Shown here: positions 1 to 40,436 of the stretch, piece after piece
Numbering within the stretch: position 1 is the first letter of the stretch
Layout of the letters: every line of letters starts with the position of its first letter
IMG/VR virus record: IMGVR_UViG_2737471852_000004
Length of the DNA stretch: 40,436 bases
DNA from: a virus
Lineage: Duplodnaviria > Heunggongvirae > Uroviricota > Caudoviricetes
Direction: 5' to 3' (one strand)
Position numbers and translations under genes: made by a program
Notes under the pieces: generated by a model
Database searches by the model: none
The model's input: only the letters and a program-made list of their open reading frames with translations
Told to the model about the DNA's origin: nothing

Positions 1-1248
1 ATGGCACTGAATATTCCATTCAGAAATGCGTACTATCGTTTTGCATCCAGTTACTCATTTCTCTTTTTTATTTCCTGGTCGCTGTGGTGGTCGTTATACG
101 CTATTTGGCTGAAAGGACATCTAGGGTTGACAGGGACGGAATTAGGTACACTTTATTCGGTCAACCAGTTTACCAGCATTCTATTTATGATGTTCTACGG
201 CATCGTTCAGGATAAACTCGGTCTGAAGAAACCGCTCATCTGGTGTATGAGTTTCATCCTGGTCTTGACCGGACCGTTTATGATTTACGTTTATGAACCG
301 TTACTGCAAAGCAATTTTTCTGTAGGTCTAATTCTGGGGGCGCTCTTTTTTGGCCTGGGGTATCTGGCGGGATGCGGTTTGCTTGACAGCTTCACCGAAA
401 AAATGGCGCGAAATTTTCATTTCGAATATGGAACAGCGCGCGCCTGGGGATCTTTTGGCTATGCTATTGGCGCGTTCTTTGCCGGCATATTTTTTAGTAT
501 CAGTCCCCATATCAACTTCTGGTTGGTCTCGCTATTTGGCGCTGTATTTATGATGATCAACATGTGTTTTAAAGATAAGGATCACCAGTGCGTAGCGGCG
601 GATGCGGGAGGGGTAAAAAAAGAGGATTTTATCGCAGTTTTCAAGGATCGAAACTTCTGGGTTTTCGTCATATTTATTGTGGGGACGTGGTCTTTCTATA
701 ACATTTTTGATCAACAACTTTTTCCTGTCTTTTATGCAGGTTTATTCGAATCACACGATGTAGGAACGCGCCTGTATGGTTATCTCAACTCATTCCAGGT
801 GGTACTCGAAGCGCTATGCATGGCGATTATTCCTTTCTTTGTGAATCGGGTAGGGCCAAAAAATGCATTACTTATCGGTGTTGTGATTATGGCGTTGCGT
901 ATCCTTTCCTGCGCGCTGTTCGTTAACCCCTGGATTATTTCATTAGTGAAGCTGTTACATGCCATTGAGGTTCCACTTTGTGTCATATCCGTCTTCAAAT
1001 ACAGCGTGGCAAACTTTGATAAGCGCCTGTCGTCGACGATCTTTCTGATTGGTTTTCAAATTGCCAGTTCGCTTGGGATTGTGCTGCTTTCAACGCCGAC
1101 TGGGATACTCTTTGACCACGCAGGCTACCAGACAGTTTTCTTCGCAATTTCGGGTATTGTCTGCCTGATGTTGCTATTTGGCATTTTCTTCCTGAGTAAA
1201 AAACGCGAGCAAATAGTTATGGAAACGCCTGTACCTTCAGCAATATAG
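1..1248 (+). CDS. MFS sugar:H+ symporter, LacY / oligosaccharide:H+ symporter family (host flank)
   Basis: 415-aa hydrophobic ORF; motifs FEYGTARAWGSFGYA, YNIFDQQ, GPKNALL, FKYSVANFD align with E. coli LacY as recalled. Confidence 0.85.
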   Translation: MALNIPFRNAYYRFASSYSFLFFISWSLWWSLYAIWLKGHLGLTGTELGTLYSVNQFTSILFMMFYGIVQDKLGLKKPLIWCMSFILVLTGPFMIYVYEPLLQSNFSVGLILGALFFGLGYLAGCGLLDSFTEKMARNFHFEYGTARAWGSFGYAIGAFFAGIFFSISPHINFWLVSLFGAVFMMINMCFKDKDHQCVAADAGGVKKEDFIAVFKDRNFWVFVIFIVGTWSFYNIFDQQLFPVFYAGLFESHDVGTRLYGYLNSFQVVLEALCMAIIPFFVNRVGPKNALLIGVVIMALRILSCALFVNPWIISLVKLLHAIEVPLCVISVFKYSVANFDKRLSSTIFLIGFQIASSLGIVLLSTPTGILFDHAGYQTVFFAISGIVCLMLLFGIFFLSKKREQIVMETPVPSAI

Positions 1249-1256
1249 ACGTAAAC

Positions 1257-1300
1257 TTTTCCGGTTGTTGTCGATATCTCCCTATCCCTCAACCGGAAAA
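1257..1300 (+). terminator. Hairpin immediately after MFS stop: 11-bp perfect inverted repeat (TTTTCCGGTTG / CAACCGGAAAA), 22-nt loop
   Basis: Inverted repeat read directly; loop is long and the downstream tract is A/T-rich rather than a clean U-run. Confidence 0.35.
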
Positions 1301-1772
1301 TAATAATACTAAAGTGCTTAGCCCTGCTAATAATCACCTAATCCAAACGCCTCATTCATGTTCTGGTACAGTCGCTCAAATGTACTTCAGATGCGCGGTT
1401 CGCTGATTTCCAGGACATTGTCGTCATTCAGCGACCTGTCCCGTGTATCACGGTCCTGCGAATTCATCAAGGAATGCATTGCGGAGTGAAGTATCGAGTC
1501 ACGCCATATTTCGCTATCAGGATTCTGTGTGATGGTTACATCGCCCGGCCCAGGGCTGTTTAGTCATCAGCGCTTTCTGACAGTGCTGAGATTTCAACCT
1601 GTTGCAGTAAAAATGAGTAGATATAGGGCATGCTGCCAAACCCATCTTTTACGGAGTGAAGGTAGATTTCGTTTGAAGGGTATCTGGTGTCCCCTGCAGA
1701 CATCTACTTGAAGCGGCAGGGGATTGATTGGAATGGTATTTTTTAGATGTGAGAAATATTTTACCCGCTATT

Positions 1773-1973
1773 TTACCCATTGGCGCGGCTTAAGAGCTTA
1801 TTTTTGAATTCACAATGGTCACGATATAACCATCTTGCTCGCCCGTGGATAACTTTGGCTTTAGGCAGGTCTCCGGACTTAATCCGGTCGTAGATGAAGG
1901 TTTTACCGAAGCCAGTATCGGCCATGATGAATTTCAAATCAACCAGTGAATCAGGCTGTAGTTCGTGTTGCAT
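1773..1973 (-). CDS. xis: Excisionase / AlpA-family DNA-binding protein
   Basis: 66 aa; HTH pattern ...MADTGFGKTFIYDRIKSGDLPKAKVIHGRARWLYRDHCEFK matches AlpA/Xis family; RBS GGAG 6 nt upstream of ATG at 1973; terminal gene of leftward operon. Confidence 0.7.
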   Translation of the reverse strand: MQHELQPDSLVDLKFIMADTGFGKTFIYDRIKSGDLPKAKVIHGRARWLYRDHCEFKNKLLSRANG

Positions 1974-2015
1974 GAGTGCTATCTCCGAATAGGGAATCGA
2001 ACCTGCAAATCAGGT

Positions 2016-2038
2016 AAAAAAACCGCCATCAGGCGGCT
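2016..2038 (-). terminator. Intrinsic terminator on minus strand (stem CCGCC/GGCGG, loop TGAT, U7 tract)
   Basis: Minus-strand RNA reads AAGCCGCC-TGAT-GGCGG-TTTTTTT; sits 40 nt after the 3' end of the 2080-2379 gene. Confidence 0.6.
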
Positions 2039-2079
2039 TGGTGTTCTTTCAGTTCTTCAATTCGAATGTTGGTTACGTC

Positions 2080-2379
2080 TTATTCGATACGCACTCCTGG
2101 TATTTCGCCTTTTGATATTGCTAAGTCATAAATTTGCGCAGCACTATACCCATCTCGCATCCATGAATCTAAGGCGCGAACAGCCTCGCTACGCTTTTTA
2201 TCTTCTCTCTCATTTTTGATATCAACGAGGACATCAACGCAATTAAGGCAAATGTGGATTTTGTCCTTACATTCGATCATGGCTGCTTTACTATGATTTC
2301 CGCCACACAGTGAGCATAAATCTTCAGGGTCTGGCTGGTATTTCTGTAACGTTAGAGGGTTGAATGTTGAACAGGCCAT
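2080..2379 (-). CDS. Hypothetical Cys-rich (zinc-ribbon-like) protein
   Basis: ORF with CSLCGG...CLNC Cys pairs; start placed at third Met (2379), which has GGAG 6 nt upstream. Confidence 0.5.
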   Translation of the reverse strand: MACSTFNPLTLQKYQPDPEDLCSLCGGNHSKAAMIECKDKIHICLNCVDVLVDIKNEREDKKRSEAVRALDSWMRDGYSAAQIYDLAISKGEIPGVRIE

Positions 2380-2390
2380 AATCATCTCCA

Positions 2391-2415
2391 TAAAACAAAA
2401 CTCGCCGTAGCGAGT
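2391..2415 (-). terminator. Candidate intrinsic terminator on minus strand (stem ACTCGC/GCGAGT, loop TACG, U-rich tail)
   Basis: Minus-strand RNA reads ACTCGC-TACG-GCGAGT-TTTGTTTT between the ASCH-like gene and the Cys-rich gene. Confidence 0.45.
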
Positions 2416-2450
2416 TCAGATAAAAGAAATCCCCGCGAGTGCGAGGATTG

Positions 2451-2735
2451 TTATTCATTGCTGATATTCACCTTTATCGCGAACACCTTTACCGGTTTAT
2501 CACCGAAGTGCGGATGTGTGATTGTCTTGATTTCATATCCACCATACGGAACATCAATTCTGCGACTGGAATCGTCGCGCTTCGGATATCCCTTTGTGAT
2601 AATCAGGCGGTCATACTCCCGGAACATAATTCGCTTATTCCAGTAGTCATTACACAGGCGATACTCTTCCGTTTTCTCTCCGCGAATCATGGCATCGAAG
2701 TATTCACCTTTGACAGCAAGCTGTAGGTTAGCCAC
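2451..2735 (-). CDS. ASCH-like domain protein (hypothetical)
   Basis: N-terminus LAVKGEYFDAMIRGEKTEEYR resembles the start of ASCH/PUA-like domains; GTG start at 2735 has GGAGG 6 nt upstream and overlaps the upstream stop. Confidence 0.45.
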   Translation of the reverse strand: MANLQLAVKGEYFDAMIRGEKTEEYRLCNDYWNKRIMFREYDRLIITKGYPKRDDSSRRIDVPYGGYEIKTITHPHFGDKPVKVFAIKVNISNE

Positions 2736-3336
2736 GGTTAACCTCCAGTTGTGGTGCTGCCTCAATAGCAGCCCTGTAACCAGCAGCATGACCGCGAAAG
2801 TTAGCAATCTCTGATAGCCACGCTTTAATCATGGCCTGAGTTGGTTCCTTCGGCACCATAACCCAACCATCCTGAGTTACCGGAGAGTTGCCATCCAGCG
2901 CGTTCAACTTGTAAGCCTGGCTTACAGGTTCGGCACTATGAAGCATGGCAGCGCGGCAGGCGTTCCAGCCATCAACATAATCAAACGTATTGCTATCGTC
3001 TGGCTCGATTTCATCCGGCACTACCGGCTCTGGTTGGATAGTGACGTTGGCAAAGGCAGCACGCAAACCGGCCTTAATTTCCTCTACTTCATCAGCGCCT
3101 AGCGATGAATCTGACAATGCGTGATGGAATGCGTAAGCCATGTCGTCGTTTACTGCAACCGGTTCTGCTTCCAGCGATGCCAGTGCAATCCGTACCAGTT
3201 CCAGTTCCCGTTCAACCATCTCAAGAACAACTTTGCAGTCCTCACCTTCTTTGCTGGCACGTCCTTTCAAGTCTTCCAGATAACTAACGCTTTCGCGTGC
3301 ATGGGATATTAACTGTTCTTTGGTAATAGTGGTCAT
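2728..3336 (-). CDS. Hypothetical phage early protein (acidic, 202 aa)
   Basis: Long ORF, translationally coupled to neighbours; no recognisable motif. Confidence 0.55.
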   Translation of the reverse strand: MTTITKEQLISHARESVSYLEDLKGRASKEGEDCKVVLEMVERELELVRIALASLEAEPVAVNDDMAYAFHHALSDSSLGADEVEEIKAGLRAAFANVTIQPEPVVPDEIEPDDSNTFDYVDGWNACRAAMLHSAEPVSQAYKLNALDGNSPVTQDGWVMVPKEPTQAMIKAWLSEIANFRGHAAGYRAAIEAAPQLEVNRG

Positions 3337-3338
3337 AG

Positions 3339-3530
3339 CTATTTCACTTTAATCTCAACATTTCGCAGCTTTAGCTCTACTGGCAGGTCTGACTTTCCTG
3401 TTAATGCTAATGCGAGATTTTCAGGAGTAATGAGAGCAGTTATTGTTTTCCCCATTGCCAGACGAATAATCATTCGTATCTCGCGATCGTCACATGCTCC
3501 CGGTCGAACAATTGATATTTGTCCATTCAT
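3339..3530 (-). CDS. Hypothetical small protein (63 aa)
   Basis: ATG at 3530 has AGGAG 7 nt upstream, 1 nt after the Ead stop; the longer track ORF (to 3572) would overlap Ead by 41 nt. Confidence 0.4.
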   Translation of the reverse strand: MNGQISIVRPGACDDREIRMIIRLAMGKTITALITPENLALALTGKSDLPVELKLRNVEIKVK

Positions 3531-3531
3531 C

Positions 3532-4134
3532 TCACTCTCCTTTGATGCGAATGCCAGCGGCGCGGATTGCATCGATGACTTCAGAAACTTTGTATGCCAT
3601 TACCGTTTGGTAATCATCGTGAAAATCTGTTCGATGAAGCATGCTGCTACGTTCCGGGAGCAGTATTTCCCGATCCTCCAGTTCTGCTATGCGCTTCTCT
3701 GCGGATTCCAGCTTCTCGCGCATATCGTCAACGTACTCGACCAGAGAACCGCCAGCAGGAATTTCGCACTCCTCGACCAGTTGGAAGTAGATATCAGCTG
3801 CGGCCCGTGTGTTGCTATGCCTAGCGTCGCCCATCTCACCTTCACGAAGAGCATCGCGTTCGGCGGTAAGATTGGCTATTTTGCTGTCTTTGCCTTCAAG
3901 CTCAACGCGCAGCTTCCCTACCGTTAGCGCAATTTCCTCGTTCTCCTGGTCGCGGGATTTGATGTATTGCTGGTTTCTTTCCCGTTCATCCAGTAGTGCA
4001 AGCACAATGTGTGGCGTTATTAAGGACTCAAATTCGGCAACAGCTTGCTCACCTCGCTTGTAATTATTAATCCCACCTAAATCTTTCGCGTTCTGCGCCG
4101 CCTCACGCAGTGCCTGATAGTCAATCTTGCTCAT
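3532..4134 (-). CDS. Ead/Ea22-like family protein
   Basis: N-terminus MSKIDYQALREAAQNA... and coiled-coil middle are typical of Ead/Ea22-like proteins of P22-like and lambdoid prophages (recalled). Confidence 0.7.
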   Translation of the reverse strand: MSKIDYQALREAAQNAKDLGGINNYKRGEQAVAEFESLITPHIVLALLDERERNQQYIKSRDQENEEIALTVGKLRVELEGKDSKIANLTAERDALREGEMGDARHSNTRAAADIYFQLVEECEIPAGGSLVEYVDDMREKLESAEKRIAELEDREILLPERSSMLHRTDFHDDYQTVMAYKVSEVIDAIRAAGIRIKGE

Positions 4135-4135
4135 G

Positions 4136-4435
4136 TCACACCACCCTGAATCCGTTGCATTTACGTAAAAAATCGCAGATATAGCCCTTCATTTTTTCGT
4201 GCCAATCTCGATCATTCCCATTGCACCAACCATCAGGTGGAGTCCAGTTTTCTATCAGAGCAGCCATTTTCTTTGCTTTCGCCGGAGTAGCTGTTGCGGT
4301 ATCGCAGTAATGACGAGTGTCAACCAACGCATCCATACCATCGATATCAAGTACGCAAAACCATGTGTGATTCGGAATTCCTACAGGTGGTATTTGTTGC
4401 CCACGTCGACGTTTATCAATAAGATATACACTCAC
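4136..4435 (-). CDS. Hypothetical protein (99 aa, Cys/Trp-rich)
   Basis: GTG start at 4435 has AAGGAGG 6 nt upstream and overlaps the upstream stop (GTGA); stop is 1 nt before the Ead ATG. Confidence 0.5.
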
Positions 4436-4599
4436 TGCTTGCCTCCTTTGCGCCACATCGCATTCAGATATTTGTTTTGATTTACTGACGGAAAAGAATT
4501 TCTCTTAAGCAATTCCTCTCTCGATGGCATTGGCTTTACGCGTTGGCGAATAATCATTTCTGCTGGAAGAATGCCGGGATTGTATGCAAGTCCTCTCAT
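4432..4599 (-). CDS. Hypothetical small protein (55 aa)
   Basis: ATG at 4599 has GAGG 8 nt upstream; alternative ATG at 4617 overlaps the upstream stop. Confidence 0.35.
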
Positions 4600-4609
4600 G
4601 GTAAATTCC

Positions 4610-4903
4610 TCAGTCATTACTGATAGCGCCATAGCGTGAGCGGTAATTACGCAGGCGCGGGTCAATTTCAGGGAAGTGGGTATATGTGGCTTTGCGGAAT
4701 GGTCGGATTGATGTCTGGTAAATTCGCTCGCGTTCTTTTTTCTCTGCAAGCCAGATACAATGGCGAAATTCCTTTTCCTCTTTCGTTTCCTGCGGTAGCG
4801 ACATTATCAGGTCGTAGTTTTTTCTGAATTTATCCAGCACCTCCAATACGGAATTGCCGGAACAGCGGCGCGCGTCGTCCGCACCATACAGAGGCGCTGG
4901 CAT
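4610..4903 (-). CDS. Hypothetical protein (97 aa)
   Basis: ATG at 4903 has AAGGA 7 nt upstream. Confidence 0.5.
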
Positions 4904-4926
4904 AATGGAATCCTTATTTTGCTAAT

Positions 4927-5310
4927 TTAGAAGGGAATTGAATCGTCGTATTCAGGATGATTTTGATGATTGCTACTTTGTTGCTGTTGGCTGTTTCCTG
5001 AAGTTGCAAATCCAATCTTTGCATTCAGTAATTCAAGAGTGATTGATTGACCATTTTGCCCCTGATAAGCATCAACCCTGATGTTTTCTCCGGTAATTTC
5101 AACAATGCCTCCTTCAACCAGAACGCTACGGTAGTAATCCGCTTGCGCTCCCGGCTTGGCAAATACAACGGCGCTGTAGTTTGTCCATTCTTTCTTTTTT
5201 GTCTGGCGATCGTAATACTGAACGCCAGCACGGATGTTGAATCCGATATTTTCCCCGGCCTGAAACTCTCTTGCGGGCTTGTTTAGTCTTACAGTAATCG
5301 AATGTGCCAT
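4927..5310 (-). CDS. Compact SSB-like protein with acidic C-terminal tip (...PEYDDSIPF)
   Basis: C-terminus matches the bacterial SSB tail D-D-D-I-P-F; OB-fold-like core; ATG overlaps the Erf stop (TAATG). Confidence 0.55.
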   Translation of the reverse strand: MAHSITVRLNKPAREFQAGENIGFNIRAGVQYYDRQTKKKEWTNYSAVVFAKPGAQADYYRSVLVEGGIVEITGENIRVDAYQGQNGQSITLELLNAKIGFATSGNSQQQQSSNHQNHPEYDDSIPF

Positions 5311-5915
5311 TAAGCAGCAGCTCCTTCTAATTCGTCTCGTCTGATGTTGTAAACGTCCTGCGCTTTGTGCTGCTCAGGTGTGCCTTCGAGCATCTTCCAC
5401 GCTTTGGCGAACGCCTGTTTAAGCTCTTCTACGGTGTTTTTCTGCATTGCTGCGTCAGTGAATGCTTTTAGAACCTGTTCAGGTGTAGGTGATGGTTTTG
5501 ATTGCTTTGCTGCTGCGTTCTGCTGATGTTTATGCTCGTCTGTATCTGCATCTTTCGCATCATCTATGCCGAACAAACCATTGAGGCAATACTTGCGCGC
5601 ATAAGAGCTTGTAGCTCCAGTAACTTGTGCAGAATCCATTCCTTTCTTGCTTTCTTCCTCTCGTGCAAGAGCAGTTGCCGTATGACTGTTTTCGCCATCG
5701 GTAATAGTTGCCGTGGCTTTCACGTAATACCGATCACCAATCAACACAACTTCATCGCTGATTGATAAAAACAGGCCATTCAGTAACGGCTTAACGCCTT
5801 CAAGAATGTCTTCGCAGCTTCTGTATTTATATTTACCGAATGAGTTGTACTGATTCTTTGGCGCGTTCAGATTCTCCTGAATAGCTGCCAGTCTTGCGTA
5901 AAATTCTTTGCTCAT
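5310..5915 (-). CDS. erf: Erf-family single-strand annealing recombinase
   Basis: MSKEFYARLAAIQENLNAPKNQYNSFGKYKYRSCEDILEGVKPLL... is near-identical to phage P22 Erf as recalled; start at Met 5915, not the upstream track start. Confidence 0.9.
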   Translation of the reverse strand: MSKEFYARLAAIQENLNAPKNQYNSFGKYKYRSCEDILEGVKPLLNGLFLSISDEVVLIGDRYYVKATATITDGENSHTATALAREEESKKGMDSAQVTGATSSYARKYCLNGLFGIDDAKDADTDEHKHQQNAAAKQSKPSPTPEQVLKAFTDAAMQKNTVEELKQAFAKAWKMLEGTPEQHKAQDVYNIRRDELEGAAA

Positions 5916-5925
5916 ATGATTGTTC

Positions 5926-6096
5926 TCAGAATGGACACGGCCCAAGGAAATAACGCTGATTTAATACTTCGACTCTGGACAAGTTAAGGCATACCCGCAT
6001 TCCTTCGCGGTCACCATTATGGCGATACCAGAGAGCTTTCTGCGTGTACATGCGTCTCTGTAACTTGCTCTCCTTCACTGTGGTTGCAAGTGACAT
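5926..6096 (-). CDS. Small ORF (56 aa) in the position of P22 arf
   Basis: ATG at 6096 has AAGGAG 6 nt upstream; assignment by position only; a competing 52-aa ORF (6017-6175) overlaps in another frame. Confidence 0.3.
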   Translation of the reverse strand: MSLATTVKESKLQRRMYTQKALWYRHNGDREGMRVCLNLSRVEVLNQRYFLGPCPF

Positions 6097-6171
6097 GAAT
6101 ATCTCCTTCGTTACCGATTAATTCTTTCATCTGACGAATGAATTCTTCGTCTGACCAGTTATCTGTAAAAC

Positions 6172-6324
6172 TCATTTCCTGCGATACCACGGAAGGTTGA
6201 TAGCTGATTTCATCGCTTTATTTGCTTCAAGCCACATTTTTGAATCACCAATAAATCTGGCTATTACTGCTTTGTTTTGTGCAGCACGAAGCATCTGGTG
6301 ATTGATGGCTATTTCATTGCGCAT
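6172..6324 (-). CDS. Small ORF (50 aa), possible Kil-like host-division inhibitor
   Basis: ATG at 6324 has GAGGT 6 nt upstream; between cIII-like and erf as kil is in P22; motif ARFIGDSKMW is only tentatively Kil-like. Confidence 0.35.
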   Translation of the reverse strand: MRNEIAINHQMLRAAQNKAVIARFIGDSKMWLEANKAMKSAINLPWYRRK

Positions 6325-6440
6325 AATAAGACCTCAACTCTTTTCCATCCGTCACGTAATTTACGGGTGATTCGTTCAAGTAAAGATTCATTTAGTTGGA
6401 AGGCACCCATGCGAGCGCCTCCCGCGATTGCGTAAATCAT
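6309..6440 (-). CDS. cIII: CIII-like protein (FtsH inhibitor / lysogeny promoter)
   Basis: 43 aa MIYAIAGGARMGAFQLNESLLERITRKLRDGWKR...; the ESLLERITRKLRDGWKR core matches lambda CIII as recalled; AAGGA RBS. Confidence 0.65.
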   Translation of the reverse strand: MIYAIAGGARMGAFQLNESLLERITRKLRDGWKRVEVLLCAMK

Positions 6441-6464
6441 GGGTGGTTCCTTATGTTGGTTTTA

Positions 6465-7433
6465 TTAGTAGATTATTTTTGTTGCGAATACTTCGCCTTT
6501 TACGATGGCTGTTATGATATTTTTAGCAACATCTTCTGATGCGCCAACCTTGATAAGGTCAGCAAGTATTTTGTTATTTACTTCTTTTCGGTGAGCTTTA
6601 TCCTTTGCTCTACGCTCTTCTTCGTCCTTGATTCTTTTTTCTTCTGCTATTCTGGCTTGCTCTTTTGCTTCAGCCTCGCGCCGGATTCGTTCAGCCTCCT
6701 CCTGTGCTTTTCGGCGTTCTGCTTCAATTGCCGCCTGCTTTTCTCTTTCAGCTTGTTCTGCTGCCTCTTTTGCTTCGCGCTGTGCTCGTTGCTCGGCTTC
6801 AATGCGTTCACGCTCTGCACGTTCCGCTGCGGCCTTAGCTTCTGCTTCTCGCCTTGCTGCTGCTTCAATTTCGGCTTTTGCCTTTGCTTCGGCTTCAGCT
6901 CTGGCTTTCTCTTCAGCTTCTCTTTGTAAGCGTTCTTCATGCTCTCGCTTTTCCTTCTCCGCTTTGAGTCTTGCCTCTTCTCTTTGGCGGTCAAATTCGC
7001 GATCCATCAAAATCGCTATTTCATGGTCAGACTCAATTTGCTTTGCGAGAGCTTCAGCTGCTGCCTTAGCTTCTTCTTCGGCTTTAATCCGCGCCTGTTC
7101 TTCCTCATAATCAGTAAGAGGCTGGCGTGCCTTGGCTTTCAGCTCATCAAGGCGATCACGCACTGTCTTGCGGTTGGCATCAATTAGCTTTGGAATTTCC
7201 TTCAGTTCAGCAACAAGGTCTTTGCCAAGACCATCGAGATATGTTTTCGTCTGCGCAACTTTATACGCCAGAGAAGCGATCTCCTTTCTGCCCTTTGCCG
7301 TTGTGATATCAGGCACAAAGGACATAACTTCACGTTCAACCTTTTGGAGAATTTCTTCAATCTGGTCGGCAGACTGAAATACAGTCATTGCATTTGCTTT
7401 TTCAATAACAACTAAATCTGTTACTTCACTCAT
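6465..7433 (-). CDS. Hypothetical coiled-coil protein with about 180-aa E/A/K/R-rich low-complexity repeat
   Basis: Start at Met 7433 with GGAGG RBS (track ORF extends to 7487); N-terminal globular part, long AEAKA/EAERR repeat, short C-terminal domain. Confidence 0.6.
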   Translation of the reverse strand: MSEVTDLVVIEKANAMTVFQSADQIEEILQKVEREVMSFVPDITTAKGRKEIASLAYKVAQTKTYLDGLGKDLVAELKEIPKLIDANRKTVRDRLDELKAKARQPLTDYEEEQARIKAEEEAKAAAEALAKQIESDHEIAILMDREFDRQREEARLKAEKEKREHEERLQREAEEKARAEAEAKAKAEIEAAARREAEAKAAAERAERERIEAEQRAQREAKEAAEQAEREKQAAIEAERRKAQEEAERIRREAEAKEQARIAEEKRIKDEEERRAKDKAHRKEVNNKILADLIKVGASEDVAKNIITAIVKGEVFATKIIY

Positions 7434-7608
7434 ATATCCTCCATCAAAAAAATCGCCCTCACATCGGAGGGCAAAGAAGATTTCCAATAATCAGAACAAG
7501 TCGGCTCCTGTTTAGTTACGAGCGACATTGCTCCGTGTATTCACTCGTTGGAATGAATACACAGTGCAGTGTTTATTCTGTTGTTTATGCTAAAAATAAA
7601 GGCCACCA

Positions 7609-7860
7609 TCAGGCAGCCTTGTTGTAAATGTTGCAGGTATCAAGTAAGTAATTAGATGGAGCGCCATAAATTATGAATTCATCGTTTGTCGGGTCCATCT
7701 CCATCTCTTGGCCTATTGCCATTCTTGCGTCAGTGTCATCAGCGGCGAAGCATAAAACAGCCCACGCACCCATTGTTTTAAAAAGAACTGCAATTGGCTG
7801 TGGTTTTACTGAATTTGCGTTAGCGCGAAAATCACAAATCGCACTTTCATGAAACTCCAT
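7609..7860 (-). CDS. Hypothetical protein (83 aa)
   Basis: ATG at 7860 has GAGGTG 4 nt upstream. Confidence 0.5.
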   Translation of the reverse strand: MEFHESAICDFRANANSVKPQPIAVLFKTMGAWAVLCFAADDTDARMAIGQEMEMDPTNDEFIIYGAPSNYLLDTCNIYNKAA

Positions 7861-7914
7861 ATATCACCTCAAATAAGTGGTTTGCTGCGAAAGTAAATAC
7901 GCTTAAGTTACCTG

Positions 7915-8052
7915 TTATTTATCCCACCAAGTTCCGTATTTATCTATCCAGTTACACCAATCATCGACACTCCATTTTGTTGTGTCGCATTTTGGCAATT
8001 GGCATGAATATCTACCTTCTTTGTAAAGTCGGCGTTTGACTTTCTTGAGCAT
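7915..8052 (-). CDS. Hypothetical small Cys/Trp-rich protein (45 aa)
   Basis: Below the ORF-track cutoff; ATG at 8052 has GAGGT 4 nt upstream; translation MLKKVKRRLYKEGRYSCQLPKCDTTKWSVDDWCNWIDKYGTWWDK. Confidence 0.35.
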   Translation of the reverse strand: MLKKVKRRLYKEGRYSCQLPKCDTTKWSVDDWCNWIDKYGTWWDK

Positions 8053-8170
8053 GACTACCTCAATCGTAATAAGCTGGAATTGATTTTCCGCGTTGCTTCT
8101 GGCGGCCTGAGCAGGTCACACCCATTTCACTGCGTGGCTTGCTGTAATAAATTCGGTTAGTTCAGACAAT

Positions 8171-8190
8171 AAAAAACCCACCGAAGTGGG
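8171..8190 (-). terminator. Intrinsic terminator on minus strand (stem CCCAC/GTGGG, loop TTCG, U7 tract)
   Basis: Minus-strand RNA reads CCCAC-TTCG-GTGGG-TTTTTTT directly after the stop of the 8191-8529 gene. Confidence 0.6.
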
Positions 8191-8529
8191 CTATGACCAT
8201 TTTTTATTTGGATTTCGTTGGTGAGCGTGATTAACAACTCTGTGCATTACATCCTCATATTTTTCATCTTCAATTTTTTCGACATCGCGAGGAAATGGTG
8301 TTGCTAATGCTTTGTCAACTTTATCCATTGGGTCTTCATTAATCTTATATTCAGGACCGTCATCTATAGCATTAAATCCAGGTGTTACACCGTTTTTTAA
8401 TGCATATGCTATCCTCTTTTCCCATCTCGCTATTCTCCTCCTGTCTCGAGATGTAAGACCTCTATCAGATACTTTTCTGTTTTGTCCGCGGTCAGGATTA
8501 ACATAAATAGTCTTTTTCACCATAAGCAT
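8191..8529 (-). CDS. Hypothetical basic protein (about 112 aa)
   Basis: ORF directly downstream of the N-like gene; start uncertain (ATG 8529 or 8523, or TTG 8535). Confidence 0.5.
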   Translation of the reverse strand: MLMVKKTIYVNPDRGQNRKVSDRGLTSRDRRRIARWEKRIAYALKNGVTPGFNAIDDGPEYKINEDPMDKVDKALATPFPRDVEKIEDEKYEDVMHRVVNHAHQRNPNKKWS

Positions 8530-8531
8530 AC

Positions 8532-8837
8532 TCAATAAGCACCGTACGGTAGTTTACCGTACAATTTTATTTTTTGGACTGCATGTATTTTGTTTCCTAA
8601 TGGGTTTGAATCTTTGTAATAAATACTTCTATTTTTTCGAACGACTTCTTCTTTCTTCTTGCAGCAAAGGATTCCTAGTGATGCTGCTTTGTCTGCTTTG
8701 ACGCAACCAGAGAGCTTTAGCGCAATTTTTCGCGCCAGTGCTTCATTACTGCGTCGCTCGGCAATAAGTTCTGCTCTGCGAGCTTTGTAGCGGCTTTTTG
8801 CCGTACCTTTGGATTCTTTCCAGACAATGGTTACCAT
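8532..8837 (-). CDS. N: N-like transcription antiterminator (arginine-rich motif), P22 gene 24 type
   Basis: First gene downstream of PL; N-terminus MVTIVWKESKGTAKSRYKARRAELIAERR is an arginine-rich motif; AAGGAG RBS at Met 8837. Confidence 0.55.
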   Translation of the reverse strand: MVTIVWKESKGTAKSRYKARRAELIAERRSNEALARKIALKLSGCVKADKAASLGILCCKKKEEVVRKNRSIYYKDSNPLGNKIHAVQKIKLYGKLPYGAY

Positions 8838-8947
8838 GATGGTCTCCTTTAAGTGGCTTTGGCGCATGACGCGTCGAGGTGCTTATCTTCTCGATCGCTG
8901 TCTTGCAGCTGCAATTCGCGCCATCCCCAAAACCACTCAAGTTCTGG

Positions 8948-8987
8948 TCTCAACGGTTAGGTTGAGAGTCCGTCGATGTTAAAGAGC
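8948..8987 (-). promoter_or_regulatory. Candidate nutL: boxA-like GCTCTTTAACA followed by a 7-bp-stem hairpin (boxB-like)
   Basis: Minus-strand RNA has GGCTCTTTAACA then TCTCAAC-CTAACC-GTTGAGA between PL and the N-like start. Confidence 0.4.
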
Positions 8988-9029
8988 CTGCCAATCTGTT
9001 CCGTTTGGCTTCCAGCGTCCTGCTGATGA

Positions 9030-9062
9030 CTTAAATTTAAGACTTCTTAATTTATTGGTCAA
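9030..9062 (-). promoter_or_regulatory. PL promoter (-35 TTGACC, 16-bp spacer, -10 TTAAAT) with overlapping repressor operator
   Basis: Hexamers read on minus strand; operator ATTTAAGACTTCTTAATT (9035-9052) has TTAAG half-sites of the P22-c2 type. Confidence 0.5.
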
Positions 9063-9130
9063 GTGCATTTTTGAAGAAAACTTAATTTTATGGGCGTGAA
9101 TTTAGTTTGTCTTTGATTTTTAACGGGAAA

Positions 9131-9153
9131 TAAAAAAGGGGCGAAAGCCCCTT
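9131..9153 (-). terminator. Intrinsic terminator at the 3' end of c2 (stem AAGGGGC/GCCCCTT, loop TTTC, U-tract)
   Basis: Minus-strand RNA reads AAGGGGC-TTTC-GCCCCTT-TTTTATTT, overlapping the c2 stop codon. Confidence 0.5.
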
Positions 9154-9802
9154 AAGGAAGGTTTGCTAGCTTGGCATCAACGACAACGCCAATGATTTTA
9201 CAGTTCCCATTGATTTCAATCATTGGGTATTGTGGATTGAGTGGTTTCAGGAATTTTCTACCGGCATCAATAACTAACTTTTTGAATGTCGCCTCGTTTT
9301 CTCCTTCAAGTTTGGCGACTACCAGCTTTCCATTACGTGGTTCGACTTCTGGGTCGACGAGAATAATCATCCCCTCAGGAATACTCAGTCCTGCCGGGGC
9401 AGTCATTGAGTCGCCTTTAACGTCGAGCCAAAAAGAGTCTTCAGAACAATCTACCGTTGTGTCGTACCAGTTATCTATTGCACGCCTATGATATGGCTCT
9501 ACAGCTTCCATCCAACATCCTGCGCTTACCCAACTAATTAGAGGATACGAACCTCTTGGATCATGCCTGCTGTGATAGGCAATGTTTGAAAGACTATCCT
9601 CTCCTTTCAACAGGTAATCAGGGGAGCACTGCAAAGCCTTGGCTAAGGCCAATAGGTTTTCGCCATTGGGCTCAGTTTCAGATCGCTCCCATTGGGAAAT
9701 AGCAACATTAGACACGCCAACCATCTTGCCAAGGGCAGCCTGCCTAATCTTGAGTTCTTTTCTGCGAGCGCGAATACGCTCACCCATCAGTTGTGTATTC
9801 AT
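9152..9802 (-). CDS. c2: Prophage repressor, P22 C2 type (HTH plus LexA-like S24 autopeptidase domain)
   Basis: 216 aa, MNTQLMGERIRARRKELKIRQAALGKMVGVSNVAISQWERSE...; near-identical to P22 c2 repressor as recalled. Confidence 0.95.
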   Translation of the reverse strand: MNTQLMGERIRARRKELKIRQAALGKMVGVSNVAISQWERSETEPNGENLLALAKALQCSPDYLLKGEDSLSNIAYHSRHDPRGSYPLISWVSAGCWMEAVEPYHRRAIDNWYDTTVDCSEDSFWLDVKGDSMTAPAGLSIPEGMIILVDPEVEPRNGKLVVAKLEGENEATFKKLVIDAGRKFLKPLNPQYPMIEINGNCKIIGVVVDAKLANLP

Positions 9803-9804
9803 AG

Positions 9805-9870
9805 TTAAGACATCTTAAATAAACTTGACTTAAGATTCCTTTGGTGGATAATTTAAGTGTTCTTTAATTT
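9805..9870 (+). promoter_or_regulatory. OR/PR region: -35 TTGACT (9825-9830), -10 GATAAT (9847-9852), plus 2-3 TTAAG-N4-CTTAA operators
   Basis: Operator-like dyads TTAAGACATCTTAAA (9806-9820) and TTAAGTGTTCTTTAA (9853-9867); cro ATG at 9883 with GGAG RBS. Confidence 0.6.
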
Positions 9871-9882
9871 CGGAGCGAGTCT

Positions 9883-10068
9883 ATGTACAAAAAAGATGTT
9901 ATTGACCACTTCGGAACCCAGCGTGCTGTTGCTAAAGCACTAGGCATTAGCGATGCAGCAGTCTCTCAGTGGAAAGAAGTTATCCCAGAGAAAGACGCCT
10001 ATCGATTGGAAATCGTTACAGCTGGCGCCCTGAAGTATCAAGAAAGTGCTTACCGCCAAGCGGCATAA
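9883..10068 (+). CDS. cro: Cro repressor (P22-type)
   Basis: 61 aa MYKKDVIDHFGTQRAVAKALGISDAAVSQWKEVIPEKD...; near-identical to P22 Cro as recalled; divergent from c2. Confidence 0.95.
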   Translation: MYKKDVIDHFGTQRAVAKALGISDAAVSQWKEVIPEKDAYRLEIVTAGALKYQESAYRQAA

Positions 10069-10075
10069 GCAAATT

Positions 10076-10114
10076 GCTCTTTAACAGTTCTGGCCTTCAC
10101 CTCTAATCGGGTGA
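10076..10114 (+). promoter_or_regulatory. Candidate nutR: boxA-like GCTCTTTAACA plus hairpin TCACC-TCTAATCG-GGTGA
   Basis: Same boxA core as the nutL candidate, just downstream of the cro stop. Confidence 0.4.
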
Positions 10115-10182
10115 GCAAACATCAGCGGCAAATCCACTGGGTATGCCGCTATAACTCCATATCAATATAGGAAAATTAACAA

Positions 10183-10479
10183 ATGGCACAAGCAAGCTAC
10201 AGCAAGCCAACACAGCGAGAAATTGATCGCGCTGAAACTGATTTACTCATCAACCTGTCAACGCTTACCCAGCGCGGTCTGGCAAAGATGATTGGCTGTC
10301 ATGAATCGAAGATAAGCAGAACGGACTGGAGATTTATTGCTTCGGTCTTGTGTGCTTTCGGAATGGCATCAGACATCAGTCCGATTAGCAGGGCTTTTAA
10401 GTATGCGCTTGATGAAATCACAAAGAAAAAATCCCCGGCTGCCACCGAGGATTTTAAGCAAATTGATATGCAATTCTGA
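10183..10479 (+). CDS. cII: CII-like transcriptional activator (P22 c1 equivalent)
   Basis: C-terminus ...KKKSPAATEDFKQIDMQF parallels lambda CII ...KKRPAATERSEQIQMEF; HTH region; located after cro. Confidence 0.8.
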   Translation: MAQASYSKPTQREIDRAETDLLINLSTLTQRGLAKMIGCHESKISRTDWRFIASVLCAFGMASDISPISRAFKYALDEITKKKSPAATEDFKQIDMQF

Positions 10480-10511
10480 GGGAATTACTGGATCAATCCA
10501 CAGGAGTAATT

Positions 10512-10673
10512 ATGACAAAACGTCGTAAGAAATACCAGGAAAAAGAAGAGATTCGACACCCTGATTCACCTGAGGGATTAGTGGTAGCCGCAGCAAATAA
10601 CAGGGCGTTCGCAGAGCGCCTTGTTGGTGTTTACAGACTAGCCAAAGCAGGAGTGAAACATGGGCGTCGTTAA
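10512..10673 (+). CDS. Small basic ORF (53 aa) between cII and O
   Basis: AGGAG RBS 5 nt upstream of ATG; overlaps the O start by 14 nt; no homology recognised. Confidence 0.3.
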   Translation: MTKRRKKYQEKEEIRHPDSPEGLVVAAANNRAFAERLVGVYRLAKAGVKHGRR

Positions 10674-11481
10674 GTTAGCTGATTACAGGCCTCAACTGGA
10701 GGTCGTGGAGCATCGCGTGGCAGATACCGAAGATGGCTTCATGCGCGTTGCTAACGAGATTACCGACAGTCTGCTGATGGCTGATTTAACCGTCCGGCAG
10801 CTGAAGGTGATGCTCGCTATCATGCGCAAGACATACGGATTCAATAAGCCGATGGATCGACTCACAAACACGCAGATAGCAGCCATGACAGGTATTCATC
10901 ACACTCATGTTTGCGCTGCCAAGCGCCAGCTTATTGAGCGTAAATTCCTCATTGCTGATGGCGTGAAAATCGGAGTGAACAAGGTGGTTTCTCAGTGGAT
11001 TAGCCAGGACAGCTTAACATTAGCTAAAACAGCTAATAAAACATTAGCCAAGTCGGCTAATGGGTATAAGCCAAGTCAGCTAAACACAAAAGACAATATA
11101 CAAAAGACAATAAATACAAATACCCCCTTACCCCCTAACGGGGGTGGCGATGGGCAGGTTAAACCTGAACGTCGCAAGGCAGAACGAATCGACTACGAAT
11201 CCTTCCTGAACGCCTACAACACCGAAGTCGGTGACAGACTTCCACATGCTGTTGCGGTCAACGAGAAACGCAAACGCCGCCTGAAGAAAATCATCCCGCA
11301 ACTGAAAACGCCAAACGTGGACGGTTTCAGAGCGTATGTCAGGGCGTTTGTGCATCAGGCCAAGCCGTTTTACTTCGGAGACAACGACACGGGCTGGACG
11401 GCAGATTTTGATTACCTGCTGAGGGAAGACTCGTTAACGGGAGTTCGGGAAGGGAAGTTTGCAGACAGGGGGATTGCATGA
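10660..11481 (+). CDS. O: Replication initiator O-like protein (P22 gene 18 type)
   Basis: N-terminal domain ...[38 protein letters not shown] parallels lambda O; iteron array inside the gene. Confidence 0.85.
11001..11125 (+). repeat. Candidate origin of replication: four about 16-bp iterons with internal dyad symmetry, then an A-rich tract
   Basis: TAGCCAGGACAGCTTA (11001), TAGCTAAAACAGCTAA (11021), TAGCCAAGTCGGCTAA (11045), AAGCCAAGTCAGCTAA (11067), then ACAAAAGACAATA x2; inside the O linker region as in ori-lambda. Confidence 0.55.
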
Positions 11482-12854
11482 GACAGGATATCGAAGCGAG
11501 CGTTATCGGTGGACTGCTGATTGGTGGATTAACACCAACCGCCAGCGACGTTCTGGCAACGCTGGAGCCGGAAGCGTTTTCAATTCCGCTCTACCGGAAA
11601 GCCTTCGAGGTTATTCGCAAGCAGGCGAGAAACAGAAACCTAATCGATGCGCTGATGGTTGCCGAGGCGTGCGGAGAGGAGCATTTCACGTCAATCCTGA
11701 TGACCAGCAAAAACTGCCCGAGTGCCGCAAACCTGAAGGGATATGCCGGAATGGTCGCGGATAACTATCACCGCCGTCTGGTGCTGGAAATCATGGATGA
11801 AATGCGTGAACCAATCCAAAGCGGAACCATCGACGCATCGAGTCAGGCGATGGATGAACTTGTAAAGCGTCTTTCAGCCATCAGAAAGCCCCGTGACGAG
11901 GTTAAACCTGTACGGTTAGGGGAAATCATTACTGACTACACTGACACGCTTGACAGGCGTCTGAGGAACGGAGAAGAGTCAGATACCCTGAAGACCGGAA
12001 TCGAAGAACTTGATGCCATCACCGGAGGGATGAACGCGGAAGACCTGGTGATAATCGCTGCTCGTCCTGGTATGGGGAAAACCGAACTGGCGCTGAAGAT
12101 TGCCGAAGGCGTTGCAAGCCGCGTTATTCCTGGTTCTGACGTCCGGCGCGGGGTATTGATTTTCTCAATGGAAATGAGCGCATTGCAGATTGCAGAGCGA
12201 AGCATTGCCAACGCCGGGAGGATGTCGGTTAGCGTACTGCGAAATCCTGCATCGATGGATGACGAAGGCTGGGCGCGTGTTGCTAACGGCATAAGTCAGC
12301 TTGCAGATTTGGATGTATGGGTAGTCGATGCCTCGCGGTTATCGGTCGAAGAAATACGCTCAATCGCAGAACGGCACAAACAGGAAAATCCAAACCTGTC
12401 ACTAATCATGGTGGATTATCTTGGCCTGATTGAGAAGCCGAAAGCAGATCGCAACGACCTCGCAATTGCTCACATCTCCGGAAGCCTGAAGGCGATGGCG
12501 AAAGACCTGAAAACGCCTGTTATCTCCCTGAGTCAGCTTTCGCGCGATGTTGAGAAGCGACCAAACAAACGCCCGACAAACGCAGATTTGCGTGATTCAG
12601 GAAGCATTGAACAGGACGCAGACTCAATCATCATGCTCTATCGGGAAGCGGTATATGACGAGAACAGTAGCGCCGCGCCATTTGCTGAAATCATCGTGAC
12701 GAAAAACCGTTTTGGCTCGCTTGGTACGGTTTACCAGCGGTTCTGCAACGGACACTTTGTTGCATGTGACCAGGATGAAGCCAGACAGATTTGCACAGCA
12801 TCAAATGCACCTGCTGCACGTGGCAGACGATATGCACAAGGGGCTGACGTATGA
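11478..12854 (+). CDS. Replicative DNA helicase, DnaB family (P22 gene 12 type)
   Basis: 458 aa; Walker [10 protein letters not shown], DnaB-like motifs; ATG overlaps O stop (ATGA). Confidence 0.9.
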
Positions 12855-12927
12855 CCATCTACATCACTGAGCTAATAACAGGCCTGCTGGTAATCGCAGG
12901 CCTTTTTATTTGGGGGAGAGGGAAGTC

Positions 12928-13368
12928 ATGAAAAAGCTAACCTTTGAAATTCGATCTCCAGCACATCAGCAAAACGCTATTCACGCAGTACAGCAAATCC
13001 TTCCAGACCCAACCAAGCCAATCGTAGTAACCATTCAGGAACGCAACCGCAGCTTAGACCAAAACAGAAAGCTATGGGCCTGCTTAGGTGACGTCTCGCG
13101 TCAGGTTGAATGGCATGGTCGCTGGCTGGATGCAGAAAGCTGGAAGTGTGTGTTTACCGCAGCCTTAAAGCAGCAGGACGTTGTTCCTAACCTTGCCGGG
13201 AATGGCTTTGTGGTAATAGGCCAGTCAACCAGCAGGATGCGGGTAGGCGAATTTGCGGAGCTATTAGAGCTTATACAGGCATTCGGTACAGAACGTGGCG
13301 TTAAGTGGTCAGACGAAGCGAGACTGGCTCTGGAGTGGAAAGCGAGATGGGGAGATCGGGCTGCATGA
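12928..13368 (+). CDS. ninB: NinB-like recombination protein
   Basis: MKKLTFEIRSPAHQQNAIHAVQQILPD... matches lambda NinB as recalled; GGGAGAGGGAAG RBS. Confidence 0.8.
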   Translation: MKKLTFEIRSPAHQQNAIHAVQQILPDPTKPIVVTIQERNRSLDQNRKLWACLGDVSRQVEWHGRWLDAESWKCVFTAALKQQDVVPNLAGNGFVVIGQSTSRMRVGEFAELLELIQAFGTERGVKWSDEARLALEWKARWGDRAA

Positions 13369-13892
13369 CTATCAAATCAAATACGCCAGCACACGACAAG
13401 GACTGCTGGCAAACGCCGCTTTGGCTTTTTGATGCACTGGATATTGAGTTTGGATTCTGGCTGGATTCGGCAGCGAGCGACAAAAATGCTCTGTGTGCTC
13501 ACTGGCTAACTGAGGCCGACGACGCGCTCAATTCTGAGTGGGTAAGCCACGGTGCAATCTGGAATAACCCACCGTACAGCAATATCAGGCCGTGGGTGGA
13601 AAAAGCCGCTGAGCAGTGCATACAACAGCGACAGACGGTAGTTATGCTTGTGCCAGAGGATATGTCAGTCGGATGGTTCAGCAAGGCTCTGGAGAGTGTC
13701 GACGAAGTTCGCATTATCACTGATGGACGGATTAATTTTATCGAACCATCGACAGGGCTGGAGAAGAAGGGAAACAGCAAAGGTTCCATGCTGCTGATTT
13801 GGCGACCGTTCATCAGTCCTCGACGGATGTTTACTACCGTATCCAAAGCGGCATTGATGGCGATCGGGCAGGGCGTCAGGAGGGCGGCATGA
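13365..13892 (+). CDS. Phage DNA N6-adenine methyltransferase (Dam-like, NPPY motif)
   Basis: Catalytic IWNNPPYSN motif; ATG overlaps ninB stop; no cognate restriction endonuclease gene seen nearby. Confidence 0.75.
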
Positions 13893-14065
13893 GACGACAG
13901 CGACGAAGCATCACCGACATCATCTGCGAAAACTGCAAATACCTTCCAACGAAACGCTCCAGAAATAAACGCAAGCCAATCCCAAAAGAATCTGACGTAA
14001 AAACCTTCAATTACACGGCTCACCTGTGGGATATCCGGTGGCTAAGACATCGTGCGAGGAAATGA
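13889..14065 (+). CDS. ninE: NinE-like protein
   Basis: 58 aa [30 protein letters not shown]...; position and sequence fit lambda NinE as recalled; ATGA overlap with upstream stop. Confidence 0.6.
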
Positions 14066-14421
14066 CAATGGATTATTCACAGTTAAGTGATTTTGAAATT
14101 AACAAGCGAGTGGCAATTTGCTGTGGATTTGCTCCCGAAGATTGCGAAATCGCAAAGTTGGGAACATCAATCGTTGGTGTTGAGTGGGATGACGAAACTG
14201 GTTATGCAATAAAAACGGTTGATTACTGTAAAAGCCCATCAGACGCAGAGCCGATTATCGTAGAGAACAGAATTGGCATTATTCCAGCGCCAGAAAATGG
14301 ATTATGGAAGGCAGCGCATAGAAAAGTTGGCAGTGATAGTACCCCATATCATATGACTCAAGATGAAAACCCACTCCGCGCTGCCATGATTGTCTTTCTC
14401 ATGATGCAGAGAATCCAATAA
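14062..14421 (+). CDS. Nin-region hypothetical protein (NinX-like)
   Basis: ORF translationally coupled between NinE and NinF; start at 14062 or 14068. Confidence 0.45.
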
Positions 14422-14597
14422 TGCTTAGCCCATCCCAATCCATTCAATACCAGAAAGAAAGCGTCGAGCGAGCTTTAACGTGCGCTAACTGCGGTCAGAA
14501 GCTGCATGTGCTGGAAGTTCACGTGTGTGAGCACTGCTGCGCAGAGCTGATGAGCGATCCGAATAGCTCAATGTACGAGGAAGAAGACGATGAGTGA
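14421..14597 (+). CDS. ninF: NinF-like small Cys-rich protein
   Basis: 58 aa with CANCGQ...CEHCC Cys motifs; TAATG coupling; below the ORF-track cutoff. Confidence 0.5.
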   Translation: MLSPSQSIQYQKESVERALTCANCGQKLHVLEVHVCEHCCAELMSDPNSSMYEEEDDE

Positions 14598-14859
14598 TTT
14601 CTCTGAGCTTATTTCCTTCAAAAAAGACAGAGAAGAAATGCGGACTGAATCTGTCTATTACGTTCAACACCGGAATAAACGCTCTGTGCTTGATCAGGAG
14701 CTGGTTATTACCGGAGACCTGGCATTCAGAACATATAAGGCCAGCATGGAAATGAAGGATTTCCCTAAATGTGGTTCTGAAAGAGAAGCCGCGTTAAAGC
14801 TGGCAGAGTGGATGCAGAGAATGGCTGCTGCAATTGAGAATTACTGGAGCGAACCATAA
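14590..14859 (+). CDS. Nin-region hypothetical protein (89 aa)
   Basis: ORF overlaps NinF stop and precedes NinG. Confidence 0.5.
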
Positions 14860-15470
14860 TGGCTAAACCAGCGCGAAGACGATGTAAAAACGATGAATGC
14901 CGGGAATGGTTTCACCCTGCATTCGCTAATCAGTGGTGGTGCTCTCCAGAGTGTGGAACCAAGATAGCACTCGAACGACGAAGCAAAGAACGCGAAAAAG
15001 CGGAAAAAGCAGCAGAGAAGAAACGACGACGAGAGGAGCAGAAACAGAAAGATAAACTTAAGATTCGAAAACTCGCCTTAAAGCCCCGCAGTTACTGGAT
15101 TAAACAAGCCCAACAAGCCGTAAACGCCTTCATCAGAGAAAGAGACCGCGACTTACCATGTATCTCGTGCGGAACGCTCACGTCTGCTCAGTGGGATGCC
15201 GGACATTACCGGACAACTGCTGCGGCACCTCAACTCCGATTTGATGAACGCAATATTCACAAGCAATGCGTGGTGTGCAACCAGCACAAAAGCGGAAATC
15301 TCGTTCCGTATCGCGTCGAACTGATTAATCGCATCGGGCAGGAAGCAGTAGACGAAATCGAATCAAACCATAACCGCCATCGCTGGACTGTCGAAGAGTG
15401 CAGGGCCATCAAGGCGGAGTATCAGCAGAAACTCAAAGACCTGCGAAATAGCAGAAGTGAGGCCGCATGA
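14859..15470 (+). CDS. ninG: NinG/Rap-like recombination endonuclease
   Basis: 203 aa with N-terminal Cys cluster [10 protein letters not shown]...CSPECG and basic coiled region; matches lambda NinG as recalled. Confidence 0.8.
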
Positions 15471-15673
15471 CGTTCTCAGTAAAAACCATTCCAGACATGC
15501 TCGTTGAAGCATACGGAAACCAGACAGAAGTAGCACGCAGACTGAAATGTAGTCGCGGTACGGTCAGAAAATACGTTGATGATAAAGACGGGAAAATGCA
15601 CGCCATCGTCAACGACGTTCTCATGGTTCATCGCGGATGGAGTGAAAGAGATGCGCTATTACGAAAAAATTGA
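15467..15673 (+). CDS. ninH: NinH-like protein
   Basis: 68 aa [37 protein letters not shown]... (HTH-like); matches lambda NinH as recalled. Confidence 0.7.
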
Positions 15674-16316
15674 TGGCAGCAAATACCGAAATATTTGGGT
15701 AGTTGGCGATCTGCACGGATGCTACACGAACCTGATGAAAAAACTGGAGACGATAGGATTCGACACCAAAAAAGACCTGCTTATCTCGGTTGGCGATTTG
15801 GTCGATCGCGGTACAGAGAATGTCGAATGCCTGGAATTAATCACATTCCCCTGGTTCAGAGCTGTACGTGGAAACCATGAGCAAATGATGATTGATGGCT
15901 TATCAGAGCGTGGAAACGTCAATCACTGGCTGCTTAATGGCGGTGGCTGGTTCTTTAATCTCGATTACGACAAAGAAATTCTGGCTAAAGCTCTTGCCCA
16001 TAAAGCAGATGAACTTCCGTTAATCATCGAACTGGTGAGCAAAGATAAAAAATATGTTATCTGCCACGCCGATTATCCTTGTGACGAATACGAGTTTGGA
16101 AAGCCAGTTGATCATCAGCAGGTAATCTGGAACCGCGAACGAATCAGCAACTCACAAGACGGGATCGTGAAAGAAATCAAAGGCGCGGACACGTTCATCT
16201 TTGGTCATACGCCAGCAGTGAAACCACTCAAATTTGCCAACCAGATGTATATCGATACTGGGGCAGTGTTCTGCGGAAATCTCACATTGATTCAGGTACA
16301 GGGAGAAGGCGCATGA
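15651..16316 (+). CDS. Ser/Thr protein phosphatase (lambda PPase / NinI type)
   Basis: 221 aa from [24 protein letters not shown]...; metallophosphatase motifs GDLHG, GDLVDRG, GNHE. Confidence 0.9.
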
Positions 16317-16936
16317 GACTCGAAAGCGTGGCTAAATTTCATTCGCCAAAAAGCCCGATGATGAGTGACTCACCACGGGCCACGGCTTCTGACTCTCTTT
16401 CCGGTACTGATGTGATGGCTGCTATGGGGATGGCGCAATCACAAGCCGGATTCGGAATGGCTGCATTCTGTGGTAAGCACGAACTCAGCCAGAACGACAA
16501 ACAAAAGGCTATCAACTATCTGATGCAATTTGCACACAAGGTATCGGGGAAATACCGTGGCGTTGCAAAGCTTGAAGGAAATACTAAGGCAAAGGTACTG
16601 CAAGTGCTCGCAACATTCGCTTATGCTGATTATTGCCGTAGTGCCGCGACGCCGGGCGCAAGATGCAGAGATTGCCACGGTACAGGTCGGGCGGTTGATA
16701 TTGCCAAAACAGAGCAGTGGGGGAGAGTTGTTGAGAAAGAATGCGGAAGATGCAAAGGTGTCGGCTATTCAAGAATGCCAGCAAGCGCCGCATATCGCGC
16801 TGTGACGATGCTAATCCCAAACCTTACCCAACCCACCTGGTCACGCACTGTTAAGCCGCTGTATGACGCTCTGGTGGTGCAATGCCACAAGGAAGAGTCA
16901 ATCGCAGACAACATTTTGAACGCGGTCACACGTTAG
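16313..16936 (+). CDS. Q: Late-gene antiterminator Q (lambda type)
   Basis: 207 aa [34 protein letters not shown]...; essentially lambda Q as recalled. Confidence 0.9.
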
Positions 16937-16978
16937 CAGCATGATTGCCACGGATGGCAACATATTAACGGCATAATA

Positions 16979-17007
16979 TTGACTTTTTGAATAAAGTTGG
17001 GTAAATT
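16979..17007 (+). promoter_or_regulatory. Late promoter PR' (-35 TTGACT, 17-bp spacer, -10 TAAATT) with presumed qut site
   Basis: Hexamers read directly 43 nt after the Q stop; arrangement as in lambda PR'. Confidence 0.55.
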
Positions 17008-17042
17008 TGACTCAACGATGGATAAATGCACTCGTTAAATAA

Positions 17043-17072
17043 AGCCCTGAGTTAATAGCTCGGGGCTTTTTG
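17043..17072 (+). terminator. Intrinsic terminator about 35 nt downstream of PR' (9-bp stem with one G-U pair, loop TTAATA, U5)
   Basis: AGCCCTGAG-TTAATA-CTCGGGGCT-TTTTT read on plus strand. Confidence 0.55.
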
Positions 17073-17215
17073 CGTTTTAATCACGACCTTTCTGAAAGCA
17101 CATCAAACCAAATACCAGACAGACAAAAATAATCACCTTATCCGCTGTGGCTACGGTGCGGTGTGTTTTGCATAAAAGAAAACCAGCGCAATGGCTGGCT
17201 TCGTGAAAGCGGGTG

Positions 17216-17250
17216 GCAAGAGGTTGCGCTAACAACCTCCTGCCGTTTTT
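17216..17250 (+). terminator. Second intrinsic terminator upstream of S (10-bp stem with one mismatch, loop GCGCTAACA, U5)
   Basis: GCAAGAGGTT-GCGCTAACA-AACCTCCTGC-CGTTTTT read on plus strand. Confidence 0.55.
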
Positions 17251-17369
17251 CCCGTGCATATCGGTCACGAACAAATCTGATTACTAAACACAGTAGCCTG
17301 GATTTGTTCTATCAGTAACCGACCATATTCCTAATTAAATAGAGCAAATCCCCTTATTGGGGGGAAGAC

Positions 17370-17693
17370 ATGAAGATGCCAGAAAAACATGACCTGTTGG
17401 CCGCCATTCTCGCGGCAAAGGAACAAGGCATCGGGGCAATCCTTGCGTTTGCAATGGCGTACCTTCGCGGCAGATATAATGGCGGTGCGTTTACAAAAAC
17501 AGTAATCGACGCAACGATGTGCGCCATTATCGCCTGGTTCATTCGTGACCTTCTCGACTTCGCCGGACTAAGTAGCAATCTCGCTTATATAACGAGCGTG
17601 TTCATCGGCTACATCGGTACTGACTCGATTGGTTCGCTTATCAAACGCTTCGCTGCTAAAAAAGCCGGAGTAGAAGATGGTGGAAATCAATAA
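17370..17693 (+). CDS. S: Holin S (lambda class I holin, dual-start motif MKMPEK)
   Basis: 107 aa; essentially lambda S as recalled. Confidence 0.95.
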
Positions 17694-18153
17694 TCAACGT
17701 AAGGCGTTCCTCGATATGCTGGCGTGGTCGGAGGGAACTGATAACGAACGTCAAAAAACCAGAAATCATGGTTATGACGTCATTGTAGGCGGAGAGCTAT
17801 TCACTGATTACTCCGATCACCCTCGCAAACTTGTCACGCTAAACCCAAAACTCAAATCAACAGCCGCCGGGCGTTACCAGCTTCTTTCCCGTTGGTGGGA
17901 TGCCTATCGTAAGCAGCTTGGCCTGAAAGACTTCTCTCCGAAAAGCCAGGACGCTGTGGCACTGCAACAGATTAAAGAACGTGGCGCTTTACCGATGATT
18001 GATCGCGGTGATATTCGTCAGGCAATTGACCGTTGCAGCAATATCTGGGCTTCACTTCCGGGCGCTGGTTATGGTCAGTTCGAGCATAAGGCTGACAGCC
18101 TGATTGCAAAATTCAAAGAAGCGGGCGGAACGGTCAGAGAGATTGAGGTATGA
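17677..18153 (+). CDS. R: Endolysin R (lambda-type lytic transglycosylase)
   Basis: 158 aa [23 protein letters not shown]...; essentially lambda R as recalled. Confidence 0.95.
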
Positions 18154-18587
18154 GCAGAGTCACCGCGATTATTTCCGCTCTGGTTATCTGCATCATCGTC
18201 TGCCTGTTATGGGCTGTTAATCATTACCGTGATAACGCCATCGCCTACAAAGAGCAGCGCGACAAAGCCGCATCCATCATCGCTGACATGCAGAAGCGTC
18301 AACGTGACGTAGCAGAACTCGATGCCAGATATACAAAGGAGCTTGCTGATGCTAACGCGACTATCGAAAGTCTCCGTGCTGATGTTTCTGCTGGTCGTAA
18401 GCGCCTGCAAGTCGCCGCCACCTGTGCAAAGTCAACGACCGGAGCCAGCAGCATGGGCGATGGAGAAAGCCCAAGACTTACAGCAGATGCTGAACTCAAT
18501 TATTACCGTCTCCGAAGTGGAATCGACAGGATAACCGCGCAGGTTAACTACCTGCAGGAATACATCAGGACGCAATGCCTGAAATAA
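18150..18587 (+). CDS. Rz: Rz i-spanin
   Basis: 145 aa; N-terminal TM segment then coiled-coil periplasmic domain; N-terminal 40 aa match lambda Rz. Confidence 0.85.
18349..18534 (+). CDS. Rz1: Rz1 o-spanin lipoprotein, embedded in the +1 frame of Rz
   Basis: AAGGAG RBS 7 nt before ATG 18349; lipobox LLVVSAC, Pro-rich mature region. Confidence 0.7.
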
Positions 18588-18619
18588 TTTTTTTGCAAAT
18601 CACAAAGTCCATTTAATGA

Positions 18620-18641
18620 GCCTCGCGATGCGGGGCTTTTT
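18620..18641 (+). terminator. Intrinsic terminator after the lysis cassette (stem GCCTCGC/GCGGGGC, U5)
   Basis: Hairpin plus TTTTT read directly 33 nt after the Rz stop. Confidence 0.5.
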
Positions 18642-18648
18642 GCAATAA

Positions 18649-18673
18649 ATGCGTACCGCAACGCATGTTTTTT
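18649..18673 (+). terminator. Second tandem intrinsic terminator (stem ATGCGT/ACGCAT, loop ACCGCA, U6)
   Basis: Perfect 6-bp stem followed by GTTTTTT. Confidence 0.5.
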
Positions 18674-18788
18674 ACACCGAACCTGCCCCTTTGGAATGGG
18701 CCTTTGAGGATACCAGTTAGTGCTGGCGAGCCTCGGTGGGCTGGTTTCCTATGCGGCAAAGGTTCATTTCAAATGGTAGGTAAACGTT

Positions 18789-19310
18789 ATGAATATCGTG
18801 CCACTTAATTACAAAGGTGAAATTGTCAGTTTCAACACTGATGGTTGGATCAACGTCACAGGTGTTGCTGAGAGATTTGGGAAACGCATTGATAACTGGA
18901 TGCGTTTGGCAGAAACGCTTGAATACGTTCGTGCTTTAGACGAAGCGTTGACCGGGAAAGAATCTCAAATTTTACATCCCTCACAATCGAGGTATGTAAA
19001 AACCAGCAAGGCACGAAAGGACAGGGGTGGTGGTACGTGGCTACACCCAAAACTTTCAGTTGCATTTGCCCGTTGGTGTGATGCTCGTTTTGCTGTGTGG
19101 TGCGACCTGCACATTGATAGTCTGCTTCGCGGTGAACTGACTGAGCAGCAGAAATATGAGCAAGCATGTCGCATTCGCGATGACCGGAAATCAAAAGCCA
19201 GCAATGGGGCAAGAGAGATGGCTCGCTGGCGATGGGATAAGCCGGTTATTGAAGCAAATGTTGAGTACTGGCGCGAGCAACTGCAGTTGACTCTCGATAT
19301 CGCGTGCTGA
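18789..19310 (+). CDS. KilA-N domain protein
   Basis: N-terminal GWINVTGVAERFGKRIDNWMRL...LHPKLSVAFARWCDARFAVWC fits the KilA-N DNA-binding domain. Confidence 0.7.
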   Translation: MNIVPLNYKGEIVSFNTDGWINVTGVAERFGKRIDNWMRLAETLEYVRALDEALTGKESQILHPSQSRYVKTSKARKDRGGGTWLHPKLSVAFARWCDARFAVWCDLHIDSLLRGELTEQQKYEQACRIRDDRKSKASNGAREMARWRWDKPVIEANVEYWREQLQLTLDIAC

Positions 19311-19667
19311 TGGCAAACGCAAAACTGCGTTATCGGAAAAATCAAAGCATTACGAGAACTGAGCAACGGCTATCCATTACAAAGCCCATCTAAGGGTGGG
19401 CTTGATAATGAAACCGGAATTTATTCTTGGCAACCAGTTACGGCAGTACCACGAAACAACCCAAGCCAGTAAGTGGGGAAATAACACTGGCAGCCACTGA
19501 AAGATGAACCTCCTGCCTTATGGCAAAAAAGATTCTTTGTGGTGGCGGACTAATGGAAAGACATCGGTTATTGCAGAGGCCATTCAATGAGTGGTCTCGA
19601 CAATGGCTTATACCCTACACGGGATAACTTAACTGATATCCCTTTTAACGGATAAACGGAGCCAATA

Positions 19668-20165
19668 ATGGCAGAGCTCACAGACAAACAAGAGCTGTTT
19701 TCCCATCCGGATGATGTGTATGTCGGAGAGTGTGTGATTTATACCGGCTACATAAATAAGCGAGGGTATGGGCAGAAGCACATTTCACGAAAGCCGCACT
19801 ACGCACATCGAATCGCATACTGCGAAGCTAACGGAATTTCGCTAGATAGCATCAAGGACCTGGTTGTTAGGCATAAATGCGATAATCCATCATGCGTGAA
19901 TCCTGACCATCTGATTATAGGTACTGTCGCTGACAATAATCGTGACAGGTCAAGGCGAGGCAGAAACTCATACCCTGACCGTTCAGGTGAAAAGAACGGA
20001 ATGGCGAAATTAAAAGAGTGCGATGTCATCTGCATTCGCCGCGAGTATGTGCGCGGGAGTGTAGGTAATGGGCTTAGGTATTTAGCAAAGAGATATGGCG
20101 TATCCACTACCATGATTGCTGACATCGTTAATCATAGAAATTGGAGCAATGTTTCGGAGGTGTGA
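19668..20165 (+). CDS. HNH endonuclease (terminase-associated)
   Basis: HNH motifs HRIAY...RHKCDNPSCVNPDHL...N; immediately upstream of and overlapping the small terminase gene. Confidence 0.8.
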   Translation: MAELTDKQELFSHPDDVYVGECVIYTGYINKRGYGQKHISRKPHYAHRIAYCEANGISLDSIKDLVVRHKCDNPSCVNPDHLIIGTVADNNRDRSRRGRNSYPDRSGEKNGMAKLKECDVICIRREYVRGSVGNGLRYLAKRYGVSTTMIADIVNHRNWSNVSEV

Positions 20166-20721
20166 TTTGAAACAGCTCACACCTAAGCAGGAACTGTTCT
20201 GCAGGGAATATTTAAAAGATTTAAACGCCACTCAGGCAGCTATCAGGGCGGGTTACAGCGAGAAAACTGCTCGCGCCACTGGTAGCGAGAACCTGTCAAA
20301 ACCTGACATAGCAGATCGCATTGCTGAGCTAAAGGCTGAACGCAATGAAGAGGTAGGTATAGACGCTGCCTATGTATTGCGACGGCTGACTGAAATCGAT
20401 CAGATGGACGTGCTGGATATCCTGCTTGCCAATGGCGAACTGAAGCCGATTAAAGACTGGCCTAAGGTGTGGCGTACAACGCTATCAGGAATGGATGTCG
20501 TCGAGATGGCATCAGCAGATAGTGCTGCTCTCCTGAAGAAAATCAAATGGCCTGATAAGGTTAAAAACCTTGAGTTGCTCGGGCGTCATGTTTCTGTTCA
20601 GGCGTTTAAAGACAATGTCAAAAATGAAGTGACTGGTGCTGACGGAGGACCAGTCAGAACAGAAATTACCAACTTAACGCCGGAGCAGGCTGCAGAAGCG
20701 TATAAAAAAATGATGGGCTAA
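20149..20721 (+). CDS. Terminase small subunit
   Basis: N-terminus ...[34 protein letters not shown] is typical of TerS; start ambiguous (ATG 20149 or TTG 20166 with GGAGGT RBS). Confidence 0.7.
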
Positions 20722-20723
20722 GT

Positions 20724-22346
20724 ATGCCGTTACCATTTCCCTTCGATTTTAAACATCCTGATTACCAGATGGTTTTTGAATGGCGGATGGAACGCCTACA
20801 GCGCATTCGCCAGAATCCTGAAATATTGCCTGCACTAAAACAGTTTTACCGAACCAATCCGGCTCAGTTCATCATCGACTGGGGCATGACAACGGACCCG
20901 CGTAATATTGATTATGGCCTGCCGGTGACCATTCCGTTTTTACTCTTCCCTAAGCAGGAGGAGTGGATCCACTGGATTATGGAACGCTGGGGCAATCGGG
21001 AGAATGGTATTACCGAAAAATCCCGTGAAATGGGGCTCAGTTGGACCGCGATCGGACTGGCCTGCTCGCTTTGTCTCTTCAACAAAGAAATGGTTATCGG
21101 TTTCGGCTCCCGTAAAGAGGAATACGTCGACAGCACCGGTGACCCGAAAGCATTGTTCTGGAAGGCACGCAAGTTCGTGGAAACGCTACCTGTAGAGTTT
21201 CGCGGTTCGTGGAGCGAGAAGAAGCACGCGCCATATATGCGTGTTGAGTTTCCCGATACTGGCGCGGTCATCAAAGGCGAGGCTGGCGATAATATTGGCC
21301 GTGGTGACCGTACCACGCTTTATCTGGTTGATGAGGCTGCATTCCTTCAGCGTCCTCTGCTGATTGATGCGGCGTTGTCACAAACGACGCGTTGCCGTAT
21401 TGACCTGAGTTCAGTTAACGGCATGGCGAACCCGTTCGCTCAGAAGCGTCATGGCGGGAAGATACCGGTATTCACATTCCACTGGCGGGATGATCCTCGC
21501 AAGGATGAAGAGTGGTATCGCAGGGAATGCGAGAAAATCGATAATCCGGTGGTGGTGGCACAGGAACTTGATCTGAACTACAGCGCATCAGCGGAAGGCG
21601 TCCTGATCCCATCCGACTGGGTACAGGCTGCTGTCGACGCGCATATCAAGCTGGGCATCCAGCCAACAGGCAAGCGACTGGGCGCGATGGACGTCGCCGA
21701 CGAAGGCCGGGACAAAAACGCCTTTTCGACCCGTCACGGCTTCCTCCTGGAGAACGTGCGGGAATGGTCCGGTGTGGGCAGCGACATTTATCAGTCCGTC
21801 GAGAAGGTTTTCGGCTTTTGCGAACAGGACAACCTCGAAGAGTTTCGCTTTGACGAGGACGGGCTGGGCGCTGGCGTTCGCGGCGATGCACGCGCTATCA
21901 ACGAACTGCGTAACGCTGCGCGCCGACCGTCAATACTCGCCACACCGTTTCGAGGTAGTGGCGCGGTATTTGATCCGGACGACGAAGCGGTGCGCGGTGA
22001 CAACGGACAGGCCGCCCGCCTGAACAAGGACTTCTTCGCTAACGCCAAAGCCCAGAGCTGGTGGCGGTTACGTAAACTTTTTCAGAATACCTGGCGCGCC
22101 GTGGTTGAAGGTATGGATTACAACCCGGACGAAATCATCTCAATCAGCAGTAGCATGGCACTCAAAGATAAACTCATCATCGAGCTTTCGCAGCCGACCT
22201 ATTCCATTAATGGTGTGGGAAAAATCGTTATTGATAAACAGCCTGATGGAACCCGGTCGCCAAACCTTGCCGACTCGGTGATGATCAGCTACGCGCCAAT
22301 GAATTCAGCCCTGAACATCTGGGAGCTGCTAGGGAGACAGGCCTGA
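20724..22346 (+). CDS. Terminase large subunit
   Basis: 540 aa between TerS and portal; Walker-B-like LYLVDEAAF; Walker A not obvious by eye. Confidence 0.8.
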
Positions 22347-23812
22347 TGGCACGAAACAAACAAGCCACGCGGCGAACGGCACAGGCCACCGCTGATGGCT
22401 ATGAGAACTTTGTTGCCCGCGTGGGGATGCAGACACCTAACCAGCACTCAGCATCCACCTACCGGGCTAATTTCACCAGTCGTAACCGCATGCTGGTGGA
22501 ATGGTCCTATCGTTCGTCCTGGATTATCGGCGAAGCGGTCGATGCTATCCCGGATGATATGACCCGCAAAGGCATTCGCATCACTTCGGAAATTGATGCA
22601 AAAGATCGTGGCATTCTCGAATCACAACTGGATGAGTTGCAAATCTGGGATGCGCTGAACGACGTGCTGAAATGGTCTCGCCTCTACGGCGGCGCGGTCG
22701 GCTTCATCATGATCGAGGGGCAGGCACCAATGACCCCGCTGCGGCTCGAAACCATTGGAGAAGGCAAGTTTAAGGGCATTCTCCCGCTCGACCGCTGGAT
22801 GATTAACCCGGTCCTGACCCGCCGCATTAAAGAGATGGGGCCAGATCTCGGCAAACCTGAGTTTTACGACGTGGTGACCACTGCAACGGGCATCCCGGCC
22901 TGGCGCATCCATCACAGCCGCCTGATTCGCTTCGACGGGGTGACGCTGCCATTCCAGCAGAAGATGACCGAAAACGAATGGGGAATGTCGGTTGTAGAGC
23001 GTATCTGGGATCGGCTTACTGCGTTCGACAGCGCCACTGTCGGCGCGGCGCAGCTGGTCTACAAAGCGCATTTGCGTACCTACAGCGTGGAGAAGCTACG
23101 CGAGCTTATCGCACTTGGTGGTCCTGCGTATGAAGCGCTGCTGAAGAACATCGACCTGATCCGCCAGTTCCAGAGCAATGAAGGCATGACGCTCATGGAC
23201 TCGCGGGATAAGTTCGAAACCCACCAGTACAGCTTCAGCGGTCTGGATGACATTCTTTCGCAGTTCGCTGAGCAGATCAGCGGTGCCGTTGGTATCCCGC
23301 TGGTGCGACTGTTCGGTCAATCCCCGAAAGGCTTCTCTACTGGTGACGCAGACCTCGCCAACTATTACGACCGGGTGAGCTCATTGCAGGAACGCCGCTT
23401 ACGGATGCCGATGCGTCGGATACTGGACATCATGCATCGTTCGGAGCTTGGCAAGCCGCTGCCGGACGATTTCACGTTTGAGTTTAACCCGCTATGGCAA
23501 ATGTCTGACGTTGACCGCTCAACGGTGGCCGTAAACACCACCACCGCGATCAGTACGGCGCTGGGTGATGGTCTGATGACACTGAAAGCCGCTATGACCG
23601 ATTTGCGCGAAAATTCTGACGTAACCGGCATCGGGGCATCCATTACCGACGAGGACATAGAGAATGCCGAAGACGAAGCGCCGCCAGGCATCGGCGAACT
23701 TGGCGACAAACCGCCAGAGTCTCCAGGCGGAGATCCGATATCGAACGAGCCTACGGCAGATAGCGCGGGCGGTCGGGGATATCGTAAATGGTCGCTACGA
23801 TGGTTCAAATGA
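22346..23812 (+). CDS. Portal protein (Mu gp29 / DUF935-like)
   Basis: 488 aa directly after TerL and before a Mu F-like gene; acidic C-terminus. Confidence 0.75.
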   Translation: MARNKQATRRTAQATADGYENFVARVGMQTPNQHSASTYRANFTSRNRMLVEWSYRSSWIIGEAVDAIPDDMTRKGIRITSEIDAKDRGILESQLDELQIWDALNDVLKWSRLYGGAVGFIMIEGQAPMTPLRLETIGEGKFKGILPLDRWMINPVLTRRIKEMGPDLGKPEFYDVVTTATGIPAWRIHHSRLIRFDGVTLPFQQKMTENEWGMSVVERIWDRLTAFDSATVGAAQLVYKAHLRTYSVEKLRELIALGGPAYEALLKNIDLIRQFQSNEGMTLMDSRDKFETHQYSFSGLDDILSQFAEQISGAVGIPLVRLFGQSPKGFSTGDADLANYYDRVSSLQERRLRMPMRRILDIMHRSELGKPLPDDFTFEFNPLWQMSDVDRSTVAVNTTTAISTALGDGLMTLKAAMTDLRENSDVTGIGASITDEDIENAEDEAPPGIGELGDKPPESPGGDPISNEPTADSAGGRGYRKWSLRWFK

Positions 23813-24437
23813 CAGTGTCACCGAAATAATGGATGCGCTGGAGCGCTACAGCGAAATCATCACCCCCTGGGCGACGAAGGTTGCTGAGAACTTTACCGCC
23901 GACATTGCGCGCCAGAATGAAAAGCAGTGGCGTCAGCACAGCAGGAACATCAGCGCAGAGCTGCGCAACATGGTCGACCGCGCCCCGGTAGGCCAGGTGA
24001 TGAAATCCATCGTCGCCGAGCAAATTAAGTACATCAAGTCACTGCCTCTTGAGGCCGCCGATCGGGTGTATGACATTCAGAACAAGGCCATCGAGGCCGT
24101 TGTGTCTGGTGGCCGCGCTGAGCCATTCGCGAAAGAGATAGCTGCGTCCGGTGACGTGTCACGCTCACGAGCGAACCTTATCGCCCGTACTGAACTTGGA
24201 CGTGCAACCGGCGCGCTGGATCAGGCGCGTGCGCTGTCAATCGGCTCGAATGGTTATATCTGGCGTACAGCCGAAGATGGCGACGTCCGGCATTCTCATC
24301 GGGAGATGGAAGGTAAGTTTGTCGAATGGGGCAAACCTCCAACGCTTGATGGCATGACCGGTCACGCTGGCGAGCTCCCGAATTGTCGCTGTTATAAAGA
24401 AATCGTTTTTCCCAACCCTCATTCTTATCTCGCCTGA
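23664..24437 (+). CDS. Head morphogenesis protein (phage Mu F-like / SPP1 gp7 family)
   Basis: C-terminal motif MEGKFVEWGKPPTLDGMTGHAGELPNCRCY typical of Mu F-like proteins; start uncertain, ATG 23664 overlaps the portal 3' end by 149 nt. Confidence 0.7.
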   Translation: MPKTKRRQASANLATNRQSLQAEIRYRTSLRQIARAVGDIVNGRYDGSNDSVTEIMDALERYSEIITPWATKVAENFTADIARQNEKQWRQHSRNISAELRNMVDRAPVGQVMKSIVAEQIKYIKSLPLEAADRVYDIQNKAIEAVVSGGRAEPFAKEIAASGDVSRSRANLIARTELGRATGALDQARALSIGSNGYIWRTAEDGDVRHSHREMEGKFVEWGKPPTLDGMTGHAGELPNCRCYKEIVFPNPHSYLA

Positions 24438-24451
24438 ATCGCAGGTAAACC

Positions 24452-25672
24452 ATGAAATATTTTTTCAATACCCGGCTGGGGGAAACCCGCTATCAGCTGG
24501 CTGATGGCTCGCTGCTGTGCAAAGACGTGCCGATAGGTCGAACGGGTAAGCAGCTCTACGGCGCTGCCGATCTGCCAAACCTCAAACCCGACAAGCTCGG
24601 TGAGATAGTCGTAACGCGTTCTCCTGAGCAGGTATTCCATCCGGCCACGCTCGCCTCATTCGAAGGGATGAGCATCACGATCCTGCATCCTGAAGATGAA
24701 AACGGGAATGTGCGGCTGGTAAATCCCGAGAACTGGAAAGAGCTTGCTGTCGGGCACCTCCAGAATGTCCGGCGCGGGACGGGTGAGCAGTCTGATTTGA
24801 TGCTGGCTGACCTTATCGTCAAAGACGAAAACGCCATTCAGCTTATCGAAGATGGCCTGCGTGAAGTGTCGTGCGGTTATGACGCGGAGTACGAGCAGAC
24901 CGAGCCAGGTAAAGCCGAGCAGGTCGATATTACCGGAAACCATGTGGCTCTTGTCCCCAAAGGCAGAGCCGGAAATCGTTGTGCAATTGGAGACAGAGAC
25001 ACAATGGCAAATCAAAAGAAAAACTGGTGGAACCGCATGCGTGCAGCCATCAAGACAGGAGATGCCGACACCATGAACGAACTGGTGGAGTCGGCTCCCG
25101 CATCGGTTACAGGAGATGAGGGGGATTTGCCGCAGGGCGTTAATCTCAACATCAACCTGTCCCCGCAGCAACCACTACCGGACAAAGCACCAGAGATGGG
25201 TGGAGGTCCAACCGGCGACAGTGATGATGACCTCAAAACATTACTGAAAGCCCTGCTGGCTAAGCTGGAAGGAAATGCGACGGGCGATAACGATAATAAG
25301 CCTGACGATAATCCGACCGGTGATGGCGAGGATGATGAAGAGGAAACCACGATTACTGGTGACTCAGCCTGGCGTGCCGAAGTTATCGTTCCGGGTATCG
25401 ATCTGAGCCGTAAGATGAAACCGACCGCGTTCAAACGCGAGGTTCTGGCTTCCGCAGATAAAACGCTGGTTCGCCAGATAGTCGGTGATGCGGATATCCG
25501 CAAATTACCGAAACAATCGGTCAACATGGCGTTTAATGCCGTGTCTGAGATTGCCAAAGGGCGAAACACCCGCGCCACCACCGGCGATGCACAGCGCCCA
25601 AACATGGGCATGACCAGCATCGCTTCCCTGAACAAACAAAACGCCGAATTCTGGTCTAACCGCAAAGGATAA
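24452..25672 (+). CDS. Putative capsid scaffold / maturation protein with D/E-rich low-complexity region
   Basis: 406 aa between F-like and capsid genes; acidic segment GDSDDDLKTLLKALLAKLEGNATGDNDNKPDDNPTGDGEDDEEE. Confidence 0.5.
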   Translation: MKYFFNTRLGETRYQLADGSLLCKDVPIGRTGKQLYGAADLPNLKPDKLGEIVVTRSPEQVFHPATLASFEGMSITILHPEDENGNVRLVNPENWKELAVGHLQNVRRGTGEQSDLMLADLIVKDENAIQLIEDGLREVSCGYDAEYEQTEPGKAEQVDITGNHVALVPKGRAGNRCAIGDRDTMANQKKNWWNRMRAAIKTGDADTMNELVESAPASVTGDEGDLPQGVNLNINLSPQQPLPDKAPEMGGGPTGDSDDDLKTLLKALLAKLEGNATGDNDNKPDDNPTGDGEDDEEETTITGDSAWRAEVIVPGIDLSRKMKPTAFKREVLASADKTLVRQIVGDADIRKLPKQSVNMAFNAVSEIAKGRNTRATTGDAQRPNMGMTSIASLNKQNAEFWSNRKG

Positions 25673-25676
25673 TCCA

Positions 25677-26180
25677 ATGACTGCATATCTGTACCGGATG
25701 CCTGTTGGCATTGCCGGGGCTATCTCTCGCCCGCAGGACTTAACCGTCGAACCGGTGGTCCTTAAATCCGATAACGCCTTTGCTGCCTATGGGCTGGCTG
25801 GTAAATACGATGCTGACGGTTTTTTCGTGCCGCTGGCAGATGGTGATACCGCAGACAAGGTGAAGGGGATCTATGTGCGCCCTTATCCGACCACGTCGCA
25901 GCCGGACATGGTTCGCCAGGTGGGGAGTGGCAAGAACTTCCCGGGCGACGCAATGAAGCGTGGCTACGTGACCGTTAATCTCGGTTCTGATTTTGATGCC
26001 AGCACCATCAAAAAAGGCGACCCGGTATACGTTGTCGTCTCCACTGATGCATCCATCAAAGTGCCGCTGGGTGGATTCATGGCCACGTCAGTCAGTGACA
26101 AAAACGTGGTGCTGACCAACGCTGAATTCACAGGTGCCGGTGATGCTAACGGCAATGCAGAAATTTCCTGGAAGATTTAA
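25677..26180 (+). CDS. Putative capsid accessory / decoration protein
   Basis: 167-aa ORF directly upstream of the major capsid gene; assignment by position only. Confidence 0.4.
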   Translation: MTAYLYRMPVGIAGAISRPQDLTVEPVVLKSDNAFAAYGLAGKYDADGFFVPLADGDTADKVKGIYVRPYPTTSQPDMVRQVGSGKNFPGDAMKRGYVTVNLGSDFDASTIKKGDPVYVVVSTDASIKVPLGGFMATSVSDKNVVLTNAEFTGAGDANGNAEISWKI

Positions 26181-26191
26181 GGAACAGACGA

Positions 26192-27133
26192 ATGATTACT
26201 TTTGATCAGGCAACCGTTGACAGCTCTGGTGCCTTTCTCATCGGGGAGCTGGAACGACTAGACCAGACGCTGAACCTGCCACTGGTGGGGTACACCTGGA
26301 CCCGCGATATCCAACTGCGTGAAGATGTCTCCATCGCAGATGACATTTCCAGCTGGACGAATACCAGCTTCGCCGCTGCGGGTACTGGCGCAAATCCGAA
26401 TGGCAAAAACTGGGTAGGCAAAGACTCAACCGCTATTGCTGGCGTGAACGTGGATATCGGCAAATCCGGTAACCCGCTGAACCTGTGGGGGATGGAACTT
26501 GGCTGGACGGTCATAGAATTGCAGGCTGCTCAGCAGGTCGGACGCCCGATCGATACGCAGAAGTATGACGGGATGCAACTGAAATGGCAGATGGATAACG
26601 ATGAACAGGTATATGTTGGCGATTCAGCATTAAACCTGAAAGGCCTTGTTACCCTGGACGGCGTGCCTGTCAACAACGCTGCCAAAACGTGGGCAACCTC
26701 AACACCGGACGAAATCCGCGCAAGCATTAACCAGGTGCTGTCTGATGCGTGGGCCGCTTCCGGTTACTCTGTGGTTCCGAGTGATTTGCTGATCCCACCT
26801 GAGCAGTTTGCTCTGTTGTCCAGCATCATCGTTTCATCTGCGGGTAACCAGTCCCTGTTGACGTACCTTCAGACCAACACCATCAGCTATCACCAGAACG
26901 GTGTTCCGCTGAATATCCGCGCGGTTAAATGGCTGAAAGGCCGTGGTGTGGGGAAAAAGGATCGCATGGTTGCGTACACCAACGATAAAAAATACGTCCG
27001 CTACCCGCTGGTTCCGCTTCAGAGCGTGCCGGTGCAGTATCGCGGTCTGTATCAGATCGTCACTTACTACGGCAAGCTGGGTGCGGTTGAGCCAGTGTAC
27101 AAAGAAACCATTTCGTACGTTGATGGCATTTAA
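26192..27133 (+). CDS. Putative major capsid protein
   Basis: 313 aa; position after scaffold; followed by a strong hairpin. Confidence 0.6.
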   Translation: MITFDQATVDSSGAFLIGELERLDQTLNLPLVGYTWTRDIQLREDVSIADDISSWTNTSFAAAGTGANPNGKNWVGKDSTAIAGVNVDIGKSGNPLNLWGMELGWTVIELQAAQQVGRPIDTQKYDGMQLKWQMDNDEQVYVGDSALNLKGLVTLDGVPVNNAAKTWATSTPDEIRASINQVLSDAWAASGYSVVPSDLLIPPEQFALLSSIIVSSAGNQSLLTYLQTNTISYHQNGVPLNIRAVKWLKGRGVGKKDRMVAYTNDKKYVRYPLVPLQSVPVQYRGLYQIVTYYGKLGAVEPVYKETISYVDGI

Positions 27134-27140
27134 CAGCCAC

Positions 27141-27162
27141 ATGGCCCCCTGGCGGGGGCCAT
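27141..27162 (+). promoter_or_regulatory. Stable GC hairpin after the capsid gene (9-bp perfect stem ATGGCCCCC/GGGGGCCAT, loop TGGC), no U-tract
   Basis: Read directly; possible mRNA-stabilising or attenuating structure. Confidence 0.4.
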
Positions 27163-27175
27163 TAAGGATGACCCG

Positions 27176-27397
27176 ATGGCAAAAAATAATGCAGTAATAC
27201 ACGTACATACCCCGTTTGTGCTCACGCTTCCCGACGGTTCACGGCGCGAGTTTGTTAAAGGCCGTCATGCTGTGGAGGAAGAAGTTGCCACGCACTGGTT
27301 CACTCGTGCGCACGCGGAAGTATCCGTTGGCAAAGCCACAGACGCGCGTAACGAGGTAAAAAATGCCAAAGAATCAAAGTCTGCCAGCGGTAAGTGA
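27176..27397 (+). CDS. Hypothetical virion-module protein (73 aa)
   Basis: ORF with AAGGA RBS; overlaps the next gene by 35 nt. Confidence 0.4.
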
Positions 27398-27770
27398 TTT
27401 TCGCCGCGACTTCCCGCAGTTTGCTGACCCTGCCAAATATCCCGAAGCGCAAATCCAGTTTCGTCTGAATCTGGCCGATGAACTGCTGAGCGAAAACGTC
27501 ACCGGAAAAAAGTTGTTTCCGTACTTTGCCGAGTTGTTCGTGGCTCACTACATGACGCTATGGGCGGCAGATAGTCGGGCAATGCTGGTTGGTGGCCCGG
27601 GCGGTTCAACCAATGGTGTTCAATCCTCCAAGTCCGTTGACAAGGTAAGCGTCAGCTATGACACCAGCGCGACGCTAAACCCTGATGCAGGTTTCTGGAA
27701 TAACACCCGATATGGCGCTGAATTTTATCAGTTGATCACGATGTTTGGTGCAGGCGGTCGCCAGCTATGA
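27363..27770 (+). CDS. Putative head-tail connector / head completion protein
   Basis: 135 aa; GAGGT RBS; between capsid and sheath genes. Confidence 0.45.
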
Positions 27771-28321
27771 GCTTCAAAAGCGGTGTAACAACGAGGGTGG
27801 ATAACGCTCAGGCCATTCTGGATGCGCTCAGGTCGCTAACCAAAAAGGATGTGCTGGTCGGCATCCCTTCGGAAGACAGCGAGCGTGAAGATGTTCCGTT
27901 TGGTAATGCCGGGATCGGCTATGTCAACGAATACGGCTCACCAGCGCAAAACATCCCCCCACGCCCGCACCTGACCCCCGGCGTTAAATCGGTAGAGGGA
28001 CAGACAGTGCCGCAGCTCAAAACAGCGGCGCAGGCTGCGCTTGATGGTAATGCGTCGGGTGCGGAAAGAGCGCTCAACCGTGCCGGAACGCTGGCCGCTA
28101 ATGGCGTCAGGCGTTACATGACTATTACCGGCTTTACGCCGCTTGCTGACAGCACTGTTGAAGCCCGCGCACGTCGAGGGCGCAAAGGGGCGAAAGCTGA
28201 GCTTGCCCGACGCGCTGCTGGCGAGTCACCCGGAACCGATCTGGTGAAACCGCTAATTGACACCGGACAGTACCGCAGAGCTATTACCCATGTAGTGAGG
28301 GATAAAGATGCCGACTCTTGA
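27767..28321 (+). CDS. Putative head-tail joining protein
   Basis: 184 aa; translationally coupled; assignment by position. Confidence 0.4.
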
Positions 28322-28697
28322 TGTAACAGACGTGCTTTTTGACCCCGATTTTTGCGACTTCAACCTGTGGGTAACGCGTCGCGTGCAAACGGTGGACGAT
28401 GACGGGATCGGCAGTGACAGCGAAGTTAAAACGCAGTTTGCCGGAGTTGTTACCGTTGACCGCTCCCTGGAGAACCGCCGTATACAGTCCGGGCAAGTTA
28501 TCAGTGGCGCGATTCTTATCGTGACAACTGAGCGACTGACGCAGGGACAGACTGGCCGTGATGCAGATATCGTGACGTATCAGGGCCGTGATTATCGTGT
28601 GACTTTCGTCGACCCGTATACAGCTTATGGGTCCGGATTCGTTCAGGCGCATTGTGAGTTGCTGCCGTTTGATGGGGGAATTCCGGTTGAGCAATAA
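28308..28697 (+). CDS. Putative head-tail joining / tail completion protein
   Basis: 129 aa; GAGGG RBS; assignment by position. Confidence 0.4.
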   Translation: MPTLDVTDVLFDPDFCDFNLWVTRRVQTVDDDGIGSDSEVKTQFAGVVTVDRSLENRRIQSGQVISGAILIVTTERLTQGQTGRDADIVTYQGRDYRVTFVDPYTAYGSGFVQAHCELLPFDGGIPVEQ

Positions 28698-29235
28698 CAC
28701 CAGCACAGAGCGCGGATGGTTAATACCAACCAGTGGCGATCCGGATTATGACGAAGCGCTCGACAGGCTGTTAAGCCAGTGGATGCGTAACGTTTCCGGT
28801 CTGTCTGCCGGGATGGTTCGTCCGCGCTGGCAGAAAGAGCAGCCGCCACTGCTACCGGCTGAAACGAACTGGTGTGCGTTTGGGGTTATCGGATGGTCAG
28901 GTGATGACAGTCCGGCATTCACCAGACAGACCGATGATGGCTCTCAGCTCTGGCGGCATGAAACGATTGAGTGTATGGCTTCGTTTTATGGTCCGGCTGG
29001 GATGGTGTATGCGTCCCGGTTTCGTGACGGTATATCTGTACCGCAGAACAACGCAGCACTGAATGCGCTGGGGCTGTCTCTTGGCGATTACACAGGTCTG
29101 ACTCCCTTCCCTGAACTTATTAATCAGCAATGGGTCCGCCGCTACGATATGACGGTGCGTCTGCGCCGGAAGGTTGTGCGCGAGTACGGTATTAAATCGC
29201 TGGTGGAAGCACCAGCCATCTTTTTCGGAGATTAA
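28672..29235 (+). CDS. Putative tail completion protein
   Basis: About 187 aa; start uncertain; immediately upstream of the sheath gene. Confidence 0.4.
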   Translation: MGEFRLSNNTSTERGWLIPTSGDPDYDEALDRLLSQWMRNVSGLSAGMVRPRWQKEQPPLLPAETNWCAFGVIGWSGDDSPAFTRQTDDGSQLWRHETIECMASFYGPAGMVYASRFRDGISVPQNNAALNALGLSLGDYTGLTPFPELINQQWVRRYDMTVRLRRKVVREYGIKSLVEAPAIFFGD

Positions 29236-29238
29236 GCT

Positions 29239-30384
29239 ATGGCACAGGGCTTGCCTGTATCAAACGTTGTTAATGTTGATGTGATCATGTCGCCGCGTGC
29301 AGCATCAGGGCGAAATTTTGGTGCATTACTCATTCTCGGCCCGTCCACAATCATTCCGGTAAGTGAGCGCATTCGCCGTTATTCTGCCGCGGAAGATATT
29401 GGAAAAGATTTTGGCGTGGAATCACCAGAATATAAAGCTGCGCAGGTGTTTTTCTCACAATCACCGAAACCTCAGGAGGTTTTTGTTGGTCGTTGGGTGA
29501 AAACGAAGGGAGACAGCGAACAGGCCACGCCTGAGACGCTGGAGCAGGCTGTGAATGCCATGCTTGATTATACTTCATGGTATGGGCTGGGGATTGCAGA
29601 CGATGCAGATATTCCGGATGCAGACTGGCTGAAAGTGGCTGCGGAGATCGAATCCTCTTCTGTAAGCCGTATTCTGGCGATTACGACAAGCGATGAGAAA
29701 TGCCTGCAGACTGCATCCAGCGATGATTTGGCATCAAAACTGAAAACCGCCGGATATTCACGCAGTTTTATTCAATATTCATCGGGTAATAAATACGCTG
29801 CGTTATCTGCATTTGGCCGGGCATTCACGGTTAATTTCAATGGCAGTAATACCGCGATTACGCTCAAGTTTAAGCAGGAGCCGGGTGTCGGGTATGAAAC
29901 ACTGACAGTCAGCCAGGCATCGGCACTTGATGCAAAAAACTGCAATGTGTTCGTGTACTACCAGAATGATACAGCTATCCTCCAGCAGGGAGTGATGGCT
30001 AACGGCGATTTCTTTGATGAACGCCACGGCCTGGACTGGTTACAGAATTATGTGCAGACCAACCTCTATAACCTGCTTTATACCAGCACCACGAAAGTAC
30101 CCCAGACTGAAGCCGGTATTACCCGACTGTTATCAAGTGTTGAAAAATCACTGGATCAGGCCGTTCAGAATGGACTGATTGCTCCGGGCGTATGGAACGG
30201 GGGCGACCTTGGTCAGTTGTCATCAGGTGACACACTGCCCAAAGGTTATTACGTATACGCTCAGCCGCTGGATGAACAGGCTCAATCAGAACGTGAAGCC
30301 CGTAAGGCTCCGGTGATTCAGGCTGCAATAAAACTTGCAGGCGCGGTTCATTACGCTGACGTACAGATTAACGTTGTTCGCTAA
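29239..30384 (+). CDS. Putative contractile tail sheath protein
   Basis: 381 aa followed by a 146-aa tube-sized gene, chaperone and tape measure (canonical myovirus order). Confidence 0.6.
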
Positions 30385-30394
30385 GGGGAAGTGA

Positions 30395-30835
30395 ATGTCT
30401 ACCTATTCTTTTATGGATGTCACTGCGACGCTGACCGGGCCGACCGGTTCGATTGACCTCGGGTACGGTTCTGCAAGTTCTGAAGAGGGGATTGTGGTTG
30501 CGATGGGCGGTCCTAAAAACACCATGACCATCGGTGCTGATGGTGAAGTGATGCACAGCCTCCATGCAGATAAAAGCGGGACGATTACCGTTAACCTTCT
30601 GAAGACATCACAGACAAATAAAAAATTGTCGCTGGCGTATAACGCACAGAGCCAGTCTTCTGCCACATGGGGGAATAACGTTATTGTGATCCGAAACAAG
30701 GTCAGCGGCGACATCATCACGGCACGTAGTGTTGCGTTCCAGAAACAACCGGATAATGCCAACGCTAAAACCGGTAATACGATGCCGTGGGTGTTTGACT
30801 GCGGCAAGATTGACCAGGTTCTCGGGGAGTTTTAA
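30395..30835 (+). CDS. Putative tail tube protein
   Basis: 146 aa, between sheath and chaperone genes. Confidence 0.55.
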   Translation: MSTYSFMDVTATLTGPTGSIDLGYGSASSEEGIVVAMGGPKNTMTIGADGEVMHSLHADKSGTITVNLLKTSQTNKKLSLAYNAQSQSSATWGNNVIVIRNKVSGDIITARSVAFQKQPDNANAKTGNTMPWVFDCGKIDQVLGEF

Positions 30836-30838
30836 TAC

Positions 30839-31291
30839 ATGGAATTCGAAATCAAAGGCATGAAATATCGCGTGGCAAAACTCAGCGTTTTTGACCAGCT
30901 GAAAGTGACCCGCAAACTTCTGCCGGTACTGGCGGGAATGATGTCAGATTTCGGGAGCATTCGCTCATGTTTGCCTGCTGACGGCAAAATCGACACCGTG
31001 AAATTCGAGCAGTTAAAACCGGTGTTTGAAACCATGCTCCCGCGTATCGCTGAGGAACTGTCTTCCCTGACTGAAGAAGATACCAACGCGATTATTCATC
31101 CTTGCCTGGCCGTAGTGTCACGTAAGCACATGGACGGATGGACGCCGGTATTCAACAGCGGTCAGCTGATGTTCGATGATATCGACCTGCTAACCATGCT
31201 GCAGTTGGTGGCGCGGGTGGTCGCCGATTCACTGGGAAATTTTTTGCCTACACCCCTTACCAGCACGACACAGAGCCTGCAACAGGGCTGA
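30839..31291 (+). CDS. Tail assembly chaperone (short form)
   Basis: 150 aa directly upstream of the tape measure gene; contains a slippery heptamer near its 3' end. Confidence 0.6.
   Translation: MEFEIKGMKYRVAKLSVFDQLKVTRKLLPVLAGMMSDFGSIRSCLPADGKIDTVKFEQLKPVFETMLPRIAEELSSLTEEDTNAIIHPCLAVVSRKHMDGWTPVFNSGQLMFDDIDLLTMLQLVARVVADSLGNFLPTPLTSTTQSLQQG
31240..31246 (+). other. Candidate -1 programmed frameshift site T_TTT_TTG; the -1 frame stays open to 31479, giving an extended chaperone of about 213 aa
   Basis: Zero-frame codons AAT TTT TTG; the -1 frame from 31240 has no stop until TGA at 31477-31479, overlapping the tape measure start. Confidence 0.5.
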
Positions 31292-31468
31292 CGTTTAACA
31301 GCCTGCCGGACGGGCTGTCCTACCTTCTCAATCCGGTTGACGCCGGGTTAATTCCCTATACAGCACTTAAAGATGGCTCTGTCGATTTGTATGACATTGC
31401 TCTCTTGAATGACCATCTGGCGGTAAAAGCGGATAACCAGCGGCGCATTGAGAAATGGAGAGAGGATA

Positions 31469-33457
31469 ATGAACGCTGAAACTATTAAAGATTTCCTCGT
31501 CTCGCTTGGCTTCAGTGTGGATGAGGCAGGCGCGAAAAAGTTCGGTTCTGTCCTCGCCGGTACAACTGCAAATGTCATCAAAATGGGGGTGGCCGTTGAA
31601 GGAGCTGCACTGTCTGTGGTGGCCTTTACGGCTAAGATTGCCTCCGGCCTGGATAATCTTTACTGGGCGTCACAGCGCACCGGCGCGACAGTCCAGGGAA
31701 TTCAGTCTATTGGCTATGCGGTTTCGCAGGTTGGCGGCAGCGTGGACGCTGCGCGATCTTCTCTGGAAAGCCTCTCCCGGTTTATTCGTAACAATCCCGG
31801 TGCAGAAGGTTTTCTGAATCGCCTGGGCGTACAGACCCGTGATGCCAGCGGTAACATGCGTGACATGGCCGCTATTTTTACAGGTGTAGGCCAGAAGCTC
31901 AGCGGCATGCCGTATTACCGGGCTAACCAGTATGCGCAGATGCTGGGCATTGACGAAAATACCCTTATGGCGATGCGCCGGGGTGTGGGTGGCTTCTCCG
32001 GGCAGTACAGCGCAATGGCGAAAGCTATCGGCTTCAATGCTGACGAGGCGGCCAGAAGCTCCAACAAATTTATGACCTCCCTGCGTGAGTTTGGCGCGAT
32101 GGCAGGCATGGCCCGTGACAAAATCGGCTCTAATCTTGCGGGTGGGCTTGCGGGTTCGCTGGACACTCTGCGCCGCCATATCCTGGACAACTTCCCGCGT
32201 ATCGAGCAGACCCTGACGAAAGCCATAAAAGGCATTCTGGCGCTCGGGGATATTATCGGGCGGTTGTTCTTCAGACTGATTGAGGGGACATCAGGCCTTA
32301 TCACCTGGTGGCAATCGCTGGATAAGCAAACGCGGGAGCTCATCTCGCTGTTTGGCGCGCTGACGATTGCGCTGCGCATTCTGAACAGTACGTTCTGGAT
32401 GTCGCCGATTGGCCTCATTACCGCGTTGGCGGCGGGGATTGCCCTTCTGTGGGAGGACTATCAGACCTGGAAGGAAGGCGGCGACAGCCTGATTGACTGG
32501 GGTAAGTGGAAGCCGGAGGTCGATGCCGCGCTGAAGATGGTTCGTGACCTGAAAGGGTCTGTTAATGAACTGGCGAAAGCGCTGGCGAAACTGCTCAATA
32601 TTGACCCCAAATCATGGTCCCTGAAGTGGGATTTCAGCAACTTCATCGACCAGATGGGCGAATTCAGCAAAATGCTGAACATGATCGCCGACCTGCTCAA
32701 CGCTATCAAAGATGGCCGCTGGGCTGATGCCGTCAGCATCAGCAAACAGATACTTAATCAGGGCAGCGAAAATCCGTCAGCGATGCCGATGGTTACAGAC
32801 AGCGCTAACAGTACTGCCGACTGGATTAAAGAGCACTGGGGATTCGATCCTCGCAGCGTGGGCCGGACGGTACGCGGCTGGTTTGGTGATGATGAGCCGG
32901 AACAATATGCACAGGCTACGAAACGAGGAGAACGGAATAACAATCCGGGAAACCTTAATTTTGCTGGTCAGGCAGGGGCTTCTCTTGAACGCCCGGGCGG
33001 GCGATTTGCCAGATTTGAAACTGCTTTTGATGGATTACGGGCTCTTGCTCGTCAGTTAATGTTGTACGCCGGACGTGGAATAAACAGCGTGGAGAAAATT
33101 ATCTCTACCTGGGCACCTGCGTCTGATAATAACAACACAACTGCGTATATCAGGGCTGTATCGCAACGACTGGGAGTGGATCCCCGGGCTACCCTGAATA
33201 TGAGCGATCCGCAAACCATGTCAGCATTGATGAGCAGTATTATCCAGCATGAAAATGGAAGAAATATCTATTCTCGAGAGCTGATTAATAAGGCTGCCGT
33301 GGCAGGAATTAGTGGCAAAGTGACAGAGGTTAACCAGCAAAATACTTACCACATTTACGGTGGCGGAGATCCGCACGCTGTCGGTAATGAGGTTGCACGT
33401 CGGCAACAGTCTGCAAATGCTCAGGTCATGCGAAGTAATCAGGTGAGGGTGGGTTAG
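31469..33457 (+). CDS. Tail tape measure protein
   Basis: 662 aa, largely helical/low complexity, directly after the chaperone; ATG 31469 with GAGAGAGGA RBS. Confidence 0.75.
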   Translation: MNAETIKDFLVSLGFSVDEAGAKKFGSVLAGTTANVIKMGVAVEGAALSVVAFTAKIASGLDNLYWASQRTGATVQGIQSIGYAVSQVGGSVDAARSSLESLSRFIRNNPGAEGFLNRLGVQTRDASGNMRDMAAIFTGVGQKLSGMPYYRANQYAQMLGIDENTLMAMRRGVGGFSGQYSAMAKAIGFNADEAARSSNKFMTSLREFGAMAGMARDKIGSNLAGGLAGSLDTLRRHILDNFPRIEQTLTKAIKGILALGDIIGRLFFRLIEGTSGLITWWQSLDKQTRELISLFGALTIALRILNSTFWMSPIGLITALAAGIALLWEDYQTWKEGGDSLIDWGKWKPEVDAALKMVRDLKGSVNELAKALAKLLNIDPKSWSLKWDFSNFIDQMGEFSKMLNMIADLLNAIKDGRWADAVSISKQILNQGSENPSAMPMVTDSANSTADWIKEHWGFDPRSVGRTVRGWFGDDEPEQYAQATKRGERNNNPGNLNFAGQAGASLERPGGRFARFETAFDGLRALARQLMLYAGRGINSVEKIISTWAPASDNNNTTAYIRAVSQRLGVDPRATLNMSDPQTMSALMSSIIQHENGRNIYSRELINKAAVAGISGKVTEVNQQNTYHIYGGGDPHAVGNEVARRQQSANAQVMRSNQVRVG

Positions 33458-34044
33458 TGGATATTCTCTCTACACTTTTTCATCAGCAGAGCAGAAAAAT
33501 AGGAATGATTGTTCCCAGTGTTGTTATTTCAGAGAAGCATACAGATATGCTTGAAATAACAGAGCATCCGGTAGAGGTCGGGGCCGCTGTCGCTGATCAT
33601 GCCTATAAAAAACCGTCAGAAGTGGTGATGGAGGTTGGTTTCGCCGGTGGCGGCGCATTGCTGGATTTTGCCAGTAATCTGACGGCTACCAGCCTGCTCG
33701 GCCTGAGTCCTCAGCAGACGTATCAGGAGCTACTGGATCTGCAGGAAAGCCGTATCCCCTTCGATGTGGTAACCGGTAAACGACTGTACAGCAACATGTT
33801 GATCCGGGCGCTGGAAGTGACGACGGACAAGACAACCGAAAACGTCCTGTCCGCCGTCCTCACCCTGAGGGAGGTCCTTATCTCCCGGACGCAGCAGATT
33901 ACCGTCGCGGATAAAACCAACATGAAGGAAGGGGCCAGCACGTCGGCGGTACAGAATAGCGGCAACAAAACCACAAAGCCTCCAGATACTTCACTGCTGA
34001 AAAGCATCACGGGTAACGTGGCGTCATTACTGGGAGGCGGCTAA
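33457..34044 (+). CDS. Putative tail/baseplate protein
   Basis: 195 aa after tape measure; GTG start overlapping the TMP stop. Confidence 0.4.
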   Translation: MDILSTLFHQQSRKIGMIVPSVVISEKHTDMLEITEHPVEVGAAVADHAYKKPSEVVMEVGFAGGGALLDFASNLTATSLLGLSPQQTYQELLDLQESRIPFDVVTGKRLYSNMLIRALEVTTDKTTENVLSAVLTLREVLISRTQQITVADKTNMKEGASTSAVQNSGNKTTKPPDTSLLKSITGNVASLLGGG

Positions 34045-34346
34045 TGACAATTCAGGAAATTCCGCTGACAGCGGACAACCAGCAGTTCAGCATCGTCCTG
34101 GGTGGTGTCACTTGGCAGATTAGCATCATATGGCGCGATCCTTACTGGATTATGGACCTGCAGAACGACAGAGGAGAGCCGGTAATCTCCGGTATTCCTC
34201 TCGTCACTGGCGCTGATCTGCTGGCGCAGTACGCCTGTATGGGACTTGGTTTTAAGCTGTTGGTAGTCTGCGATGACAACACACAGGATTATCCCACGAA
34301 AACTGACCTGGGCGGGCGCAGTCATTTACTGGTATCAACGGAGTAA
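34044..34346 (+). CDS. Putative tail/baseplate protein (100 aa)
   Basis: TAATG-coupled ORF. Confidence 0.4.
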   Translation: MTIQEIPLTADNQQFSIVLGGVTWQISIIWRDPYWIMDLQNDRGEPVISGIPLVTGADLLAQYACMGLGFKLLVVCDDNTQDYPTKTDLGGRSHLLVSTE

Positions 34347-34348
34347 GC

Positions 34349-35413
34349 ATGTCACAGAACTGGATGAGACATTTCGAGCTGCAGCTTGTGGACGGGAACG
34401 GTAAGGGAATTGAGCTAAGTGATTTCAAAGTCACCTTTACGATTGACTGGTTCAACATCAGCAGCGCGTCCCGGGTAGGGACTATCAAAATTTATAACCT
34501 CTCGGCAGATACTGTGAACCGAATCACCGGGAAGGAATTTTCAAAAGTGCGGCTGATTGCCGGTTACGACAGTATCGCGCCGGAGGTGGCGGCAAGCGAC
34601 GTCGGGACCGTGCGCGAAGTCGACGCGGCAGATGTGGGCCAGAGTGATGGCCGCAACTACGGGCTGATTTTCAGCGGAGAAATTCGCTACTCGGTCACAG
34701 GAAAAGACAGCCCTATTGATTCCTATGTCCTGATTCAGGCAGCAGATACGGATCTGGCATTTGTCACCAGTATAACCTCACAGACGCTGGCTGCCGGTTA
34801 CACGGTCGCTGATGTAAACCGTGCGCTGATGAAAGACTTCGAAGCCAAAGGCGCGACCGAAGGCCTGACGCCTGAAATGCCTGCTACTGTATTCCCCCGG
34901 GGGCGGGTGCTCTTTGGCATGACGCGGCATCTTATGGATAACGTAGCCGGGCAATGTGGCGCAACATGGCAATTCGTGGACGGTCAACGCCAGATGGTGG
35001 CGAATAACGAATATGTTCATGAAGCGATTGTGCTCAACAGCGCCACCGGGCTTATCGGCATGCCGCAGCAGACTATCGGCAACGGCGTAAACGTCCGCGC
35101 GCTTATTAATCCGAACATCCGGGTTAATGGGCTCATTCAACTGGATCAGGCTTCCGTATATCGCACCGCGTTGTCGAACAACGATATTGCGATGGCTGGT
35201 GGGCAGATCACCGACCAGAACACGGACGGAAATATCACGCTAAGCGGCACCACAGCACAACCTGCCAGCATCGCAACGGATGGCGTTTATATTGTGCGCG
35301 GGATTATGTACACTGGCGATACAAGGGGCCAGGCGTGGTACATGGATATGATGTGCGAAGCGCGTGGCGCGGCGGATCTTGTTTCCTCATCAGCGAGGGA
35401 AAGAGGGCTTTAA
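34349..35413 (+). CDS. Putative baseplate hub protein
   Basis: 354 aa in the baseplate cluster upstream of the spike gene. Confidence 0.45.
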   Translation: MSQNWMRHFELQLVDGNGKGIELSDFKVTFTIDWFNISSASRVGTIKIYNLSADTVNRITGKEFSKVRLIAGYDSIAPEVAASDVGTVREVDAADVGQSDGRNYGLIFSGEIRYSVTGKDSPIDSYVLIQAADTDLAFVTSITSQTLAAGYTVADVNRALMKDFEAKGATEGLTPEMPATVFPRGRVLFGMTRHLMDNVAGQCGATWQFVDGQRQMVANNEYVHEAIVLNSATGLIGMPQQTIGNGVNVRALINPNIRVNGLIQLDQASVYRTALSNNDIAMAGGQITDQNTDGNITLSGTTAQPASIATDGVYIVRGIMYTGDTRGQAWYMDMMCEARGAADLVSSSARERGL

Positions 35414-35745
35414 TGAAACGGTTATGTTTGGCGTTAGTTATGATGGTTACTGCTCCGGCGATGGCTGCAATTCAGTGCGGCAACTACACGATGACCGGTG
35501 ACGGAATGACTGTTATTAACGGTGAAACTGTCACATCACAGAAGATAAAATTTCTGGGAAAAGATGGTGACTATTCAAACATAAAAATGGACATGGGCCT
35601 GATGCCTTCCCGTGATGGTAACAATTACGGCTTTGAGTTTGTGAAACGTAACGGAAAAGCTTTCCTGAATGTCCAACTGCTGCAGAACAGCATGGATGCG
35701 CCGAAAATCATCGGTTCCTTTCCATGCAAAAAGATTGTTGATTAA
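35413..35745 (+). CDS. Small secreted protein with cleavable signal peptide (moron candidate)
   Basis: MKRLCLALVMMVTAPAMA-AIQC...: positive n-region, hydrophobic core, AXA cleavage site; ATG overlaps upstream stop; unexpected inside a baseplate cluster. Confidence 0.55.
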   Translation: MKRLCLALVMMVTAPAMAAIQCGNYTMTGDGMTVINGETVTSQKIKFLGKDGDYSNIKMDMGLMPSRDGNNYGFEFVKRNGKAFLNVQLLQNSMDAPKIIGSFPCKKIVD

Positions 35746-35762
35746 TCACTCGTAATTATAAT
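35735..35762 (+). promoter_or_regulatory. Candidate sigma70 promoter for the small membrane protein gene (-35 TTGTTG, 16-bp spacer, -10 TATAAT)
   Basis: Perfect TATAAT at 35757-35762 in an AT-rich intergenic stretch. Confidence 0.4.
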
Positions 35763-35798
35763 GTGATACTTCTACTTTCACGATAAGGAATTTGTCGC

Positions 35799-36038
35799 AT
35801 GTTCGGATTTGATAAATTAATAACTCCAAAAATCATCAACGTTCTGTATGGCATCACAATGTTACTTCTGGTTGTTGCCGCCATTATAACGTTTGTTAAT
35901 GGGAAGGCTGCTGGCGCTTTAGTGCTTTTGTTATGTGCTGTATTTTGCCGAATATTCTTTGAGTGCATCATGGTTTCATTTAAAAACAATGAGTATCTTC
36001 GCCGAATAGCTGAAGCGTTAGAAGCAAACAAGCAGTAA
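35799..36038 (+). CDS. Small two-TM membrane protein (79 aa; moron candidate)
   Basis: Two hydrophobic helices (ILYGITMLLLVVAAIITFV and ALVLLLCAVFCRIFFECIMV); own promoter and terminator; AT-rich relative to neighbours. Confidence 0.5.
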   Translation: MFGFDKLITPKIINVLYGITMLLLVVAAIITFVNGKAAGALVLLLCAVFCRIFFECIMVSFKNNEYLRRIAEALEANKQ

Positions 36039-36054
36039 TGAAACTTCAATAATG

Positions 36055-36080
36055 AACCCGCCACCCGGCGGGTTTTTTGC
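36055..36080 (+). terminator. Intrinsic terminator after the membrane-protein gene (stem ACCCGCC/GGCGGGT, loop ACCC, U6)
   Basis: Perfect 7-bp GC stem then TTTTTT. Confidence 0.65.
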
Positions 36081-36097
36081 TTTCTGGAGCCTACTAA

Positions 36098-36853
36098 ATG
36101 GCAGTATCTGACCAGACCCGCAGCGGCGACCTTGCTGAAACATTCAAATCTGAACGGGAAACAACAAAGAACCAGATCCGTGTCGCCTTGCCTGGCATTG
36201 TTCAGTCATTCGATCCCGACGCGGTGACGGCGGTTGTGCAGCCAGCTATCCGTTCGGTTGAAAAGGATAACGACGGCAAGCGCATTACCAAAAATTACCC
36301 ATTGCTGGTGGATGTGCCAGTGGTATTCCCGAGCGGCGGAGGATGCACGCTAACGTTCCCAGTTAAAGCCGGTGATGAATGTTTGGTGATTTTTGCCGAT
36401 CGTTGTATTGATTTCTGGTGGCAGAGCGGCGGAATACAGGAACCGGTCGATGACAGAATGCATGATTTATCGGATGCGTTTTGTATCGTCGGTCCGCAGT
36501 CTCAGGCGCAGAAAATCAGCGGAATCAGCACCAGCGCCGCGCAACTGCGTACTGATGATGGCGCTGCGTTTGTGGAAGTGGCCGCAGGCCATAACATCAC
36601 GGTTAAAACCCCCGGCGCGCTGACGGCGACAGCAGAAGGAGGAACCACGATCACATCACCCACCATCACGCTAAACGGCAACGTGACAATAAACGGGAAT
36701 CTCTCTCAGGGGATGGGCGAAAGCGGCGGCACCGCGACGATGCTTGGCCCTGTCACGGTGACTAACGATGTAAAAGCTGGTGGTAAGAGCCTGATAACGC
36801 ACACGCACGGCGGAGTACAGACCGGCGGCGGTAACACAGGAGCGCCTAACTGA
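36098..36853 (+). CDS. Baseplate central spike protein (gp138 / gpV-like)
   Basis: N-terminal gp138-like domain (IRVALPGIVQSF..., ECLVIFADRCIDFWW) and C-terminal beta-helix with THTHGG. Confidence 0.7.
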   Translation: MAVSDQTRSGDLAETFKSERETTKNQIRVALPGIVQSFDPDAVTAVVQPAIRSVEKDNDGKRITKNYPLLVDVPVVFPSGGGCTLTFPVKAGDECLVIFADRCIDFWWQSGGIQEPVDDRMHDLSDAFCIVGPQSQAQKISGISTSAAQLRTDDGAAFVEVAAGHNITVKTPGALTATAEGGTTITSPTITLNGNVTINGNLSQGMGESGGTATMLGPVTVTNDVKAGGKSLITHTHGGVQTGGGNTGAPN

Positions 36854-37206
36854 TGCGATACAGACGTGAAGACGCCGATGGCGATTACACCTTTGGCAGC
36901 GGTGATGACACCTGGCTGATTAACTCACCGGAGGCCGTGGCGCAGGCGGTAAAAACGCGATTCGAATTGTGGTATGGGCAATGGTTTCTCGACACCACCG
37001 AGGGGACTCCGTGGATCCAGTCCGTACTCGGTAAGCAGAAGCCGGAAACCTACAACCTGGCGATCCGTAAGCGCATCCTCGAAACGCGGGGCGTTAAATC
37101 AATCCTCTCTTTCAATACGACGGTGGATACCACGACCCGACGTGTCATGTTTTCCGCTGAAATCGACACTCTTTATGGAATAACGACTGTTACATCGGAG
37201 GCGTAA
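36853..37206 (+). CDS. Baseplate wedge protein (gpW/gp25-like)
   Basis: 117 aa between spike and J-like genes; assignment mainly by position. Confidence 0.5.
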   Translation: MRYRREDADGDYTFGSGDDTWLINSPEAVAQAVKTRFELWYGQWFLDTTEGTPWIQSVLGKQKPETYNLAIRKRILETRGVKSILSFNTTVDTTTRRVMFSAEIDTLYGITTVTSEA

Positions 37207-38405
37207 TGGCTCTGAACCTTGATTCTCTCGGTTTATCTGCAAAGGTAACCGCGGAGGGGATCAGTGCGCCTGATTATCAGACGATACTCAGCACCCTGAT
37301 TAGCTATTTTCAGCAGATTTATGGCAGTGATGCCTACCTCGAACCGGACAGCAAAGACGGCCAGATGGTGGCTCTGATGGCGCTGGCGATTCATGATGCC
37401 AATAATATGGCGATAACTGTCTACAACTGTTTTTCACCGGCAACCGGCTATGGGGCTGCACTGACCAGTAACGTGAAAATAAATGGTATTTCACGTAAAG
37501 GCGCGACGAATTCTACGGTTGATTTGCTTCTTACAGGAACTGCCGGAACAACCATCATTAATGGCAGCGTGAAAGACAGTAATAATGTGATATGGCGTTT
37601 GCCTGCTTCAGTGGTGGTCGGCGTGGATGGTACAGTGATGGTGACCGCAAAATGTTCCGTCAGTGGTGCAGTGGCGGCGCTGGCTGGAACTATCACTGAA
37701 ATTAATACGCCAACCCGTGGCTGGGTTTCGGTAACCAATCCTGCTGCAGCTACTGTAGGCACTCCAGCAGAAACTGATGCGGAGTTACGTATCCGCCAGT
37801 CGCAAAGTGTTGCGTTGCCATCAATAACCCCATTTGAAGCACTGGATGGTGCTGTTTCTAATGTTACCGGTGTAACCCGCCACAAACTCTATGAAAACGA
37901 TACTGGTTCGGAGGACGGTAACGGGTTACCGCCACACTCTGTTGCTGTAATTGTGGATGGCGGTGATGTAACGGATATTGCTCAGGCTATCAGAGGAAAT
38001 AAAGGCCAGGGGACAGCCACTCACGGTACAACATCCGTTACGGTTCCGGATAAATACGGCAATCCCCATGTAATCAAATTCTCGCGTTCCAGTGATGTGC
38101 CTGTTTATGCCCGGATTAAATTAAAAGTTTTTACGGGTTATACCTCACAGATAGGGCAGCAGATCCAGCAGGCTATTTCCGACTATATCAATAGTCTGAT
38201 GATTGGTGATTCGGTCCTTTTAAGTCGCATTTACTCACCGGCGAATCTTGGCGTGGTGAGTAGCGGGAATGCACGCTATTACGATATTCAGGAACTGACG
38301 ATTGGGAAATCCCCGGGGGCTTTGTCGTCATCAAACATTGATATCAGATACAACGAATCTGCGTCCTGTACCCCGGAAAATATCGTTATAACGGTGGAGT
38401 CATGA
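37206..38405 (+). CDS. Baseplate J-like protein
   Basis: 399 aa; position and size fit the gpJ/gp47 baseplate family. Confidence 0.6.
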   Translation: MALNLDSLGLSAKVTAEGISAPDYQTILSTLISYFQQIYGSDAYLEPDSKDGQMVALMALAIHDANNMAITVYNCFSPATGYGAALTSNVKINGISRKGATNSTVDLLLTGTAGTTIINGSVKDSNNVIWRLPASVVVGVDGTVMVTAKCSVSGAVAALAGTITEINTPTRGWVSVTNPAAATVGTPAETDAELRIRQSQSVALPSITPFEALDGAVSNVTGVTRHKLYENDTGSEDGNGLPPHSVAVIVDGGDVTDIAQAIRGNKGQGTATHGTTSVTVPDKYGNPHVIKFSRSSDVPVYARIKLKVFTGYTSQIGQQIQQAISDYINSLMIGDSVLLSRIYSPANLGVVSSGNARYYDIQELTIGKSPGALSSSNIDIRYNESASCTPENIVITVES

Positions 38406-39082
38406 GCAAATACACCGAACTAATCACGAACTACCACGCCACCAAACCTAAATTTCTTGCGCATGTTGATCTGATGACCCGGCCACTTATTGATGTTGCG
38501 GCTGCCACCAGAGGGCTGATTACTGCATTTGATATTGACTCTGCGGTTGGTGTGCAACTTGACATTCTTGGATTGTGGATCGGACGTAGCCGTGTTGTCA
38601 GCCAGCCTATCTCAGGTGTCTATTTCAGCTGGGATACCGACGGGCTTGGATATGATCAGGGGGTATGGCAGGGACCATACGATCCTGATTCAGGATACAT
38701 GTATCTCAGCGATGAAACTTATCGTGTCATTCTTAAAGCGAAGATTGCGATTAATAACTGGGATGGACGGAATGATTCGCTTCCGGCAATTCTTGACGCG
38801 GCGACAGCAGGATCCGGACTGCGAATGCAGATAGTCGATAACCAGGACATGACGATATCGGTCTGGGTCTTTCCTGATACTGATATTTCAGATGTATCGC
38901 GTGAGTTAATTGCGGCAATTAAACAGGGGTATCTCACAGTAAAAGCCGCCGGGGTATGGGCGGGTGGCATTGAAACACCTTCGGTGGAAACCCCATCGGA
39001 AGGCTCAAAATTTTTTGGTTTTGATATGGATAACGAATTCATCAGTGGTTTTGATGTAGGAGCATGGGGAGTATTACTCTGA
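38402..39082 (+). CDS. Putative baseplate / tail-fiber attachment protein
   Basis: 226 aa; between J-like and fiber genes. Confidence 0.45.
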   Translation: MSKYTELITNYHATKPKFLAHVDLMTRPLIDVAAATRGLITAFDIDSAVGVQLDILGLWIGRSRVVSQPISGVYFSWDTDGLGYDQGVWQGPYDPDSGYMYLSDETYRVILKAKIAINNWDGRNDSLPAILDAATAGSGLRMQIVDNQDMTISVWVFPDTDISDVSRELIAAIKQGYLTVKAAGVWAGGIETPSVETPSEGSKFFGFDMDNEFISGFDVGAWGVLL

Positions 39083-40230
39083 TGGCGAAAAATGACTTTA
39101 AAGCGTTTGCAACGGATCGAAATGCCAATGTTATATCGCAGGAGGAATGGGAAGCGTTGCCCGCGCTTTTATCCGGATTTACAGCAGGGAAAGCCTCTAG
39201 TGCGCAAGTCAATAAGGTTATTCGGCAGGCCAGCTTTATTGCTGCAGCTCTGGCCCAGTTTGTAAGTGATAAAACGCAACGGGATGTGCTTGATAATGGT
39301 GATCTGCCCGGTTTTGTTGAATTGCTGGGATCGGGGTTTGCTGTTGAATACCTGAGCCGCAAGAATCCGTTTGGCGATATCAAATCGGATGGCACTGTGC
39401 AAACGGCTCTCGAAAACCTGGGAATGACAGACATTCTGAATGATAAACAGGATAAAAATGATAATCTGACATCATTGTCGAGCTTAACAGGAATACCGGA
39501 TGGGCTGGCATTTTTTACAGGTGCTGGAACAATGGATATGACAGCGCTGACTCAAAATGGTAGGGAAATTTTAAGTAAAAAAAACGTATCGGAAACTCTA
39601 CAATATTTAACACTTGGTGATGGAACAGGAAGGCTTTTGGGGGTTCAGGTATTTGGATCATCTGGGACTTATCACAAATCACCTGGTGTAACGAAAATTA
39701 TAGTGGAAGCCGTTGGCGGTGGTGGTGCCAGTGGCAATTTATCAGCAACAGCCTCAAATAACTGTGGTGTAAGTGCTGCCGGTTCCAACGGGGCATATGC
39801 TAAAGCATTTTTTTATCAGTCTATACCTGAATCCGTGCAAGTAACTATTGGAAGCGGTGGTGTAGCAGGAACAGGACCAGGAGGCTCTGGAGGTGACGGC
39901 GGGAATACAAGCTTTGGTGATTTGCTTGTATGCCCGGGAGGAAGGGGATCAACTCAAGTTCAGCAGGTACCTCCATTTTCAGGGGGAAGTGCAACAGAAG
40001 CACCAATTCCTACAGGGCAAGGGATTCTGTTCCATTCAGTTTCACGATCAAATTTATGTGGGGCACTTGGACTTGGTGATGATCAGGCGATTGGCGTTGA
40101 AAGTATAACCACTACTATGCTTGGGACATACGGTATTGGCGGGACAGGTAAATACAATAAGGCGTCATCAGGCCCAGCGACAGGAAATAATGGAAATCAG
40201 GGATATATTCTTGTGTGGGAGTATCAGTAA
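39082..40230 (+). CDS. Tail fiber protein with Gly-rich C-terminal region
   Basis: N-terminus MAKNDFKAFATDRNANVISQEEWEALPALLSGFTAGKASSAQVN typical of phage side tail fiber N-termini; Gly-rich distal half. Confidence 0.7.
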   Translation: MAKNDFKAFATDRNANVISQEEWEALPALLSGFTAGKASSAQVNKVIRQASFIAAALAQFVSDKTQRDVLDNGDLPGFVELLGSGFAVEYLSRKNPFGDIKSDGTVQTALENLGMTDILNDKQDKNDNLTSLSSLTGIPDGLAFFTGAGTMDMTALTQNGREILSKKNVSETLQYLTLGDGTGRLLGVQVFGSSGTYHKSPGVTKIIVEAVGGGGASGNLSATASNNCGVSAAGSNGAYAKAFFYQSIPESVQVTIGSGGVAGTGPGGSGGDGGNTSFGDLLVCPGGRGSTQVQQVPPFSGGSATEAPIPTGQGILFHSVSRSNLCGALGLGDDQAIGVESITTTMLGTYGIGGTGKYNKASSGPATGNNGNQGYILVWEYQ

Positions 40231-40436
40231 TGAGCGATATTTATGCAGTCGTACAAAATGGTGTCGTTACAAATCTTGTTGTATGGGATGGTAAGTCAGA
40301 GTTTAAGCCAGAAAAAGCGGATATAGTTAAATGTGTTGGAGATGTTGGTATTGGCTGGTTATATGATGGTGAAAAATTCATCAAGCCTTCCTTAAAACAA
40401 GACGACGTTATACTTACTGAGTGGAGAGCCAGTTAA
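40230..40436 (+). CDS. Small protein after tail fiber (possible tail fiber assembly/chaperone-like)
   Basis: 68 aa, TAATG-coupled to the fiber gene; window ends at its stop. Confidence 0.35.
   Translation: MSDIYAVVQNGVVTNLVVWDGKSEFKPEKADIVKCVGDVGIGWLYDGEKFIKPSLKQDDVILTEWRAS

Follow-up and report, generated by a model that had tools for sequence, protein, structure and literature searches.

In the KplE1 (CPS-53) prophage of Escherichia coli K-12, intS is the first gene and torI the last (PMC3509656), and the phage attachment site (attP) of this type of recombination module is located between the excisionase gene and the integrase gene (PMC2951348; PMC3509656). IntS catalyses both integration and excision, and its gene has a promoter of its own, overlapping with attL, from which transcription is repressed by both IntS and TorI. 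Excision also needs TorI, which occupies five cooperative sites on attL and from there directs KplE1 out of the chromosome (PMC2951348; PMC3509656). The att core of this prophage has been published as CTGCAGGGGACACCAT (PMC2951348). The same arrangement is found in the records of HK620 and Sf6, a coliphage and a Shigella phage that are both P22-like podoviruses (Lederbergvirus), where the attP core is annotated between the TorI gene (hkaC in HK620, gp18 in Sf6) and int. Phages lambda and P22 resemble the module analysed here in having a tyrosine integrase, a small winged-helix excisionase, arm-type and core sites, and an excisionase gene that ends the early leftward operon. The difference is that in lambda and P22 int and xis are on the same side of attP and remain adjacent in the prophage, whereas here attP splits the pair. 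Excision by this module recombines attL with attR into attP and attB with the help of IntS, TorI and IHF, and an in vitro assay of the reaction has been published. The family of elements that use argW is large and comprises, besides KplE1, HK620 and Sf6, also CUS-3 and many prophages of E. coli and Shigella.

The stretch of DNA that we have analysed (40,436 nucleotides, hereafter the window) starts with the host gene cscB, which in csc+ E. coli is the last chromosomal gene ahead of the attachment site at argW, and continues into a prophage whose first gene is an excisionase (Table 1). The gap between the two measures 524 bp, in agreement with the sequence-only reading made earlier of this DNA, which put it at about 520 bp. 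From the lack of an integrase gene there, the same reading had suggested an int-deleted, domesticated and excision-defective prophage, on the assumption that int must follow xis. That assumption is sound for lambda and P22 but does not apply to the KplE1/HK620/Sf6 module, which is the one present here, and the proposed deletion is left without support, the absent int being explained by the layout. What had been overlooked is a 15-nt fragment of argW (1685-1699) that separates, within the interval, 436 bp of host DNA from a phage arm of 73 bp. The interval is thus very probably an ordinary junction between prophage and chromosome, free of any deletion scar, that belongs to the KplE1/CPS-53-HK620-Sf6 type of recombination module. 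Read from left to right, it would be made up of the cscB-argW spacer (1249-1684), the att core (1685-1699) and a phage arm (1700-1772) leading into torI. In the circular phage genome the order would be torI, attP, intS, and integration into argW would cut between torI and intS, leaving torI at one junction (the one seen here) and intS at the other, beside a reconstituted argW. Since the module places attP between the two genes, integration sets them at opposite ends of the prophage, and this is why int is missing beside torI. The junction is in this sense already known biology, the product of a well-characterised and very common recombination module.

Table 1. Features at the prophage-chromosome junction, in the prophage and just past its sequenced part. 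Coordinates refer to the window unless a contig is named.
Feature	Coordinates	Strand	Basis or remark
cscB, host sucrose/oligosaccharide MFS transporter	1-1248	+	ORF; same annotation in matching genomes
Native cscB-argW host spacer, 436 bp, no integrase remnant	1249-1684	.	Identity to empty site
DUF4942-family N-terminus relic in host spacer	1390-1563	-	Pfam PF13708
att core, CTGCAGGGGACACCA, 15-nt copy of argW 3' end	1685-1699	-	Exact match
Prophage body: lambdoid early region and baseplate-type tail genes	1685-40436	.	Runs off right edge
Phage arm, torI-side junction (attR in KplE1 nomenclature)	1700-1795	-	HK620/K-12 match
torI, excisionase (recombination directionality factor) of KplE1/HK620/Sf6 module	1773-1973	-	66 aa
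GDSL/SGNH lipase region	L010:10394-11143; L011:10394-11143; L012:10394-11193; last 26 bases of L021		Just past window

The identity of the excisionase leaves little doubt. All of its 66 residues are identical to those of TorI of E. coli K-12 (100%), the PDB entry 1Z4H ('Tor inhibition protein') matches it with an E value of 6.6e-43, and torI is the RefSeq name of the gene in all matching genomes. The label "AlpA-type excisionase" given to it before was therefore roughly right in that the protein is an excisionase, namely the winged-helix TorI, but the Pfam profiles Phage_AlpA and HTH_17 remain below threshold. TorI is also an inhibitor of the response regulator TorR. Judging by its position, torI would close the early leftward operon. 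Between it and the upstream early gene is a sequence resembling a terminator, a hairpin (AAGCCGCCTGATGGCGGTTT) with a T run after it (2020-2039, minus strand), and at the equivalent position the HK620 record has a cII-dependent promoter annotated. If this hairpin is functional, expression of torI from the early leftward operon would need either antitermination or a promoter of its own.

The core sequence CTGCAGGGGACACCA corresponds to the last 15 bases of the tRNA-Arg(CCU) gene argW and appears only once in the window (0.03 occurrences expected by chance). In K-12, ECL27977, EC31 and EH08-18-36 it ends argW and recurs beside torI; in K-12 this second copy is the pseudogene annotated as 'pawZ'. 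KplE1/CPS-53, HK620 and Sf6 all use this argW-derived sequence as their att core. On the host side, the identity covers 15 nt here and not the 16 that have been published, since in csc+ hosts the base after the core is a G in place of a T. The stop codon of torI is located 73 bp from the core, exactly the spacing found in K-12, and these 73 bp together with the last 23 bp of torI form the phage arm. Over core and arm (1685-1795), 109 of 111 bases match the attP of HK620 and likewise the torI-side junction of K-12 (2 of 111 positions differ from either), and the attP of Sf6 matches the arm in the alignment as well. In the sense of the minus strand, the two differences from K-12 and HK620 are C to T at 1739 and T to C at 1716. 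With torI and the left half of attP taken together, HK620 and Sf6 are 97.9-98.3% identical to the window over 291 bp. The arm contains a direct repeat, GGGTAAAAT (1758-1766 and 1770-1778), and in the HK620 record the annotated attP includes this repeat region. The 135-bp attR substrate described as competent for recombination begins at primer CTCTTAAGCCGCGCCAATGG (PMC3509656). The sequence of this primer can be read in the window at 1777-1796. As expected for the module, the conserved attP arm is contiguous with the 3' end of torI, and torI directly adjoins the junction.

An alignment of six sequences illustrates how the parts fit together. The attP of HK620 and Sf6 is composed of the arm in the window, the core and, up to the ATG of intS, the attL arm seen in argW lysogens, and the window follows attP through the last base of the core and then turns to host sequence. 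Along these lines, the window and the K-12 region torI-pawZ-dsdC align almost without differences as far as the last core base and are unrelated from there on, and two csc+ lysogens remain aligned with the window across the host side. Similarity to K-12, to HK620 and to the prophage of EH08-18-36 ends at 1685, and from these comparisons the boundary of the prophage can be placed at this position, so that only 1700-1772 of the interval 1249-1772 is phage DNA. A 43-codon ORF (1649-1780, minus strand) overlaps the stop codon of torI and crosses the core. It is the prophage-state hybrid of an ORF (hkaB in HK620, gene 17 in Sf6) that in the free phage reads across the attP core. The C-terminal half of the hybrid is host-encoded, and it is therefore probably no real gene.

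The remainder of the interval is native chromosome. The window is 100% identical at 1249-1699 to strain PT62, in which cscB, the spacer, an intact tRNA-Arg gene argW and yfdC are contiguous, i.e., the site (attB) is unoccupied. Since the 436 bp at 1249-1684 are host DNA identical to the empty site, the gap is no deletion scar. The spacer was found in 2637 of 5426 complete E. coli genomes and adjoins a tRNA-Arg gene where the site is empty. Within it is the relic of a DUF4942-family protein, the only near-significant Pfam match among the fragments translated from 1249-1772 (E value 1.7e-4), which covers positions 5-45 of the 190 in the profile and falls short of the gathering score. It appears as a RefSeq pseudogene or as a short CDS in many genomes, among them some in which the site is empty, and may be a vestige of an older argW island or of the event by which the csc genes were acquired.

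Comparison with complete argW lysogens indicates what should be expected at the other end. In each of the four that we have examined (K-12, ECL27977, EC31 and EH08-18-36), torI occupies one end of the prophage and intS-argW-yfdC is found at the opposite one. KplE1 shares with the prophage in the window a 100% identical TorI, the argW-derived core, the 73-bp spacing and 109 of 111 bases of arm plus core, and in both torI is terminal and abuts the junction. However, KplE1 is a 10-kb remnant next to dsdC, whereas the prophage studied here exceeds 38.7 kb within the window, looks complete, adjoins the csc sucrose locus and leaves the right edge before the intS-attL-argW end seen in its relatives. 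The virion genes code for a baseplate-type tail (Baseplate_J, sheath initiator and tube), unlike those of the P22-like HK620 and Sf6, which have no more in common with the window than their recombination module and parts of the early region, a mosaicism typical of lambdoid phages. A much closer relative is the argW prophage of EH08-18-36 (NZ_CP063511.1, about 2,528,850-2,570,060), collinear with the window from 1685 to 40388. The two align over 28.7 kb and are 97.4% identical across the 20-kb late region, but they differ in several early-region cassettes and in the neighbour on the torI side (dsdC in EH08-18-36, cscB in the window). Past the collinear part come an acyltransferase gene, intS, tRNA-Arg and yfdC, intS being located 1.5-2.7 kb past the point that matches 40388.

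Short-read contigs bring the evidence closer to the edge of the window. One of them (L021) is 100% identical to 29082-40436 (11.4 kb) and extends 212 bp further, and this extension is 100% identical to eight other contigs. Six of these eight have enough flank, and all six reach, about 1 kb later, a 385-aa IntS that is 99.5% identical to that of K-12, with argW and yfdC coming next in four of the six. The window itself ends exactly at the stop codon of a 68-codon ORF, which makes a cut at a gene boundary more probable than one imposed by the end of a contig. Taken together with the layout of the relatives, intS most likely lies just beyond the right edge, a position that we infer rather than read, and the series intS-attL-argW-yfdC in the source genome would be found some 1-3 kb past it. 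The layout and the relatives thus favour, on sequence grounds, the fallback of the sequence-only reading, namely a recombinase outside the window. What it had named as the evidence that would count against a deletion, an intact int past the right end accompanied by a matching att repeat, is what every relative examined has, this being a statement about the relatives only.

At the level of the species, matches to torI plus attR were obtained in 1405 genomes and matches to intS-attL in 2443. A combined torI and intS query again matched 2443 genomes, which implies that every genome with torI has an intS match. The torI junction is present in about a quarter of complete E. coli genomes. From the ranking of the matches, at most 89 of 1409 torI-bearing records can be without an intS-attL match of at least 80% coverage, so that at least 93% carry a near-full-length intS (these counts pair genomes, not individual prophages).

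The same figures leave up to about 6% of torI-bearing records that might lack a near-full-length intS, and the prophage could be one of them, i.e., intS may have been deleted or inactivated at the far right end, leaving a domesticated, excision-defective element. The whole window is devoid of a recombinase, the right end lies beyond it, and degraded argW prophages do exist (the 10-kb KplE1 remnant of K-12 and a truncated one in ECL27977). We nevertheless consider such a loss quite unlikely. The missing int is fully accounted for by the layout of the module, and even the degraded prophages of K-12 and ECL27977 retain intS. Neither gene decay nor truncation is apparent in the window, where the ORFs are long and unbroken all the way from the repressor and replication genes to the tail genes and are collinear with a 41-kb relative, and the prophage looks complete. 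Furthermore, the 212 bp that follow the window in the identical contig continue as in the contigs that carry intS. If intS were lost after all, the prophage would be locked in place or reliant on IntS provided in trans by another argW-type element. Both torI and the torI-side junction would still be intact, and the inhibition of TorR could explain why torI had been retained.

More improbable still is a rearranged prophage, with a right end that is not at argW and with torI and its cognate intS no longer flanking a single excisable unit. Possible routes would be an inversion, recombination with another prophage of the IntS or lambdoid type, or a tandem element. In favour of it, a secondary site near tauB is occupied in contigs L014 and L015 by IntS phages whose right-end genes are the same, and late modules identical to those of the window are joined in strain E41 to an int-xis pair of the thrW type, which shows frequent exchange of modules. 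Against this stands the left junction, a clean attR set against the native spacer, the simplest counterpart of which is an attL at argW, as in 4 of the 4 complete argW lysogens examined. Nothing in the window suggests a breakpoint.

The idea that int once followed xis and persists as a decayed pseudogene in 1249-1772, which had in its favour only the expectation from the lambda/P22 layout and the fact that the interval holds only short ORFs, is barely credible given that 1249-1684 is identical to the empty attB of a strain without this prophage, that the phage DNA between core and torI amounts to just 73 bp of conserved attP arm, and that the searches described below returned neither integrase similarity nor an integrase domain. 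With the empty site of PT62 identical in sequence, a decayed integrase in this interval is in fact already refuted.

The sequence-only reading was correct that no int lies between cscB and xis, as verified by both tblastn and Pfam, neither of which detected a recombinase. The tblastn comparison of integrases with the interval and its flanks had been proposed as a check. We have used as queries the IntS proteins of K-12, EH08-18-36, ECL27977 and EC31, a lambda-type integrase of the thrW site and a P4-like integrase, searched against the whole window and against 1101-1900, and all six gave only noise (best E value about 0.8, 22 bits). Nine stop-to-stop fragments of at least 41 aa, the longest from the six-frame translation of 1249-1772, contained no integrase or resolvase Pfam domain at E values up to 10. 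The lambda/P22-type arrangement, with int directly after xis and both on one side of the att site, was not found in the window. Scans of the window for tRNA genes and for Rfam families detected none, and no terminator was predicted in 1249-1772. The interval as a whole had also been suggested as the direct repeat that would mark the two attachment sites. This was not borne out within the window, where neither the interval nor the att core occurs a second time and the only repeats were chance 11-16-mers.

For an ordinary junction of the KplE1 type, the practical result is an exact boundary, with the prophage starting at 1685 and host DNA at 1249-1684. The case also calls for a correction in the logic of annotation. 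An integrase missing beside the excisionase does not imply a defective prophage, and flagging every such end as int-deleted would yield many false alarms.

The extreme right of the window is itself mosaic. The small ORF of the tail region at 40230-40436 contains a breakpoint, the differing part being 40389-40436. E41 and EH08-18-36 agree with the window as far as 40388 and differ from there on, with a 59-aa variant of the ORF and an acyltransferase gene after it, while the last ORF of the window is a 68-aa variant that in other contigs precedes a GDSL-lipase gene. The final 48 bases of the window have no match among complete E. coli genomes, and a pattern scan of IMG/VR was likewise without a match. 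In E41 (L002 and L005; NZ_CP069707.1, about 3,784,900-3,823,400) the last 3.4 kb of the window are found with 99.9% identity, and there the late genes are joined to a lambda-type cassette of adjacent xis and int at thrW, with a P4-like satellite adjoining. This is a clear case of recombination-module swapping between phages that are otherwise near-identical.

In the contigs that share the last gene of the window, a GDSL/SGNH lipase gene comes next. Directly after its ATG there is a perfect tandem repeat with a 10-bp unit, (AAGCCCTGCA)n, where n is 3.9, 4.9 or 9.9 depending on the strain, and the full ORF of 249 aa is obtained only from the allele with 4.9 copies. This looks like slipped-strand phase variation of an accessory gene of the prophage, located between the tail genes and intS, presumably the same position as that of the phase-variable neuO in CUS-3. 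Short-read contigs break at this repeat, and it is there that L021 stops.

Two contigs, L014 (5769-5960) and L015 (2879-3070), carry an IntS with 100% protein identity to the argW-associated one, together with the same attL arm. In these contigs intS adjoins tauB-tauC-tauD-hemB and not argW, and the identity at the junction core is limited to GGGACACCA (9 nt), so that they apparently represent integration at a secondary attachment site.

Follow-up and report, generated by a model that had tools for sequence, protein, structure and literature searches.

A lambdoid prophage of E. coli with a SEN34-type contractile-tail virion module

Left end, leftward genes and immunity region

The analyzed stretch of DNA (the window, 40,436 nucleotides) carries a prophage extending from position 1686 to the window end, about 38.7 kb, with host csc sucrose genes adjoining. 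The host flank, outside the prophage, contains a cscB-type oligosaccharide (sucrose) MFS transporter (1..1248, + strand), 100% identical at the aa level to the "oligosaccharide MFS transporter" of E. coli EJN001, the chromosome of which matches window 1-2037 at 98.2% nt. The left end is marked by the att core TGGTGTCCCCTGCAG (1686..1700, unstranded), complementary to a tRNA 3' end (...CCTGCAGGGGACACCA) and the same as the Sf6/HK620 attP core; homology to Sf6 begins at window 1685, at the position annotated there as "attP core". The prophage sits at an Sf6/HK620/KplE1-type att site at a tRNA 3' end; no whole tRNA gene is found within the window, and the gene would be argW, by analogy with Sf6, HK620 and KplE1. 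A torI-type excisionase follows (66 aa, 1773..1973, - strand), 100% identical to the EJN001 "response regulator inhibitor TorI", in a region 97.8% nt identical to Sf6. Neither an integrase nor the right prophage end is present in the window; the integrase is expected at the far prophage end, beyond it.

From torI to position 8867, genes are read leftward (- strand). Six early-left accessory ("ea") ORFs (2080..4456) were assigned by Pfam and PHROG matches: an Sf6 gene 19-like ORF (2080-2391), three ORFs at 2451-2807, 2728-3336 and 3339-3572, an Ead/Ea22 ORF (3532-4134) and a DUF7739 ORF (4136-4456); PADLOC and NCBIfam searches gave no match for them. The recombination module (4432..5945) includes a DUF2737 ORF, the anti-RecBCD gene abc2 (4610-4903, 92% to P22 Abc2), an HK97 gp40-like/SSB-related ORF (4927-5310) and erf (5310-5945), whose product is 98% identical to that of HK022; HK544 matches window 4451-7625 at 96.7% nt. 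Small PL-operon genes (HK97 gp42-like, kil, cIII) and an Sf6 gene-33-like gene (340 aa, 6465-7487) fill 5926..7487, a region 96-98% nt identical to HK544 and Sf6, from whose annotations the gene names are borrowed. An 83-aa ORF in the ral slot (7609..7860, phrog_2471) has no match in P22, lambda, HK544 or Sf6.

Next come nun (8191..8535), encoding an HK022-type Nun, a transcription-termination (exclusion) factor (97% aa identity to the HK022 nun region; phrog_5632 "Nun-like", 5e-71), and a phage-21-type N antiterminator (8532..8867) with the arginine-rich motif GTAKSRYKARRAELIAERR, 79% identical to the phage 21 "antiterminator" and 97% to mEpX1 N (phrog_271, 1e-29); the mEpX1 annotation carries the same N-nun tandem. 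The nutL site (8948..8987, - strand; boxA GCTCTTTAAC, boxB hairpin TCTCAACCTAACCGTTGAGA) matches the boxA-L/nutL annotated in phage 21 at every base. The OL operators and PL, whose limits are approximate (9030..9115, - strand), are near-identical to P22 OL and 97.4% nt identical to phage 21. The repressor gene, c2 (9152..9802, - strand), encodes a 216-aa LexA-like protein of the S24 family, with an Ala-Gly cleavage site and GDSM/FKKL motifs; its DNA-binding domain shows 2 differences from P22 in the first 66 residues. The OR operators, with PRM and PR (9803..9870, unstranded), differ from P22 OR by four substitutions. On the + strand follow cro (9883..10068, 61 aa, 100% to phage 21), nutR (10076..10114; boxA GCTCTTTAAC, boxB TCACCTCTAATCGGGTGA), which differs from phage 21 nutR by a single base, and a cII-like activator (10183..10479), 98% identical to HK022, 89% to phage 21 and 35% to lambda cII. 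Similarity to P22 stops right after the nutR boxA, and the activator has no match to P22 c1.

The initial annotation had described c2, cro and erf as P22-like, which is borne out by the identities to P22 (C2 94%, Cro 98%, Erf 75%), and the immunity as P22-type. The latter holds for repressor, Cro and operators; the repressor, however, is exactly that of phage 21 (100% aa), and P22 immI is absent. The immunity core (8615-10519) is 97.4% nt identical to coliphage 21, while its flanks carry HK022 alleles (nun, cII, erf). The sequence points to imm21 as the more exact immunity type and predicts homoimmunity with P22 or phage 21.

Replication, lysis and the early/late junction

All the genes described from here on lie on the + strand. 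The replication genes (10512..12854), 98.1% nt identical to HK544, comprise a 53-aa ORF, an O-like initiator (10660-11481, 51% to P22 gp18) and a DnaB-type helicase (11478-12854, 90% to P22 gp12). The nin region (12910..16316) contains ninB, Dam, ninE, ninX, ninF, an 89-aa ORF (14590-14859), ninG, ninH and the NinI phosphatase; the Dam methyltransferase (13305-13892; PF05869, 9e-65) occupies the ninC slot. Lambda matches window 12851-13368 at 97.9% nt, and an unbroken 97.3% nt match relates 14856-17036 to lambda 42429-44609 (ninG to Q/PR'/qut). The lambda-type late antiterminator Q (16313..16936) is identical to lambda Q (100% aa) and 98% identical to P22 gp23. PR' (TTGACT-17-TAAATT), qut and the tR' hairpin are located at 16979..17078: from the -35 hexamer to 17036, where lambda similarity ends, 5 mismatches to lambda are found over about 58 bases, while tR' is a strong 13-bp hairpin (17041-17069) followed by a T run.

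The lysis cassette (17370..18587) is formed by the S holin, the R transglycosylase and the Rz spanin. The lambda-like character proposed for NinB-NinH, phosphatase, Q, S and R is supported, at 97-100% identity to the lambda proteins (NinB 99%, NinG 98%, NinH 100%, NinI phosphatase 97%, S 99%, R 98%). A lambda-type lysis region, as also proposed, applies to S and R, but not to Rz, for which P22 gp15 (90% identity) is a much closer match than lambda Rz (58%); by these homologies, the cassette is itself mosaic.

Between lysis and packaging genes, a KilA-N domain protein is found as cargo (18789..19310; PF04383, 8e-22), within a 98% nt HK544 block where the HK544 annotation also reports a KilA-N protein. 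A conserved boundary sequence (19371..19676, unstranded), common to HK022 (93.8%), P22 (92.1%), Sf6, HK544 and E. coli E41, forms the right edge of the lambdoid early/lysis homology: 24 of the 25 listed phage matches end at 19676, the remaining one at 19656. The following HNH_3/His-Me finger endonuclease (19668..20165; PF13392, 1.5e-9) is missing from E41, EJN001, SEN34 and 611R5, accompanies terS in no more than 14 complete E. coli genomes, and is probably a homing-type insertion ahead of terS. G+C climbs from 0.47 to 0.56 at the terminase region, with a step at about 20.7-21 kb which marks a module boundary.

Module junctions had been placed at about 8.9, 12.9, 17.0-17.2 and 18.6-19.7 kb: all are real homology breakpoints (8615/8973, 12851-12916, 17036-17199, 18641, and 19676 to 20105/20174). 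The genome is a mosaic, as anticipated, but its donors are far more than the three originally suggested. Little cargo sits at the junctions, namely nun, a Dam methylase, KilA-N, the HNH endonuclease and a DUF4282 moron.

The virion module

Confidently assigned genes from 17370 to 40436 are all on the + strand, with short gaps. From about 20.1 to 40.4 kb, Pfam, PHROG and PDB assignments outline a complete contractile-tail virion module. The terminase small (Terminase_2; PF03592, 6e-41) and large subunits (540 aa, phrog_2) span 20116..22346; the TerL nuclease domain matches Sf6 gp2 (4IDH, 5e-27), a likeness from which headful packaging is probable. Head genes (22346..27133) encode a portal (PF06381, Phage_portal_3), a minor head protein with a MuF-like domain (PF04233, 3e-18), a DUF2213 protein, protease/scaffold-like and matching "head maturation protease" PHROGs, a cement/decoration protein and the major capsid protein (PF09950); portal and capsid match those of Pam3 in PDB (8e-36 and 5.5e-19). 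The connectors (27176..29235) are a 73-aa ORF, a DUF4054 protein, Neck1/tail-completion, head-tail adaptor-like and neck/tail terminator proteins, in agreement with the SEN34 annotation.

Tail sheath (DUF3383, 381 aa), tube (146 aa) and tail assembly chaperone follow (29239..31291), supported by Pfam (sheath DUF3383, 7e-101; tube KPP10_Orf10, 1e-59; chaperone, 3e-32) and PDB (sheath: 7KH1 gp6, 9e-41, and Pam3, 1e-24; tube: Pam3, 1.6e-8). Tape measure (669 aa), Dit-like baseplate protein, Pam3 gp18-like plug and baseplate hub (31448..35413) are 82-92% aa identical to their SEN34 homologues. Within the baseplate cluster lies a variable island (35335..36097), with a 136-aa ORF (phrog_3443) and a 79-aa two-helix membrane protein (35799-36038, DUF4282); its segment 35746-36054 is present in 83 complete E. 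coli genomes and absent from SEN34, 611R5 and E41. Strong internal terminators, and possibly internal promoters, occur in the late module; the island has one such terminator, at 36054-36075. The remaining baseplate genes (36098..39082) encode a membrane-puncturing spike (PF18352 N-terminal domain, 5e-44, and Apex motif; PDB 3PQI "gene product 138", 5e-5), a gp25-like wedge, a Baseplate_J wedge (9e-16) and a DUF2612 protein; a homologue of known structure was matched for the wedge as well as for the spike. The last segment (39064..40436) contains a 388-aa tail fibre (Gly_rich_2, 2e-7) and the first part of a further gene, interrupted where the window stops, whose position suggests a tail-fibre assembly protein. 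The fibre has a conserved N-terminus (first ~120 aa 98% to 611R5) and a glycine-rich, variable C-terminus; the full protein is 99% identical to the E41 region. Sheath, tube, gp138-like spike and J-like baseplate had all been correctly recognized.

These genes might belong to a defective (cryptic) prophage, or to a domesticated tail-producing element, without plaque formation: integrase and right end fall outside the window, and related E. coli copies carry IS insertions and pseudogenes (for example, a fibre pseudogene in E41 and IS elements in the matches H73 and H78). This is rather unlikely: the about 50 genes with a close full-length comparator homologue are all full length, among them those for terminase, portal and capsid, none of which would be expected in a tailocin; no damage is seen in the repressor, operators, N/nut or Q/qut; and the close relatives vB_EcoM-606R2/611R5 and SEN34 were deposited as phages.

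The initial annotation had proposed a Mu-like head (portal plus F-like) and an organization as in SfV-like phages, where lambdoid regulation would accompany a Mu-type head and contractile tail. The MuF domain is indeed present, and tblastn against Mu matched TerL (29%, gp28) and baseplate J (26%, gp47), and these only. Portal and capsid, however, are not of the Portal_Mu (PF06074) or Mu-like_gpT families. In Mu/SfV, the portal belongs to PF06074/PF04860, the capsid to PF10124/PF05065, the sheath to PF04984 (with PF17481/PF17482), the tube to PF10618 and the spike to PF06890, as against PF06381, PF09950, PF11863, PF11681 and PF18352, respectively, in the window; for these five proteins, tblastn between Mu/SfV and the window gave no match at E<=1e-3. 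SfV shares lambdoid regulation and lysis genes (R 88%, Q 35%, repressor 41% aa) and, beyond these, only a 68-bp stretch of the tail-fibre N-terminus (SfV orf21); no head or tail core gene is common, and the comparison stands as an analogy only. An SfV/Mu-type virion, very improbable overall, is rejected at the level of sequence families.

Of 5426 complete E. coli genomes, at least 88 contain the late module at >=80% coverage; in all 88 it stands together with the lysis genes, across a contiguous lysis-to-terminase junction. An assembly chimera, in which a lambdoid prophage and a myovirus prophage unrelated to it were fused at about 19.7-20.2 kb, could produce the sharp G+C step and the loss of all lambdoid phage homology at 19676, but is hardly conceivable, given these 88 genomes, the contiguity of 19560-20260 at 96-99.4% in 14 complete genomes and the same architecture in SEN34, a sequenced virion genome.

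Proposed working and relatives

The locus is best read, with a probability of about 0.9, as a module-shuffled lambdoid temperate prophage, with imm21/P22 immC-type immunity, lambda-type Q and a SEN34-type contractile-tail module. Homology searches agree with the arrangement initially described, lambdoid immunity, antitermination and lysis genes lying upstream of a contractile-tail virion module.

Gene content, homologies and breakpoints come from the sequence itself; how the phage is regulated and induced, how it packages its DNA and what shape its particle has may be proposed from homologues. The LexA-like repressor would keep OL/PL and OR/PR shut and set the immunity specificity (imm21/P22 immC type), while Nun, which is probably made by lysogens, like that of HK022, would stop superinfection by lambda-type phages through action at their nut sites. 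Upon RecA-stimulated self-cleavage of the repressor, the phage-21-type N would work at the 21-type nutL and nutR, allowing leftward transcripts to run on across erf/abc2 and rightward ones across O, the DnaB-type helicase and the nin region as far as Q. Q would then join RNA polymerase at the lambda-type PR'/qut, and transcription would pass tR' (17041-17078) and later terminators. Gene orientation and lambda biology suggest that the whole late module may be expressed from PR', in one long rightward operon including S, R, the P22-type Rz, KilA-N, the HNH endonuclease and the complete virion module. For the particle, a head of Pam3/XM1 type is predicted, together with a contractile tail of simple build, composed of DUF3383 sheath, tube, tape measure, hub, spike, gp25-like, J-like and DUF2612 wedges and fibre. 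The genome probably arose as lambdoid modules were exchanged in the ordinary way, at boundary sequences that are short and conserved.

The exact combination has no record in the collections, where the best match spans 63% of the first 25 kb. The late half is closest to E. coli prophages (96-99% nt), vB_EcoM-606R2/611R5 and SEN34. The closest whole match is the E. coli E41 prophage, in which the immunity, nin/Q/lysis and late modules are 96-99% nt identical to those of the window; it aligns over 7447-40388 in blocks of 91-99% nt (94-99% once a single 508-bp block is set aside), with gaps at 18642-19374, 19705-20173 and two short stretches in the spike region. The Salmonella phage SEN34, 76-86% nt and 65-97% aa identical in the late half, was described in a 2017 paper as combining a lambda-like genome and Myoviridae morphology: it has early genes of lambda-like character, a long contractile tail is seen by EM, and its packaging site could not be identified by its authors (PMC5261728). 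To judge from its homologies, the virion module is that of SEN34 (Brunovirus) and of E. coli prophages, in the Pam3/XM1/E217 structural lineage. The combination of lambdoid control with a contractile-tail virion is not new, being preceded by SEN34 and E41, and the prophage, a mosaic member of the lambda family in E. coli, is of an ordinary and known kind.

Extent of the prophage and its regulatory genes

Every open reading frame of the window was compared, by tblastn and blastn, with P22, lambda, SfV, Mu, the Salmonella phage SEN34 (a Brunovirus), the lambdoid phages HK544, Sf6 and HK022, phage 21 and two E. coli regions. The element adds a new mosaic to a prophage type that is common, known and already published: all its segments are 93–100% identical to publicly collected sequences. 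The initial annotation, which had described P22-type immunity, lambda-type late control and lysis, and a Mu-like head in an SfV-like phage, was largely correct: its junction map is good, while its P22 label is imprecise and its Mu/SfV attribution of the virion module is wrong.

The first 1248 bases belong to the host and encode an oligosaccharide MFS transporter of cscB type, whose counterpart in EJN001, an E. coli chromosome with a related prophage, is 100% identical. Homology to temperate phages begins at 1685, and the sequence TGGTGTCCCCTGCAG, at 1686–1700, corresponds to the attP core annotated in Sf6 and is complementary to the 3' end of a tRNA; a TorI-type excisionase is encoded next to it (1773–1973, minus strand). 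The window gene list contains neither an integrase nor a tRNA gene, and a search of the window found no tRNA or tmRNA. In Sf6, HK620 and KplE1 the integrase lies at the opposite end of the prophage: an attachment core and torI, with no integrase or tRNA in the window, fit this arrangement. At the right, the window edge cuts the prophage inside the tail-fibre genes.

The immunity region is of lambdoid type, with divergent PL and PR promoters around a cI-type repressor gene (9152–9802, minus strand) and cro (9883–10068), and operators OR and OL that align with those of both P22 and phage 21. The products described as P22-like are indeed similar to those of P22 by tblastn (repressor 94%, Cro 98%, Erf 75% identical), as are Abc2 (92%) and the DnaB-type helicase (90%). 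P22 is nevertheless ruled out as donor of the immunity region, since phage 21 is closer: 97.4% nucleotide identity over 8615–10519, against 83.6% for P22 over 8973–10086, with repressor and Cro 100% identical in amino acids to those of phage 21. As a specificity class, "P22-type" is acceptable, because the DNA-binding domain of the repressor differs from P22 C2 at only 2 of 66 N-terminal residues, OR differs by four substitutions and OL is also nearly identical; repressor domain and operators are thus of the imm21/P22 immC specificity. That the two phages share this specificity goes back to hybrid-phage work of the 1970s; a literature search located no report supporting 21/P22 homoimmunity. 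The second immunity region of P22, immI (mnt-arc-ant), has no similarity anywhere in the window by tblastn or blastn.

The window encodes an N-type antiterminator, and each of the two early operons has a nut site with boxA and boxB: nutL matches its phage 21 counterpart at every base, boxB hairpin included, and nutR departs from the phage 21 site at a single base. N carries the arginine-rich motif of phage 21 (a literature search with the motif as a string gave nothing), but its identity to 21 N is no more than 79%, the 3' part of the gene being HK022-like; N of the lambdoid phage mEpX1 is 97% identical. The nun gene (8191–8535) lies directly downstream of N, both within 8191–8867 on the minus strand, a tandem already annotated in mEpX1. 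HK022 alleles are found on both sides of the immunity core: nun is 97% identical and cII 98%, against 89% between cII and its phage 21 counterpart. With erf included, amino-acid identities to HK022 are 97–98%. Phage 21 further differs from the window in its own Q, pinholin/SAR endolysin and lambda-type O/P, all missing here. The last ~80 codons of N, translated, match at 56% the annotated putL region of the HK022-like phages HK75 and O276, a hint, at the level of sequence, that the putL region and the window N gene may share ancestry.

Downstream, the lambdoid gene order is found throughout: cII, O/P replication genes, nin, Q, PR'/qut, holin/endolysin/spanin, virion genes. The lambda-like character assigned to the nin, Q and lysis genes is borne out by tblastn: NinB is 99%, NinG 98%, NinH 100%, the NinI phosphatase 97% and Q 100% identical to lambda, S and R 99% and 98%. 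From 14856 to 17036 a single uninterrupted block, PR' and qut included, is 97.3% identical to lambda, with 5 mismatches over ~58 bases in the PR'/qut region. In nucleotides, ninB and the ninG-ninH-ninI-Q-PR'/qut stretch are 97–98% identical to lambda, while S and R are at 93% (98–99% in amino acids). Recombination into viable lambda hybrids would be favoured by these long shared blocks of 93–98% identity. Unlike lambda, the window has a Dam methylase for ninC, ninX and an 89-aa reading frame inserted, a 6S/tR' segment of P22/HK544 type beyond +20, a P22-type Rz and a KilA-N gene in place of bor. The lysis cassette is a mosaic in itself: for Rz, identity is 90% with P22 gp15 against 58% with the lambda protein. 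HK544 matches the window at 94–98% over 4451–7625 and 10487–19565.

The Dam-family N6-adenine methyltransferase in the lambda ninC slot (13305–13892; PF05869, 9e-65) is listed as 195 aa from a GTG at 13305, overlapping the 3' end of ninB. Its first 21 residues, inside this overlap, match at 90% the lambda sequence immediately upstream of ninC. The true start is probably near 13365, since the methyltransferase gene of HK544 starts right after ninB.

Judged from the homologues, the most likely scheme of operation is the following. The imm21 repressor would keep lysogeny and immunity, and Nun would shut out superinfecting lambda-type phages. Self-cleavage of the repressor upon SOS induction (its Ala-Gly, Ser and Lys motifs are conserved) would free PL and PR; the 21-type N, acting on matching nut sites, would then allow expression of erf/abc2, O, the helicase, the nin genes and the lambda-type Q. 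Q, at PR'/qut, would carry transcription past tR' and later terminators, so that the genes for lysis, packaging, head and contractile tail form one rightward operon.

Origin of the virion module

The late module, at ~20.1–40.4 kb, encodes a complete myovirus gene set: sheath, tube, tape measure and chaperone, baseplate hub, spike, gp25-like, J-like and gp7-like/DUF2612 wedge proteins. The calls of the initial annotation for sheath (DUF3383, 7e-101), tube (KPP10_Orf10, 1e-59), spike (PF18352 plus Apex motif) and J-like baseplate protein (Baseplate_J) all hold, and solved homologues exist for all four; the spike was identified through accession PF18352 and PDB entry 3PQI, "gene product 138".

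No Mu-like head is encoded: the portal and capsid proteins match neither Portal_Mu (PF06074) nor Mu-like_gpT (PF10124). The virion is not SfV-like either, as portal, capsid and sheath belong to PF06381, PF09950 and PF11863, and not to PF04860, PF05065, PF04984 and their partner domains. Portal, capsid, sheath, tube and spike of both Mu and SfV fall in Pfam families different from those of the window proteins. By tblastn, Mu matched only at TerL (29%) and baseplate J (26%), and the SfV structural genes only at 24 residues of the fibre N-terminus. Homology of the late module to SfV or Mu is thus rejected, save for these weak TerL and baseplate J matches and for a MuF-domain minor head protein encoded next to the portal gene (23664–24437; PF04233, 3e-18), which Mu also has. 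The MuF domain is widespread (SPP1 gp7 family), and does not therefore define a Mu-like head. What SfV shares with the window is the architectural idea, lambdoid early genes with a contractile tail, and an 88% identical R lysin; its head has an HK97-type portal and capsid, and sheath, tube and gp45 spike of both SfV and Mu are of Mu type.

A P22-type virion (gp1 portal, gp5 coat, gp9 tailspike) was likewise sought, together with immI: the window gave no blastn or tblastn match to P22 1–21000. On sequence comparison, the element would not be placed among the P22-like phages (Lederbergvirus).

The families matched by the module are named after the cyanophage Pam3, the Vibrio phage XM1 and the Pseudomonas phages E217 and KPP10: Phage_portal_3, XM1_gp53/Phage_cement, Major_capside PF09950, Phage_tail_terminator_9, DUF3383, KPP10_Orf10, Phage_TAC_15, Dit_like, Pam3_gp18 and, weakly, E217_GP41. 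Sequence searches of the PDB returned the gp6 sheath of 7KH1 (9e-41), sheath, tube, capsid and portal of Pam3, portal and spike of E217, and the phi92 spike (3PQI). Portal, capsid, cement, sheath, tube, plug, hub, spike and wedge proteins are all homologous to those of the solved simple myoviruses Pam3, XM1 and E217 (PDB matches from 1e-8 to 9e-41), and the structural genes can now be named from these structures. The similarity is distant, at phmmer level only, and those phages have other hosts and lack a lambdoid regulation module. The TerL nuclease domain matches Sf6 gp2 (5e-27), which suggests headful packaging.

Module junctions and their cargo

The junction positions proposed in the initial annotation are real breakpoints of homology. 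At ~8.6–9.0 kb the phage 21 block starts (8615), with P22 similarity from 8973; at ~12.85–12.92 kb there is a short ninA/tR2 linker common to lambda and Sf6. Similarity to lambda ends at 17036, 20 nt past the PR' start, and resumes at 17199, before S; between the two blocks lies a leader of P22/HK544 type, in which tR' forms a 13-bp hairpin (17041–17069). At 18641, after Rz, a block shared with the prophage of E. coli E41 ends. At 19676, finally, 24 of the 25 lambdoid phage matches listed come to an end, whatever the virion type, the other ending at 19656.

The sequence leading up to this last point (19371–19676) is non-coding, ~300 bp long and 92–98% identical to that in P22, Sf6, HK022, HK544 and E41; it may serve as a linker for recombination or have a regulatory role. 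Sf6 carries its gene 66 inside this stretch. It precedes podovirus (P22, Sf6), siphovirus (HK97, HK544) and myovirus (SEN34-type) modules, and is a clean example of lambdoid modular exchange at one boundary: unlike the window, HK022, HK97, HK544, Sf6 and HK620 have, right of 19676, HK97-type siphovirus or P22-type podovirus modules. Homology of the late module starts at 20105 in EJN001, 20174 in E41, 20531 in the deposited phage vB_EcoM-611R5 and 20683 in SEN34; these scattered starts place the boundary within or just before terS, and G+C content rises from 0.47 to 0.56 at the start of the module. An assembly artefact at this junction is contradicted by 14 complete genomes, in which 19560–20260 is contiguous at 96–99.4% identity.

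The suggestion that cargo sits at the junctions stands only in part: modest genes are present at some of them, while at 12.9 kb and 17.0–17.2 kb only regulatory sequence is found (the ninA/tR2 linker and the PR'/qut/tR' leader, respectively). Overall, the junction cargo, to which nun and the Dam methyltransferase also belong, is unremarkable. Two known moron slots are occupied, the ral slot by an 83-aa reading frame (7609–7860, phrog_2471) and the ninF–ninG gap by one of 89 aa (14590–14859, phrog_1258), neither with a Pfam, NCBIfam or PADLOC match. Between Rz and terS are genes for a KilA-N protein and an HNH_3 endonuclease. Among the junction reading frames, the only sign of a defence system was a weak PADLOC match (PDC-S22) to the KilA-N domain, with none from NCBIfam; no Rfam family matched at gathering score in the whole window.

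E41, EJN001, SEN34 and 611R5 all lack the endonuclease (HNH_3/His-Me finger, 165 aa, 19668–20165, just upstream of terS), and no more than 14 complete E. coli genomes have it together with terS, a sporadic distribution which suggests a homing endonuclease. A variable island (35335–36097) separates the baseplate hub and spike genes, with a 136-aa reading frame (phrog_3443) and a 79-aa, two-helix membrane protein of the DUF4282 family, followed by a strong terminator at 36054–36075. The island is found in 83 complete genomes, the slot as such being matched by 237 E. coli genomes, and SEN34, 611R5 and E41 each carry other genes there; its layout is moron-like. It is improbable, though compatible with the data, that the slot (35.4–36.1 kb) is a dedicated moron hotspot of this virion module, in which the DUF4282 protein acts as an exclusion or defence factor expressed in the lysogen; the same goes for the HNH protein as a working partner of the terminase, likened to gp74 in HK97, instead of a selfish homing gene. 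Such mildly novel readings touch the cargo only, and not the mosaic itself.

Relatives and comparison with known systems

The closest DNA relatives of the late module are E. coli prophages, at 96–99% identity: 88 of 5426 complete E. coli genomes hold at least 80% of 17000–40436 at one place, so that the same prophage type occurs in about 2% of them; E. coli EH08-18-36 carries a further example. Four deposited phages, vB_EcoM-606R2, 611R5, 683R1 and 689R2, are about 95% identical over the late module. Compared with the closest E. coli relatives, two parts of it have been exchanged: in the spike, the C-terminal part (36562–36792), and in the fibre, the C-terminal two-thirds (39422–40388). The spike is 93% identical in amino acids to SEN34, against ~70% for E41 and 611R5; for the fibre, E41 is the only match. 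Both parts probably determine host range and are passed on as modules smaller than a gene.

The whole combination was not found in any one record, the best match covering 63% of 1–25000. The association of immunity, late-control and virion segments is also present in E41 (NZ_CP069707), which shares with the window nun, the 21-type N, the imm21 repressor, cro, O, the helicase, nin genes, Q, S/R/Rz and the late module, in blocks 91–99% identical (94–99% but for one of 508 bp). E41 differs in its lambda-type exo/bet/gam left arm, in lacking KilA-N and HNH, and in the genes of its hub–spike island. EJN001 shares the cscB flank, att, torI and the terS-to-neck genes; att, torI and gene 19 of Sf6 are similar to the window at 97.8% nucleotide identity. 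In 611R5 the late module, 94–98% identical, is joined to a different early region (1–17000), featuring a DNA polymerase, a helicase, a TIR-like protein, another repressor and another Q; the module thus moves between non-lambdoid and lambdoid backbones, with a breakpoint inside terS.

SEN34, the type species of Brunovirus, shares the terL-to-fibre module in full synteny (76–86% in nucleotides, 65–97% in amino acids), placed, as in the window, after early genes of lambdoid type, an antiterminator resembling Q and the genes for holin and endolysin. Its early half is essentially unrelated in nucleotides, with ~100 bp in O as the sole match: it has another repressor, exo/bet/gam against erf/abc2, lambda-P-type replication, a Q only 26% identical, and a different integrase and att site. 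The alignment covers ~17.9 kb at 72–86% identity, all but 100 bp in the virion half, and identity-weighted similarity amounts to ~35% of the 40.7-kb SEN34 genome. In ICTV usage a genus is commonly drawn at ~70% nucleotide identity or more over the whole genome length; by this measure, the window element would fall outside Brunovirus, with which it shares the syntenic virion module.

In electron micrographs the head of SEN34 is icosahedral and its long tail contractile (PMC5261728); it is for the homologous module of SEN34 that such particles are documented. The SEN34 paper calls the half of the genome devoted to regulation and replication lambda-like, and regards the phage as prototype of a new lambda cluster (PMC5261728). 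The joining of lambdoid regulation to this myovirus module was therefore already published, in 2017 (PMC5261728), and the window adds no new biology to it; the label that suits the element is imm21, lambda-Q, SEN34-type myovirus, and neither SfV-like nor Mu-like.

Follow-up and report, generated by a model that had tools for sequence, protein, structure and literature searches.

Organization of the early-left region

The window analysed here is a stretch of 40,436 nucleotides of a Caudoviricetes virus (IMGVR_UViG_2737471852_000004), whose flank at 1..1248 corresponds to a host MFS sugar transporter. The region under study very probably represents the leftward early operon, transcribed from pL, of a P22-like prophage whose immunity and antitermination functions come as a phage 21 module. 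Its features are the following:

10076..10114, plus strand: nutR, past cro on the rightward transcript, with boxA GCTCTTTAACA and boxB (CUAAUC loop)
9152..9802, minus strand: prophage repressor of the P22 c2 / phage 21 cI type (Pfam HTH_3 and Peptidase_S24)
9128..9153, minus strand: repressor-transcript terminator (timm-like), hairpin 9153..9136, tail TTTTATTT, d 48.4, -12.1 kcal/mol
9027..9116, minus strand: OL1-OL3, pL and transcription start transferred from the phage 21 annotation (OL3 9116..9099; OL2 9087..9070; OL1 9052..9035; start about 9027)
8948..8987, minus strand: nutL, boxA GCTCTTTAACA at 8987..8977 and boxB hairpin at 8967..8948
8532..8837, minus strand: N antitermination protein of the phage 21 specificity class (PHROG 271, PDB 1NYB peptide)
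8191..8523, minus strand: nun, HK022-type Nun transcription termination/exclusion factor, directly after N
8165..8192, minus strand: T1, first terminator of the operon, hairpin 8192..8175, CCCACTTCGGTGGG + TTTTTTATT, d 34.6
7609..8052, minus strand: two-gene accessory cassette, a 45-aa DUF5484 protein (8052..7915) and an 83-aa PHROG 2471 protein (7860..7609)
7591..7620, minus strand: T2, hairpin 7620..7599, tail TATTTTTA, d 29.6, -13.9 kcal/mol, z -3.5
7475..7566, minus strand: non-coding T2-T3 block, conserved and structured (Sf6 'bsq4 boundary sequence')
7446..7474, minus strand: T3, homolog of lambda tL2a, hairpin 7474..7453, tail TTTTTTT, d 36.6, -12.9 kcal/mol
2451..7433, minus strand: terminator-free delayed-early core with Orf53-like, cIII, kil, erf, abc2, ead/Ea22-like and other genes
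2391..2449, minus strand: tandem terminators T4 (hairpin 2449..2428, d 27.2) and T5 (hairpin 2417..2398, tail TGTTTTAT, d 29.0), together -26.3 kcal/mol, z -5.8
2080..2379, minus strand: variable slot gene between T5 and T6, Sf6 gp19-like Cys4 protein (PHROG 3680)
2014..2039, minus strand: T6, last of the terminators, some 45 nt ahead of xis, hairpin 2039..2020, tail TTTT, d 44.4
1773..1973, minus strand: xis, HK620/Sf6 TorI-type excisionase (PHROG 66, Sf6 gene 18 homolog)

The xis gene is the last one before the att core at 1685..1699, which matches 15/16 of the Sf6 attP core. The gp19-like gene likely starts at 2379, behind a GGAG, and the genes of the core give Pfam matches to Lambda_CIII, Lambda_Kil, ERF, Anti-RecBCD_p2, Ead_Ea22 and DUF7739.

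Immunity region, nut sites and N

The immunity region is of the phage 21 type. The repressor is identical to P22 C2 at 202 of 216 positions and to the annotated phage 21 cI over all 190 residues, Cro is the same protein (61/61), and the DNA spanning OL, pL and nutL differs from the annotated phage 21 sequence at one position (228/229 identical). A consensus scan places a promoter-like TTGACC-17-TAAATT at 9062..9034 on the minus strand. The nutL site is identical to phage 21 boxA-L and nutL (transferred boxA-L 8987..8980, stem-loop 8967..8948), and RNA folding returns its boxB hairpin as predicted, with a 7-bp stem and a CUAACC loop. The nutR site is about 95% identical to the annotated boxA-R/nutR, from which boxA-R transfers to 10076..10083 and the stem-loop to 10097..10114; its boxB also folds and departs from phage 21 by a 1-nt spacer deletion and one C-to-T change in the loop, which reads CUAAUC here and CUAACC there. 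Both early transcripts carry a nut site with boxA and boxB between the promoter and the first terminator, and the intervals that the first-pass annotation had proposed for nutL (8948-8987) and nutR (10076-10114), both with boxA-like elements, coincide exactly with the transferred phage 21 annotation.

The first gene of this repressor-controlled operon, in which OL/pL (9116..9027) is followed by nutL, is N (8837..8532). An arginine-rich N-like protein had been suspected here; in support of this identity, residues 8-29 are the same (22/22) as the N peptide of phage 21 whose structure was solved together with boxB RNA (PDB 1NYB). The protein also matches PHROG 271 'anti-termination protein N-like' (4.5e-29), while its score against Pfam N_peptide is 18.4 bits, under the 27.9 cut-off. 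Two isolated phages, mEp235 and mEpX1, have N proteins 97% identical to it. With phage 21 N it shares only 75/102 residues overall and, unlike in phage 21, where ral follows, the next gene is nun.

The nun gene and its probable expression in the lysogen

Nun is identical to HK022 Nun at 109/110 residues, matches PDB 6ALG chain N (2.5e-71), PHROG 5632 (4.5e-71) and PDB 1HJI, and displays an arginine-rich motif and the C-terminal ...KKWS. The first-pass annotation had not recognized the open reading frame directly after N as nun. Of the 126 nt preceding the gene, 123 are the same in HK022. Although pL should be shut in the lysogen, nun is probably still transcribed there from a promoter of its own that lies within the 3' end of the N gene, a position suggested by this conservation together with what is reported for HK022; a consensus scan for the nun promoter found no sigma-70 consensus. 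Such a transcript would be out of N's reach because it starts downstream of nutL. Since T1 lies 1 nt past the nun stop codon, it probably ends the nun transcript too and, backed by T2 and T3, would keep it from reaching kil and the remaining early genes.

Genes distal to each terminator had been expected to be silent in the lysogen unless they had promoters of their own. This is a non sequitur, because the silence of the operon in the lysogen is due to repressor occupying OL/pL and not to the terminators.

Reportedly, Nun targets lambda nut sites and phage-21-type nut sites escape it. This lysogen should exclude phages carrying lambda nut sites through Nun, and its own phage-21-type sites should escape. 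As in this prophage, a full-length phage-21-type N precedes nun in 56/70 nun-bearing viral contigs. From this frequency, a place behind such an N may be the native context of nun; the HK022 arrangement would then be derived, with the 5' two-thirds of N replaced and a remnant left, and it would be common for prophages to combine an N specific for one boxB with a Nun targeting another.

Intrinsic terminators of the operon

Terminators were called by a consensus scan, a score d for hairpin and U-tract, and RNA folding. The score d, whose formula is reportedly that of d'Aubenton-Carafa 1990, was checked on lambda, where it recovers hairpins at the reported positions of tL2a, tL2b, tL3, tI, timm and the oop terminator. 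All three approaches agree on the minus-strand sites listed in the first-pass annotation (8171-8190, about 7591-7620, 2391-2415 and 2016-2038). Its estimate of at least four terminators stands, with six strong sites in total, T3 (7474..7453) and T4 (2449..2428) having been overlooked. The terminator that it placed after c2 is likewise real, folds and is identical to the one annotated after phage 21 cI; however, it lies upstream of pL and therefore outside the pL operon.

The sense strand of 1773..9030 holds six sites with d >= 25, as against none with d >= 0 on the antisense strand and 0.00 sites with d >= 25 in 40 dinucleotide-preserving shuffles of the sense strand. All six consist of a GC-rich hairpin with a canonical U-tract directly after the stem, and all are intergenic or overlap a stop codon. 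The same bias holds among relatives: 137 sense and 3 antisense strong sites were found downstream of nun (71 sequences, namely 70 loci and the window), and 105 sense and 1 antisense upstream of xis (37 loci). At least one strong terminator separates nun from cIII in 22/25 relatives with detectable cIII. The packed 5-kb core (7433..2451) contains no site with d >= 0 on either strand.

T1 is a short hairpin of 5-7 bp (-10.3 kcal/mol, z -2.7) that 51 of the nun-bearing loci share. About 9/70 relatives carry a degraded version, so it is not indispensable. One A-U pair is replaced by G-C in HK022 and in one further locus (L071); this compensatory pair is seen in 4 distinct variants, and several variants have broken outer pairs. 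The T2 hairpin, whose loop contains the stop codon of the 83-aa gene, is also present 3' of ral in Sf6 and, as a weakened copy, at the lambda ral stop, and in relatives its wobble pairs become Watson-Crick. The T3 stem is the same as that of lambda 33952-33931 and of phage 21; the Sf6 record labels it 'tL2A', and the phage 21 record likewise has an annotated terminator here. T4 is identical to lambda 29354-29337 and T5 differs from lambda 29321-29308 by one base. The hairpin of T6 (-13.0 kcal/mol, z -3.6) is identical in lambda (29125-29112), Sf6 and P22. The lambda counterparts of T4-T6 have already been predicted as t3-t5 (Bloch 2014; PMC4195576). Among relatives, the stems of T3-T6 barely vary.

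What the analysis shows directly is the features of the sequence, the bias to one strand and the homology with elements characterised elsewhere. The near-identity to phage 21 supports the core of the first-pass reading, namely N and nut sites on both early transcripts with terminators to be passed, and the system would most likely work as follows. Once repressor is lost, RNA polymerase would initiate at pL (about 9027) and transcribe nutL; N, the first product of pL, would bind the boxB hairpin through its arginine-rich motif and, together with host Nus factors at boxA, turn the polymerase terminator-resistant. The modified polymerase would then pass all six intrinsic terminators, first T1-T3, which separate nun from the cIII/kil/erf block, and then T4-T6, immediately ahead of xis. 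The recombination, kil/cIII and excision genes would therefore be reached by N-modified transcripts only, and the same N would serve the rightward operon by acting at nutR. For this prophage, how efficiently the terminators act, the need for N and the host factors NusA/B/E/G, and the activity of a nun promoter are inferred. After induction, kil, erf and xis should be expressed in an N-dependent manner. Lambda transcripts of genes beyond the predicted t2 terminator are lower, and levels measured by RT-qPCR drop after some of these sites although N is present (PMC4195576); therefore, read-through is not complete.

Termination, insulation and module joints

The position of T1 invites the explanation that the hairpins mainly insulate accessory genes expressed in the lysogen (nun and possibly other morons), keeping constitutive transcripts out of toxic early genes and leaving gating by N secondary. 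In addition to T1 lying immediately behind nun, this explanation fits the clustering of terminators in the two zones of variable accessory genes, with none inside the core block, and the one to three terminators that most relatives keep between nun and cIII. Nun is constitutive in HK022 lysogens according to the statement in PMC5386594 that cites King et al. 2000. Against it, a crude consensus scan found no promoter-like site in the gap from T1 to the 45-aa gene, which could serve the cassette, or before the gp19-like gene. Lambda, moreover, has T4-T6 in a zone where no lysogen-expressed gene is known. Insulation as the main role is possible but doubtful, and it is compatible with N-mediated antitermination rather than exclusive of it.

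The terminators are, on the sequence comparisons, also conserved joints between exchangeable accessory-gene cassettes. The two-gene cassette is found in a minority of nun-bearing relatives in varying combinations; in HK022, which lacks it, T1 adjoins the sequence that follows T2 here, and lambda and many relatives have a shorter slot in the same T5-T6 place. Flanks are unrelated on one or both sides in 10/25 contexts for T2, 38/54 for T4 and 46/61 for T5, and Sf6 annotates bsq2 over T6 and bsq4 over T3. The hairpin blocks might thus be primarily 'boundary sequences' for homologous recombination between modules, with termination incidental, and the T2-T3 block, almost invariant across 54 contexts, agrees with such a role. 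A pure linker, however, requires neither a GC hairpin with a U-tract nor a sense-only bias (137:3 and 105:1), and the compensatory pair in T1 and the wobble-to-Watson-Crick changes in T2 also weigh against it. Furthermore, lambda tL2a has reportedly been characterised experimentally as a terminator. We regard recombination as the primary role as quite improbable. The confinement of the hairpins to two accessory-gene zones and their recurrence at module joints illustrate the known mosaicism of lambdoid phages.

The T2-T3 region has a very high degree of structure. Across lambda, phage 21 and Sf6 the block keeps about 97% identity; it is shared by more than 50 further contexts and folds strongly (z -6.2), with extra hairpins that are not terminators: a 12-bp hairpin and a second hairpin precede that of tL2a, and two unrelated stem sequences alternate at one position. 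Beyond a terminator plus a recombination linker, the block may act as a common 3' UTR, as an element for processing or stability, or as a small RNA. This structure would favour the hairpins being chiefly 3' stabilisers or processing signals that generate stable mRNA ends from a long antiterminated transcript rather than polymerase stops, which is very improbable given the canonical U-tract directly 3' of the stem in all six. It also seems rather unlikely that the block is a functional RNA module and nun is native behind a phage-21-type N, taken together. Termination that N would relieve is the preferred reading of the six sites.

Relation to other lambdoid phages

The lambdoid leftward operon found here is real and follows a textbook pattern that is well understood. 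The gain is one of annotation, since the label of an imm21-type N/nut antitermination operon, complete with nun and lambda-family terminators, can be given with confidence, and the result has little significance beyond this correct labelling.

Lambda shares the tL2a stem of T3, the whole 180-nt ral-to-tL2a block at about 97% identity, and the order of T4-T6 and their distance to xis. Unlike the window, it has neither nun nor T1, its T2 equivalent is weakened, its T5-T6 slot gene is different, it carries tL2b, tL3 and t2, which are absent here, and it has its own N/boxB specificity.

The accessory genes resemble morons in being terminator-bounded and variably present among relatives. Morons are defined as promoter-gene-terminator insertions in the passage of PMC4104026 that cites Juhala et al. 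2000; nun apart, the cassettes differ from them in that the crude scan detected no promoter of their own.

HK022 resembles the window in Nun (99%), in the sequence upstream of it and in the terminator hairpin at the same spot after its stop codon, with the one compensatory pair. In contrast to the full-length N present here, it retains only the last 40 or so codons of N; no intact N was found in HK022, and the records of its relatives HK75 and O276 show a putL antiterminator RNA at this place. Since the T1 and T3 elements also occur in HK022 without an intact N, they are generic barriers and not N-specific.

A similar organization is seen in the annotated P22-like and lambdoid genomes Sf6, HK620 and mEp235, which share gene order, xis type, att core and T2, T3 ('tL2A'), T4, T5 and T6. 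Their accessory genes between the terminators differ, a case of ordinary mosaicism, and mEp235 carries the same c2-N-nun block.

Prophage context and gene order

The six terminators T1 to T6, numbered from N toward xis, belong to the early-left operon of a prophage, which is read from the minus strand between pL and xis at the prophage end. A gene for an MFS sugar transporter of the host occupies the first positions of the window (1..1248), with a match running through it in many E. coli chromosomes, and from about 1685 on the sequence is that of a P22-like/lambdoid prophage, mosaic with phiv205-1, CUS-3, HK633, Sf6 and mEp235. The att core at 1685..1699, which shares 15/16 bases with the Sf6 attP core, is only the 3' remnant, and int must lie at the opposite prophage end, outside the window. 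ARAGORN found no tRNA genes in the whole window. In the gap between T6 and xis, TGCAGGTTCGATTCC at 1993..2007 (minus strand) resembles a tRNA T-arm of the GGTTCGAATCC type and may be what is left of an older attachment site.

The minus-strand gene order begins with N, nun, a 45-aa DUF5484 gene and an 83-aa gene, continues with an Orf53-like gene, cIII, kil and two small ORFs, then erf, a 127-aa gene and abc2, followed by DUF7739 and Ead/Ea22-like genes and a PHROG 625 gene, and ends with a gp19-like Cys4 gene and xis. The ATG listed for the gp19-like gene (2379..2391, minus strand) overlaps the T5 U-tract; GGAG followed by an ATG at 2379 is a better fit to the 99-residue PHROG 3680 profile, and the gene probably starts there.

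Immunity region and nut sites

Residues 8-29 of N are identical (22/22) to the phage 21 N peptide of the boxB RNA complex (PDB 1NYB); the protein shows 97% identity to N from the isolated phages mEp235 and mEpX1 and shares 75/102 residues with phage 21 N. The DNA spanning the c2 terminator, OL, pL and nutL agrees at 228 of 229 positions with phage 21, in whose record OL1-3, the start of pL, boxA-L and the stem-loop of nutL are all annotated. Likewise, the nutR region shows ~95% identity to boxA-R/nutR as annotated in phage 21, a single C in the loop being changed to T, Cro is identical to phage 21 Cro (61/61), and the repressor equals phage 21 cI across its annotated 190 residues and P22 C2 at 202/216. 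Taken together, these matches of the N motif, OL/pL/nutL, nutR, Cro and repressor assign the prophage, by homology, to imm21 with the N/nut specificity of phage 21. With the phage 21 annotation as reference, the nut coordinates proposed in the first-pass annotation (nutL 8948-8987, nutR 10076-10114) proved to be exact. The motif GCTCTTTAACA matches the rrn-type boxA consensus. The text of that consensus was not found in PMC2800207.

Detection of the terminators

An initial permissive scan was dropped, as it allowed long floppy hairpins and returned dozens of sites on both strands. It was replaced by a score, d, that considers compact hairpins and combines hairpin density (energy per nucleotide) with a weighted U-tract. 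The formula is reportedly that of d'Aubenton-Carafa et al. 1990; d was used as a heuristic and the weight was put on controls.

Minus-strand terminator sites and their d scores
8190..8177, minus strand, T1, d 34.6
7618..7601, minus strand, T2, d 29.6
7474..7453, minus strand, T3, d 36.6
2447..2430, minus strand, T4, d 27.2
2414..2401, minus strand, T5, d 29.0
2036..2023, minus strand, T6, d 44.4
9151..9138, minus strand, terminator after c2, d 48.4
10451..10432, minus strand, site inside the cII-like gene, d 46.8

Between 1773 and 9030, the sense strand contains six sites with d of at least 25 and the antisense strand none with d of at least 0, and 40 dinucleotide-preserving shuffles gave on average 0.00 sites at the former threshold and 0.42 at the latter. 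As a positive control, the scorer recovered lambda hairpins at the positions of tL2a, tL2b, tL3, tI, timm and the oop terminator. The minimum-energy fold is the hairpin itself in each case (z-scores of folding energy from -2.6 to -5.8). Each of the six lies between genes or overlaps a stop codon, and none (0/6) falls in the packed gene block 7433..2451. The five sites named in the first-pass annotation were all recovered by a consensus scan, which also lists many weak plus-strand sites and, in addition, 7474..7453 and 2449..2428; the count of the first-pass annotation was slightly low, as it had left these two out. It had also listed the terminator after c2. This element, identical to the one after cI in phage 21, lies upstream of pL and thus ends the repressor transcript, outside the operon.

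Counterparts and variation in related phages

The T3 stem is that of the lambda 33952-33931 hairpin, and all of the 180 nt between T2 and T3 share ~97% identity with the ral-to-tL2a segment of lambda, and likewise with phage 21 and Sf6. The T3 equivalent is annotated as 'tL2A' in Sf6 and as a terminator in phage 21. A literature search on tL2/tL3 gave no relevant result. T4, T5 and T6 correspond to lambda hairpins at 29354-29337, 29321-29308 and 29125-29112, already predicted as t3, t4 and t5 of the exo-xis region in a study where transcript levels were lower for genes past the predicted t2 terminator (Bloch et al. 2014, PMC4195576). Sf6 and P22 have T6 as well. In P22 (23398-23418) the annotation reads this hairpin from the other strand, where it ends the rightward aI (anti-int) RNA; the plus-strand version of the window hairpin (2023..2036) has a poor T-tract.

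The comparison set comprised 70 viral contigs encoding Nun, 49 of which carry the same repressor as the window. Gene content downstream of nun is highly variable, with strong terminators placed 137 times in sense and 3 in antisense (70 loci and the window); upstream of xis the figures are 105 and 1 (37 loci). The T4-T5-slot-T6 arrays of these xis loci differ in slot length, and some include one more cassette that carries a terminator of its own. Compared with HK022, the window carries an insertion, made up of the 45-aa/83-aa cassette and T2, that separates T1 from the conserved block. Both flanks differ from those of the window in 10/25 contexts for T2, 38/54 for T4 and 46/61 for T5, the only informative counts, as those for T1 and T6 are biased by choosing loci through nun and xis. 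T1 shows one compensatory pair, A-U to G-C, and is degraded in ~9 loci. The hairpins may serve first as insulators, as recombination linkers of the kind called 'boundary sequences' in Sf6, or as 3' stabilisers of transcripts; the insulator and linker roles are both compatible with termination of pL transcripts. Both the canonical U-tracts and the extreme bias toward one strand speak for termination as the selected property of the hairpins.

Nun and its probable transcript

The ORF directly 3' of N (8523..8191, minus strand) is identical to HK022 Nun at 109/110 residues, and its product matches PDB 6ALG chain N (2.5e-71) and PHROG 5632, 'Nun-like transcription termination factor'. The same gene is annotated in mEp235, in the same N-nun tandem. 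Judged by these homologies, the prophage encodes both an N antiterminator with the specificity of phage 21 and Nun, the terminator/exclusion factor. A literature search on mEp235 and Nun gave no relevant result, and PADLOC returned no defence-system match for nun or the cassette proteins. A full-length phage-21-type N lies directly upstream of nun in 56/70 contigs. HK022 (~3090..3218, against window 8524..8650) has only the last ~40 codons of such an N directly before nun, its homology to the window stops upstream of this remnant, and its arrangement is a minority among nun contigs; HK75 and O276 annotate the stretch of the HK022-type remnant as putL. From the sequence comparison, the HK022 arrangement looks derived from an N-nun ancestor.

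The 126 nt before nun, inside the N 3' end, are conserved with HK022 (123/126 identical). The abstract of King et al. 2000 is reported to place the promoter just upstream of nun and to note that its transcripts should end downstream of nun; by eye, no convincing -35/-10 pair was seen in the 180 nt before nun. T1 begins 1 nt past the nun stop, a position that, with the conserved DNA before nun, makes it the first barrier to pL transcripts and probably also the site where constitutive transcription of nun ends. At 8544..8562, within the last codons of N, a perfect palindromic hairpin of 8 bp, kept in HK022, has a terminator-like look on the plus strand, where AATTTTATTTTT follows directly; on the sense strand it would fall in the nun leader.

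The specificity of Nun for lambda boxB was reportedly described by Robert et al. 1987. The phage-21-type boxB, with its hexaloop CUAACC, is unlike the lambda boxB that Nun recognises, and the prophage's own transcripts should therefore escape Nun. Binding of Nun to lambda boxB leads to transcription arrest on lambda (PMC5386594; PMC4496710), and for Nun levels in HK022 lysogens a passage of PMC5386594 gives King et al. as the source.

Predicted regulation of the operon

The sequence itself shows the repressor and its operators, pL with nutL, the N and nun genes, six terminators on the sense strand and nutR, as well as their homology to characterised elements. Following the lambda/21 paradigm, derepression would allow N to bind boxB, N together with Nus factors at boxA would render the polymerase resistant to T1-T6, and the cIII/kil/erf/abc block and xis would be expressed only from N-modified transcripts, in line with the antitermination that the first-pass annotation had proposed for 1773-8837. 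Its further suggestion that the terminators keep distal genes silent in the lysogen calls for correction, silence being due to the repressor at OL; there, the terminators matter only where transcription starts inside the operon, as it probably does for nun. The nun transcript would start downstream of nutL and so could not be N-modified, and T1-T3 would halt it in the lysogen. The host MFS sugar-transporter gene (plus strand) adjoins the prophage end (1..1700). Since this interval has no strong minus-strand terminator past xis, N-modified pL transcripts would exit the prophage antisense to the host gene.

The structured block between T2 and T3

By sequence comparison, every component is 93-100% identical to described elements of phage 21, HK022, lambda, Sf6 or mEp235. 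The operon logic is textbook and already known, and the sole mildly unexplained item is a non-coding block in the T2-T3 gap (7475..7566, minus strand) with a strong fold (z = -6.2). It is almost invariant across 54 contexts, and lambda, phage 21 and Sf6 ('bsq4') share it with more than 50 others. On its upstream side it borders on a T2-type terminator or, elsewhere, on the stop codons of various genes. Eight sequences, from a few phages, carry an unrelated hairpin of 11 bp where the block otherwise has its first hairpin, of 12 bp, and HK022 has IS903 inside the block. An identity with the EHEC anti-sRNAs AgvB/AsxR was rejected, as those sit downstream of PR' in the late region; Pas sRNAs, also considered, lie near late and structural genes too. 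Rfam gave nothing at gathering thresholds in the whole window and only chance-level matches in a permissive search. One of these, to the Salmonella prophage sRNA isrK (2016..2090, minus strand; 19.9 bits against a cut-off of 50, E 0.8), spans the 3' end of the gp19-like gene and T6 and is probably mere terminator similarity.

Terminators outside the leftward operon

The strong minus-strand site at 10428..10455 (d 46.8), in the 3' end of the cII/c1-like gene, lies where lambda and P22 have the terminator of the oop antisense RNA, and P22 annotates both the oop terminator and its promoter. Strong plus-strand terminators at 12881..12902, 17044..17066, 18620..18636 and 36057..36072, in the rightward and late operons, fit with N acting at nutR too. 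The first of them comes after the helicase gene, and a rho-independent terminator is annotated at this place in mEp235.

Follow-up and report, generated by a model that had tools for sequence, protein, structure and literature searches.

A mosaic accessory gene block in the early-left region of a lambdoid E. coli prophage encodes an Abc2 homologue and a predicted ClpX-type zinc-finger protein

Introduction

The closest described counterparts of the region studied here are the 'ea' region of P22-like phages, which lies between xis and erf/ssb/abc2 (P22 abc2-orf56-eaE...eaA, HK620 hkaF-hkaJ and Sf6 genes 19-25), and the exo-xis region of lambda and Stx phages (ea8.5, ea22, orf61, orf63 and orf60a), which fills the PL slot between the recombination genes and xis. 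The exo-xis genes are reported to be expressed early and to be non-essential (PMC8614690, PMC3824215).

P22 Abc2 was solved in complex with RecBCD; it binds RecC and reprograms RecBCD, and its residue P68 docks into PpiB (PMC9836394). The Ea22 proteins of lambda and Stx phages are reported to have a pro-lysogenic phenotype and not an anti-defence one (PMC10834534, PMC7093339). Coiled-coil proteins of the Ea22 family are tetrameric where measured (lambda Ea22 and P27 Ea22), and their C-terminal domains are swapped among phages (PMC10834534).

Here we analyse positions 2080-4903 of a 40,436-nt stretch of viral DNA (Caudoviricetes; IMG/VR record IMGVR_UViG_2737471852_000004), the whole of which is called the window. 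It derives from an E. coli prophage that combines an early region of the HK620/Sf6/P22 type with myovirus-type late genes, unlike P22.

Results

The block consists of eight genes on the (-) strand (Table 1), whose starts were refined with the ORF list, PHROG alignments and ribosome-binding sites. It is flanked downstream by a TorI-type xis (1773-1973) and upstream by an Erf/SSB recombination module, in agreement with a preliminary description of this DNA, which had placed it between xis and the recombination genes. That description had also considered most of the genes translationally coupled, which holds for six of the seven junctions, the gaps from abc2 to the Cys-rich gene being 10, -4, 1, 1, 2, -8 and 71 nt. 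Upstream of the block are genes for SSB-like, Erf, kil, cIII, nun, N-like and repressor products, and promoter-like sites at about 9034-9113; a promoter scan found no sigma-70-like promoter upstream of any of the eight genes. All of them are tightly packed in the orientation of PL and have a GC content of 0.42-0.51, compared with 0.49 for the window. By synteny with lambda and P22, they would be transcribed from PL, as the promoter-distal end of an N-antiterminated early-left operon. The product of nun, a lysogen-type exclusion gene located elsewhere in the prophage, is identical to HK022 Nun at 108 of 109 residues.

Table 1. Features of the accessory block and of its boundary with xis, listed from the promoter-proximal end.
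Feature	Coordinates	Strand	Basis of the assignment
abc2, anti-RecBCD protein 2 by homology, 97 aa, promoter-proximal gene	4610..4903	-	Pfam, PHROG and PDB matches
DUF2737 small basic protein, 55 aa, pI 11, P22 orf56 / HK620 hkaI type	4432..4599	-	Pfam and PHROG
DUF7739 protein, 99 aa, Sf6 gp22 / HK620 hkaH type	4136..4435	-	Pfam and PHROG
Ead/Ea22-like protein, 200 aa, pI 4.84	3532..4134	-	lambda-Ea22-type N-terminus and coiled coil; unrelated C-terminal domain
63-aa protein	3339..3530	-	phrog_1222, E 1.3e-40
202-aa acidic modular protein, pI 4.54	2728..3336	-	phrog_12449, E 3.8e-53, and phrog_60
Putative ASCH-like (PUA-like beta-barrel) protein, 94 aa	2451..2735	-	phrog_625, E 2.6e-50
Tandem pair of terminator-like hairpins within the 71-nt spacer that precedes the Cys-rich gene	2398..2449	-	terminator scan: 2449-2428 and 2417-2398
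Cys-rich protein, 99 aa, predicted ClpX-type C4 zinc finger, Sf6 gp19 / 933W L0063 type	2080..2379	-	phrog_3680, E 1.4e-68
Terminator-like hairpin and U-run between the Cys-rich gene and xis	2020..2039	-	scan: 8-bp stem, then TTTTTTT

Strong matches to Pfam or PHROG families (E 1e-19 to 1e-68) were obtained for all eight genes. In seven of them, the sites that vary among homologues fall mostly on codon position 3 of the (-) frame (12/7/35 at positions 1/2/3 for the ASCH-like gene, 8/2/18 for the Cys-rich gene and 5/2/18 for the 63-aa gene), and on this sequence evidence the seven frames are under purifying selection. The test covers these seven genes, the 202-aa gene having no nucleotide homologue among the fetched loci.

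The preliminary description had held that none of the products was identifiable as a known inhibitor. This proved wrong for the promoter-proximal gene, whose product matches Pfam PF11043 along its entire length (residues 1-97 of 97, E 2.6e-62, 207.5 bits against a curated cutoff of 25), phrog_656 'abc2 anti-RecBCD' (E 2.4e-53) and P22 Abc2 itself (PDB 8b1t_A, E 8.6e-57, 97 of 97 residues aligned). With about 90% identity to the P22 protein (PDB 8b1t/8b1u), ten substitutions, Pro68 retained within 'IRPF' and erf/ssb adjacent, it is by homology Abc2, a RecBCD modifier expected to bind RecC as the P22 protein does. In place of the abc1 of P22, an SSB-like gene lies between erf and abc2.

The next gene encodes a DUF2737 protein (PF10930, E 4.7e-31, 106.9 bits against a cutoff of 25; phrog_1117) and was found downstream of abc2 in all 54 abc2 loci from IMG/VR with at least 3 kb of downstream sequence. 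Virulent Jerseyvirus and Kagunavirus phages have the core of this domain (residues 23-51) as well; SETP3, the only such phage inspected, has it among ninZ/ninH-like genes, without abc2 in the stretch viewed. In the block, the stop codon of the DUF2737 gene overlaps the start of the DUF7739 gene, which was set at GTG 4435, preceded by AAGGAGG, because phrog_1239 (E 4.9e-54) aligns from residue 8 of the long ORF. The DUF7739 product (PF24881, E 7.7e-19, 68.5 bits against a cutoff of 27) has no relative in the PDB detectable by sequence, and its gene is present in seven of the 54 loci.

The Ead/Ea22 label given earlier to the following gene was right (PF13935, E 4.5e-19, 69.8 bits against a cutoff of 27). 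The product shares 62% of its residues 1-86 with lambda Ea22 (E 4e-28); beyond residue 86 there is no similarity to lambda Ea22, whose C-terminal domain has been solved by NMR, and the C-terminal half has no PDB match. Judged by its N-terminus, the protein is a member of the Ea22 coiled-coil family, with what appears to be a different C-terminal effector domain. The N-terminal part was found in 28 of the 54 loci and the C-terminal part in 10, and breakpoints fall inside the gene at about 3880-4000.

The start of the 63-aa gene was placed at ATG 3530, preceded by AAAGGAG, because phrog_1222 aligns from residue 15 of the 77-aa ORF; its product has no Pfam match at E<=10. The 202-aa protein, correctly called acidic before (35 D+E against 17 K+R), has no Pfam match either. 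Most of its 5387 homologues are 'DUF551 domain-containing' and cover about 50-79% of the query, and full-length matches with at least 98% identity amount to two clusters (P0155 and P0156) among the 120 best matches listed. On these alignments it is a chimera: the first ~160 aa are common to prophage proteins that usually end in DUF551, and the C-terminus differs. The corresponding DNA (about 2950-3300) is almost missing from 85 comparison loci at a nucleotide identity of at least 85%.

The ASCH-like gene starts at GTG 2735, preceded by GGAGG, because phrog_625 aligns from residue 25. Its label, also given in the preliminary description, is plausible, with a match to Pfam ASCH (PF04266, E 0.027) that at 15.6 bits stays below the gathering threshold of 21.2. 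The protein has 670 homologue clusters, and NCBI names proteins 98% identical to it 'ASCH domain-containing protein'; a profile of 24 homologues retrieved no ASCH chain from the PDB by sequence. A Foldseek search of the PDB with the AF2 model (pLDDT 73.8; three of five models below 45) gave ASCH/ASC-1-like structures as its top six matches (including 3iuw, 1xne, 2z0t and 5guq), all of them weak (E 0.07-0.6, TM 0.43-0.59). We regard the protein as a probable beta-barrel that binds nucleic acids or acts as a hydrolase.

The Cys-rich protein had been guessed to bind zinc, and this guess can be sharpened to a predicted C4 finger of the ClpX type. Four cysteines (C22, C25, C44 and C47) spaced C-x2-C-x18-C-x2-C are near-invariant (at least 90%) in 24 homologues, and they align with those of the ClpX zinc-binding domain, numbered C14/C17/C36/C39 in E. 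coli ClpX. Zinc-finger matches in Pfam, NCBIfam and the PDB were to ClpX only. The window protein itself is below the cutoff of PF06689 (E 0.004, 17.5 bits against 27), and two full-length members of its family, P0281 (28.4 bits) and P0284 (31.7 bits), pass it. Moreover, hhalign against E. coli ClpX 1-60 gave a probability of 89.9% (E 1.7e-6), and the family profile retrieved proteins with two to three true ClpX fingers at library-wide E-values of 1.5e-5 to 3e-4. The AF2 model (pLDDT 67) was uninformative in fold searches.

With the N-terminal domain of ClpX (PF06689, PDB 1ovx/2ds5) the protein shares the identical Cys spacing and flanking residues (CS.CG ... IC..CVD.L). It differs in being a free-standing 99-aa phage protein without an AAA+ module, with a conserved YQPDPEDL before the finger, a variable helical linker, and a helical tail ending in the conserved motif I(Y/V)D..I..G.IP..RI. 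We thus predict a free-standing ClpX-type zinc-binding domain. Lambda Ea8.5, a zinc finger/homeodomain hybrid encoded next to xis, was considered as a counterpart and rejected (BLASTP E 0.28; no Ea8.5-homologue chain among the PDB matches). The family is small, with about two dozen representatives in a set of 1.84 billion clustered proteins. Its gene keeps its place beside xis in different lambdoid backgrounds; in Enterobacter prophages, too, a single small gene separates it from xis, which lies downstream.

Terminator-like hairpins bracket this gene. The tandem pair in the spacer before it folds with -26.3 kcal/mol (z = -5.8; none of 200 shuffles as stable), and no promoter-like site was found in this spacer, a conserved boundary sequence present in 48 of the 85 comparison loci against 9 for the adjacent gene. 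The hairpin on the xis side (fold z = -1.8 only) lies within a second conserved boundary segment (about 2000-2080) present in 56 of the 85 loci and carries a weak, sub-threshold Rfam match to isrK. The Cys-rich gene, bracketed in this way, could have its own regulation.

Across loci, the gene content of the block is shuffled, and the earlier view of a variable distal-PL accessory region was correct. No phage or complete E. coli record covers at least 80% of the block. The pair abc2 and DUF2737 is constant (83 of 85 loci), and each of the other block genes occurs in 1-28 of the 54 loci. Breakpoints cluster at 4430-4450, 4130, 3880-4000, 3520, 3310, 2730-2740, 2450, 2380 and 2080, the intergenic spacers are commoner across loci than the genes that they flank, and the chimeric proteins P0276 and P0034 join modules of two block genes. 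Sf6, HF4s, ES18 and those E. coli prophages that share the chromosomal site have these gene families in the corresponding slot.

Discussion

The region is of a type already known, an ordinary shuffled accessory segment of a lambdoid prophage. It agrees with the 'ea' region of P22-like phages in position, strand and packing, in the families abc2, DUF2737 (orf56/hkaI), DUF7739 (hkaH/gp22), Ead/Ea22 (hkaG/gp21) and the Cys-rich protein (Sf6 gp19), and in a nucleotide identity of 96-97% over the pieces in common. Unlike that region, it has a combination of genes absent from phage and complete E. coli records at a coverage of at least 80% and a chimeric 202-aa protein that is rare among the best matches listed, and genes of the abc1, Lar-like, EaA and DUF551 kinds are absent from the window. 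The lambda/Stx exo-xis region likewise fills this PL slot with early, non-essential genes, an Ea22 homologue and a small zinc-binding protein (here predicted) adjoining xis. It differs in the C-terminal domain of Ea22, in its recombination module (Exo/Bet/Gam in lambda, Erf/SSB/Abc2 here) and in orf60a, orf61, orf63 and ea8.5, which have no homologues in the block; DUF1382 and DUF1317 were not found by Pfam in the block proteins.

Very probably, the eight genes make up the promoter-distal accessory part of the PL operon, equivalent to the P22/HK620/Sf6 'ea' and lambda exo-xis regions, a mosaic of early genes that would alter the host. Its layout suggests that, after infection or induction, N-modified RNA polymerase from PL would cross the recombination genes and the internal terminator-like hairpins, and that this read-through would transcribe the eight closely packed, mostly coupled genes, which would be dispensable for growth and act on the host. 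By homology to the solved and tested proteins, Abc2 would bind RecC, so that RecBCD, otherwise a nuclease that degrades the ends of phage DNA, would become a partner of the phage Erf/SSB module. The Ea22-like protein is homologous, at its N-terminus only, to a family that biases lambda and Stx phages toward lysogeny, and has what appears to be a different C-terminal effector domain. The other six genes may encode small host-binding or nucleic-acid-binding modulators, which is an assignment to a class and not to a mechanism. The comparison of loci shows that the array evolves by cassette exchange. Conserved sequences at gene boundaries and between genes serve as sites of homologous recombination, by which whole genes or domains are swapped, so that each prophage has its own gene combination.

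It is possible, albeit doubtful, that these genes mainly bias lysis-lysogeny, induction and host physiology (replication, proteolysis, cell cycle) and do not act on immunity. The position is that of lambda exo-xis, whose reported phenotypes concern lysogenisation and induction (PMC3824215, PMC7093339, PMC10789677), a true Ea22 homologue is present, and a predicted ClpX-type zinc-binding domain beside xis in different lambdoid backgrounds would fit the control of protein stability during the decision. However, the similarity to lambda Ea22 is limited to the N-terminal half, the other exo-xis genes have no homologue here, and Abc2 is a recombination/RecBCD factor and not a developmental switch.

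The preliminary description had pointed out that equivalent positions often carry anti-restriction or anti-defence genes; Abc2, which it did not recognise, is the sole characterised counter-defence/recombination factor of the block. That most of the other seven genes inhibit host immunity (restriction-modification, abortive infection), clustered with abc2 and exchanged under arms-race selection, seems unlikely. They lie directly downstream of a known counter-defence gene, and Silas et al. argue that accessory regions in such places are enriched in these functions; gene turnover is high, with cassette-like breakpoints, the corresponding slot of Sf6 contains a gene with the annotation of Lar-like restriction alleviation, and two products are strongly acidic (pI 4.5 and 4.8), as often in DNA mimics. 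However, PHROGs annotates none of the seven as anti-defence, no relative with such a role was found for them in Pfam, NCBIfam or the PDB, no Lar-type family matched at the thresholds used, and protein fragments of the seven are absent from the supplementary files of the accessory-gene screen of Silas et al. Moreover, the one studied homologue, Ea22, has a lysogeny phenotype, and DUF2737 is invariant beside abc2 rather than fast-evolving. The profile searches suggested earlier for each ORF uncovered Abc2 and assigned the other seven to catalogued families, with no match to other characterised inhibitors (Lar/Ral, Ocr, Ard, Gam etc.) in Pfam, PHROG, NCBIfam or the PDB, remote members being possible. 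PADLOC, which models defence and not anti-defence proteins, gave no meaningful match for the block (best E 0.005, to a coiled-coil region).

Least likely of all, some genes, especially the Cys-rich one, would be morons active in the repressed prophage to the benefit of the host (superinfection exclusion, stress tolerance), as the hairpins that cut this gene off from the operon and follow it, a moron-like architecture, and the presence of nun might suggest, but no sigma-70-like promoter precedes any of the eight genes, all are tightly packed in the PL orientation with average GC content, and no defence family was meaningfully matched by PADLOC.

Within the favoured reading, an accessory PL segment, the free-standing ClpX-type zinc-finger protein is the only mildly new lead. 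SspB-type tails and lambda-O-type and MuA-type signals dock at the ClpX N-domain. It is a speculative, rather improbable idea that the phage protein mimics this domain, pairing with ClpX N-domains or sequestering adaptor or substrate tags, and so reprograms ClpXP during the lysis-lysogeny or excision decision; if so, the conserved place of its gene next to xis in unrelated lambdoid backgrounds would be meaningful. Weaker still is the notion that DUF2737 is an unrecognised partner of Abc2.

The block itself is of little consequence, since it is a textbook shuffled lambdoid accessory region whose one gene of known function, abc2, has already been studied in depth. In practice, it is useful for supplying functional screens with a few well-delimited candidates, DUF2737 and the ClpX-type zinc-finger protein. 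If the latter does interfere with ClpXP, it would represent a new route by which a temperate phage controls host proteolysis.

Gene content and setting of the block

The segment between the TorI-type xis gene and the Erf/SSB recombination module is best interpreted as the usual accessory segment of a lambdoid early-left (PL) operon, built of exchangeable cassettes. The eight genes proposed for it in the preliminary description were confirmed, all on the minus strand and each with a strong family match, their starts being refined by PHROG alignment offsets and by ribosome-binding sites read from the sequence. Most of them had been described as translationally coupled, and this holds at every junction except the last, as the successive gaps from abc2 to the gene for the Cys-rich protein are 10, -4, 1, 1, 2 and -8 nt vs 71 nt. 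In all seven testable genes, variable sites in fetched homologous DNA concentrate on the third codon position as read in the minus-strand frame (for positions 1/2/3, 16/20/47 in abc2, 12/7/35 in the ASCH-like gene, 5/2/18 in the 63-aa gene and 8/2/18 in the Cys-rich gene); the fetched loci included no nucleotide homologue of the 202-aa gene. Two plus-strand ORFs, 2439-2726 and 3809-4063, also match PHROGs (20945 and 13760; E 1e-59 and 4e-21). The first was rejected as a gene and is a shadow ORF, since the variable sites sit on its own codon position 1, and the second is contained in the Ea22 gene, which Pfam supports, and there the codon-position test does not separate the two frames. Both PHROGs were probably built from wrong-strand genes miscalled over the ASCH-like and Ea22 genes.

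Table. Genes of the accessory block and neighboring features of the prophage.
Feature	Position	Strand	Product	Remarks
Host oligosaccharide MFS permease gene	1-1248			Window start
Cys-rich	2379-2080	-	99 aa	
ASCH-like	2735-2451	-	94 aa	GTG start
202-aa gene	3336-2728	-	202 aa	
63-aa gene	3530-3339	-	63 aa	
Ead/Ea22	4134-3532	-	200 aa	
DUF7739	4435-4136	-	99 aa	GTG start
DUF2737	4599-4432	-	55 aa	
abc2	4903-4610	-	97 aa	
SSB-like gene	4927-5310	-		Upstream of block
Erf	5310-5945	-		Upstream of block
Two small HK97-gp42-like genes, kil, cIII		-		Upstream of block, in that reading order after Erf
Repetitive protein	6465-7487	-	340 aa	phrog_1376; Sf6 gp33 type; between cIII and nun
nun	8191-8535	-		108/109 identical to HK022 Nun chain in PDB 6alg
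N-like antiterminator ORF	8532-8867	-		phrog_271, E 1e-29
CI-type repressor	9152-9802			

The neighboring genes and promoter-like sites at ~9034-9113 agree with the position first assigned to the block, at the promoter-distal end of the PL operon, between the recombination genes and xis. By synteny, transcription would run from PL through the hairpins of the block. The 340-aa protein, encoded within the same operon, has a long helical region that is highly repetitive and rich in Glu, Ala, Lys and Arg. The nun gene lies directly downstream of the N-like antiterminator ORF, with a 4-nt overlap; in HK022 itself Nun takes the place of N, and the presence of both in one prophage may merit a look.

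In E. coli genomes the permease gene is followed by prophages of the same type, in which the TorI-type excisionase is the first phage gene. Neither an integrase nor a tRNA gene was found between permease and xis (1249-1772), and a tRNA scan detected none anywhere in the window. The lack of an integrase at this place is explained by the attachment site, which in Sf6 and HK620 lies between int and xis, and by analogy int should be found at the opposite prophage end, outside the window. A related E. coli genome has an annotated 50-aa DUF4942 fragment in the spacer equivalent to 1249-1772. The late genes (26192-40230, plus strand) are of myovirus type, with a DUF3383 sheath-like gene, Baseplate_J, DUF2612 and a baseplate-hub-like gene, and the early-left region resembles those of the podoviruses HK620, Sf6 and P22; the prophage is therefore a mosaic at the level of modules.

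Abc2 and the DUF2737 protein

Judged by similarity, the block contains a single characterized gene directed at RecBCD, a gene whose family has a lysogeny phenotype, and six small proteins that are merely catalogued. The first of these matches Abc2 over its full length (Pfam E 2.6e-62); in the comparison with P22 Abc2 (PDB 8b1t), 97/97 residues align at ~90% identity and Pro68 is kept. P22 Abc2 probably hijacks RecBCD to serve the Erf pathway of the phage, and its Pro68 docks into the host PpiB (PMC9836394). The preliminary description was right in placing the block in the distal PL region, but its statement that none of the genes is identifiable as a known inhibitor was therefore wrong.

The next gene belongs to the DUF2737 family, that of P22 orf56 and HK620 hkaI. 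Of 80 IMG/VR loci retrieved with Abc2, 54 extend at least 3 kb downstream, and in all 54 DUF2737 immediately follows abc2, the other block genes being present in only 1 to 28. As all abc2 copies in these loci are at least 96% identical, this linkage may partly reflect one shared homology block. Sf6 and ES18 have an extra gene between the two. A 29-residue core of DUF2737 is also conserved in virulent siphoviruses, namely Salmonella phage SETP3 and about 500 other Jerseyvirus/Kagunavirus records. In SETP3, the one genome inspected, this core (2941-3096) is located among NinZ-like and NinH-like genes, and the 4.3 kb viewed there contain no abc2. These copies weaken the idea of a strict partner of Abc2; DUF2737 is therefore not obligatorily one, and it is specific neither to temperate phages nor to abc2.

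The other small proteins and a possible role in anti-defence

The first 86 residues of the Ea22-like protein are 62% identical to lambda Ea22 (E 4e-28), with no similarity beyond them, which fits the published organization of Ea22, in which a short N-terminal segment and a coiled coil precede interchangeable, mostly acidic C-terminal domains (PMC10834534). The Ea22 proteins of lambda and Stx phages favor lysogeny, and Ea22 is tetrameric in solution in both versions measured, lambda and P27 (PMC10834534). The DUF7739 protein matches Sf6 gp22 and HK620 hkaH, and the 63-aa protein, in which a Pfam search found no domain, is in phrog_1222. The 202-aa protein is acidic (pI 4.54) and modular: its first ~160 residues recur in ~5,400 homologues, most of which end in DUF551, whereas the window protein has a different C-terminal module of 40 residues, and among the 120 best hits listed only the clusters P0155 and P0156 match it over the full length at 98% identity or more. 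The ASCH-like protein is in a 670-cluster family that NCBI names ASCH, scores below the Pfam ASCH cutoff (15.6 vs 21.2 bits) and gives a moderate AlphaFold model (pLDDT 74) whose best PDB neighbors are ASCH/ASC-1-like with weak statistics, so that its ASCH identity is likely but not established. Sequence searches of the PDB returned nothing meaningful for the DUF7739, ASCH-like, Ea22-like and 202-aa proteins.

The six catalogued small proteins may have anti-defence functions. The counterpart slot in Sf6 holds a gene annotated as Lar-like, and the block genes adjoin a counter-defence gene, a type of accessory region that Silas et al. argued to be enriched in such functions. However, the searches run (Pfam, PHROG, NCBIfam, PDB and the PADLOC defence models) give no support for this role in the six. 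PADLOC matches among the eight proteins were limited to two weak coiled-coil ones (E 0.005 and 0.02) in the Ea22-like protein and were taken as noise; six peptide fragments were absent from the accessory-gene supplementary files of Silas et al., and a literature search found nothing relevant on ASCH proteins in anti-defence.

Boundaries and exchange of cassettes

Several observations bear on the reading of the block as a set of exchangeable cassettes. Its coverage reaches 80% in no phage record and in no complete genome of E. coli. Among 85 related loci, abc2 and DUF2737 are found in 83, after which coverage falls sharply, and alignment ends cluster at the gene boundaries (4430-4450, 4130, 3520, 3310, 2730-2740, 2450, 2380 and 2080), with a further cluster inside the Ea22 gene (3880-4000). 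The intergenic segments flanking the Cys-rich gene are present in 48 and 56 of these loci vs 9 for the gene itself, behaving like the "boundary sequences" annotated in Sf6. The first segment is the 71-nt spacer, with two strong tandem terminator-like hairpins with U-runs (2398-2449, minus strand; fold z = -5.8), and its frequency is far above that of either flanking gene. This element may be both a recombination boundary and a point of N-dependent read-through. The second segment also carries a terminator-like hairpin. An Rfam scan of 1200-9300 gave a single sub-threshold match, to the prophage sRNA isrK (2016-2090, minus strand; 19.9 bits vs a gathering score of 50, E 0.74), which overlies the terminator after the Cys-rich gene and is most likely merely the hairpin.

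Exchange is also visible within genes. The homologue P0276 begins with a DUF551-family N-terminal module and continues, from a short AAM(I/L) stretch common to both partners, as the second half of the Cys-rich protein, the first CxxC being lost. In P0034 a different N-terminus is joined to the C-terminal motif of the Cys-rich protein. These chimeras of N-terminal modules of the 202-aa type and the Cys-rich C-terminal half show in-frame exchange between these genes.

A predicted ClpX-type zinc finger beside xis

C22, C25, C44 and C47 of the Cys-rich protein are nearly invariant across 24 homologues and are spaced as in the N-terminal zinc-binding domain of ClpX (C-x2-C-x18-C-x2-C). ClpX is the sole zinc-finger family matched in Pfam, NCBIfam and PDB, the window protein always being below threshold; in NCBIfam, sub-threshold ClpX matches were the only ones among the block proteins. 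Profile-sequence comparison of the family with residues 1-60 of E. coli ClpX, the aligned part of which agrees with PDB chains, gave 89.9% probability over 38 columns. Searching 1.84 billion representative proteins with the family profile recovered only 24 relatives; three of these contain two or three true fingers of the ClpX type (Pfam 1e-24 to 1e-39), and two full-length family members of ~100 aa exceed the PF06689 cutoff. By transitive homology, the finger is thus predicted to be of ClpX type. That the Cys-rich protein is the counterpart of Ea8.5 was rejected on sequence.

A homologue with 48% identity occurs in Enterobacter prophages whose early region differs (YqaJ, Dam, DUF1382), and there too it lies upstream of xis and int, at a distance of one small gene. 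As a hypothesis only, the protein could act as a decoy for the ClpX N-domain; a literature search found nothing relevant on free-standing phage-encoded ClpX-type zinc fingers. The type of region described here is already known. What the analysis added concerns the Cys-rich protein alone, and this protein, with its predicted ClpX-type finger and its place beside xis, is the one lead that merits a bench test.

Follow-up and report, generated by a model that had tools for sequence, protein, structure and literature searches.

Does a short phage protein that ends like the SSB of its host act as a genuine single-stranded DNA-binding protein, and if it does, in which process? The question is raised by a 127-aa open reading frame at 4927..5310 on the minus strand (the first-pass annotation gave no strand) of the 40,436-nt stretch of viral DNA analysed here, referred to as the window. 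The gene starts with ATG, and its coordinates include the stop codon at 4927-4929. The product has the N-terminus MAHSITVRLNK, MAHSITVRLNKPAREF, and the C-terminus NHQNHPEYDDSIPF. A chance or non-coding ORF is ruled out by the deep homologs of the protein and by a whole-gene pN/pS of 0.046 among 60 distinct 384-nt alleles, a value which, like the other pN/pS values given below, indicates a trend only, the allele pairs being non-independent.

The SSB gene belongs to a cassette of three genes, all on the minus strand. Immediately upstream lies erf (5310..5915; PF04404, E 2.4e-44), which encodes a single-strand annealing protein and is the presumed functional partner, and 23 nt downstream lies abc2 (4610..4903; PF11043, 2.6e-62), the third gene, which encodes an anti-RecBCD protein. 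The adjacency to Erf, one of the claims of the first-pass annotation, is therefore correct, and the two genes overlap: the TAA stop of erf (5310-5312) and the ATG of the SSB gene (5308-5310) share the letters TAATG at 5308-5312, and the 3' end of erf contains a Shine-Dalgarno-like GAAGGAG (5321-5327), which precedes the ATG by 10 nt. As read from the sequence, this junction (5308..5327, minus strand) suggests that the SSB gene is translationally coupled to erf. The cassette has the order (small ORFs)-erf-ssb-abc2 and is located downstream of kil and cIII. Because of the flanking genes, with kil, cIII and the immunity region upstream beyond erf, and ea-type genes and a TorI-like excisionase gene downstream beyond abc2, the SSB gene can be assigned to an early-left operon; the lambdoid prophage that carries it is inserted next to cscB, the sucrose permease gene of the host.

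At the left prophage boundary (region 1-1973), host cscB (1-1248, plus strand) is followed by the TorI-like excisionase gene (1773-1973, minus strand). No integrase was found on the left prophage side, and no tRNA anywhere in the window. The same TorI-type excisionase/cscB layout is present in other E. coli genomes, and the boundary fits a KplE1-like organisation, with int and xis at opposite ends.

The gene is of a recognised and common type. In tblastn searches against cultured phages, the window protein is 93.7% identical to HK97 gp40 and 99.2% identical to the HK022 homolog over 127/127 residues, and the mEp043 copy is also 99% identical. HK97 gp40 and the HK022 homolog occupy the same slot between erf and abc2, and with no substantive difference they are the same protein as the window SSB. 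Near-identical copies are present in about 50 phage records, including Sf101, CUS-3, the HK106/446/542/544/633 series, and Stx1a/Stx2a-converting phages. Matches to the 1.5-kb erf-ssb-abc2 cassette are present in 1108 of the 5426 complete E. coli genomes (~20%), and in 556 of them (~10%) the match covers at least 80% of its length. The gene is labelled 'hypothetical protein' in RefSeq and in most phage records.

This gene type was already known, since HK97 gp40 had been named 'SSB-1b' in a Genome Research 2025 paper (PMC12315714). In that paper, Casjens/Smith and colleagues, who sort the genes of lambdoid Rec modules by function, count HK97 gp40 among the SSBs on the basis of an AlphaFold 3 fold like that of bacterial SSB and of its location in the recombination module, and they describe little to no sequence similarity to known SSBs. 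Term searches of its main text found no treatment of the C-terminal tip, of profile-level SSB homology, or of partner swapping. Likewise, our literature searches found no biochemical, genetic or other experimental study of the HK97-gp40-type family. What the present analysis adds to the published classification is homology to SSB at the profile level, a conserved and constrained tip, the apparent coupling to the recombinase gene, and at least three recombinase superfamilies as partners.

The family itself is narrow. A family profile search of 1.84 billion representative proteins returned 213 clusters (50% identity) at E <= 1e-3, essentially all of phage or prophage origin, with homologs down to about 30% identity. 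Among 185,579 species-representative genomes, gp40-type relatives occur in only 16, mostly as Enterobacterales prophages and in a few marine Gammaproteobacteria, and the phage matches are enterobacterial lambdoid phages together with many Vibrio phages. Thus gp40-type SSBs form a small closed family, separate from the large family of bacterial SSBs.

Is the protein an SSB by descent and fold? It matches PHROG 44 (single strand DNA binding protein) with E 2e-28 and 100.9 bits over residues 2-127. No Pfam family, PF00436 (SSB) included, matches it at E <= 1, and with TIGR00621 it scores 17.5 bits, below the cut-off of 53.95. The best PDB match in a single-sequence phmmer search is an SSB at a non-significant E of 0.032, and a PDB search with the A1 profile returned nothing significant. 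Since these sequence-only PDB searches gave nothing significant, profile-profile and structure comparisons were needed. By hhalign, a profile of 70 diverse family members aligns with E. coli SSB at 97.1% probability and E 5.4e-11, and with HK75 gp31, a canonical SSB (PF00436, 1.6e-36), at 96.4% and E 1.3e-9. Identity to E. coli SSB is about 15-19%.

Structure prediction agrees with this assignment. The AlphaFold2 model, built from a 43-sequence alignment, has a mean pLDDT of 83, averages >90 across most of residues 1-100, and contains a confident OB barrel at residues 3-103. Its elements are strands 3-8, 14-18, 21-34 and 39-51, a helix at 55-63, and strands 69-74, 76-84, 87-95 and 98-103, and their predicted order (b1-b2-b3-helix-b4-b5) is the OB-fold topology of SSB. 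In Foldseek, each of the 50 best hits is an SSB or a PriB with a probability of 1.00, with TM-scores of only 0.4-0.55, and in BFVD the family members rank first and annotated phage SSBs next. The OB-fold domain is accordingly placed at residues 1-105 (4996..5310, minus strand). The first-pass annotation had proposed an SSB-like protein, to be examined for an OB fold and aligned to phage SSBs, and the PHROG 44, hhalign, AlphaFold2 and Foldseek results all bear this out. Its further remark on a non-canonical N-terminus fits the raw sequence only: in the AlphaFold2 model the first strand begins at residue 3, and in the hhalign alignment residues 4-94 pair with residues 10-102 of the PF00436 SSB HK75 gp31.

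The residues expected to contact DNA are also retained. In E. coli SSB, W40, W54, F60 and W88 are the residues that stack on ssDNA. In the alignments, window Y32 pairs with W40, F50 with F60, Y82 with W88, and either W42 or Y45 with W54, the register near W54 differing between the two alignments. Among the 70 diverse members, an aromatic residue is present at W42 in 70/70, at Y45 in 70/70, at F50 in 69/70, and at Y82 in 58/70. The strong purifying selection on the OB core and the aromatics kept at the stacking positions point to genuine ssDNA binding, the role of each residue being assigned by analogy with E. coli SSB.

The OB domain is followed by a short linker, rich in Q/N/S and disordered (residues 106-119, 4954..4995, minus strand; pLDDT <50 at 107-127), and by the C-terminal tip E-Y-D-D-S-I-P-F (residues 120-127, 4930..4953, minus strand), which matches the D-F-D-D-D-I-P-F of E. 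coli SSB. Thus the window protein shares with E. coli SSB the OB fold, the order of strands and helix, the aromatics at W40/W54/F60/W88, the disordered linker, and the acidic IPF tip; it differs in having 24 rather than about 65 residues after the OB domain, in the tip itself (DDSIPF instead of DDDIPF), and in structural scores that are moderate. The first-pass description of the protein as much shorter than bacterial SSB is accurate (127 versus 178 aa), and the small size results from the short post-OB tail. Across the family this tail ranges from 20 to 99 residues with a median of 48, and the linker is Q/P/A-rich, variable in length, and poorly conserved.

The tip, on the other hand, is both conserved and constrained. 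Among the near-full-length matches of the first search (>=120 aa), 82/108 (76%) end in [IVLMAP]-P-[FYW], the usual tips among close homologs being F/Y-D-D-S-I-P-F or W-D-D-x-P-P-F. The same ending is found in 65 of 120 near-full-length diverse representatives (50% identity), and nine more carry the motif no more than 8 residues from the end (~62% in total). Representatives without the terminal motif include near-variants (…DDDILF, …DDDIPL), probable frameshifts, and marine proteins with Q/N-rich tails (…NFNQPQR or …APYQG). By segment, pN/pS is 0.043 for the OB part, 0.078 for the linker and, lowest of the three, 0.029 for the last eight codons, where pS is nonetheless 0.175; read as a trend, these values show that the tip is under strong purifying selection. 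An SSB-type tip carried on a disordered linker, as the first-pass annotation had described it, is thus a property of the family, and neither of the two outcomes which that annotation had set against its own proposal, the absence of an OB fold or a lack of tip conservation among homologs, was found. Other representatives carry an additional C-terminal helical motif, for example …QQTAIINAATPF and …DDVKEAIIKANT.

With which partners does such a protein work? Near-identical viral loci have Erf upstream in 80/80 cases and Abc2 downstream in 78/80; the scan of viral contigs with the family alignment recovered near-identical copies only, and one distant single-protein query returned no matches. At more distant loci the upstream gene varies. 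The immediate upstream neighbour of the SSB gene encodes Erf in Intestinirhabdus, Serratia fonticola and Rahnella, in one Vibrio phage and in two viral contigs of marine origin; it encodes a Rad52/Sak-type protein in Yersinia and marine contigs, and an AAA_24 Sak4-type protein in Leminorella and Serratia sp. H1w. Other distant loci have upstream a recombination-type exonuclease (YqaJ, PolB-exo2 or phrog_7838), Sipho_Gp157 that is itself preceded by an exonuclease, a coiled-coil protein of phrog_1376, or, in three cases, a gene of no matched family. An overlap of -1 or -4 nt between the recombinase gene and the SSB gene recurs in the Intestinirhabdus, Serratia, Rahnella, Yersinia and Leminorella loci.

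Two viral contigs of marine origin (L118, L119) have a phrog_1376 gene as the immediate upstream neighbour of the SSB gene. The window also encodes such a protein, a 340-aa coiled-coil protein rich in Glu/Ala/Lys/Arg, at 6465-7487 (minus strand), between cIII and the N region. In other records these proteins are annotated as 'TolA-like' or 'coiled-coil domain-containing'.

The same slot can also be filled by an unrelated gene. In P22, Abc1 instead of an SSB is encoded downstream of erf, in the identical position between erf and abc2 and with the same 1-nt stop/start overlap with erf. Homology between the window SSB and P22 Abc1 is ruled out by an hhalign probability of 0.07%, and P22 abc1 is a non-homologous replacement in the cassette. 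From the variety of upstream recombinases and exonucleases, together with abc1 in the same slot of P22, it follows that the gp40-type family is a recombination-module SSB exchanged among modules, not an Erf-specific factor. Moreover, since P22 Erf works without a phage SSB, the SSB is accessory. Window Erf is 75% identical to P22 Erf overall. Its N-terminal annealing domain is ~92% identical, and the C-terminal ~60 residues (~140-201), the region that would be expected, as in Redbeta, to contact partner proteins, are far more divergent.

SSBs with a WSDEPPF tail have different upstream partners in two Serratia genomes (L096 and L097), Erf in one and a Sak4-type AAA_24 gene in the other. Tips of the PPF type, found repeatedly among Serratia and Rahnella members, look like the NDYPPF end of the HK620 SSB, an unrelated protein; they may represent convergent tuning of the tail. 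A marine Vibrio-phage-like subclade (L005, L113, L118-L123, L125) is without the acidic IPF tip, has long Q/N-rich tails, and is still located beside Erf or Rad52-type genes. Because these tip-less marine relatives still adjoin such genes, the tip is not universally required for the partnership.

The closest functional precedent is the HK620 SSB (HkaK, 'SSB-2'). Like the window SSB, it is encoded beside an annealing gene in a lambdoid early-left operon and ends in a host-like C-terminal hexapeptide. Unlike the window SSB, it has the tail NDYPPF and has been characterised experimentally, and the published description sets its sequence family apart from the gp40 type; in PMC12315714 it is described as not homologous to bacterial SSB. 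The SSB encoded beside sak4 in HK620 stimulates Sak4 annealing and recombineering. Without its last six residues, whose similarity to the DDDIPF of E. coli was noted, Sak4 is not loaded on SSB-coated ssDNA and the stimulation is lost (PMC5928155). It is therefore a functional model of tail-dependent recombinase loading, and some gp40-type members also adjoin Sak4-type AAA_24 genes. For annealing proteins of the RecT type, too, the C-terminal tail of SSB is treated as a determinant of compatibility with the host (PMC13490951). In our literature search, tail binding was reported for Redbeta/RecT and Sak4, and no report was found for Erf.

Taken together, the reading we favour, with a probability of about 60%, is that SSB-1b is an SSB of the recombination module which coats ssDNA and, through its tail, loads the phage annealing protein and host SSB partners. 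The gene is real, the OB fold and the remote homology to SSB are found by several comparisons, the tail is conserved, and the linkage to the cassette is observed; that the protein binds ssDNA, in some oligomeric form, and that its tail loads Erf or partners from the host, is what we infer by analogy with the characterised SSBs. In the proposed mechanism, SSB-1b would be expressed from the early-left (pL) operon in translational coupling with Erf, and its OB domain would coat the ssDNA arising from phage replication and recombination by means of conserved aromatic and basic residues. The short disordered tail would be freed upon ssDNA binding, and the acidic, hydrophobic tip DDSIPF would then act as a docking peptide, bringing Erf onto SSB-coated ssDNA and promoting strand annealing. 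As DDSIPF is nearly identical to the host DDDIPF, the tip would probably also engage host SSB-interacting proteins. Finally, Abc2 of the same cassette would disable RecBCD, and for this reason the three genes could constitute one self-sufficient recombination module.

Nevertheless, a protein of this kind could serve processes other than recombination. Canonical bacterial SSB coats the lagging-strand ssDNA and engages the chi subunit of Pol III and PriA, and SSB-1b might do the same as a replication SSB or an adaptor to the host replisome, with DDSIPF engaging Pol III chi, PriA and the like, and with recombinase loading secondary or absent. The near identity of its tip to the host tip would suit such a role, as would the gene content of the prophage, which encodes a replication initiator and a DnaB-type helicase and depends on the host replisome because it encodes no polymerase. 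The genomic context, however, speaks for recombination: the gene was never found in a replication module and, where the upstream gene is identifiable, it either follows a recombinase or a nuclease of recombination or is part of the early-left region (for three upstream genes there was no family match). Furthermore, according to PMC12315714, 177 of the 246 Enterobacteriales panel phages with Rec-module genes have no SSB gene, so that many lambdoid phages replicate without a phage SSB. A primary role in replication is therefore unlikely, although it is the alternative that deserves the most serious consideration. The host-like tip, here on a very short linker, could also be taken for that of a mimic, with ssDNA binding dispensable, which titrates or redirects ExoI/SbcB, RecQ, RecJ, RecO and UDG from host SSB, and thereby protects phage ssDNA or disturbs host repair. 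The neighbouring abc2 is itself a host-manipulating gene, and competition with SbcB has been suggested for another SSB-like phage protein, which ends in FDDDIPF (bioRxiv 10.64898/2026.04.29.721553). Yet the OB core is constrained as strongly as the tip (pN/pS 0.043 versus 0.029, as a trend), the stacking aromatics, which a decoy would not need, are kept, and tail-less relatives persist in the same genomic context. As the adjacent recombinase, and not host proteins alone, gives the most consistent partner signal, competition with host SSB by a pure tail mimic, which the first-pass annotation had raised, is not favoured and seems to us highly improbable.

The least probable of the readings considered is that the main significance of the protein lies in conflict with bacterial defence, either because abortive-infection systems that sense SSBs (Retron-Eco8, AbpAB, DARNA, DRT10) recognise it or because, as a divergent SSB, it evolved to evade such sensing. 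Several defence systems are indeed activated by phage SSBs, and a sequence highly diverged from bacterial SSB with the fold kept is what evasion pressure might give. By analogy with other phage SSBs, a role of SSB-1b as an abortive-infection trigger, which the first-pass annotation had raised, is plausible, but being sensed is a liability rather than a function, and the defence papers that we found concern other SSBs (T7 gp2.5, T4 gp32, Bas52_0087) and none concerns this family. In the only related experiment that we found, in which a 2026 preprint set P2 OLD against the HK75 recombination genes, the trigger is gp33, which alone is reported to be sufficient for OLD toxicity, and the SSB tested there is canonical (PF00436). 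The HK75 locus of that preprint is ruled out as data on the gp40-type SSB, given that HK75 gp31 is a canonical PF00436 SSB and the HK75 'Erf' is of the Rad52 type. Only HK446 gp31 is a 127-aa gp40-type SSB, and in the searched passages of the OLD preprint no result was found for it on its own.

The window has a counterpart of gp33. A 52-aa ORF at 6017-6175 (minus strand; MSFTDNWSDEEFIRQMKELIGNEGDIHVTCNHSEGEQVTETHVHAESSLVSP) is 92% identical to HK75 gp33 and 88% identical to HK446 gp33, and shares about 80 nt, read in a different frame, with a 56-aa ORF at 5926-6096 (minus strand) which matches phrog_1723 'recombinase' and occupies the HK97 gp42.1 position just upstream of erf. By BLASTP, neither ORF resembles P22 Arf. 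The HK75 gene at 5417-6124 of NC_016160 (L111) carries the annotation 'Erf-like ssDNA annealing protein', but its Pfam match is to Rad52_Rad22 (5.2e-26) and not to ERF, and Erf of the window type is labelled 'Bet' in several phage records. The annotation of annealing proteins is thus inconsistent across public records.

The recombination-module SSB outlined above may be part of a wider scheme, which we consider doubtful and put forward only as speculation. SSB-1b could be a dedicated and portable 'recombination-mediator SSB', whose host-like tip plugs unrelated recombinases (Erf, Rad52/Sak and Sak4) into ssDNA and also captures the host SSB interactome, with tip variants (IPF, PPF and the tail-less marine form) that set partner specificity or help evade SSB-sensing defence. 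If this is true, the tip would be a compact and swappable specificity code for phage recombination modules, and would be useful for portable Erf-type recombineering between hosts.

In summary, the window gene encodes an SSB of the HK97 gp40 type with remote homology to bacterial SSB and a tip under purifying selection, encoded beside Erf. These results do not overturn the current understanding, and their importance is modest. A confident SSB assignment improves the annotation of a gene whose cassette matches ~20% of complete E. coli genomes (~10% over most of its length) and occurs in many phages, model and Stx-converting ones among them. Being compact, encoded beside Erf, and equipped with a tail compatible with the host, this cognate SSB is also a natural candidate to improve Erf-based editing, as in the Sak4 and RecT systems, and the association of one SSB family with three recombinase superfamilies may provide a system for studying SSB-recombinase compatibility.

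Follow-up and report, generated by a model that had tools for sequence, protein, structure and literature searches.

Identification of the gene

The window analysed here, the whole 40,436-nt stretch of the virus record IMGVR_UViG_2737471852_000004, carries a gene whose product is dominated by a long run of charged residues. The locus raises the question of which protein family this product represents and what such a protein does for a phage. An earlier note, made from the sequence alone, placed the gene in the PL operon, predicted a 323-aa coiled-coil protein with a repeat that may vary in length, and considered it a candidate for host interaction, exclusion or anti-defence.

The gene is located where it had been placed, although its product is 322 aa rather than 323 aa in length (Table 1). 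It lies on the minus strand, with an ATG start codon at position 7433 and a stop codon at 6465-6467. An alternative 340-aa ORF with a TTG start is unlikely because this start would fall within the upstream terminator. The ORF is a true gene and not a chance ORF, and it is under purifying, not diversifying, selection: in 70 alleles, pN/pS is 0.06 for the N-terminal domain, 0.20 for the ER/K region and 0.27 for the C-terminal domain. The gene is present in about 10% of complete E. coli genomes.

Table 1. Features of the gene and its surroundings in the window
Feature	Position	Strand	Description or basis
CDS, Agt / gp53 / Sf6-gp33 family protein	6465..7433	minus	322 aa + stop codon; ORF and sequence, homology, PHROG 1376, purifying selection
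N-terminal conserved domain, aa 1-118	7080..7433	minus	motif VPDxTTxKGRxEIASxAxKVAxxKT..D..GK.L....K......D..RK..R..LD.....R.PLT.(W/Y)E
Charged E/A/K/R helical spacer, aa 119-280, ER/K single-alpha-helix-like	6594..7079	minus	composition, salt-bridge pairs, helix prediction
C-terminal small domain, aa 281-322	6468..6593	minus	consensus H(R/K)..IN..A...L...G..E..AK....AI..G.IP...I.Y
Shine-Dalgarno GGAGG	7438..7442	minus	five bases 5' of ATG; read off sequence
Intrinsic terminator directly upstream of gene, tL2A of Sf6	7446..7474 (stem 7453-7474 + U-run)	minus	terminator scan, Sf6 annotation, RNA fold
Second intrinsic terminator, after upstream ORF	7599..7620	minus	terminator scan, RNA fold
Downstream operon partners	4610..6440	minus	PHROG assignments; order as annotated in Sf6 and mEp043
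cIII	6309-6440	minus	PHROG
kil	6172-6324	minus	PHROG
Two small ORFs	6017-6190, 5926-6096	minus	
erf	5310-5945	minus	PHROG; starts 519 nt downstream of the gene
SSB-like gene	4927-5310	minus	PHROG
abc2 anti-RecBCD gene	4610-4903	minus	PHROG
Shadow ORF	6591-6929	plus	112 aa
Shadow ORF	6628-7110	plus	160 aa
Shadow ORF	6647-6994	minus (other frame)	115 aa
Shadow ORF	6939-7187	plus	82 aa

The DNA encoding residues 119-280 is the source of both the low complexity and the shadow ORFs of this locus. The three long spurious ORFs reported earlier on the two strands all exist, and the 82-aa ORF in Table 1 can be added to them. The low complexity is found at the codon level (GAA, GCA, GAG and AAA). Tandem Repeats Finder detects one weak 6-nt array only (score 36, 61% matches), and the direct-repeat families are 65-89% alike with irregular spacing. 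A true DNA tandem repeat array was rejected on these grounds, such that the DNA-level repeats proposed in the note are retained as low complexity but not as an array.

The window gene is the E. coli / Shigella allele of a family that includes phi80 agt, D3 orf53 and Sf6 gene 33; the suspicion that it stands outside the canonical P22 gene set was correct. Its product matches PHROG 1376 over residues 1-322 (E-value: 2.7e-109) and is 50% identical to phi80 Agt over all 322 aa (E-value: 3e-63). Full-length DNA matches are found in 35 phage records (Sf6 gene 33 and 34 others), with identities of 96.8-98.7% (98.2% for Sf6). Near-identical phage homologues include IME10 Orf53 and those of mEp043, mEp213, mEp234, HK544 and HK633. 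No function is annotated for Sf6 gene 33 or these near-identical records. D3 gp53 has an N-terminal domain that is 52-55% identical to that of the window protein (52% over residues 5-122, E-value: 9e-38), and it has the same C-terminal motif.

The gene is already catalogued and only modestly new, and the family is very large and unnamed. A profile of the N-terminal domain matches 5,714 protein clusters. In Pfam, the window protein has no match at E ≤ 1, and 36 diverse family members (the window protein included) have chance hits only. A search of NCBIfam with the window protein gave no family match, and a sequence search of the PDB with the same protein returned none; the N-domain profile has no significant PDB match. 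A Foldseek comparison of the AF2 model of the window protein with the PDB gave no match below an E-value of 2, and the fold searches connected the protein neither with lambda Gam or Mu Gam/Ku nor with a DNA-binding fold of any kind. No Rfam family was found over the whole window. Literature searches on agt, gamL, Sf6 gp33 and PHROG 1376 yielded almost nothing informative. The gene is not among the module members in the available part of the latest catalogue, a survey of 325 lambdoid Rec modules.

Protein architecture

The layout described in the note (an N-terminal domain, a charged region and a short C-terminal domain) is correct, with boundaries as shown in Table 1. All 14 columns that are invariant across the 36 family members are present in the window protein, in the N-domain motif KGRxEIAS ... 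GK.L ... RK..R..LD ... R.PLT.WE. Residues 46-150 are amphipathic and may pack as a bundle. The C-terminal domain is conserved throughout the family, including D3 gp53 and phi80 Agt. Its profile has weak, non-significant PDB matches to UBA and RuvA domain III (E-values: 0.03-1.5), which serve as a lead only. A search for other architectures containing this domain returned just fragments of the same family.

Glu, Ala, Lys and Arg make up 80% of residues 119-280 (Ala alone accounts for 42 of 162), and hydrophobic residues make up 6% of residues 150-280. The charged spacer is predicted to form one continuous helix. Opposite-charge pairs at i/i+3 and i/i+4 in residues 119-280 occur at 0.50 per residue compared to a shuffle mean of 0.32 (sd 0.035), a density matched by none of 2000 shuffles. 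In contrast to what is expected for the coiled coil proposed in the note, the best heptad register for residues 150-280 places hydrophobic residues at approximately 1-2 of 8 a/d positions through most of the region. A canonical heptad coiled coil was rejected because of this missing a/d seam. As the seam is missing and the opposite-charge pairs exceed those of all shuffles, the spacer looks like an ER/K single alpha-helix (SAH) instead.

Structure prediction also included P0216, a 53%-identical relative, as a target. Sequence and models together suggest that the window protein is non-enzymatic and all-helical, with an N-terminal helical bundle carrying several invariant Lys/Arg residues. The ER/K spacer of approximately 160 residues, the length of which is conserved, would extend for approximately 24 nm if fully helical.

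Most database records give the products of this family TolA-type names ('cell envelope biogenesis protein TolA', 'colicin import membrane protein'). Apart from these names, the idea that the window protein is a TolA-type envelope protein draws on a match to TIGR02794, but this match scores 8.7 bits against a cut-off of 59.45 (E-value: 0.91). No Pfam TolA domain is found, and the resemblance is limited to the Ala/Glu/Lys-rich helix. A hydrophobic anchor is also lacking: the N-terminus contains no hydrophobic segment, and the Kyte-Doolittle mean over 19 residues peaks at 1.03 (residue 293). A TolA identity was rejected on the basis of these domain comparisons and is extremely improbable; the label is an artefact of composition. 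Nearly every genome record mislabels the family in this way, and linking its members corrects a widespread annotation error.

Length variation and selection

The expectation that the repeat varies in length between isolates applies to exceptional alleles only. In-frame variants of 245-333 aa, with deletions or duplications within the charged region, occur in E. coli, but 74 of 79 close relatives (94%) encode exactly 322 aa, and this length is retained in Enterobacter, Cronobacter, Citrobacter and Salmonella at 76-78% identity. Frameshifted alleles are found in some relatives, including phage CUS-3 and a UTI89 prophage, and a D3 mutant deleted for orf51-53 is viable (PMC12407980). The gene is dispensable for plaque formation.

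These data bear on the reading put forward in the note, that of a length-variable effector of host interaction, exclusion or anti-defence engaged in an arms race. The in-frame variants are compatible with such an effector, as are the location of the gene in the accessory early-left region, where kil and cIII are its neighbours, and the genetic interaction of the family with a defence system (discussed below). However, the length is constant in most close relatives and across genera, and the low pN/pS values speak against diversification. PADLOC reports no family for the window protein at E ≤ 0.01, and the known link to defence is one of sensitisation, not inhibition. Two findings that the note itself had named as counting against its reading were obtained, namely a confident family match (full-length phi80 agt) and closely related copies that are frameshifted (in phage CUS-3 and in the UTI89 prophage). 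The arms-race reading is largely refuted by the length and selection data and is very unlikely to be correct.

Operon context

As predicted, the gene belongs to the PL operon. An N-like gene is located at 8532-8867, and two intrinsic terminators (Table 1) precede the gene. The presence of both terminators upstream means that expression depends on N antitermination, and the gene is accordingly a delayed-early gene of this operon. Downstream, abc2 co-occurs with the gene in 63 of 68 E. coli-relative loci. Because this co-occurrence is nearly constant, the gene is no stand-alone substitute for an anti-RecBCD gene. Phage mEp234 was considered as a case in which the gene replaces a missing anti-RecBCD gene, but this argument was dropped because an IS element has disrupted that module.

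Phenotypes of relatives

The phi80 record (NC_021190) describes agt as 'anti-toxin for Gam; modifier of Gam' and the adjacent gamL as 'toxic without Mog'. Relief of GamL toxicity by phi80 Agt is known only from the annotation of this record; the name agt reportedly comes from Rotman et al. 2012. A gamL gene is absent from the window phage (best tblastn E-value: 6.3), and among approximately 75 diverse family loci a gamL homologue is found in one (L101), where it lies directly downstream. GamL antitoxin activity was rejected as the general function of the family, as gamL is missing from the window and nearly all loci.

The second phenotype concerns Gabija. By itself, D3 orf53 makes escape phages of D3 and JBD30 targets of Gabija once more (Hong et al., bioRxiv 2025, PMC12407980). 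When carried on a plasmid, orf53 lowers the transduction of that plasmid, and gp53 also has its licensing effect in escape phages without exo-erf (PMC12407980). Exo-Erf and Mu Gam behave like D3 gp53 in the Gabija assay (PMC12407980). In the model of that study, DNA becomes sensitive to Gabija when a factor prevents RecBCD from reaching its ends; only three of the six licensing factors are counted as end-binding systems (PMC12407980). Two genetic studies tie the family to Gabija defence and to RecBCD, a nuclease of the host.

One interpretation of these phenotypes is that the protein is a dedicated antidote or chaperone that binds the phage's own RecBCD inhibitor (GamL in phi80, Abc2 here), titrating or delivering it, with no DNA activity of its own. 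The wording of the phi80 annotation, the frequent company of abc2 in E. coli relatives and the gamL homologue at L101 are all consistent with this idea. However, most loci have no recognisable adjacent gam, gamL or abc2 (e.g. D3 and modules with the order [family]-ERF-YqaJ-SSB). GamL and Abc2 are unrelated proteins, and so a single conserved binder for both is improbable. D3 orf53 also works alone in trans, even on the unrelated phage JBD30 (PMC12407980). A dedicated antidote is therefore considered unlikely.

Synteny with recombination genes

Seventy diverse bacterial loci from Gamma-, Beta- and Alphaproteobacteria, Planctomycetes and others were compared. In 63 of these, the same strand carries, no more than 3.5 kb away, a gene for a strand-annealing protein (ERF, RecT or Sak4), an exonuclease (YqaJ or DUF3799) or SSB. 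The family gene typically comes first, usually in what can be called the "gam position", and is followed by genes for the annealing protein, the exonuclease and SSB, in that order. The order is orf53-erf-exo in D3 and agt-gamL-recT-exo in phi80, and the metagenomic loci L003 and L005 are arranged likewise. A Mu-Gam-like gene is found in this slot in Lactobacillus phage Lc-Nu. Several unrelated genes occupy it in Firmicutes phages, and an analogous function has been proposed for them (PMC8093625). Synteny points to a role for the window protein as an accessory of the Rec module, usually encoded in the slot of lambda gam or a Mu-Gam homologue.

Neighbouring genes often begin 4-12 nt past the stop codon of the family gene, and this tight spacing to an annealing or exonuclease gene suggests co-translation in fixed proportion. 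Such coupling would suit a recombination mediator or scaffold, the two ends of which bind an annealing protein or exonuclease and SSB (or ssDNA) to couple resection to annealing, with only an indirect effect on RecBCD and Gabija. The position of the gene between exonuclease and SSB genes at L005 and L126 would fit a scaffold, as would the Gabija phenotype that D3 Exo-Erf shares with gp53. Conversely, the neighbours belong to three unrelated annealing families and two exonuclease families, and the same C-domain sequence type is found with ERF, RecT+YqaJ and YqaJ modules. No support was found for a C-domain type that tracks the type of neighbouring annealing protein or exonuclease, and the partner of this domain is probably universal rather than cognate. 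Licensing of Gabija by D3 gp53 in phages without exo-erf also argues against a scaffold, and in the window four other genes lie between the gene and erf. A scaffold function is unlikely.

With respect to the roles suggested in the note, involvement in phage-host conflict is upheld because D3 gp53 licenses Gabija targeting. Exclusion and effects on cell division are not favoured, given synteny that points to a recombination module.

Proposed role

The preferred reading, which stands a roughly even chance of being correct, is that the window protein is a non-essential accessory of the Rec module at the interface of phage DNA ends and RecBCD, where it acts as a non-catalytic, ruler-like modulator. 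Its action may be pictured in the following way. The protein would be a non-catalytic agent located at the termini of linear phage DNA or close to them. It would contact DNA or a DNA-mimic inhibitor at one end (binding to DNA ends is what we infer) and, a fixed distance away, a common host factor at the other. RecBCD would then be held back, or its activity modulated, only locally and not cell-wide, aiding recombination of the Erf/SSB/Abc2 type. Buffering of the toxicity of a RecBCD inhibitor would correspond to the phi80 Agt phenotype, and DNA left recognisable by Gabija would correspond to the D3 gp53 phenotype. Several observations count against this modulator: cIII, kil and two small ORFs separate the gene from erf in E. 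coli relatives, where abc2 nearly always accompanies it; gamL is missing from the window and nearly all family loci; the fold searches point to no DNA-binding fold; the survey of lambdoid Rec modules omits the gene; only half of the Gabija licensing factors are counted as end-binding systems (PMC12407980); and the N-terminal domain is not basic overall (pI 5.3), with a pI of 9.2 for residues 39-118.

A broader proposal, possible but on the doubtful side, is that Rec-module proteins include a fifth functional class, so far unrecognised, formed by the Agt/gp53 family. Its members would be inert 'rulers', with the N-terminal bundle on DNA ends or DNA mimics and the distal C-terminal domain on a conserved host factor. 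They would be the commonest occupants of the gam position in proteobacterial prophages, keeping RecBCD away locally and thereby serving as a general trigger of phage exposure to defences of the Gabija or OLD type.

Taken alone, the gene is unremarkable: it is almost identical to Sf6 gene 33 and orthologous to phi80 agt over its full length. What merits attention is the family: it comprises thousands of clusters without a Pfam model, located beside Erf/RecT/Sak4, exonuclease and SSB genes across several phyla, and two independent genetic phenotypes both point to a conflict that involves RecBCD, phage DNA ends and defence systems. Treating phi80 Agt, D3 gp53 and Sf6 gp33 as one family provides a model that is tractable in E. 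coli, made up of Sf6, HK544, the mEp phages and natural 245-aa and frameshift alleles. This model could be used to address what the Gabija licensing factors do and whether Rec modules hold a further standard component.

Comparison with known systems

Sf6 gene 33 is essentially the same gene with the same surroundings (tL2A before it and cIII after it) and no difference of substance; the HK633 homologue differs by a 22-aa in-frame deletion. Phi80 Agt (also named Mog; NC_021190 gp39, phi80 being identical to Lula) has the same length of 322 aa as the window protein, and the identity spans the N-terminal domain, the charged helix (including a DHE(I/M)A(I/L)LM..FDR segment) and the C-terminal domain. 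In both phages the gene lies in the PL operon, after N and kil in phi80, and ahead of the Rec genes. In phi80 it is followed directly by gamL-recT-exo, whereas in the window it is followed by cIII-kil-two small ORFs-erf-ssb-like-abc2, with no gamL.

D3 gp53 resembles the window protein in its homologous N-terminal domain, C-terminal motif and ER/K/A-rich helix, and it is likewise non-essential. It differs in length (354 aa), having an extra helical segment of approximately 70 residues after the N-terminal domain that the enterobacterial subgroup lacks. Its host is also different (Pseudomonas), and the Gabija phenotype belongs to the D3 protein.

ER/K SAH spacers are known from proteins such as myosin VI/X and caldesmon. 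The window spacer is similar to these in composition, dense i/i+4 opposite-charge pairs, paucity of hydrophobic residues and long-helix prediction. It differs in being Ala-rich, like TolA domain II, and its helix is a putative monomer.

In Firmicutes, DUF1351 (PF07083), DUF2483 and Sipho_Gp157 (PF05565) are helical proteins encoded just upstream of erf, sak4 or recT and ssb (PMC8093625). The likeness of the window family to these proteins, compared through Pfam models, appears to be one of position only; at E ≤ 0.1, the DUF1351 model has no match among the 36 members scanned, one of which is the window protein. The genes for lambda Gam, phi80 GamL, Mu Gam and P22 Abc2 occupy a similar place, leading or flanking the Rec module. 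In comparison, the window protein is much larger, contains an ER/K spacer and has no sequence or fold similarity to these four proteins. In enterobacterial phages, the family gene co-occurs with Abc2 or GamL and does not replace either.

Operon organization and expression signals

The gene lies on the minus strand, in the PL operon, which is ordered N-like, Nun-like, two small ORFs, two terminators, the gene, cIII, kil, two small ORFs, erf, SSB-like and abc2. This layout is in agreement with the Sf6 and mEp043 annotations. The earlier note could not place the gene in the canonical P22 set, and it does lie outside it. The N-like and Nun-like genes overlap by 4 nt, and both regulator types thus adjoin at the head of the operon (8191-8867).

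Features of the gene, its product and the surrounding PL operon
Feature	Position	Strand	Remark
N-like antiterminator gene	8532-8867	minus	phrog_271
Nun-like termination-factor gene	8191-8535	minus	phrog_5632
Second intrinsic terminator	7599-7620	minus	terminator scan, RNA fold
Intrinsic terminator (Sf6 'tL2A')	stem 7453-7474 and U-run	minus	directly before GGAGG; terminator scan, RNA fold
Shine-Dalgarno-type GGAGG	five bases 5' of ATG	minus	
CDS of the gene	ATG at 7433, stop 6465-6467	minus	322 aa
N-domain	aa 1-118		conserved
Charged stretch	aa 119-280		E/A/K/R = 80%
C-domain	aa 281-322		small, conserved
cIII	6309-6440	minus	
kil	6172-6324	minus	
erf	5310-5945	minus	
SSB-like gene	4927-5310	minus	
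abc2	4610-4903	minus	

A longer TTG-initiated version of the ORF, found in the ORF listing, is unlikely because its start would fall within a terminator. The leader (7444-7625, minus strand, from the upstream ORF to the gene) has an unusually strong fold (MFE -63.9 kcal/mol, z -7.0) and holds a perfect 14-bp hairpin at approximately 7528-7560, which lacks a U-run and lies between the two terminators. No Rfam family matches this leader. The middle hairpin might serve in processing or be one more tL2-type signal.

Family membership and annotation

By sequence similarity, the gene belongs to the Agt/gp53/Sf6-gp33 family. An N-domain profile (alignment A1) searched against 1.84 billion representatives recovered 5,714 clusters at E <= 0.001, with 5,128 of these at E <= 1e-10. 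Family members are usually 300-380 aa in length and share an E/R/K/A-rich helix followed by a C-terminal H(R/K)..IN...AI..G.IP...I.Y domain; 14 N-domain columns are invariant in 36 members. Most members have an extra helical segment of ~70 residues that is absent from the enterobacterial subgroup. A Pfam scan of 36 members (including the window protein) matched no relevant family, the PADLOC models did not match the window protein and its PHROG (1376) is of 'unknown function'. Database records name the product 'hypothetical', 'colicin import membrane protein' or 'cell envelope biogenesis protein TolA'. No test bears out the TolA name: the match to TIGR02794 reaches 8.7 bits (cut-off: 59.45), and the protein has neither a Pfam match nor a hydrophobic anchor.

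Protein architecture

The three-part layout described in the earlier note stands, as do the shadow ORFs on both strands (two on the plus strand, of 112 and 160 aa, and one of 115 aa in another minus-strand frame). Its description of the DNA as low in complexity also holds, and can be attributed to the use of few codons (GAA, GCA, GAG and AAA). The proposed DNA repeat array was rejected: Tandem Repeats Finder detects a single 6-nt array, which is weak (score 36), and the direct repeats are unevenly spaced, with 65-89% similarity within their families. The charged stretch had been described as a coiled coil. After aa 150, it is nearly devoid of hydrophobic residues (6%), and it contains 0.50 opposite-charge pairs per residue (i/i+3 and i/i+4) versus 0.32 when shuffled, a value reached by 0 of 2000 shuffles. 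Because of these scarce hydrophobics and excess charge pairs, the stretch bears the signature of an ER/K single alpha-helix and not of a heptad coiled coil. As one uninterrupted helix, this ER/K spacer of fixed length would span ~24 nm.

With a pI of 5.3, the complete N-domain is not basic, and the protein showed no recognizable DNA-binding fold. A C-domain profile (alignment A6; C-terminal 52 aa, window 6468-6623) searched against the PDB gave recurrent weak matches to UBA domains and to the RuvB-binding domain of RuvA (domain III), with E-values of 0.03-1.5, none of them significant. As a lead, the C-domain may be a small three-helix protein-binding module.

Distribution, selection and alleles

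Genes with 96.8-98.7% DNA identity are found in 35 phage records, including Sf6 (gene 33), mEp043, mEp213, mEp234, IME10 (Orf53), HK544, HK633, Sf101, CUS-3 and Stx1a phages, and 530 of 5,426 complete E. coli genomes carry it. The pN/pS ratio, calculated from 70 distinct alleles, is 0.06 in the N-domain, 0.20 in the ER/K region and 0.27 in the C-domain; purifying selection therefore acts on the entire ORF.

The earlier note had suggested that the repeat may vary in length between isolates. Occasional in-frame variants do exist in E. coli (245, 275, 290, 300, 306, 309 and 333 aa), all due to deletion or duplication within the charged region, but 74 of 79 close relatives in IMG/VR are exactly 322 aa and the remaining five are frameshift truncations. 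Homologues from Enterobacter, Cronobacter, Citrobacter and Salmonella (76-78% identity) keep this length, as does phi80 Agt at 50% identity. For a helix of such low complexity, this constancy points to a spacer with a set length and not to a freely varying repeat.

In CUS-3 (L171, CP000711 35058-36027) and the E. coli UTI89 prophage (L172), a single nucleotide has been inserted behind gene nt 336 (GAAGAA-T-CAGG). Two ORFs result, one of 116 aa for the N-domain and one of 214 aa, and PGAP labels the gene 'frameshifted'; this split accounts for the existence of PHROG 17211 for the N-terminal part and PHROG 21365 for the C-terminal part. The gene is dispensable, as shown by these split copies, the five truncated relatives and the viability of D3 lacking orf51-53 (PMC12407980). 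A 111-aa protein on a 415-kb E. coli contig (P0019) consists of aa 1-80 of the window protein followed, in the same frame, by the C-terminal 31 aa of Abc2 (compare window 7194-7433 and 4610-4705), and results from a deletion that took cIII, kil, erf and ssb out of a prophage remnant. Many public entries for the gene are 'partial' proteins broken at contig ends, on the N- and C-terminal sides alike; their large share points to frequent breaks of short-read assemblies within the gene or close to it.

Association with recombination genes

Eighty loci were fetched (one genome per species) from Gamma-, Beta- and Alphaproteobacteria, Planctomycetes, Bryobacteraceae and others, and the neighbouring ORFs were clustered and their representatives annotated with Pfam. 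At least one recombination gene is present on the same strand within 3.5 kb in 63 of the 70 loci with enough flank, often starting 4-12 nt past the stop of the family gene. Counted by cluster, the recurrent neighbours are ERF (15 and 10 loci), RecT (9 and 7), Sak4/AAA_24 (5), YqaJ exonuclease (29), DUF3799 PD-(D/E)XK nuclease (15) and SSB (28), with a cI-type repressor 2-5 kb upstream in 29 loci. The commonest order is family gene, annealing protein, exonuclease and SSB. Two metagenomic loci are arranged as in bacterial loci (L003, family gene-YqaJ; L005, RecT-YqaJ-x-family gene-SSB). Across phyla, the family gene has kept its place beside recombination genes.

In lambda, the slot that it occupies belongs to gam, and in Lactobacillus phage Lc-Nu to a Mu-Gam-like gene. 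In Firmicutes phages, this slot is filled by Mu-Gam homologues, DUF2483, DUF1351 or Sipho_Gp157, for which an analogous function has been proposed (PMC8093625). A 2025 survey of the Rec modules of 325 lambdoid phages does not include the gene among the module components (PMC12315714).

Proposed function and comparison with known systems

Two relatives found by tblastn of phage genomes have phenotypes. In phi80, agt carries the annotation 'anti-toxin for Gam; Mog (modifier of Gam)', and gamL ('toxic without Mog'), a recT-like gene and exo follow directly downstream. In Pseudomonas phage D3, orf53 is directly 5' of erf (orf52) and exo (orf51). Exo-Erf, gp53 and gp66 are three redundant factors that license Gabija in D3 (Hong et al., bioRxiv 2025, PMC12407980). 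Supplied in trans, orf53 makes escape phages of D3 and JBD30 targets again, and it lowers the transduction of a plasmid that carries it by 1-2 log. In the authors' model, proteins that keep RecBCD off linear DNA ends turn the DNA into a Gabija substrate; gp53's own molecular action is not specified.

Because both phenotypes concern RecBCD antagonism and the gene occupies the gam slot, we infer that the window protein is a non-catalytic Rec-module accessory at the interface of phage DNA ends and RecBCD. The neighbours belong to unrelated strand-annealing protein and exonuclease families, and the same C-domain type occurs with different ones; this speaks for a shared partner (for example DNA, RecBCD or SSB) and against a cognate phage protein, in support of the accessory role. 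The ER/K spacer, with its fixed length, and the Lys/Arg residues conserved in the N-domain helix would fit a two-ended tether. A protein with affinity for DNA would presumably also bind inhibitors that mimic DNA, Gam-type proteins among them, which would explain the relief of GamL toxicity. A tentative and rather doubtful extension is that the protein is a general, unrecognized component of Rec modules, keeping RecBCD out locally and setting off Gabija.

Two other roles were rejected. A specific GamL antidote would match the phi80 annotation, but gamL is not found in the window and occurs in just 1 of ~75 diverse loci. That locus, L101 (a Pseudescherichia MAG), is the only one besides phi80 in which a gamL homologue (locus 7088-7369, 52% identity) directly follows the family gene, and could be a second natural agt-gamL pair in which the antidote phenotype may be seen. 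A stand-alone replacement for the anti-RecBCD gene in E. coli phages conflicts with the presence of abc2 in 63 of 68 close relatives. These relatives have one of two Erf/SSB sequence types, or now and then a RecT module. A published table classes mEp234 as having no anti-RecBCD gene. In mEp234 (L170, PV340539), an IS element with two transposase ORFs is inserted just after erf (locus 6624-7918), and the ssb and abc2 of its sister phages are missing. This insertion may be the reason for the table entry, and because of it mEp234 is evidence neither way.

The earlier note regarded the gene as a candidate for host interaction, exclusion or anti-defence. The link to phage-host conflict is retained, but both findings that the note had set beforehand as counting against its reading were made, namely a confident match to a named gene (phi80 agt) and close relatives in which the ORF is frameshifted. 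The kind to which the gene belongs is known, if poorly characterized. By-products of the analysis are the family-wide Rec-module synteny, the reading of the spacer as ER/K, the corrected TolA annotation and the link between phi80 Agt, D3 gp53 and Sf6 gp33: phi80 Agt is 50% identical to the window protein over all 322 residues (E-value: 3e-63), and D3 gp53 is 52% identical in the N-domain and has the same C-terminal motif.

Follow-up and report, generated by a model that had tools for sequence, protein, structure and literature searches.

Control of a late operon by antitermination has been described most closely to the locus studied here in phages lambda and P22, whose antiterminators, lambda Q and P22 gp23, are mutually interchangeable (PMC8022706). 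At the lambda late promoter PR', a -10-like element at +1 to +6 brings about a sigma70-dependent pause at about 16 nt (PMC4604602), and short late-promoter RNAs regulated by antitermination have been cited for phages P22, 21, 82 and phi80 (PMC7547250). The arrangement reported below is already known, being annotated in P22, and is not a new element.

We examined the gap of 433 nt between the genes Q and S in a window of 40,436 nucleotides, that is, the whole stretch of DNA that was analysed, which appears to be the complete genome of a lambdoid phage of the HK97/HK022/HK544 kind. The genes S, R and Rz lie downstream of the gap, and all ORFs of at least 110 aa to the right of S that are plausibly laid out as genes are found on the plus strand. 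The gap very probably holds the region that controls the late operon of a lambdoid phage, here in the form known from P22, HK97 and HK022. The positions of its parts are collected in Table 1.

Table 1. Features of the region from Q to S, with positions counted along the window.
Feature	Position	Strand	Remarks
Q antiterminator gene, lambda type	16313..16936	+	206/207 aa identical to lambda Q; Pfam PF03589, E = 1.3e-57
PR' late promoter	16979..17007	+	-35 TTGACT 16979-16984; -10 TAAATT 17002-17007
Pause element AACGAT	17014..17019	+	-10-like, sigma70, +1..+6; identical to lambda
Short PR' leader RNA (predicted, constitutive), 58-65 nt	17014..17078	+	predicted from sequence
tR' intrinsic terminator	17041..17078	+	hairpin 17041-17069; G-C stem 17044-17066; TTTTT 17067-17071, GCG, TTTT 17075-17078
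Nearly invariant 28-nt block GCGTTTTAAKCACGRCNTTTCTGAAAGC	17072..17099	+	immediately 3' of tR'
C-rich, G-poor, unstructured spacer, rut-like	17077..17158	+	core unmatched in lambda; from composition and fold
Cargo slot	17159..17173		insertion point of genes in relatives
Hairpin A, reverse-oriented, terminator-like	17174..17202	-	A run 17174-17182; stem CCAGC 17183-17187/GCTGG 17194-17198
Long conserved leader helix	17200..17271	+	H1, H2, H3; from fold and covariation
Motif copy GAACAAATC	17269..17277	+	invariant
Complement GGATTTGTTC of motif GAACAAATC	17300..17309	+	invariant
Third motif copy GAGCAAATCC	17342..17351	+	invariant; overlaps the sdi stem
sdi-type stem-loop CCCC TTATT GGGGGG	17350..17364	+	one base off lambda; just 5' of the dual start of S
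S holin/antiholin gene, dual start ATG AAG ATG	17370..17693	+	ORF; first late-operon gene; lambda S homologue annotated in HK140 and others

The upstream part of the region agrees with lambda almost base for base. A Q-family antiterminator gene lies directly 5' of the PR' region and encodes a protein with 99.5% identity to lambda Q, in line with an earlier note on this DNA, which had recognised a lambda-type Q and a PR'-like promoter behind it. The promoter is confirmed as well: 27 of its 29 bases equal lambda PR', the Q-binding element (qut) lies within the spacer between -35 and -10, and the equivalent promoter and qut are annotated in the records of HK140, mEp213, P22 and epsilon34. The evidence for PR' is this identity with lambda, since a generic promoter scan of the window returned 2 matches against 3.1 expected and is therefore at chance level by itself. 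The transcription start is placed by prediction at 17014, because the RNA 5' nucleotide annotated in the P22 record BK000583 lies 7 nt past the -10 element and the lambda pause element occupies +1 to +6.

The terminator which the earlier note had seen shortly 3' of PR' is present, so that an intrinsic terminator stands between PR' and the first late gene. The terminator scan counted 13 pairs in its hairpin, and returned 9 terminator-like sites against 2.9 +/- 1.5 expected. The hairpin aligns column for column with P22 37917-37945 (about +31 to +59), which BK000583 labels 't late or tR'' and describes as antiterminated by the action of the gene 23 protein, and the same hairpin is annotated as a terminator in the records of Emek and ES18. 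Because these homologous hairpins are so annotated, the early terminator is identified as the known tR' of this leader type. Its stem is paired in 97.2% of cells (37 distinct sequences) against 14-69% in slid controls, and an AU<->CG compensatory pair occurs in 7 of the 37, with the reservations that the sequences form two main clades, so that some of the changes counted as compensatory may be single events, and that the shuffle control ignores the relatedness of the sequences. A U.G wobble is present in 33 of the 37 distinct sequences, which indicates that selection acts on the plus-strand RNA. Judged by its sequence, the first terminator functions as the tR' of a P22/HK97-type leader, and an RNA of 58-65 nt is its predicted product, in agreement with the very short PR' transcript anticipated in the earlier note and with the short P22, 21, 82 and phi80 RNAs cited above. 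This RNA would consist of a 5' stem-loop (17014-17036), an AAAUAAA linker and the terminator hairpin; a 62-nt RNA from +1 folds into two hairpins with an MFE of -23.3 kcal/mol (z = -4.5).

We propose the following course of events, in which transcript ends, tR' efficiency, read-through and Q-dependence in the phage are deduced from homology to P22 and lambda. PR' would fire constitutively, and the polymerase would pause at about +16, where sigma70 would re-bind the -10-like AACGAT at +1 to +6. When Q is lacking, transcription would stop at tR' (hairpin from +28, T tract from +54 to +65) and release the two-hairpin RNA of 58-65 nt. When Q is present, it would bind qut in the promoter spacer, load onto the paused polymerase and render it resistant to terminators, and antiterminated transcription would then pass tR', the spacer and the leader helices into S-R-Rz and about 20 kb of late genes. 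The spacer module itself would be traversed in the order of a 28-nt joint, a C-rich and G-poor stretch, the cargo slot and the reverse-oriented hairpin A, and the C-rich stretch might serve as a Rho-loading back-up that stops polymerases leaking past tR' in the absence of Q.

The second hairpin (hairpin B), which the earlier note had read as another terminator just before S, is of a different nature. A plus-strand hairpin at 17215-17244 followed by TTTTT does exist, but it caps a longer helix, it was not flagged by the terminator scan, and it ends about 120 nt 5' of S, within the part shared with lambda. The helix is made up of H1 (17200-17206 with 17265-17271, TTCGTGA pairing with TCACGAA), H2 (17209-17214 with 17250-17255, GCGGGT pairing with (T/G)CCCGT) and H3, which is hairpin B itself (17215-17226 with 17233-17244), a 12-bp apex behind which G TTTTT follows with its T run at 17246-17250. 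An 80-nt stretch folds as H1-H2-H3 with -32.1 kcal/mol (z = -3.5), and 94-95% of cells are paired (61 and 24 distinct sequences) as compared with 31-44% in controls with slid partners. Both partners have changed in seven pairs; examples are a CG<->UA exchange in the middle helix and a UA<->CG exchange in the apex. RNAalifold recovers the outer helices H1 and H2 independently, while its consensus omits hairpin B owing to a common A.C mismatch; hairpin B was counted explicitly instead.

The long helix and hairpin B are common to the window and lambda, and the sequence 3' of hairpin B is variable. Lambda and most E. coli-type relatives have GTTTTG, the TTTTT of the window is a rare variant, and in P22-type phages the helix is kept and the U run is replaced by TGATCTGCCC. 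As the helix is retained in P22-type phages, which have no such U run, its conserved role is not termination. The so-called second terminator is the tip of an irregular helix of about 25 bp in the late mRNA leader, and some termination may occur at its T run in the window and in lambda. The conserved role of the helix is probably RNA processing or stability; its geometry, and the title of one paper, make it a candidate for the RNase III sites of the lambda late leader. Such sites and their processing were reportedly described by Daniels et al. in 1988 (cited in PMC7547250), and the long covarying helix now offers a concrete structure to set against that old report.

A possible but less probable explanation is that the intrinsic terminators at 17041-17078 and 17215-17250 act in tandem as a double lock on the lysis genes. 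The 12-bp stem followed by G TTTTT in the window, together with the GTTTTG of lambda and most E. coli-type relatives, would suit this explanation, and so would the tandem terminators in the lambda late leader, reportedly described by Luk and Szybalski in 1983. However, besides the silence of the terminator scan and the TGATCTGCCC of P22-type phages, the bases 3' of the U run pair back into H2/H1 with covariation, which would compete with termination, and in some relatives the 3' half is deleted (L081, L055) or hairpin B is split by an inserted gene.

With tR' as the conserved terminator of the leader, the question arises whether its short product has a function of its own, namely as a trans-acting regulatory sRNA in lysogens, like StxS, instead of being a mere by-product of antitermination. 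The predicted RNA has a stable two-hairpin fold, an AU-rich single-stranded linker and a terminator tail, its sequence is near-invariant over more than 100 loci, and it is present in about 6% of E. coli genomes; StxS provides the precedent, and its authors propose antiterminated late promoters as a source of sRNAs (PMC7547250). The invariance, however, is already explained, from +1 to +23 by the constraints of qut and pause and in the hairpin by termination, and the RNA has no Rfam match and only a short loop and linker. We therefore regard such a role as unlikely; it would be compatible with the main explanation.

The segment following tR' separates the window from lambda. Identity with lambda extends up to 17036 and begins again from 17199, and in between about 162 nt of the window stand against about 410 nt of lambda, which do not align; colinearity with lambda, the test set beforehand, was thus not observed, and the segment is unlike lambda, as the earlier note had stated. 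It is not unique, contrary to what that note had held. The 433-nt region has matches in 194 phage records, of which 77 cover 80% or more of it, and the 176 nt around the unmatched part match at least 101 phage records, with 92-99% identity in HK97, HK022, HK140 and the mEp phages and about 76-77% in P22, epsilon34 and ES18-like phages. The segment is also found in at least 120 IMG/VR contigs and in 334 of 5426 complete E. coli genomes (about 6%), and a relaxed scan of genome contigs with the block pattern gave one E. coli match and 13 chance matches in unrelated phyla, and thus no sign of hosts beyond those already seen. The early terminator and the spacer unmatched in lambda are hence standard parts of the P22/HK97-type leader and neither an assembly oddity nor a recombination oddity.

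The module of tR' and the adjoining block is shared by phages with different upstream sequences. Among the 133 block-carrying sequences (132 fetched loci plus the window), it follows a lambda-type leader in 100, an ES18/ST104-type leader in 19, a third leader in 5 and a phrog_753 leader in 5. In the 19 ES18/ST104-type leaders Q is longer and also belongs to PF03589, and the 'Q-like' phrog_753 protein before five leaders has no Pfam match. The 3' half of the hairpin and the sequence downstream are common to phages which differ in the upstream half, in the leader and in Q; in ES18/ST104-type phages the junction falls inside the 5' arm of the tR' hairpin, and in one contig (L120) the entire hairpin occurs as its reverse complement. 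The 28-nt block is nearly invariant in the BLAST-derived relatives, including P22, ES18 and ST104, and resembles, at 78.6% over 28 nt, the lone lambda copy GCCTTTTACACATGACCTTCGTGAAAGC, which lies just 5' of the shared leader. The spacer stands between partial direct repeats (17061-17073 with 17159-17171, and 17088-17099 with 17199-17210); the second of these repeats part of the block at 17199-17210, of which lambda has one copy only.

These observations could be taken to mean that the early terminator, like the segment behind it, is a neutral scar of recombination left by module exchange or cargo loss and has no function of its own; the earlier note had suggested a scar for the terminator or the segment. 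Lambda homology breaks 4 nt 5' of the tR' hairpin and resumes just past hairpin A, ES18/ST104-type phages have their junction in the hairpin arm, the direct repeats are single in lambda, cargo is present or absent among the relatives, and hairpins are found flipped. We nevertheless consider a scar improbable. A late promoter of this kind needs a terminator before S, and tR' is the only strong one; the pairing of its hairpin has been kept through compensatory change; and the E. coli-type and Salmonella-type spacers, about 77% identical, agree in length (125-135 nt in 122 loci), in their bias of C over G and in their flanking hairpins, which argues for constraint rather than decay. Since the module is reused behind differing leaders and Qs, and is annotated as a terminator in P22 and Emek, tR' is a functional part that doubles as a recombination joint and not a scar. 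The approximately 160 nt that differ from lambda are a common exchangeable module, not a gene. Standing behind at least two unrelated Q families, the module of tR' and spacer is portable, and its terminator is marked as a joint of mosaic exchange.

Two properties characterize the spacer, its composition and its lack of structure. Over 17077-17146 it has a C/G ratio of 3.2-3.6, which ranks in the top 1.2% of the window, and C makes up 27-36% and G 12-15% in every sequence type, that is, in both the E. coli and the Salmonella type, about 77% identical over the 176-nt query. The fold of the spacer is no better than that of shuffles on either strand (z about -0.4). A stretch of at least 70 nt that is C-rich, G-poor, unstructured and untranslated is what a rut site would look like, and composition and missing structure together suggest that the spacer may act as a Rho-loading back-up against leakage through tR' without Q. 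No promoter-like site was found in or beside the spacer on either strand in the window, P22 and the divergent contig L015, and Rfam gave chance-level matches only (E <= 10 on 16000-18500, gathering score across the window). Separately, an inverted copy of the spacer in lambda was considered and came down to 10 identical nucleotides (GTGGCTACGG), taken as chance at E = 0.08 in a database of 676 nt.

Reading frames are present in the segment on both strands, and the statement of the earlier note that no ORF lies between the terminators holds in the sense that no conserved one was found. The minus-strand ORF (17077..17274, 65 codons, with a hydrophobic C-terminus) is intact in 27 of 52 E. coli-type variants; in 26 of 27 Salmonella-type variants at most 11 codons of it are left, and a small hydrophobic minus-strand protein of 19-65 aa was ruled out for lack of a conserved frame. 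The plus-strand ORF (17163..17318, 51 codons), which has phrog_22751 matches, meets a stop after 24 codons in P22 by hand translation and overlaps helices that covary as RNA; a 51-aa protein was ruled out on these two grounds. Pfam searches of both ORFs gave no match. The two frames called by annotation pipelines (60 aa on the minus strand; 51 aa on the plus strand, phrog_22751) are thus very likely spurious. That 17078-17200 encodes a small RNA or small protein of its own on either strand, the former having been proposed in the earlier note, is very improbable and already largely refuted: annotators called both ORFs and terminator-like hairpins flank the segment on the minus strand, but an independent gene or small RNA in the spacer is unlikely because there is no fold signal, no promoter-like site and no conserved frame.

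To the right of the spacer core lies the cargo slot. In 122 of the 133 sequences, 125-135 nt separate the block from the conserved element that follows it, and the slot is empty in the same number, the window included. Genes are inserted at its equivalent in 6 to 8 loci, for example a 65-aa ORF of phrog_3909 (L103), a gene of the gp49/66 family (Phage_gp49_66, PF13876; L092), NUMOD4/HNH-like genes (L096) and a 520-aa minus-strand ORF (L052). Stx phages carry their toxin genes at the equivalent position. Phage L and Sf6 have tRNA genes there (PMC8022706). The earlier note had pointed to this position as a site of cargo, and the region is indeed a hot spot of mosaic exchange.

A further observation, absent from the earlier note, is the conserved terminator-like hairpin A on the minus strand, which consists of AAAAGAAAA and a short G+C hairpin right of the cargo slot. 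The scan called it a minus-strand terminator in the window (17202..17179 plus T run), in P22 and in contig L015, and it folds with -12.1 kcal/mol (z = -2.6). Its stem varies in a compensatory manner, by eye, among CCAGC/GCTGG, CCCAG/CTGGG, CCCGC/GCGGG and CCCAGC/GCTGGG, so that a stem and U tract of a minus-strand intrinsic terminator are kept across relatives. The asymmetry between G.U and A.C, by inspection, favours the minus strand in two variants and the plus strand in one. No minus-strand promoter feeding it was found from 17203 to the start of S in the window, P22 and L015, the lone weak minus-strand consensus match lying further right (18220-18192), and no leftward gene served by it was found. 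Hairpin A may shield PR'/Q against stray transcription in the antisense direction; alternatively, it may belong to the plus-strand leader.

Downstream of the long helix, the leader carries two copies of a short motif and, between them, its complement. The sequences GAACAAATC, GGATTTGTTC and GAGCAAATCC are unchanged also where the leaders differ strongly in the rest of their sequence. Pairing of the complement is possible with the upstream copy, in overlap with the long helix, or with the downstream copy, in overlap with the sdi stem; both alternative helices are pairable in 92-99% of cells, and as the motifs do not vary, no covariation signal is possible. The stem-loop at 17350-17364 we take to be sdi, acting in the choice between the S107 and S105 starts as in lambda S. 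The motif copies may be protein sites. They may instead form an RNA switch, which could then make the use of the holin or the antiholin start of S depend on how the leader further upstream folds or is processed. We would hardly expect the PR' RNA of about 60 nt to be trans-acting in lysogens like StxS, or, as a separate matter, the late leader to contain an unrecognised RNA switch; if borne out, the StxS-like role and the S-leader switch would both be new.

In comparison with known systems, lambda shares both flanks of the region with the window. PR', the Q-binding element and the pause element at +1 to +6 are kept along with a nearly identical Q, and from 17199 to S the two are colinear, including hairpin B, the long helix and sdi. 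In contrast, the approximately 410 nt of lambda, from +24 to the shared leader, include among other sequence the 6S RNA body and its tR'. Lambda tR' stands at about +194 and ends the 194-nt 6S RNA, whereas the window RNA has 58-65 nt, is missing the 6S body and shares with 6S RNA its first 23 nt only. Lambda also has no hairpin A, and one copy of the block-like sequence.

StxS resembles the window RNA in layout. In lysogens it arises constitutively from PR' as a short RNA that stops at tR' (PMC7547250), as is likewise predicted for the window RNA, and it lies at the position where Stx phages carry their toxin cargo, which is the same position in the window. In contrast, StxS has 74 nt, results from RNase E processing of a longer transcript and belongs to a different type of Q and qut (PMC7547250), whereas the window RNA is a predicted primary transcript of 58-65 nt; the likeness meant here is one of layout. 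The window also has the moron or cargo slot of lambdoid late operons; relatives carry genes between tR' and the holin leader, and the slot of the window is empty.

In P22 (BK000583) the parts, from P late/PR' and qut to 't late or tR'' and from gene 23 to gene 13, stand in the same order as in the window. Promoter, qut, pause element and terminator position are near-identical (G-C stem from +31 to about +59), and a homologous spacer (77%), hairpin A, the long leader helix and a dual-start holin follow in both. The window differs from P22 in a spacer core of the E. coli (HK97/HK022) type, in a holin leader of the lambda type and in the T run 3' of hairpin B, which P22 does not have.

The leader of the holin gene S carries three invariant copies of GAACAAATC, two of them direct and one complementary, and this conservation extends to the very divergent leaders L015 and L092. 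These copies permit two mutually exclusive helices, and the last of them overlaps the sdi stem, which lies just upstream of the S start. In two related loci (L081 and L055), we found that around 80 nt of the S leader had been deleted, taking out the 3' half of the long leader helix (17200-17271) together with the first two motif copies; therefore, these elements are dispensable in at least some prophages. In addition, the window has T at position 17250, where lambda and nearly all relatives have G (GTTTTT vs GTTTTG), so that the T run behind hairpin B, the apex of the long helix, is lengthened and the middle helix loses a U.G pair. Among the relatives compared, this T was found in a single further contig, L074.

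Coordinates of features in and around the late leader
Feature	Window or window equivalent	Other loci
GAACAAATC copies	17269-17277, 17300-17309, 17342-17351	
S-leader deletion	about 17254-17330	L081, L055
NUMOD4/HNH-like insertion	17207-17222	L012, L021, L030, L072, L079, L096
Flipped tR' hairpin		L120:7820-7901
Flipped hairpin B loop	17227-17232	L107:2819-2978; L065:4351-4510 vs L051:6105-6264
sdi hairpin read on minus strand	17366..17349 (-)	L004 1235..1220 (-); L015 2375..2359 (-)
ORFs called by annotation pipelines	17077-17274 (-), 17163-17318 (+)	L134:2548-2730 (-)
Partial direct repeats, first pair	17061-17073 / 17159-17171	
Partial direct repeats, second pair	17088-17099 / 17199-17210	

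Inserted genes and flipped hairpins were also observed in this region. Several Salmonella phage contigs harbor a NUMOD4/HNH-like gene of the homing-endonuclease type (MLSE.AKDIAGYEGKY...; PF07463 match, E = 1.5e-12), located directly after hairpin A, a minus-strand terminator-like structure, or within hairpin B. One contig has the entire hairpin of tR', the intrinsic terminator after the late promoter PR', in reverse-complement orientation, and the hairpin B loop occurs among relatives in both CGCTAA and TTAGCG forms, with TTGACG and CGTCAA as a second flipped pair. These flipped hairpins look like the products of template-switch inversion at quasi-palindromes.

Read leftward, the sdi hairpin is one of three terminator-like sites within 330 nt, the others being tR' in reverse and hairpin A. 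The terminator scan identified the minus-strand sdi hairpin as terminator-like in the window, with the tail TTTGCTCTAT, and also in P22 and L015, where ATTTGTTC follows it. Annotation pipelines have called ORFs here under the names WP_029798719.1 (PGAP), 'hypothetical protein' (HK140, ECP1, and Sf101) and phrog_22751; relatives do not conserve these reading frames, which makes the calls probably spurious.

Finally, the spacer, the lambda-unmatched stretch behind tR', is bracketed in the window by two pairs of partial direct repeats, whereas lambda has a single merged repeat copy, GCCTTTTACACATGACCTTCGTGAAAGC (L003:1199-1227). The arrangement of P22 and HK97 could have arisen by duplication, or that of lambda by deletion between the repeats.
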